18,360 nt of DNA from Candidatus Methylomirabilales bacterium (GTDB taxonomy: Bacteria > Methylomirabilota > Methylomirabilia > Methylomirabilales > CSP1-5). The DNA is taken from the NCBI GenBank assembly GCA_046758505.1, contig JBHIAH010000052.1:1-18360 (forward strand), written 5' to 3'. The notes under the pieces were generated by a model, which was given only the letters and a program-made list of their open reading frames with translations, was not told where the DNA came from and ran no database searches. A program made the translations under genes and the position numbers. This document shows, in pieces, positions 1-18,360 of the stretch (position 1 is the first letter of the stretch; each line of letters starts with the position of its first letter).

Positions 1-2
1 GG

Positions 3-275
3 TTCCGGGGGCTGTACCGGGTGCTCCTGAACAAGTATTACGTTGATGAGCTGTATTGGGACTGGATCGTGGCTCCCCTCGAGCGAGGCGCGTTTTCGCT
101 GTGGCGGAGGTGCGATGTCAGGGTGGTGGATGGCGCCGTCAACGGAGTGGCCCGGTTGATGGAGGTCGGGAGCTGGGGACTTCGGCGGGTGCAGACCGGG
201 CTGGTCGTGAACTACGTCCTCTCCATCCTGGCCGGGGTCGTCCTCCTCCTGGGTTATCTGGTGCTGAAGGGGTAG
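3..275 (+). CDS. nuoL: NADH-quinone oxidoreductase subunit L, 3' end only (5'-truncated by window)
   Basis: Open frame from window edge: FRGLYRVLLNKYYVDELY...DVRVVDGAVNGVA...LRRVQTGLVVNY, the typical NuoL C-terminal motifs (NKYYVDELY, VDGxVNG, QTG). Directly upstream of nuoM. Confidence 0.93.
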   Translation, partial: FRGLYRVLLNKYYVDELYWDWIVAPLERGAFSLWRRCDVRVVDGAVNGVARLMEVGSWGLRRVQTGLVVNYVLSILAGVVLLLGYLVLKG

Positions 276-278
276 GGG

Positions 279-1895
279 ATGCCACTGCTGAGCCTGATTA
301 CTTTTCTCCCTGCGGCCGGGGCCCTCGGTCTTTTGGTGATTCCCCGGCGGCGCCAGGACCTGATCCGGGGGGCGGCCCTCGGGATTTCGCTGCTCACCTT
401 TCTCCTCTCCCTCGCCCTGTATGCCGGATTTCGACCGGGGGTCGGTGAGATGCAGTTCGTCGAGGAGGCCGCCTGGATTCCGAGCCTGGGGATCCGGTAC
501 AAGCTTGGGATCGACGGGATCAGCCTCTTTCTGGTCCTGCTGACCACGTTCCTCACCCCCATCGCCATCCTCGCCTCTTCCGGGGCACTGCGCCGGATAA
601 AGGAGTATATGCTGGCGATGCTCCTGCTGGAGACGGGGATGGTAGGGGTCTTCGTCGCCCTGGACCTGGTCCTCTTCTATGTCTTTTGGGAGGCGACGCT
701 GCTTCCCATGTACTTTATCATCGGGATCTGGGGAGGCCCCCGACGGATCTATGCCACCATGAAGTTTGTCCTCTATACGATGGCCGGGTCACTCCTGATG
801 CTGGTGGCGATTATTGGCGTGGCCTTGCTCCATGTTCGGGGGGGAGGGGACCCCACCTTCGACCTCACGGTCCTGATGAATGCCGACATTCCCCCCGCAT
901 TCCAAACCTGGCTCTTCCTCGCCTTTGCCCTCGCCTTCGCCATCAAGGTTCCGCTCTTTCCCTTTCATACCTGGCTGCCGGACGCCCACGTGGAAGCCCC
1001 CACGGCAGGGAGCGTCCTGTTGGCCGGCGTGCTTCTGAAAATGGGGGCCTACGGGTTTCTCCGCTTTGCCCTCCCCCTGTTCCCCATCGCCACGGTGACC
1101 TTCCTCCCCTGGATCTCGGGGCTCGCCCTGGCGGGGATCATTTATGGGGCGTGGGTGGCGATGGTGCAACCCGACCTGAAGAGCCTGGTGGCCTACTCCA
1201 GCGTGAGCCATTTGGGCTTTGTGGTGCTGGGGATTTTTGCCTTGAACGGGGAGGGGATGGCCGGATCCGTCCTCCAGATGGTCAACCACGGTCTCTCCAC
1301 CGGGGCCCTCTTCCTCCTGGTCGGGATGATCTACGAGCGGCGCCACACCCGGATGATCGCCGACTTTGGCGGGCTCTTCCGGGCCATCCCCCTCTTCGGT
1401 GGGGTTTTCCTCCTCGTGGCTCTCTCTTCCATCGGCCTGCCGGGATTGAACGGGTTCGTGGGGGAGTTTCTGATCCTCCTGGGGACCTTCCGCGTGCATC
1501 CGGTATACGGCGTAGTCGCAGTGACTGGGGTTATTTGGGCCGCCTGGTATATGCTTGGCATGCTCCGGCGAGTCCTCTTCGGCCCCGTGATCCTCCGGGA
1601 GAACGCGAGCCTCTCTGATCTAACTTGGAACGAACGGGCTGTCCTAATCCCCATCCTCATTCTGATCGTGTGGATCGGGGTGTATCCTACCCCCTTCCTC
1701 CACCGGATCGAGGCGTCGGTCGATCGCGTCATCGCCCAGGTGGAGCACCAACAGATGGTTCATGGTTCAAAGTTCATGGTTCATAGCACAAACTTGAATT
1801 CAGGGTCGTCCATGAACCCCGAACCATCAACCATGAACCCCCGCGTATCGTCCATGAACTATGAACCATTAACCGTGAACCGGAGGCAGAGGTGA
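279..1895 (+). CDS. nuoM: NADH-quinone oxidoreductase subunit M, with a repeat-derived C-terminal extension of about 45 aa
   Basis: Hydrophobic antiporter-like subunit with GIDGISL, LFYVFWE, AFAIKVPLFPFHTWLPDAHVEAPT, AYSSVSH and LPGLNGFVGEF motifs. Stop overlaps the nuoN start (GTGA). Confidence 0.96.
   Translation: MPLLSLITFLPAAGALGLLVIPRRRQDLIRGAALGISLLTFLLSLALYAGFRPGVGEMQFVEEAAWIPSLGIRYKLGIDGISLFLVLLTTFLTPIAILASSGALRRIKEYMLAMLLLETGMVGVFVALDLVLFYVFWEATLLPMYFIIGIWGGPRRIYATMKFVLYTMAGSLLMLVAIIGVALLHVRGGGDPTFDLTVLMNADIPPAFQTWLFLAFALAFAIKVPLFPFHTWLPDAHVEAPTAGSVLLAGVLLKMGAYGFLRFALPLFPIATVTFLPWISGLALAGIIYGAWVAMVQPDLKSLVAYSSVSHLGFVVLGIFALNGEGMAGSVLQMVNHGLSTGALFLLVGMIYERRHTRMIADFGGLFRAIPLFGGVFLLVALSSIGLPGLNGFVGEFLILLGTFRVHPVYGVVAVTGVIWAAWYMLGMLRRVLFGPVILRENASLSDLTWNERAVLIPILILIVWIGVYPTPFLHRIEASVDRVIAQVEHQQMVHGSKFMVHSTNLNSGSSMNPEPSTMNPRVSSMNYEPLTVNRRQR
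1755..1880. repeat. Inverted heptamer array (ATGGTTC x5 / CATGAAC x4 + x4) inside the nuoM 3' end
   Basis: atggttc atggttc aaagttc atggttc atagcac (1755-1789); catgaac cccgaac catcaac catgaac (1811-1838); catgaac tatgaac cattaac cgtgaac (1853-1880). The arms are reverse complements of one heptamer. Confidence 0.92.
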
Positions 1896-3349
1896 ACGTG
1901 AGCATCCCACACCTCGAATGGGGAGCCGCGGCCCCCTTCCTCGTCCTCACCGTCACCGCCCTGGGGACCCTTGTGCTCGACCTGTTCCTTGCTCCCCGGC
2001 GGCGGCACTGGCTCACCTATCTGGGGATCACGGGATTGCTGCTCACGGCGGTGATGCTGGTCCGCGGGTTTGGTGGGGGAGAACGGGTGGTGGGGGGGAT
2101 GCTCATCCTGGACGACTTCTCCCGATTTTTCCATCTCGTGTTTCTCCTCATCGCCGCCCTCACCGTACTGATCTCGGTCGAGTACGTGGAGCAGGAGGGA
2201 ATTCCCCGGACGGAGTACTACGCGTTGATCCTCTTCGCGACGGTGGGAATGATGGTCATGGCCTCCGCCGCAGATCTCATCATGATCTTCTTGGGTCTCG
2301 AGGCCCTCTCGATCCCCCTCTACATCCTGGCTGGTTTCCTCCGGAGCCACCTGAGGTCCAACGAGTCTGCCCTCAAGTATCTTCTCCTGGGCGCTTTTGC
2401 CTCGGCTTTCCTCCTGTACGGTATCGCCTTCCTTTACGGAGCTGCGGGCAGCACGCGCTTGGAGAGGATCGCCGCCTACCTGCGACATGGGGGGGCCTGG
2501 GAAAATCCCCTCGTATTCCTGGGAATCGGGCTTCTGCTGGTGGGACTCGGCTTCAAGGTGGCCGCCGTCCCCTTCCACATGTGGCTTCCCGATGTGTATG
2601 AGGGGGCCCCGACCCCCGTCACCGCCTTCATGATTGCCGGGACGAAGGCGGCCGCCTTCTCCGCCCTCCTGCGGGCCTTCGGAAGTGCGTTGACCCCGCT
2701 GCGGCCTGAATGGGTGACCCCCCTGTGGGTGCTCGCCCTGCTGACCATGGTGGTGGGGAATGTGGCGGCCCTCACCCAGCAGAGCATCAAGCGGATGCTT
2801 GCCTACAGCTCCATCGCCCACGCCGGCTATCTGTTGGTGGCGCTCGTCGCCGCCACGAGCCGGGGCTTTTCCAGCGTCCTTTTTTACGTCGTCGTCTACG
2901 CGTTTATGAACCTCGGCGCCTTTGCCGTGGTCATCGCTTTGGCTCGGCGGGGGGAAGAGAGTCCAACCCTTGCCAGTTATGCCGGCTTGGGTTCTCGCCA
3001 TCCCGTGTTGGCGTTCAGCATGGCGGTGTTCATGTTTTCGCTGGCGGGTCTCCCTCCGACGGGGGGATTCATGGGGAAGTTTTATATCTTCAGTGCGGCG
3101 GTGGAAGCCGGTTACGTGGGCCTGGCGGTGATCGCCGTTGTCTGTAGCCTCATCTCCGTCTTCTTCTACCTGCGGGTTGTTGTGGTGATGTACATGGAGG
3201 AGCCACGGGAAGGATACGCGACTCCGGCACTCTCTCCTGCCATCCTGACCACCCTTGTCCTCGCGACGGTGGCCACGCTGCAGTTGGGGCTTCTGCCGGC
3301 AGGGGTGTGGGATCTAGCGGTTCGGTCGATCCGGGGATTTTTGGGGTAG
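1892..3349 (+). CDS. nuoN: NADH-quinone oxidoreductase subunit N
   Basis: EYYALILF, FLGLE, ESALKYLLLGAFASAFLLYG, FKVAAVPFHMWLPDVYEGAPTP, IKRMLAYSSIAHAGY and SLAGLPPTGGF motifs. GTG start coupled to the nuoM stop; GGAGG upstream. Confidence 0.96.
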   Translation: MNVSIPHLEWGAAAPFLVLTVTALGTLVLDLFLAPRRRHWLTYLGITGLLLTAVMLVRGFGGGERVVGGMLILDDFSRFFHLVFLLIAALTVLISVEYVEQEGIPRTEYYALILFATVGMMVMASAADLIMIFLGLEALSIPLYILAGFLRSHLRSNESALKYLLLGAFASAFLLYGIAFLYGAAGSTRLERIAAYLRHGGAWENPLVFLGIGLLLVGLGFKVAAVPFHMWLPDVYEGAPTPVTAFMIAGTKAAAFSALLRAFGSALTPLRPEWVTPLWVLALLTMVVGNVAALTQQSIKRMLAYSSIAHAGYLLVALVAATSRGFSSVLFYVVVYAFMNLGAFAVVIALARRGEESPTLASYAGLGSRHPVLAFSMAVFMFSLAGLPPTGGFMGKFYIFSAAVEAGYVGLAVIAVVCSLISVFFYLRVVVVMYMEEPREGYATPALSPAILTTLVLATVATLQLGLLPAGVWDLAVRSIRGFLG

Positions 3350-3355
3350 GGGTGT

Positions 3356-4018
3356 ATGAGGCACGAGAGATCGAAGCGGATGATCAGGCACCGGATCCCT
3401 GAAAAGGCCATCACCCGCCTCACGATTTACCTCCGGTGTCTGGAGGAAGTTCTGGCCGATGGGATGACCGCGGTCTCGTCCCAGCAATTGGCCGAGCGGT
3501 TTGGGTTGAATTCCGCCCAGGTCCGCAAGGACTTAGCGTACTTCGGCCAATTCGGGGTTCGGGGGCTCGGCTACTATACCGAAGAGCTCAAACAGAACCT
3601 GGAGCGGATTCTGGGGCTCACCCGGGAGTGGGAGGTAGCGCTGGTGGGCCTGGGAAACCTGGGCTCCGCCCTCCTGAACTACCGGGGCTTTCAGCGGCGG
3701 GGGTTTCGCATATCGGTGGTCTTCGAGAACGATCCCAACAAGGTGGGCCAGCGTATTGGCAGGATCCCGGTCTGCCGCGTCGAGAAGATCGTTCCCATCC
3801 TCAAGCGCCGGAGGATCAGGATGGCCGTCATCACCGTCCCCGCCGCCGCCGCCCAGGCGGTTGCCGATCAGTTGGTGGCTGCGGGAGTCAACGCCATCCT
3901 CAATTTCGCCCCCACCCAACTTTCCGTTCCCAAGGGGGTCAAGGTCCAGAACGTGGACCTCTCCGTCATGCTCAAGACCTTGAGCTTTTATACAATCCGG
4001 TCCACCCCTGACCGATGA
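3356..4018 (+). CDS. rex: Redox-sensing transcriptional repressor Rex (alternative start ATG 3380)
   Basis: IPEKAITRLTIYLRCL, SSQQLA, QVRKDLAYFGQFGVRGLGY winged helix; Rossmann GLGNLGSAL; AILNFAP. Confidence 0.96.
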   Translation: MRHERSKRMIRHRIPEKAITRLTIYLRCLEEVLADGMTAVSSQQLAERFGLNSAQVRKDLAYFGQFGVRGLGYYTEELKQNLERILGLTREWEVALVGLGNLGSALLNYRGFQRRGFRISVVFENDPNKVGQRIGRIPVCRVEKIVPILKRRRIRMAVITVPAAAAQAVADQLVAAGVNAILNFAPTQLSVPKGVKVQNVDLSVMLKTLSFYTIRSTPDR

Positions 4019-4111
4019 CGGCTCGACTGAGGGCTTCGAGTGAGCCTCAGCCGAACTCCTCGCCGAAGTTCGACGACTGACGGCCGATGACCGACCTCCG
4101 ACGAGCGATGA
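4008..4111 (+). repeat. Degenerate tandem heptamer array (about CYGAYSR) interrupted by a REP-like hairpin
   Basis: ctgaccg atgacgg (4008-4021) ... ctgacgg ccgatga ccgacct ccgacga gcgatga (4077-4111). The second unit contains the rex stop codon TGA (4016-4018). Confidence 0.7.
4023..4069. repeat. REP-like nested hairpin
   Basis: TCGACTGAG[GGCTTCGAGTGAGCCTCAGCCGAACTC]CTCGCCGAAGT. Inner stem TTCG..TGAG-C-CTCA..CGAA; TCGAC occurs at 4023-4027 and again at 4070-4074. Confidence 0.6.
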
Positions 4112-4114
4112 GAA

Positions 4115-4266
4115 CAGCCGTCAGCGATCAGCCCTGGCTCGATTTCGGATTGCCAATTTCGAATTTCGGATTGAAAGCCAACTCTATACTTAGAAAATCC
4201 GACATCCGCAATTCCAAATCCGAAATGTTGGAAGCGGACTGCTGATAGCGGACAGCTGACTGCTTA
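4115..4266. repeat. Nested inverted heptamer arrays A-B-loop-B'-A' between convergent rex and ubiD
   Basis: A: cagccgt cagcgat cagccct (4115-4135). B: gatttcg gattgcc aatttcg aatttcg gattgaa (4141-4175). B': aatccga catccgc aattcca aatccga aat (4196-4226). A': gcggact gctgata gcggaca gctgact gctta (4234-4266). Confidence 0.9.
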
Positions 4267-4276
4267 AGGTGGGTGT

Positions 4277-6109
4277 CTACAAGATGCGGTACAGACTCTT
4301 CCCCTTCCTGGCTAACGCATCCACCTTTTTGGTCACCTCGGGGTCCTCGAGAAGCGGCGGGGCATGATGGGGCTTCAGCCGCGCATCGATGATCAGGGAC
4401 TTCCGGCATCCCCAGTGCTTGTGCGCGATGAAGCTTCCGACCCCATGGACGTCATGGGACGGATTCGACCGGGTAAAGGTCACCCAGAGGAAGTTTCGCA
4501 GGTTCCGCGCGGTGAATTCGGCATCATCCACAAGGACGATGAGGGGGATGCCCTCGAGGTCACACCGCTCGTCGAGAAAGCTCGTGAACGCGTGCAGTTC
4601 CATTTCAGCCTTGTCGTAATCAGAGAATGGCGGTCCCTGGACGACGACAATACCGGGCATGGCGAGGGCACACGTGGAATACCCCTCCGGCAGCGCGAAA
4701 TTCTGCGGGATTGTTCTCGCCAGCTCCCGCTTCTTGTTGCCTGCCGCGGCAATGACGAGTTTGGATCCGGCATTCAGTCCTGATCCGGAGTAGTCGAGCG
4801 TATCGATGGTCGTCCGCGTCTGGAAGTGAAGGTCCCGCGTCCAGTCAACTCGCTCTAAGGCGTGCCCGAGGAACTGGTCGATGCGATGGACATCGAGGGT
4901 GGGGTTGTCTTCCCCCGCGACGATGAAAAGGTACTTCGCAAGGGAGCACTGGCCAAAACCGAGCAGGCCGTTCGCCATGGTCAGGATTTCCTGGGGAATC
5001 CGCTCGCCATACGGGACATACCGCTCGCTGCCGATCGCGAGGAGCAGGGGGTGGACACCGGCGGCGTCCACCGCGTGGATGGCTTTGACGCCCGGAAGCT
5101 CGACGGGAACCATTGGTTGTGTGATCTCGTGGATGAGCTCCCCGAAGGAGGTGTCCTCCTGGGGTGGTCGGCCGACAACCGTGAAGGGCCATATGGCGTC
5201 TTTGCGATGATAGACCTTCTGAACCTCGAGGACGGGAAAATCGTGCGTAAGGCTGTAATATCCCAGGTGATCACCGAAGGGTCCCTCCGGGAGCGTTTTC
5301 TTGGGATCGATGGTTCCGGTGATGCAGAAGTCCGCATCCGCCGAGATGACAAAGCCGTCCCGCCGGGAGTAACGAAAACGGCGGCTGCCGAGCATGCCGG
5401 CGAAGAGCAGCTCCGTGAGACCCTCGGGAAGAGGCATGACCGCGGCAAAGGTATGCGCCGGCGGTCCACCCACAAAAACGCTTGCCTTCAGCGATTCGCC
5501 CCGGCGAATGGCTGCGGCGTGGTGGACACCGATTCCGCGGTGCGTCTGGTAGTGGAGCCCGACCTCCTTCCCCACTTGGTACAGGTTCCCCGCAAGCTGC
5601 ACGCGGTACATGCCCAGGTTGGAGTGCATCACCCCCCCTTTGTCGGGGCGTTCGGTGTACACCTGGCCTAGCGTGATGAACGGACCCCCGTCGTCGGGCC
5701 AGTTCTGGATCTGGGGGAGCTGGTCGATGGTGGTGCTCTCCTCGAGGACTGGTCCGCCCGATACCCGTCGAGGCAGGGACTGCAGCCCTGTGAGGGGGAC
5801 GGTGGCAAGGCTGAACGGCGCACGCCAGACGTTCGATGGGTCGGCCTTGAGCCGGACGATTTTCTTCACCCGCTCAAGGCTGTCCCGGAAGATAAACCGG
5901 CAGCGCTCGATGGTCCCAAAGAGGTTACACACGGCGGGAAATCGGCAGCCCTTGACGTTCTCGAAGTAGACCGCCGGACCTTTCACCTCGTACACGCGTC
6001 GCTGGATCTCCGCCATCTCGAGGTAGGGATCAACCTCTTCGGTGACGCGGACGAGGTGACCGTGTCGCTCGAGATCAAGGAGGCATTCTCTCAGGCTTCT
6101 ATATCCCAT
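4277..6109 (-). CDS. ubiD: UbiD-family prFMN-dependent decarboxylase, long 610-aa type; possibly quinone (menaquinone) biosynthesis
   Basis: N-terminal YRSLRECLLDLE..EVDPYLEMAEI..GPAVYFENVKG, NLGMYRVQ, catalytic-region EGPFGDHLGYY, TVVGRPPQED, DTLDYS. Substrate cannot be determined from sequence. Confidence 0.92.
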   Translation of the reverse strand: MGYRSLRECLLDLERHGHLVRVTEEVDPYLEMAEIQRRVYEVKGPAVYFENVKGCRFPAVCNLFGTIERCRFIFRDSLERVKKIVRLKADPSNVWRAPFSLATVPLTGLQSLPRRVSGGPVLEESTTIDQLPQIQNWPDDGGPFITLGQVYTERPDKGGVMHSNLGMYRVQLAGNLYQVGKEVGLHYQTHRGIGVHHAAAIRRGESLKASVFVGGPPAHTFAAVMPLPEGLTELLFAGMLGSRRFRYSRRDGFVISADADFCITGTIDPKKTLPEGPFGDHLGYYSLTHDFPVLEVQKVYHRKDAIWPFTVVGRPPQEDTSFGELIHEITQPMVPVELPGVKAIHAVDAAGVHPLLLAIGSERYVPYGERIPQEILTMANGLLGFGQCSLAKYLFIVAGEDNPTLDVHRIDQFLGHALERVDWTRDLHFQTRTTIDTLDYSGSGLNAGSKLVIAAAGNKKRELARTIPQNFALPEGYSTCALAMPGIVVVQGPPFSDYDKAEMELHAFTSFLDERCDLEGIPLIVLVDDAEFTARNLRNFLWVTFTRSNPSHDVHGVGSFIAHKHWGCRKSLIIDARLKPHHAPPLLEDPEVTKKVDALARKGKSLYRIL

Positions 6110-6115
6110 CGGCCA

Positions 6116-6361
6116 TTACGGTCCGACCGTGTCCTCCGGCGACAGCTCCCCGACGTCTCCTTCCAAGATGATCTTTGCGGTGACCGGGACCTCCCTATCG
6201 ATGCTTCCACATTTCAGTGCTCCGACGGGTCGGCCGGCCCTGGTGACGTGGTCGGTAATTTCGACAATCGCGAGGATCGGATTCACGGGGACGGGGATCC
6301 CTTTCAGCCTCCCCTCCTGCTTGAGGGCCTGAAGGAGTTCCCGAAGGTCCGGGTAGGCCAT
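6116..6361 (-). pseudogene. Internally deleted and truncated ubiD-family remnant, still an open 81-codon frame
   Basis: MAYPDLRELLQAL..VNPILAIVEITDHVTRAG (UbiD N-terminus) joined to PVGALKCGSIDREVPVTAKIILEG (the central PV.LVKC..DLEVP..AEIVLEG motif), ending at GP. Strong RBS GGAGGG upstream. Confidence 0.82.
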
Positions 6362-6397
6362 TGATCCCTCCTTTCTCCCTGCTTCAGAGACACCTCG

Positions 6398-6426
6398 ATC
6401 GTCCCGGGATGGCTGGTAGGCGTCAA
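6398..6426 (-). promoter_or_regulatory. Candidate sigma-70 promoter for the ubiD remnant and ubiD
   Basis: Minus strand TTGACG (6426-6421), 17 nt, GACGAT (6403-6398). The -10 match is weak. Confidence 0.35.
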
Positions 6427-6663
6427 GTCACTATATCCGCGGATGTCGGGTGGAACAAGGCATTTTTCCGCTCTCCGCGCGCGCGGAGCGCCGGATCGCC
6501 GACATTCTACGCTTTGCGCATCCGGGCAATCGCAGACCATGCCGAAGGACGCCTCATTCAGCCCGCGGGCGCGGAGACGAAGACCAGGGAGTAGCGTCGT
6601 GATGGGATCGCTTCCGATTGTTGCATCAAGCCGATCGCGTGTATACTGCATCGGGAAATGTCC

Positions 6664-6692
6664 TTGACCCTTCCCCGGGTCGACCGTATACT
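6664..6692 (+). promoter_or_regulatory. Sigma-70 promoter for glnD (and probably aroE)
   Basis: TTGACC (6664-6669), 17 nt, TATACT (6687-6692); 30 nt upstream of GTG 6723, which has a GGAGAG RBS. Confidence 0.75.
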
Positions 6693-6722
6693 GAGCTAAA
6701 AATCGTCATTTATGGAGAGAGC

Positions 6723-9533
6723 GTGAGTTACGCACCGCGCTACGAGGAAGGCGGAGTCTCCCTGCTGACCGGTGAACGTGGGGATCGACTTGCTCTTGCC
6801 TTGGACGGGTTTTTTGGTAGCGTGGACCCGCCAAGGCTCCTCACGGGGGATCGGGAGGGGACACGGGAGCGGCAGGAGCTTCTCCGGCTCCTTCGGGATT
6901 TCGTCGAGGCGGAGCGGCAGGCGATCTGGAGGCAGCACCGCCAGGGTGCGGGTGGATTGGAGGTGGTCAAGGGGCTGACGGACCTCGCAGACGTGGTCAT
7001 CCAGCAGCTCTACCACCGGACGGAAGAAGCCTCTCGCGAGGCATTTGACATCGGTCTCCCCTGTGCCTTGGTGGCCTTGGGGGGGTACGGCCGTCGGCAG
7101 TTGAACCCCGCCTCGGATATCGATCTCATGTTTCTCCACGCGACCCCCATCAACCGATCGGTCCATGCCCTCATCCATTTCCTCATCCCCCTCCTGTGGG
7201 ACCTCGGCTTTAACGTGGGCCACAGCGTCCGATCGCTGCAGGACTGTGCCCGGATGGCGACGGAGGATCTCAATTCCCAAACCGCGATGCTGGAGGCGCA
7301 TCTTCTGGCCGGGGACAAACGCCTCTCCGATCGGATGGAAAGCCTTCTCTTGGCGGGCCTCAAGCGGAGACGGGGCAATCTGTACATCAAGGCAAAGCTG
7401 CAAGAGCGGGCGGCGCGATATGCCAAATATGGTGACTCAGTTTACCTGCAGGAACCCCACGTCAAAGAGGGGGCGGGGGGCCTCCGGGATGTGCACACCG
7501 CGCTTTGGATTGCCCGGGTGCGGCACGAGGTGAGGTGCGTGGAGGATCTGGGGGGATCAGGCCTCCTTGGCCAGGAGGAGCTCCAGGGTTTGCGGCAGGC
7601 GGTCGATTTTCTGTTTCGGATTCGCAACGAGCTGCACTATCTGTCGGGACGGAAGAACGACCTCCTCCTCTTTCATCTGCAGGAGCCGGCCGCGGTGCAT
7701 CTGGGTTTCGGGGATGATCGCGTGGCTCGGGGGGTGGAGCGGTGCATGCAGCACTACTACCTCCATGCGCGAGCGATCTATCGCCTCTCGGAGCGGGTCA
7801 TCGAGCGATGTACCCAGGTGCGGACCTCCAAGGAGAGCGTCATGAGACGGCTGAGGGCGAGGGACTTAGGGGACGGCTTGACGGAGATCAATCGCGAGAT
7901 CCAGATCCTTCCACGGAACCGGCGGCTCTTTGAGGATGACCCGATCCGCCTCCTGAAGATCTTCTGGTATGCCCTCCAGACCGGGTATCCCTTGAGCTCG
8001 GGGACTCAGGAGCTCATCCGGGCACATCTGGACCTGATCGACGACCGGTTCCGCCAGTCCAGCCGCGCCCTCAATTTCTTCCTGGCCATCCTTCGAGAAT
8101 CCAAGGGGGTGGCAGCCACGCTCCGGCTCATGCACGACCTCGGCGTTCTCGGTGCCTACATCCCGGAGTTTGCCGAACTCACCTGTCTCGTCCAGTATGA
8201 CCTCTACCACAAGTACACCGTGGATGTGCACACCTTGCTGGCGCTGGAGTCTCTGGAATCGCTGGATAAGGCTCCCACGAATTATGCCGAGGAATTCCGG
8301 GCGATTGTGGCCGAGCTCAAACGGCCCGAGATTCTCAAATTGGGCGTCCTCTTCCACGACATCGGAAAAGGAGAAGGGCGGGGGCACGTGGTCCGAGGGG
8401 CGGAAATGACCGAACGGCTCCTGACCCGGATGGGCCTCCCCGACGCCGATGTGGCCGAGGTCCGGTTCTTGGTGGAGCATCACCTCGCCATGGCGCACAT
8501 CTCGCAGCGGCGGGACCTGGATGACGAACCAATGCTGATCGAATTCGCCCGAAAGGTCCGGGATATCGAGCGGCTAAAGATGCTCTACCTCCTCACCTAT
8601 CTGGATATTCGGGCCGTGGCGCCGGAGGTCTGGACCGAGTGGAAGGGGACGCTCCTCTGGGAGCTCTACATCCGCACCCACACCCTGCTCACCCGGGGAA
8701 TTCCTGAGGGAGTGGACGAGCTGGCCAAGGCGGCCGAGATCAGGGCGCGACTTTCGCACGAGCTTCGAGAGGAGTTCTCCCAGCCGATTATTCAGGCCCA
8801 TTTGGAGCAGGTGCCCGTCCGCTATCTCCTCGCCGTACCGGTGGCGAAAATGGCAGCCCACCTGCGCATGGTCGAGCGGATCGCGCAAGGCGAGGAGCTT
8901 GCGGTCCAGTGGACCCCGTATCCCCTGGTGGGCCACTGCGAGGTGACCGTCTGCGCCTTCGGTCGGCCGGGCCGTTTTGCCCAAATTGTTGGGACGCTCA
9001 CGGCCAACCGCATGAACATCCTCGATGCCCAGATCTTCACCCGCCGGGATGGGCTGGTGCTCCGGACGTTCCACGTGGACGACGGCAAGGGAGCGGTCAT
9101 TACCGATGAGGAGGTCTGGCGACGGCTCGAGATGGACCTCGGGCGCGTGCTCGCCGGTCAGATGGATGTCGGGCAACTCATCCTGGCCAGGCAACGAGAG
9201 GTCTTGCGCCGGCCGGCCCGGAAGGGGGGGACACCTCCGCTCACCCGGGTGGAATTCGACAACTACGTGTCCGAGACCCACACGGTGATCGACGTTCGGA
9301 CCCACGACCGCCTGGGCCTTCTCTACACCATCTCCAGAGTCCTGCGGGAACTTGGTCTCGACCTCCGGCTGGCCAAGATTACCACCGAGGTTGAACACGT
9401 CGTGGATGTCTTCTACGTCACCGAGCGAGACGGGGGCAAGGTGCGGGATGAGCGTCGGATGGCGGAAATTCGCGAGCGATTGGAGGATGCCATTGCGCAA
9501 GGTCTCCTGCACGAGGCCCCGGCGGGCGGTTGA
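6723..9533 (+). CDS. glnD: [Protein-PII] uridylyltransferase / uridylyl-removing enzyme
   Basis: Nucleotidyltransferase ALGGYGR..P.SDIDL, EPHVKEGAGGLRD, YHKYTVDVH, HD motif FHDIGKG, and two C-terminal ACT domains (DRLGLLY). Start moved from 6618 to GTG 6723 on promoter and RBS evidence. Confidence 0.95.
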   Translation: MSYAPRYEEGGVSLLTGERGDRLALALDGFFGSVDPPRLLTGDREGTRERQELLRLLRDFVEAERQAIWRQHRQGAGGLEVVKGLTDLADVVIQQLYHRTEEASREAFDIGLPCALVALGGYGRRQLNPASDIDLMFLHATPINRSVHALIHFLIPLLWDLGFNVGHSVRSLQDCARMATEDLNSQTAMLEAHLLAGDKRLSDRMESLLLAGLKRRRGNLYIKAKLQERAARYAKYGDSVYLQEPHVKEGAGGLRDVHTALWIARVRHEVRCVEDLGGSGLLGQEELQGLRQAVDFLFRIRNELHYLSGRKNDLLLFHLQEPAAVHLGFGDDRVARGVERCMQHYYLHARAIYRLSERVIERCTQVRTSKESVMRRLRARDLGDGLTEINREIQILPRNRRLFEDDPIRLLKIFWYALQTGYPLSSGTQELIRAHLDLIDDRFRQSSRALNFFLAILRESKGVAATLRLMHDLGVLGAYIPEFAELTCLVQYDLYHKYTVDVHTLLALESLESLDKAPTNYAEEFRAIVAELKRPEILKLGVLFHDIGKGEGRGHVVRGAEMTERLLTRMGLPDADVAEVRFLVEHHLAMAHISQRRDLDDEPMLIEFARKVRDIERLKMLYLLTYLDIRAVAPEVWTEWKGTLLWELYIRTHTLLTRGIPEGVDELAKAAEIRARLSHELREEFSQPIIQAHLEQVPVRYLLAVPVAKMAAHLRMVERIAQGEELAVQWTPYPLVGHCEVTVCAFGRPGRFAQIVGTLTANRMNILDAQIFTRRDGLVLRTFHVDDGKGAVITDEEVWRRLEMDLGRVLAGQMDVGQLILARQREVLRRPARKGGTPPLTRVEFDNYVSETHTVIDVRTHDRLGLLYTISRVLRELGLDLRLAKITTEVEHVVDVFYVTERDGGKVRDERRMAEIRERLEDAIAQGLLHEAPAGG

Positions 9534-9604
9534 CCGGTGAAAGAAGGGGGGAGGAGGAGGGCCAGGGTGGGCTGTCGTCTTCCGAGCGGTCCTCCTCCGG
9601 TTCA

Positions 9605-10468
9605 ATGTCCATAACGGGGAAGACCACGATGTGTGTCTTGTTGGGTTACCCGGTGGCCCACAGCGCTTCCCCCCGCATGCAGAACACCGCCTTTGCCGCG
9701 CTGGGGCTCGATTGGGCCTATATCCCGTGGGCAGTGCGCCCTGAAGCCTTTCCAAAGACCCTCGAGGCTCTCCGGAGGATCGAGAACTTCGGTGGGGCGA
9801 ATGTGACCATTCCGCATAAGGAAGCAGCCTTTGAGGTCTTGGATGAGCTCAGCGCGGATGCCCTTTGCATCGGCGCGGTGAACACGATTGTCCCCCGGGG
9901 GGGGACCCTCGTCGGGCACAATACGGACGGGGAGGGATTTGTGACCTCCCTCAGAGAGGAGGCCGGCGAAGATCCCGGGGGAAAGCGGGTGGGCCTCGTG
10001 GGGACGGGGGGGGGCGCCAAGGCACTGGCCTTCACCCTCGCGCGGGCCGGCGCTGCAGAGCTCGTCCTGTTCGGCCGGAGTGAGGAGCGGGCGCGAACCC
10101 TGGTCAGCCATCTGCGGAAAATGTTCCGAAATATTGAGGTGTTGGCATTGGGCTTGCAAGACTTAAAGGCCGATCGGCTGGGACGGCTGGATATTCTCAT
10201 CAACACGACACCCGTGGGAATGCAGCCTGCAGATCCGCCCTTATTTGACTATGCGATGTTGCCAGAAGACGTGATGGTGTGTGATCTGATCTACCGGCCT
10301 CCCGAGACCTCGCTCTTGGCGGCGGCCCGATCCCGGGGGTGTCGAATTCTCAATGGCTCTGGTATGCTCCTGTACCAGGGAGCACGGGCTTTCGAGCTGT
10401 GGACGGAACGGAAGGCCCCGATCCCTATCATGCGAGAGGCCCTGGCTCAGGGGGAGCAGGGTGCTTGA
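9605..10468 (+). CDS. aroE: Shikimate dehydrogenase
   Basis: LLGYPVAHSASPRMQN, GANVTIPHKE, GAVNT, GHNTDGEGF, GTGGGAKA, INTTPVGM, DLIYRP, GMLLYQG. Start chosen at MSITGKT (9605); the frame is open from 9530. Confidence 0.93.
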   Translation: MSITGKTTMCVLLGYPVAHSASPRMQNTAFAALGLDWAYIPWAVRPEAFPKTLEALRRIENFGGANVTIPHKEAAFEVLDELSADALCIGAVNTIVPRGGTLVGHNTDGEGFVTSLREEAGEDPGGKRVGLVGTGGGAKALAFTLARAGAAELVLFGRSEERARTLVSHLRKMFRNIEVLALGLQDLKADRLGRLDILINTTPVGMQPADPPLFDYAMLPEDVMVCDLIYRPPETSLLAAARSRGCRILNGSGMLLYQGARAFELWTERKAPIPIMREALAQGEQGA

Positions 10469-10540
10469 GGGCATCTCGAAGGGAACCGGTATGATGCGAT
10501 TTCCTCCCATCACGGTGCTCGCAAGAGAGTGGAGGGTGTC

Positions 10541-12244
10541 ATGACCGTAGGGTCGAGTCGCCTCGGCGAGATGTTGGTCAAATCGAAGCTGATTTCCGAG
10601 GACCAGCTCAAGAAGGCCCTGGCGCAACAGTCGACCTCGGGAGGGCGTCTCGGGAGCAATCTGGTCAAACTGGGATACCTCACCGAGGAAGATATCACCA
10701 GCTTTCTCAGCAAGCAGTACGGCGTGCCCTCCATCAACCTTGCCCACTTTGAAATCGATCAAAGCGTGATCAAGCTGGTCCCGGGCGAGATCGCCCAGAA
10801 ACACATGGTCGTCCCGATCAACCGGAAGGGGAACGTCATCACCGTGGCCATGGCCGACCCCAGCAATATCTTTGCCATCGACGACATCAAATTCTTGTCC
10901 GGCTTCAAGGTGGAACCGGTGGTGGCGGCCGAGACCTCGATCAGGAACGCCATTAATAAGCATTATGACTCTGCCGGACTCGTGCAGGACATCATGAAGA
11001 CCTTCGATGACCGGGAGGTCGCCACGGTGGACGAGAACGACGAGGGGCCCGAGGTGGGTGACCTGCAGCGCGCTACCGAGGACGCTCCCGTCGTCAAGCT
11101 GGTAAACCTGATCCTGAGCGACGCGATCAAGAAGGGGGCATCGGATATCCACATTGAGCCGTACGAGAAATCCTTCCGAGTCCGGTACCGCATTGACGGG
11201 GTCCTCTACGACGTCATGCAGCCGCCCATGAAACTGCGGGCGGCCATCATCTCCCGCGTGAAGATCATGTCACAGCTCGACATCGCCGAGCGCCGCCTCC
11301 CCCAGGATGGGCGTATCAAGATCAGGATGGGGCAGAAGGAGATCGACTTCCGGGTGTCCACCCTGCCGACTATCTACGGCGAGAAAGTCGTCCTGCGTCT
11401 CCTTGACCGATCGAACTTGCAGTTGGATATGACGTCGCTGGGATTTGAGCCCCAGGCACTGCACATCTTCGAGAAGGCGATTCTGGCGCCGTACGGGATG
11501 GTCCTAGTGACCGGCCCGACCGGCAGCGGAAAGACGACGACCCTGTATTCGGCTCTCAACCGCCTGAACACCACCGAGACGAATATCATGACTGCAGAAG
11601 ATCCGGTGGAGTTCAACCTGTCGGGGGTCAATCAGGTTCAGATGAAGCCAGAAATCGGGTTGAACTTTGCGGCTGCCCTGCGCTCCTTCCTGCGGCAGGA
11701 TCCGGACATCATCATGGTGGGGGAGATCCGCGATTACGAGACGGCGGAGATTGCCATCAAAGCGGCCCTGACCGGCCACCTGGTCCTCTCCACGTTGCAT
11801 ACGAACGATGCGCCCTCGACCGTGAGTCGGCTCATCAACATGGGGGTGGAGCCGTTTCTGGTGGCGGCCTCGACCAACATGATTCTGGCCCAGCGGCTCG
11901 CCCGAAAGATCTGCACCAGTTGCAAAGAAGAGGTCGCCGTGCCTCACCAGGCTTTGGTCGACGTAGGCCTCTCCCCCGAGGAGGCCAAGGCCCTGACCTG
12001 CTATCAGGGGAAGGGGTGCATGGAATGTAACGATACCGGATACCGGGGACGGGTGGCGCTGTACGAGGTTATGGCGATCGCCGACGACATCAAGGATGCC
12101 GTCCTGCAGGGAGCCTCCGCAAGCGAACTGAAGGAGCTCGCCCGGAAGAACGGCATGAAGACGCTGCGAGACTCAGGCCTGCAGAAGATCCGGGAAGGAA
12201 TGACCACCATCCCTGAGGTCATGCGGGTGACCAGCCAAGGCTAA
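10541..12244 (+). CDS. pilB: Type IVa pilus assembly ATPase PilB
   Basis: N-terminal RLG repeats (MshEN-like), ASDIHIEP, LDIAERRLPQDGR, Walker A GPTGSGKT, LRQDPD.IMVGEIRD, tetracysteine CTSC..CMEC. GGAGGG before ATG 10541. Confidence 0.95.
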   Translation: MTVGSSRLGEMLVKSKLISEDQLKKALAQQSTSGGRLGSNLVKLGYLTEEDITSFLSKQYGVPSINLAHFEIDQSVIKLVPGEIAQKHMVVPINRKGNVITVAMADPSNIFAIDDIKFLSGFKVEPVVAAETSIRNAINKHYDSAGLVQDIMKTFDDREVATVDENDEGPEVGDLQRATEDAPVVKLVNLILSDAIKKGASDIHIEPYEKSFRVRYRIDGVLYDVMQPPMKLRAAIISRVKIMSQLDIAERRLPQDGRIKIRMGQKEIDFRVSTLPTIYGEKVVLRLLDRSNLQLDMTSLGFEPQALHIFEKAILAPYGMVLVTGPTGSGKTTTLYSALNRLNTTETNIMTAEDPVEFNLSGVNQVQMKPEIGLNFAAALRSFLRQDPDIIMVGEIRDYETAEIAIKAALTGHLVLSTLHTNDAPSTVSRLINMGVEPFLVAASTNMILAQRLARKICTSCKEEVAVPHQALVDVGLSPEEAKALTCYQGKGCMECNDTGYRGRVALYEVMAIADDIKDAVLQGASASELKELARKNGMKTLRDSGLQKIREGMTTIPEVMRVTSQG

Positions 12245-12335
12245 GGAGGAGACCGCACGCCGAGGCAGGTGTATTCGGAAAGGGATCCGGGTGGCGGCTT
12301 CCGCTGCCCATTTCATACTGTACACCGGAGGAGTT

Positions 12336-13463
12336 ATGACGAATCTGGACCAGATGTTAAAAGAGTTGGTGGCCAAGGGGGCCTCGGATCTGCACATCAC
12401 CAGCGGCATCCCTCCGATGATCCGTCTCCACGGTCAGCTGAGACCCCTGGGGAACACTCCCCTCACGCCGGCGGTAACCAAGCAGCTCGCGTACAGCATC
12501 CTGACCGATGTCCAGAAGCAAAAGTTCGAGGAGCAGAAGGAGCTCGACTTCTCCTTTGGCGTGCGGGGGCTCGGCCGGTTTCGGTCCAACTGCTTCCTCC
12601 AACGGGGGGCGGTGGGGGTGGCCATCAGGACCATTCCGTACAAGATTTACACCTTCCACGAGCTGGGGCTGCCCAGGATCGTGGAGGAGCTCTGCAACAG
12701 GCCCTCGGGGCTCGTTCTCGTGACCGGACCGACCGGTTCGGGAAAGTCTACCACGCTGACCACCATGATCGATAAGATCAACGGCGAACGCAACGAGCAC
12801 ATCGTGACCATCGAGGATCCCATCGAGTTCGTCCATACGCACAAGAAGTGTATTGTCAATCAGCGTGAGGTGCATGCGGATACTGACTCGTTTGCGAACG
12901 CGCTCAGAGCGGCCCTCCGCCAGGATCCAGACAAAGTCCTCATCGGGGAGATGCGCGACCTAGAGACGATCGAGGCAGCCCTCACCATTGCCGAGACCGG
13001 ACATCTGACCTTTGCCACCCTGCACACCAATTCGGCCGTCCAGACGATCAACCGGATCATCGATGTCTTTCCGGCCCATCAGCAGCCGCAGATTCGCGCG
13101 CAGCTCTCCTTCGTCTTGGAGGGGGTCCTCTGCCAGTCCCTCCTCCCGAGGGCGGATGGGCAGGGGCGGGTGCTGACCCTGGAAATCATGATCCCCAACC
13201 CCGCCATCCGGAATCTGATCCGGGAGGACAAGGTCCACCAGATCTATTCGACGATGCAGGCGGGTCAAGAGAAATCCGGAATGCAGACGATGAACCAATC
13301 ACTCCTGGACCATTTTCTGAAGCGCAGTATCTCCAGGGAGATGGCGCTCGGGGCGTCTCAGAACCCCGAAGAACTGACGCAGATGATGCAGCGGGCCCAG
13401 GTCGCCGGAGCCGGGGCGGGGGGGAAGATGCCCGTGGCCGGGAGCCAATGGGGGAGGAGATAG
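12336..13463 (+). CDS. pilT: Type IV pilus retraction ATPase PilT
   Basis: ASDLHI, GPTGSGKST, TIEDPIEF, LRQDPD, TLHTNSA and the PilT signature AIRNLIRE. GGAGGA RBS before ATG 12336. Confidence 0.95.
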   Translation: MTNLDQMLKELVAKGASDLHITSGIPPMIRLHGQLRPLGNTPLTPAVTKQLAYSILTDVQKQKFEEQKELDFSFGVRGLGRFRSNCFLQRGAVGVAIRTIPYKIYTFHELGLPRIVEELCNRPSGLVLVTGPTGSGKSTTLTTMIDKINGERNEHIVTIEDPIEFVHTHKKCIVNQREVHADTDSFANALRAALRQDPDKVLIGEMRDLETIEAALTIAETGHLTFATLHTNSAVQTINRIIDVFPAHQQPQIRAQLSFVLEGVLCQSLLPRADGQGRVLTLEIMIPNPAIRNLIREDKVHQIYSTMQAGQEKSGMQTMNQSLLDHFLKRSISREMALGASQNPEELTQMMQRAQVAGAGAGGKMPVAGSQWGRR

Positions 13464-13466
13464 AGC

Positions 13467-14678
13467 ATGCCAGTTTTTGCGTTTAGCGGCAGGACGCGCA
13501 CGGGGCAGGTCGTCAATGGCGAGATGGATGCCCCCAACCGGGAGGCGGTGGTTGCGCAGCTCAGGCGCCAACAGGTCCTGGCGACTTCGGTCAAACCCAA
13601 GGCGAAGGACATTGAAATCCGGGTCCCCGGTTTTGGGGGGGCGGTCGGTGATAAGGACCTGGCCGTTGTGACCCGACAGCTCGCGACGATGATCGATGCT
13701 GGGCTCCCGCTGGTCCAGTGCCTCGATATCCTCGCCCAGCAACAGGAGAAAAAGGTCTTCAAAAAGACCCTCCATGAAATCCGGGAGGATGTGGAGGGGG
13801 GCTCCACCTTCTCCAATGCCCTCAAGAGGCATCCGAAGGTCTTCGGCACCCTGTACACCAACATGGTGGAGGCCGGGGAGGCGGGAGGCATCCTCGATAC
13901 GATCCTGAACCGGCTGGCGGCGTATATCGAAAAGGCGATGGCCCTGAAGAAGCGCGTGAAGACTGCCATGTTCTATCCATCGACCATCGTCACCGTGGCG
14001 ATCGTGGTGGTTATCTTCCTGCTGATCTATGTCATCCCCACGTTTCAGCAGTTGTTCGCGGGGTTCGGGGCGACCCTGCCGCTGCCCACGGTGATTGTCC
14101 TCGAGTTGAGCCGGATCGTCCGCACCTATCTCCTGTTTATGGTCGGCGGGCTCGTGGCGCTGATCGTGGGGATCAGGTTCTACTACCGGACCACAGGGGG
14201 AAAAAGGGCAATCGACAGTCTGCTGCTCAGGCTCCCCGTCTTTGGGCCGCTGATCCGGAAGGTGGCGGTGGCCAAGTTCACCCGGACCCTGGGGACCTTG
14301 GTCTCGAGTGGCGTGGCCATCCTGGACGGTCTGGATATCACGGCGCGGACGGCCGGAAACAAGGTGGTGGAAGAAGCGGTCTTCAGGGCACGCATGACCA
14401 TTGCGCAGGGGAAGACCATCGCCGAGCCCCTCCAGGCCTCGGGGGTCTTCCCACCCATGGTGGTGCAGATGATCGCCGTCGGGGAGCAGACCGGCGCCCT
14501 GGATCGCATGTTGAACAAGATCGCTGACTTTTACGATGAAGAGGTGGATGTGGCGGTGGCGGGGCTCACCTCGCTGCTGGAACCGCTCTTGGTCATCTTC
14601 CTCGGAGTGATCATCGGGGGGGTGGTCATCGCCATGTATCTGCCCATCTTCAAGCTGATCAGCGTCGTGGGCAAGTAG
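13467..14678 (+). CDS. pilC: Type IV pilus inner-membrane platform protein PilC
   Basis: TRQLATMIDAGLPL, AGEAGGILD, AMFYP, FTRTLGTL, VGEQTGALD..L, AMYLPIF (GspF/PilC family). Confidence 0.95.
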   Translation: MPVFAFSGRTRTGQVVNGEMDAPNREAVVAQLRRQQVLATSVKPKAKDIEIRVPGFGGAVGDKDLAVVTRQLATMIDAGLPLVQCLDILAQQQEKKVFKKTLHEIREDVEGGSTFSNALKRHPKVFGTLYTNMVEAGEAGGILDTILNRLAAYIEKAMALKKRVKTAMFYPSTIVTVAIVVVIFLLIYVIPTFQQLFAGFGATLPLPTVIVLELSRIVRTYLLFMVGGLVALIVGIRFYYRTTGGKRAIDSLLLRLPVFGPLIRKVAVAKFTRTLGTLVSSGVAILDGLDITARTAGNKVVEEAVFRARMTIAQGKTIAEPLQASGVFPPMVVQMIAVGEQTGALDRMLNKIADFYDEEVDVAVAGLTSLLEPLLVIFLGVIIGGVVIAMYLPIFKLISVVGK

Positions 14679-14687
14679 CCTGCTTCA

Positions 14688-14757
14688 TTCACGGTTCACA
14701 GCTTACAGACAGAGAGTCCGATGGGTGCGGTGAACCATGACCCGTGAACTGTGAACC
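14688..14757. repeat. Inverted heptamer array, same family as the one in nuoM
   Basis: ttcacgg ttcacag cttacag (14688-14708) and gtgaacc atgaccc gtgaact gtgaacc (14730-14757). Confidence 0.85.
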
Positions 14758-14776
14758 GGGCCTGAAGGGAAGACCG

Positions 14777-16486
14777 ATGGCGGCGGGGAAGGAAGGAGGG
14801 ACGAGGCAGACAGGCTGGGTGAAGCGGCTGAAATGGGTGATCGGCATTCGCCTGGTGATGGCGATCCTCTTCCTCGGTTCGGCGGCTATCATCCAACTGA
14901 AAGAAGAACCCCCCTACCCGACGGGTCCCCTCTTTTTCCTCTTGGGGCTGACGTTTGCCCTGAGTGGCCTCTACACGATCCTCCTGCCGCGGGTGAAGCG
15001 CCTGGATGAATTTGGCGGCCTCCAGTTCGCCGCCGATCTCTTGTTGAGCACCGGATTGGTCCACTACACCGGGGGGATCGAGAGCCCCCTGACCTTCATC
15101 TATATCTTTCCGATCTTTGGCAGCGGGACCCTGCTCGGCCGACGAGGGGCCCTTCTCCTCTCTTCGCTTGCCAGTATCCTCTTCGGGCTCCTGATCGATC
15201 TCGAGTTTTACCGGATCCTCCCCCCCGTAGGGTATGCCGCCAGCACGTACCTTTCTTCCGGCTTCGTGTTCTTCCGGGTCTTCATCAACATCGCTGCCTT
15301 TTTTCTAGTGGCGCTGTTGAGCAGCCATCTGGCTGAGCGCCTGCGGGAGGCCGGGAGGCAACTCGAGGTCCAGCGGACCGACCTCCGAAACCTCAAGACG
15401 CTCTATCGGGACGTGATTGCCACCATCCCGAGCGGGATCATGACCCTCGACCTCGAGGGACGCATCATCGCCTTCAACGCCTCAGCGGAGCGCATCACCG
15501 GTTTGAAGGCGAGCGAGGTCGTCGGGTGGCCGTACGCCGAGGTGGGCCTGGCGGGGTTCCCGGGCCTTAAGGCTTTCGGCACCCGCGCGGAGGATCCGCT
15601 ACCCGCCATGGCCTTCGAGGCTCCCTTCATGCGTGGGGATGGGACGGTGCTCCCCATCGGCGTCACCTATTCTTCCCTCCGAGACGGGGAGGAAAGACTC
15701 CTCGGGGCGGTGGCCATCTTTCAGGATCTCACCGAGCGGCGGCGGATCGAGGAGCAGCTCCGGCGTGCGGATCGGTTGGCAGCGGTGGGGCAGTTGGCCG
15801 CGAGCATTGCCCATGAGGTCCGGAACCCGTTGGCGGCCATCAGCGGCTCCATCCAGCTCCTGGAGGATGGGCTCAAGGGCCAGGAGCATGAGCGGCTCCT
15901 GGGGGTGATCCTTCGGGAGGCGGATCGTCTCAAGTTGATCACCGGCCAGTTTCTCGATCAGGTGCGGATGCCGGGACCGCCGGGGAGGGGATGCGATCTG
16001 GTCGCCTCGCTGGAGGAGACGCTGTTCCTCCTTCAGCAGAGCGAAGAGTGCCGTCCCGGTGTTCACTTCCGGTTTGAGAAGCGGGTGGAGGCCCTTCCGG
16101 TGGTGGCGGATCGGGACCGGTTGAAGCAGATCTTCTGGAATATTGGCTTGAACGCCCTGCAGGCCATGTCGGAGGGCGGGACACTCTGGGTGGTCGTTGG
16201 GCCAGAGGAGGGGTTCGGGGCAGTCGAATTTCGCGATTCCGGTGAGGGGATCCCTGCCGAGCAGCTCGCGAAGATTTTCGAGCCGTTTTATACCACCAAG
16301 GGGAGGGGGACCGGTCTCGGACTCTCCATTGCCAAGCGCCTGGTGGAGGATCTCGGCGGACGGATCGAGGTGAAGAGCCACCCGGGTGGCGGGGCGACCT
16401 TTCAGATCTTCCTTCGCCGGCTCGCCGAGGTGGGGTCAGGCGGGGCGAGCTCCTCTACCCTCTCTTCGGCTGGGGGGCCACGATGA
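14777..16486 (+). CDS. pilS: Membrane sensor histidine kinase PilS (multiple TM helices, PAS, HisKA, HATPase)
   Basis: Hydrophobic N-terminus with TGGIESP; PAS-like [20 protein letters not shown]-box AHEVRNPL; N-box [26 protein letters not shown]. Located between pilC and pilR. Confidence 0.9.
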
Positions 16487-17922
16487 CGAGAATCTTGATC
16501 GTCGATGATGAAGCGGGCATGCGGGAGTTCCTAAGCATCCTCCTGGAACGGGAGGGTTTCCAGGTGGAGTGTGCAGAGGACGGGGAGGAGGCTCTCCAGG
16601 CGGTCCGGAAGGCTCAGTTTGACCTGATCATCTCCGATCTCAGAATGCCGAACCTGGATGGCGTCCGCCTCTTGGAAGGCCTTCAGAAAGTTGAGCCCGA
16701 GATCCCGGTGGTCCTGGTGACGGCCTACGCATCGGCCGAGTCGGCCATCCAGGCCATGAAGCTCGGGGCGTACGACTACCTGACCAAGCCCTTTCGGGTG
16801 GAGGAGATCAAGCAGGTGATCTCCCGGGCCCTGGAGAGCAAGGCGGCTCGCGTGGCGGGAGTCTTTCCTTGGTCGGGGGAGGCCTTCCCCCGACCGGTGG
16901 AGGGGCTCATCGGCCGGAGCCCAAAGATGATCGAGCTCTATAAGCTGATCAGCAAGGTGGCGACGGTTTCCGGGACGGTCTTGGTGACCGGGGAGAGCGG
17001 GACCGGGAAAGAGCTGGTGGCCCGGACCATCCATAAGAATAGCGACCACGCCACCAAGCCGTTCCTGGCCATCAGTTGTGGCGCGATTCCGGAAACGCTG
17101 CTCGAGAGCGAGCTGTTTGGCCACGTGAAGGGCGCCTTTACGGGGGCGGTGGCCGCCAAGGCGGGTCTCTTTGAGGTGGCCAACGGCGGGACCGTCTTCC
17201 TGGATGAGATCGGGGAGACGAGTCCCGCCATTCAGGTGAAGTTGCTCCGGGTCTTGCAAGAGCGTGTGTTTCGGCGGGTGGGCGGGACCGACGATATCGA
17301 GGTCGATGTCCGGGTGATCGCCGCCACGCATCAGGATCTGAAGGACCTGATCCAGAAGGGGCGCTTCCGGGAGGACCTCTATTACCGGCTCAACGTCATT
17401 CCCATTCACCTCCCTTCCCTTCGGGAGCGGCGGGAGGATATTCCCCTCCTCGCCATGAATTTCCTCGCCAAGTATAGCCAGGAGACTAAACGGCCCATCC
17501 GAGGGATCGCCCCCGATGCCATGGAGCTCTTGTTGCGCAACCATTGGCCAGGAAACGTGCGGGAGCTCGAAAATGCCATCGAGCGAGCCGTGGCGCTGGG
17601 GACGGCGGCCGTGTTGACCCCCGAGAGCCTGCCCGAACACATAAAAGCCGAGAGTCCAGAGTCGAGAGACGAGCGACCGGACCCAGGAAACAGGGAAACA
17701 GAGATCCACCCTCGACTCTCCACCCTCGACTCTCCGCTCGATCTGGATGCGGTGGTCTCCCGGGTCGAGCGGGACCTGATCCTGGAGGCGCTCAGGCAGG
17801 CGGGCGGCGTCCAGAAGAAGGCGGCCCAAGTCCTCGGGCTGAGTTTCGAATCGTTCCGGTACCGGATGAAGAAACACGGGATCGACCCGGAGGAGGGGCG
17901 GCGGGCCCCTTCGGAAGGCTGA
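16483..17922 (+). CDS. pilR: Sigma-54-dependent response regulator PilR (receiver, AAA+, Fis HTH)
   Basis: ILIVDDE, SDLRMP, GESGTGKE, ESELFGHVKGAFTGA, FREDLYYRL, WPGNVRELEN, C-terminal HTH. ATGA overlap with pilS. Confidence 0.93.
   Translation: MTRILIVDDEAGMREFLSILLEREGFQVECAEDGEEALQAVRKAQFDLIISDLRMPNLDGVRLLEGLQKVEPEIPVVLVTAYASAESAIQAMKLGAYDYLTKPFRVEEIKQVISRALESKAARVAGVFPWSGEAFPRPVEGLIGRSPKMIELYKLISKVATVSGTVLVTGESGTGKELVARTIHKNSDHATKPFLAISCGAIPETLLESELFGHVKGAFTGAVAAKAGLFEVANGGTVFLDEIGETSPAIQVKLLRVLQERVFRRVGGTDDIEVDVRVIAATHQDLKDLIQKGRFREDLYYRLNVIPIHLPSLRERREDIPLLAMNFLAKYSQETKRPIRGIAPDAMELLLRNHWPGNVRELENAIERAVALGTAAVLTPESLPEHIKAESPESRDERPDPGNRETEIHPRLSTLDSPLDLDAVVSRVERDLILEALRQAGGVQKKAAQVLGLSFESFRYRMKKHGIDPEEGRRAPSEG
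17646..17738. repeat. Inverted heptamer array (AGTCGAG / CTCGACT) in frame inside pilR
   Basis: agccgag agtccag agtcgag agacgag (17646-17673) and atccacc ctcgact ctccacc ctcgact ctccgct (17704-17738). Confidence 0.82.
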
Positions 17923-18020
17923 GGGATGGGGGGTTTTCAACGCCGAGCGGTGAGATCCCCCAATCTGGCCGGGAGATTAAAGGATCCATGGTCGAGTGCG
18001 AAAGCCACTGAATCCTTTCG

Positions 18021-18033
18021 AATCAACTAGTTG
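18021..18033 (+). promoter_or_regulatory. IHF binding site
   Basis: AATCAACTAGTTG exactly matches WATCAANNNNTTR and lies about 30-40 bp upstream of the sigma-54 -24 box. Confidence 0.7.
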
Positions 18034-18061
18034 GATGGATCGTGCCGCAGGGGATCCTCCC

Positions 18062-18077
18062 TGGCACGGGACCTGCA
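18062..18077 (+). promoter_or_regulatory. Sigma-54 (-24/-12) promoter of pilA
   Basis: TGGCAC-GGGAC-CTGCA: GG (18063-64), N10, GC (18075-76); downstream of the enhancer-binding protein gene pilR. Confidence 0.85.
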
Positions 18078-18128
18078 AGGGGTATGTGGGCAGAAAGAGA
18101 AACCATCAACCTAGCAAGGAGGGAAAGC

Positions 18129-18360
18129 ATGTTGAGTCGGTACTTTAAACGGGACGAGAAGGGCTTCACCCTGATCGAGCTCCTGATCGTCGTCGCCATC
18201 ATCGGGATCCTGGCCGCCATCGCCATTCCCAACCTGATCACCGCCCAGCGGCGGGCGCGTTACTCCCGGGCGGCGGGGGACACGAAGGAGATCATCACCC
18301 AGGCCATGGTCCTGACGAGTGATAACAACGCGGTCGCGATTGGTGCGGCGCCGGCTTTGG
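18129..18360 (+). CDS. pilA: Type IVa major pilin, 3'-truncated by window
   Basis: MLSRYFKRDEKG|FTLIELLIVVAIIGILAAIAIPNL: class III signal peptide with G|F cleavage site, E5 and P22. RBS AAGGAGG at 18116-18122. Not listed in the ORF track. Confidence 0.93.
   Translation, partial: MLSRYFKRDEKGFTLIELLIVVAIIGILAAIAIPNLITAQRRARYSRAAGDTKEIITQAMVLTSDNNAVAIGAAPAL

Follow-up and report, generated by a model that had tools for sequence, protein, structure and literature searches.

The window analysed here (18,360 nucleotides; contig JBHIAH010000052.1 of Candidatus Methylomirabilales bacterium, assembly GCA_046758505.1) contains short degenerate heptamer arrays that face each other as inverted arms, with differing units and a single geometry. 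The question is what generates or moves such arrays, and whether they are connected to the four-helix-bundle (4HB; TIGR02436, Avd-like) genes that the original prediction placed between similar arms in other genomes.

Inverted heptamer arrays in the window

All four predicted inverted loci are present (Table 1), among nuoM/N, rex, ubiD-like, pilC, and sensor/regulator genes. Public DNA runs of one study, which may stem from the source samples, gave contigs that cover loci 1 and 3 without a single difference; one that runs through locus 4 to its last base has 1 difference. The arrays at these loci are therefore not assembly artefacts. Neither a TIGR02436 gene nor a remnant of one was found between the arms in the window.

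Table 1. Heptamer arms, spacers, and an inserted repeat in the window
Feature	Positions	Strand	Remarks
Locus 1, family A left arm, 4 units (A/G)GTTCA(T/G/C/A)	1755..1784	+	in frame, nuoM tail
Locus 1, spacer, 25 nt	1785..1809	.	sequence
Locus 1, family A right arm 1	1810..1839	-	
Locus 1, family A right arm 2	1852..1881	-	left-right-right layout
Locus 2, B1-type arm (CCGATGA/CCGACGA)	4008..4110	+	overlaps rex stop; split by REP-like palindrome
Locus 2, REP-like palindrome within B1 arm	about 4020..4068	.	separate small repeat
Locus 2, B2 left arm (AGC-N-GTC type)	4115..4132	+	outer bracket
Locus 2, family C left arm	4141..4172	+	
Locus 2, spacer of nested C element, 22 nt	4173..4194	.	21/22 nt identical in G001/G010
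Locus 2, family C right arm	4195..4226	-	
Locus 2, B2 right arm	4233..4264	-	outer bracket, ahead of ubiD-like stop
Locus 3, decayed family A left arm	14683..14706	+	after pilC stop
Locus 3, family A right arm	14730..14757	-	before pilS
Locus 4, family D left arm (AGAGTCG type)	17646..17673	+	in frame, PilR linker
Locus 4, spacer holding 2-copy 8-mer	17674..17704	.	in frame
Locus 4, family D right arm	17705..17738	-	in frame

Locus 1 lies in the C-terminal tail of nuoM, where a GGTTCAT-type left arm precedes two right arms; it is 82% complementary over 28 nt, with a fold z of -4.98. The same junction bears family-A arms in 5 further members of the genus, other families carry other units there, and no arrays were found at it in lineage f4. 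The layout of this locus recurs around 4HB genes of relatives (L035, L049, and L412).

Locus 2 is a set of nested arms in the convergent gap between rex and ubiD, and over its entire stretch it folds weakly (z -1.44). The core of its REP-like palindrome has 6 copies in the genome, all five motif matches (5/5) fall near heptamer arrays, and relatives G001 and G010 have the nest without this inner insertion. Positions 4141-4179, comprising the C left arm and 7 nt of spacer, match one half of the C130 element exactly over 39 nt. The stretch 4098-6128 is 92% identical to G001/G010 against about 82%, which ubiD conservation or transfer may explain and which is not counted as evidence here.

Locus 3 occupies the pilC/pilS gap; its left arm has decayed to 2-3 units, and TRF did not report the locus. 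The left arm is intact in G006, seven other genus members have other units at this junction, and G001/G010 have no array there. Locus 4 (fold z -3.22) lies between the AAA+ and HTH domains of PilR; the linker holds CAGACC-type arrays in G001, G003, and G005 and no array in G006 and G012.

Abundance, polarity, and spacers across the genome

With TRF, the 2.99 Mb genome (G000) yields 536 period-7 arrays of at least 3 copies, as against 38, 30, and 27 for periods 6, 8, and 9; order-5 Markov sequence (1.5 Mb) yields 1. Inverted pairs at most 120 nt apart number 122 for period 7 and 0-6 for each of periods 5, 6, and 8-11, with none in the Markov sequence. A chance origin, which the original prediction had argued against, is excluded, and we infer a dedicated mobilising mechanism.

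The arrays most often have 3-4 copies, and each unit family has a fixed polarity (55:4 for A, 34:2 for B2, and 12:1 for C). Among 137 pairs, an RG dinucleotide occurs only in the left unit in 87, in both in 21, only in the right in 20, and in neither in 9; family B1 has the reversed RG polarity. Many arms in the genome are unpaired. Array loci are scarce between divergent genes: by gene positions called with a custom hexamer caller, 9 of 255 intergenic loci lie in divergent gaps, compared with 202 divergent gaps among the 1443 of at least 80 nt.

Small inverted repeats dispersed at gene ends are familiar from REP/RAYT systems, MITEs, and Rickettsia palindromic elements, as is in-frame insertion into proteins. 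The present elements differ in having periodic arms, unique spacers, no shared interior, and no linked transposase. Spacers (52% GC) are nearly all unique: only 9 of 82 have any second match, mostly nested repeats, with one spacer in three copies. The predicted MITE scars are unsupported in the classical copy-paste sense.

It is quite unlikely that these are REP- or MITE-like elements moved in trans by a known enzyme, either a reverse transcriptase or a transposase of the Y1/RAYT kind. The genome does have 12 PF01797 (Y1) genes, the placement of the arrays resembles that of REP elements, and the 4HB family is kin to Avd, which partners reverse transcriptases (PMC10053308), with a weak match to NF033474 (E 1.8e-4, score 21.8 against a cut-off of 80). 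However, the 12 Y1 genes bear their own short terminal inverted repeats, and none (0/12) is adjoined by heptamer arms, the nearest being several hundred bases off. The reverse transcriptase family PF00078 was not found in this genome, which is 96.8% complete; neither proposed association is supported. Spacers are unique, and the window has no Rfam match. Nor was PF13366, which we take to be a proxy for GxxExxY, found in G000, and a GxxExxY link is likewise unsupported in this genome.

4HB genes between matching arms

The predicted link was examined at 4HB loci sampled from bacteria, archaea, and viral contigs, of which 17 of 243 were left out for short flanks. Under a strict test (inverted arms of the same period, at most 1 mismatch), 131 of the remaining 226 loci lie between matching 7(-9)-mer arms and 95 fail; 12 have arms in direct orientation. 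Among control window pairs from these loci, 1 of 734 has matching arms. For period 7 alone, 123 of 159 loci are bracketed (permuted mean 6.5, maximum 17 in 1000), although the loci are non-independent, with many Acidobacteriota and duplicate viral contigs. The predicted link holds.

More than 100 different units occur among the bracketed loci, on a common plan. The left unit contains RG in 117 of 123 period-7 cassettes, compared with 86 when shuffled, and positions 2-3 of the unit vary least within arrays. The same unit is found in 81-100% of 4HB protein pairs above 75% identity and in about 2% of those below 55%; the protein tree is a quick one with many open forks, and the identity bins alone were relied on. 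One relative, G007, has five cassettes with five different units.

Several window units bracket 4HB genes in relatives: A (L049, L035, L405, L409, and L412), B1 (L029, whose upstream side has both arm types), B2 (L023, L024, and L050), and C (L411); a further unit, E, does so at L037. In genus-mates, families A, B, and C were found around such a gene and D was not; for D there are loose cases only outside the phylum (L305 and L226). The polarity of bracketing units in relatives is that of the gene-less arrays. Because their arms, polarity, and unit families match those bracketing 4HB genes, the arrays are likely gene-less cassettes. The sole 4HB gene of this genome (C116) has an internal stop and is likewise bracketed by arms. 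Remnants of 4HB genes were looked for in 241 array clusters and none was found; five candidate arm brackets contain genes, and their contents are neither annotated nor shown as cargo.

Filled and empty junctions

Alignment of orthologous loci, as the original prediction proposed, gave four junctions that hold a 4HB gene in relatives (G006, G009, G020, and G027) and a gene-less array in G000. An epimerase junction had no match in G000. Where G000 has an array, so does the orthologous junction in 9 of 15 cases for G006 and 14 of 30 for G005; where it lacks one, the figures are 1 of 135 (G006) and 5 of 111 (G005). Of 23 sites in common, 9 carry different units, one unit being replaced by another in place. 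No target duplications are visible against relatives that are about 80% identical, and four public runs contained no presence/absence variants at 98% likeness. Joints at 85% likeness trace to relatives or to paralogous arrays and are not counted as evidence. Family-A half-sites are shared in 29 cases against 5, an excess that neighbouring arrays and unit degeneracy confound; of the half-site copies, the 39-nt case alone is relied on.

Lineages without the 4HB gene mostly lack arrays, though few such contrasts are available. No genome of f9 (0 of 96), f10 (0 of 13), or f4 (0 of 4) yielded TIGR02436; arrays there stay at background level (2 in 154 kb), and the family-A pattern occurs in 2 of 96, 0 of 13, and 0 of 2, respectively. 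In Bacteroidia, ten gene-free genomes have 2 arrays in 350 kb and ten gene-rich genomes 7 in 100 kb, in small samples with no inverted pair. Three relatives (G001, G004, and G008) have 30-59 family-A matches and no 4HB match. Because the gene is broken in G000 and unmatched in those three, arrays must outlast the 4HB gene or not need it.

That persistence also fits an unlikely but credible alternative, in which the host makes and keeps the arrays by slippage at a favoured 7-nt period and gene conversion between loci, and the 4HB gene, as a passenger, hops between existing sites via short arm homology. The sites are old and common to relatives, their units can differ, and conversion would suit both the exact copy of a half-element over 39 nt and an element present in triplicate. 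However, host processes leave unexplained the fixed polarity, the modal copy number, and an RG phase kept over more than 100 units, as well as the near-absence of arrays from gene-free lineages and the absence of other cargo between arms in this genome (the five candidate brackets aside).

DNA ends or RNA stems

As predicted, what the arms preserve is their period and a core, not exact pairing: an arm matches its own partner at 21.6 of 28 positions and another element's arm at 21.8. In 95 empty pairs read on the transcribed strand, G-U combinations are as frequent as A-C (143 vs 138, p 0.81), and 125 cassettes have a weak G-U excess (126 vs 98, p 0.07). Arms that follow a family motif and lack G-U bias favour protein-binding ends over RNA hairpins.

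We regard it as improbable that the arms work as stems in RNA (sites for RNase III, stabilisers, or terminators) and are retained for that role, comparable to those of 23S rRNA intervening sequences (IVSs), with the protein binding an RNA stem as Avd does. In Coxiella, an IVS with a 28-bp terminal stem and heptamers before S23p is excised by RNase III (PMC4990558), and an RNA stem-loop is touched by all five Avd protomers (bioRxiv 10.1101/2023.10.23.563531). Here, for two window loci none of 200 shuffled versions folds as well, and the arrays shun divergent gaps, although promoter avoidance is expected for any insertion. However, partner arms match no better than unrelated ones, many arms have no partner, and selection for the RNA hairpins suggested in the original prediction is unsupported, with no G-U excess in empty pairs.

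A proposed gene-less form of a mobile cassette

Based on these observations, we consider the arrays to be, with somewhat better than even probability, gene-less copies of a mobile 4HB cassette. The proposal that they are cargo-less versions of such elements is supported by architecture, polarity, unit families, filled and empty junctions, and lineage co-occurrence. In a cassette, an arm of about four RG-phased 7-mers would precede the gene and its reverse complement would follow, each cassette lineage having its own unit. The pentameric 4HB protein may bind the cognate arm units, roughly one per subunit, and so hold both cassette ends together. A putative host or trans-acting enzyme would then assist in exchanging and inserting cassettes, empty sites, and half-sites. 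Insertion would be at tolerated places (just past stop codons, before starts, in flexible linkers), and its target would very often be an older element, which gives nests. Empty arrays might derive from filled ones or represent landing sites. Against the cassette reading, strict recognition is hard to reconcile with more than 100 units and no link to the protein below 55% identity, and the unit-protein correlation is explicable by co-inheritance alone.

More tentatively, these may be members of an undescribed and widespread class of mobile elements, whose only gene encodes a non-catalytic Avd-like pentamer; reading 4-5 RG-phased 7-mers at either end, it would drive both insertion and half-site exchange together with a host enzyme. 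Empty copies would then constitute much of the prokaryotic heptamer excess, and the S23p rRNA IVS would be a special insertion. If the cassette model is true, it accounts for the abundance of 7-base repeats across bacterial genomes, and it joins three puzzles: this excess, the function of TIGR02436/S23p (a very common family with a solved pentamer), and the origin of gene-bearing rRNA IVSs. A protein family that switches among 100 or more units while keeping a single geometry would be unusual as a recognition system. Each 4HB protein has its adjoining arm as predicted ligand, and binding is therefore testable at once. The elements also alter protein tails and linkers, including those of NuoM, PilR, and histidine kinases.

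Relation to described repeats

Cyanobacterial STRR heptamers and a general 7-nt repeat excess in prokaryotes were reportedly described by Mazel in 1990 and Mrazek in 2007; like the arrays here, these are dispersed, degenerate, and of period 7. Such repeats are ascribed to polymerase slippage in work cited in PMC4692102, which in that connection implicates no cassette gene. The full-text literature yielded no paper tying heptamer arms to the TIGR02436 family generally; subscription journals, bioRxiv supplements, and curators' comments were outside its scope, so the link may be published.

The 23S rRNA IVS carries the S23p/TIGR02436 4HB gene within a 28-bp terminal inverted repeat, with 2-4 heptamers before the start; its distribution is sporadic, and horizontal transfer has been proposed (Warrier et al. 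2016, PMC4990558). As described there, the IVS occurs only in rRNA and is cut out by RNase III, whereas the cassettes here lie between protein genes and have hundreds of gene-less copies, some in frame in proteins. Avd, a related pentameric 4HB protein, binds nucleic acid in crevices between protomers (bioRxiv 10.1101/2023.10.23.563531, PMC10053308). In diversity-generating retroelements it acts, by these accounts, together with a reverse transcriptase and a template repeat, whereas no reverse transcriptase was found here.

The GGGAATC repeats of Xanthomonas and GGGGA(C/T)T repeats of Nostoc are intergenic, prefer four units, form 70-75 inverted pairs per genome, and are scarce between divergent genes (Rehm et al. 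2015, PMC4692102). The arrays here share the four units, the inverted pairs, and the scarcity in divergent gaps; they differ in that one G-rich unit, read as a quadruplex in that paper, is replaced by many nested, cassette-tied units without G-tracts. The shared four-unit preference and placement and the G-rich left arms would suit G-quadruplex elements of the kind proposed for Xanthomonas. However, window units as a rule have no GGG tract and only 51 of 123 cassette units contain GG, so unit composition largely refutes the quadruplex as a general explanation, and we hold it to be very improbable. Both the Xanthomonas repeats and the 23S rRNA IVS fit the cassette system, and no paper uniting them was found in the literature covered. 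The main text of PMC4692102 does not contain the words "four helix"; in row 15 of its supplement 2, an array of 4 units is located at the start of XCC0516, which by search match is a solved four-helix-bundle pentamer (PDB 2GSC).

Abundance and placement of period-7 arrays

The genome to which the window belongs (G000; 2.99 Mb, 62.8% GC, 96.8% complete; the window is its contig C52) contains 536 period-7 arrays of at least three copies detected by TRF, compared with 38, 30, and 27 arrays of periods 6, 8, and 9, respectively, and a single period-7 array in 1.5 Mb of Markov control sequence. Using a custom detector, 122 inverted period-7 pairs no more than 120 nt apart were identified; other periods gave at most 6 and control sequence 0, a strong excess in the comparison proposed with the original prediction. 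The array system is real, extends across the genome, and spans phyla.

Arms mostly comprise 3–4 copies, and polarity is fixed within each unit family (among 137 pairs: A, GGTTCAT type, 55:4; B2, AGC-N-GTC type, 34:2; C, 12:1; B1, CCGATGA/CCGACGA, 11:1). When adjacent, B1 lies outside A in 19 cases and inside it in none. The 313 loci fall into co-directional (219), convergent (27), and divergent (9) gaps, genes (29), and contig ends (29); of the long gaps, 14% are divergent, compared with 3.5% of the intergenic loci. Spacers average 52% GC, compared to 61% for intergenic DNA. Almost every spacer is unique: another match exists for 9 of 82, and one occurs in three copies. Family-A insertions in histidine-kinase ATPase domains share one loop and have differing spacers. 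An approximately 100-nt symmetric repeat has 19 motif matches in G000, 11 of them beside B1 or E arms.

Coordinates of arrays and associated features in G000
Feature	Position	Remark
REP-like palindrome	window 4020-4068; C14:27850-28000; C4:66600-66700	recurs within heptamer arrays
ubiD-like gene and adjoining nest	window 4098-6128	92% identity to G001/G010; neighbours ~82%
Half-element	window 4141-4179	one arm + 7 nt spacer; identical to half of C130 element, other C130 half differs
Short ORF	window 6116-6361	resembles N-terminus of second UbiD-family gene; just upstream of ubiD-like gene
Family-A elements	C57:4790; C134:2402; C138:1675; C41:6872	in frame, histidine-kinase ATPase domains
tRNA-like gene	C13:14300-14620	complete A element on each side; likewise in G005
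~100-nt repeat	C1:24150-24280; C1:146300; C2:115550; C54:4280; C102:1100; C99:5700	strong internal symmetry

Arrays of the window

The window encodes housekeeping genes (nuoM, nuoN, rex, a UbiD-family decarboxylase, glnD, aroE, pilB, pilT, pilC, a sensor kinase, and a sigma-54 regulator, the last two named pilS and pilR by position alone). In agreement with the original prediction, no transposase or four-helix-bundle (4HB; TIGR02436, Avd-like) gene was recognised among its ORFs; no Rfam match to the window was found. All four predicted array loci are real, with the following refinements: locus 1 lies in frame within the C-terminal tail of NuoM and combines a single left arm with two right arms; locus 2, between rex and ubiD, is a C element nested in B2, preceded by a B1 arm hosting a separate REP-like palindrome; and locus 3, between pilC and pilS, has a decayed left arm. 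Locus 4 is in frame within the PilR linker, and four more array pairs occur in frame within proteins. All five motif matches of the REP-like palindrome, also present in G005, are near arrays. The ubiD-like gene is absent from its window position in several genus members, and it and its nest may have been transferred.

Arrays bracketing 4HB genes

The single TIGR02436 gene of G000, which contains an internal stop, is bracketed by inverted heptamer arms. A further 255 matches came from relatives, GTDB genomes, metagenomes, and viral contigs, 243 of them distinct and 226 with sufficient flank. A period of 7 fits the upstream flank best in 191 of these and the downstream flank in 194; 174 have equal array periods in both flanks, related as reverse complements with at most one mismatch in 131 and directly in 12. 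Matching inverted arms bracket 123 of 159 period-7 loci; permuting the flanks gives 6.5, and among 734 control window pairs drawn from these loci there is 1 match. The sample is skewed to one motif class, and its loci are not independent. The originally suggested tie between 7-mer arrays and these genes is borne out.

The 159 loci have 109 different left units, and five cassettes in G007 have five. The units have one common phase: a purine-G dinucleotide occurs in 117 of 123 left units (86 expected from shuffles), left arms are G-rich and right arms C-rich, and within arrays of both arms positions 2–3 vary least (0.96, 0.95) and position 5 most (0.83–0.84). Unit tracks protein down to ~65% identity; below 55% the two are unrelated. 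Linkage alone could explain this correlation. Units of 8 and 9 nt in the same inverted design (L016, after rex in G015; L030, L038, L046, L047, L188) are nested in heptamer arms or flank 4HB genes. Forty-seven viral contigs (L309-L355) carry 4HB genes, many armed, a possible route of spread.

Parts of this system have been published separately. The Xanthomonas repeats have the same layout, with one unit rather than several families, and were read as quadruplexes (Rehm et al., PMC4692102); in the supplement, XCC0516 (the 2GSC gene) has a four-unit array at its start, and no downstream arm was found in the lists. Heptamers and a 28-bp stem surround the S23p gene in an rRNA intervening sequence (Warrier et al., PMC4990558), and 4HB family insertions occur in cas operons (Zhang et al., PMC3936711), noted in passages with no mention of repeats. 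No publication was found joining these three, nor was a description found of the combined picture or of arrays with many units and no gene, although the association may be known informally.

Possible function of the arms

Selection for RNA stems predicts more G-U than A-C on the transcribed strand; the counts are 143:138 in gene-less pairs ("empties") and 126:98 (p 0.07) in cassettes, no excess in the former and barely one in the latter; selection for RNA hairpins is not supported. Local fold-back or pairing selection predicts the best fit to an arm's own partner, yet own partners pair at 21.6 of 28 positions and other arms at 21.8, in keeping with the predicted retention of a core rather than exact pairing. 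Thus, the arms behave as repeats of a degenerate family motif, the pattern typical of binding sites. The 4HB gene is the sole gene found repeatedly between arms, its family has a solved five-chain structure (2GSC) and is given as a pentamer (PMC4990558), and all five protomers of its relative Avd grip RNA (bioRxiv 10.1101/2023.10.23.563531). Based on these observations, we lean toward a model in which the 4HB protein binds the heptamer arms of its cassette, and empties would be non-autonomous cassette ends or landing sites.

The suggested link to RAYT/TnpA(Y1) or reverse transcriptase genes was not supported: no reverse transcriptase was found in G000, and its 12 Y1 genes have ends of their own. 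These PF01797 genes (L396-L400 and others; Y1/RAYT-like, 230–347 aa) are mostly bounded by ~15–25-nt terminal inverted repeats of their own, which abut the stop codon.

The main rival, that the host makes the arrays and the 4HB gene is a passenger, appears unlikely to us, and distribution bears on it in both directions. G001, G004, and G008 have 30–59 family-A matches and no 4HB gene match, and lineage f8, in which the gene is present, yielded few arrays in 40 kb, weakening a tight gene-array tie. TIGR02436 occurs in 31 of 151 genomes of the phylum, and in none of those searched in f9 (0/96), f10 (0/13), and f4 (0/4), where family-A matches number 2/96, 0/13, and 0/2 genomes, respectively; f9 and f4 samples contain 2 arrays in 154 kb. 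In Bacteroidia, where 13 of 61 genomes have no TIGR02436 match, 350 kb sampled from 10 gene-free genomes contained 2 arrays and 100 kb from 10 gene-rich genomes contained 7, and neither sample included an inverted pair; this contrast modestly backs co-occurrence.

Filled and empty sites

In relatives, 4HB genes are found between arms of units A, B1, B2, C, and E; no such case was seen within the phylum for D (AGAGTCG type). At four junctions where G006, G009, G020, and G027 have the gene, G000 has arrays without it, frequently of a different unit, in line with the suggested reading of such arrays as cargo-less versions. At the G009-filled site, G000 retains traces of B1 arms, and an A element lies within them; of three other filled sites inspected, none showed a comparable element. 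No 4HB gene remnant was found in array spacers, which gives no support to an origin of empties by simple deletion from filled cassettes.

Relatives have the G000 unit, a different unit, or nothing at the window sites. In the regulator linker, D is present in G000 and a CAGACC unit in G001, G003, and G005; G006 and G012 lack an array there. After rex, the nest recurs in G001 and G010, a different unit occurs in G011, and no more than a short remnant is present in G005 or G007. Across orthologous junctions (150 in G006, 141 in G005), arrays occur at 9/15 where G000 has one versus 1/135 where it has none in G006, and at 14/30 versus 5/111 in G005. Array sites are therefore common to relatives far beyond chance, and 9 of 23 shared sites differ in unit. 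The exact half-element match between the window and C130 indicates that arms are copied as modules. Different 4HB clades and different units occupy the ABC permease/ATPase junction (L041, L410, L411) and the junction after a mutase gene (L035, L037, L049, L409, L412) across relatives, representing cassette replacement.
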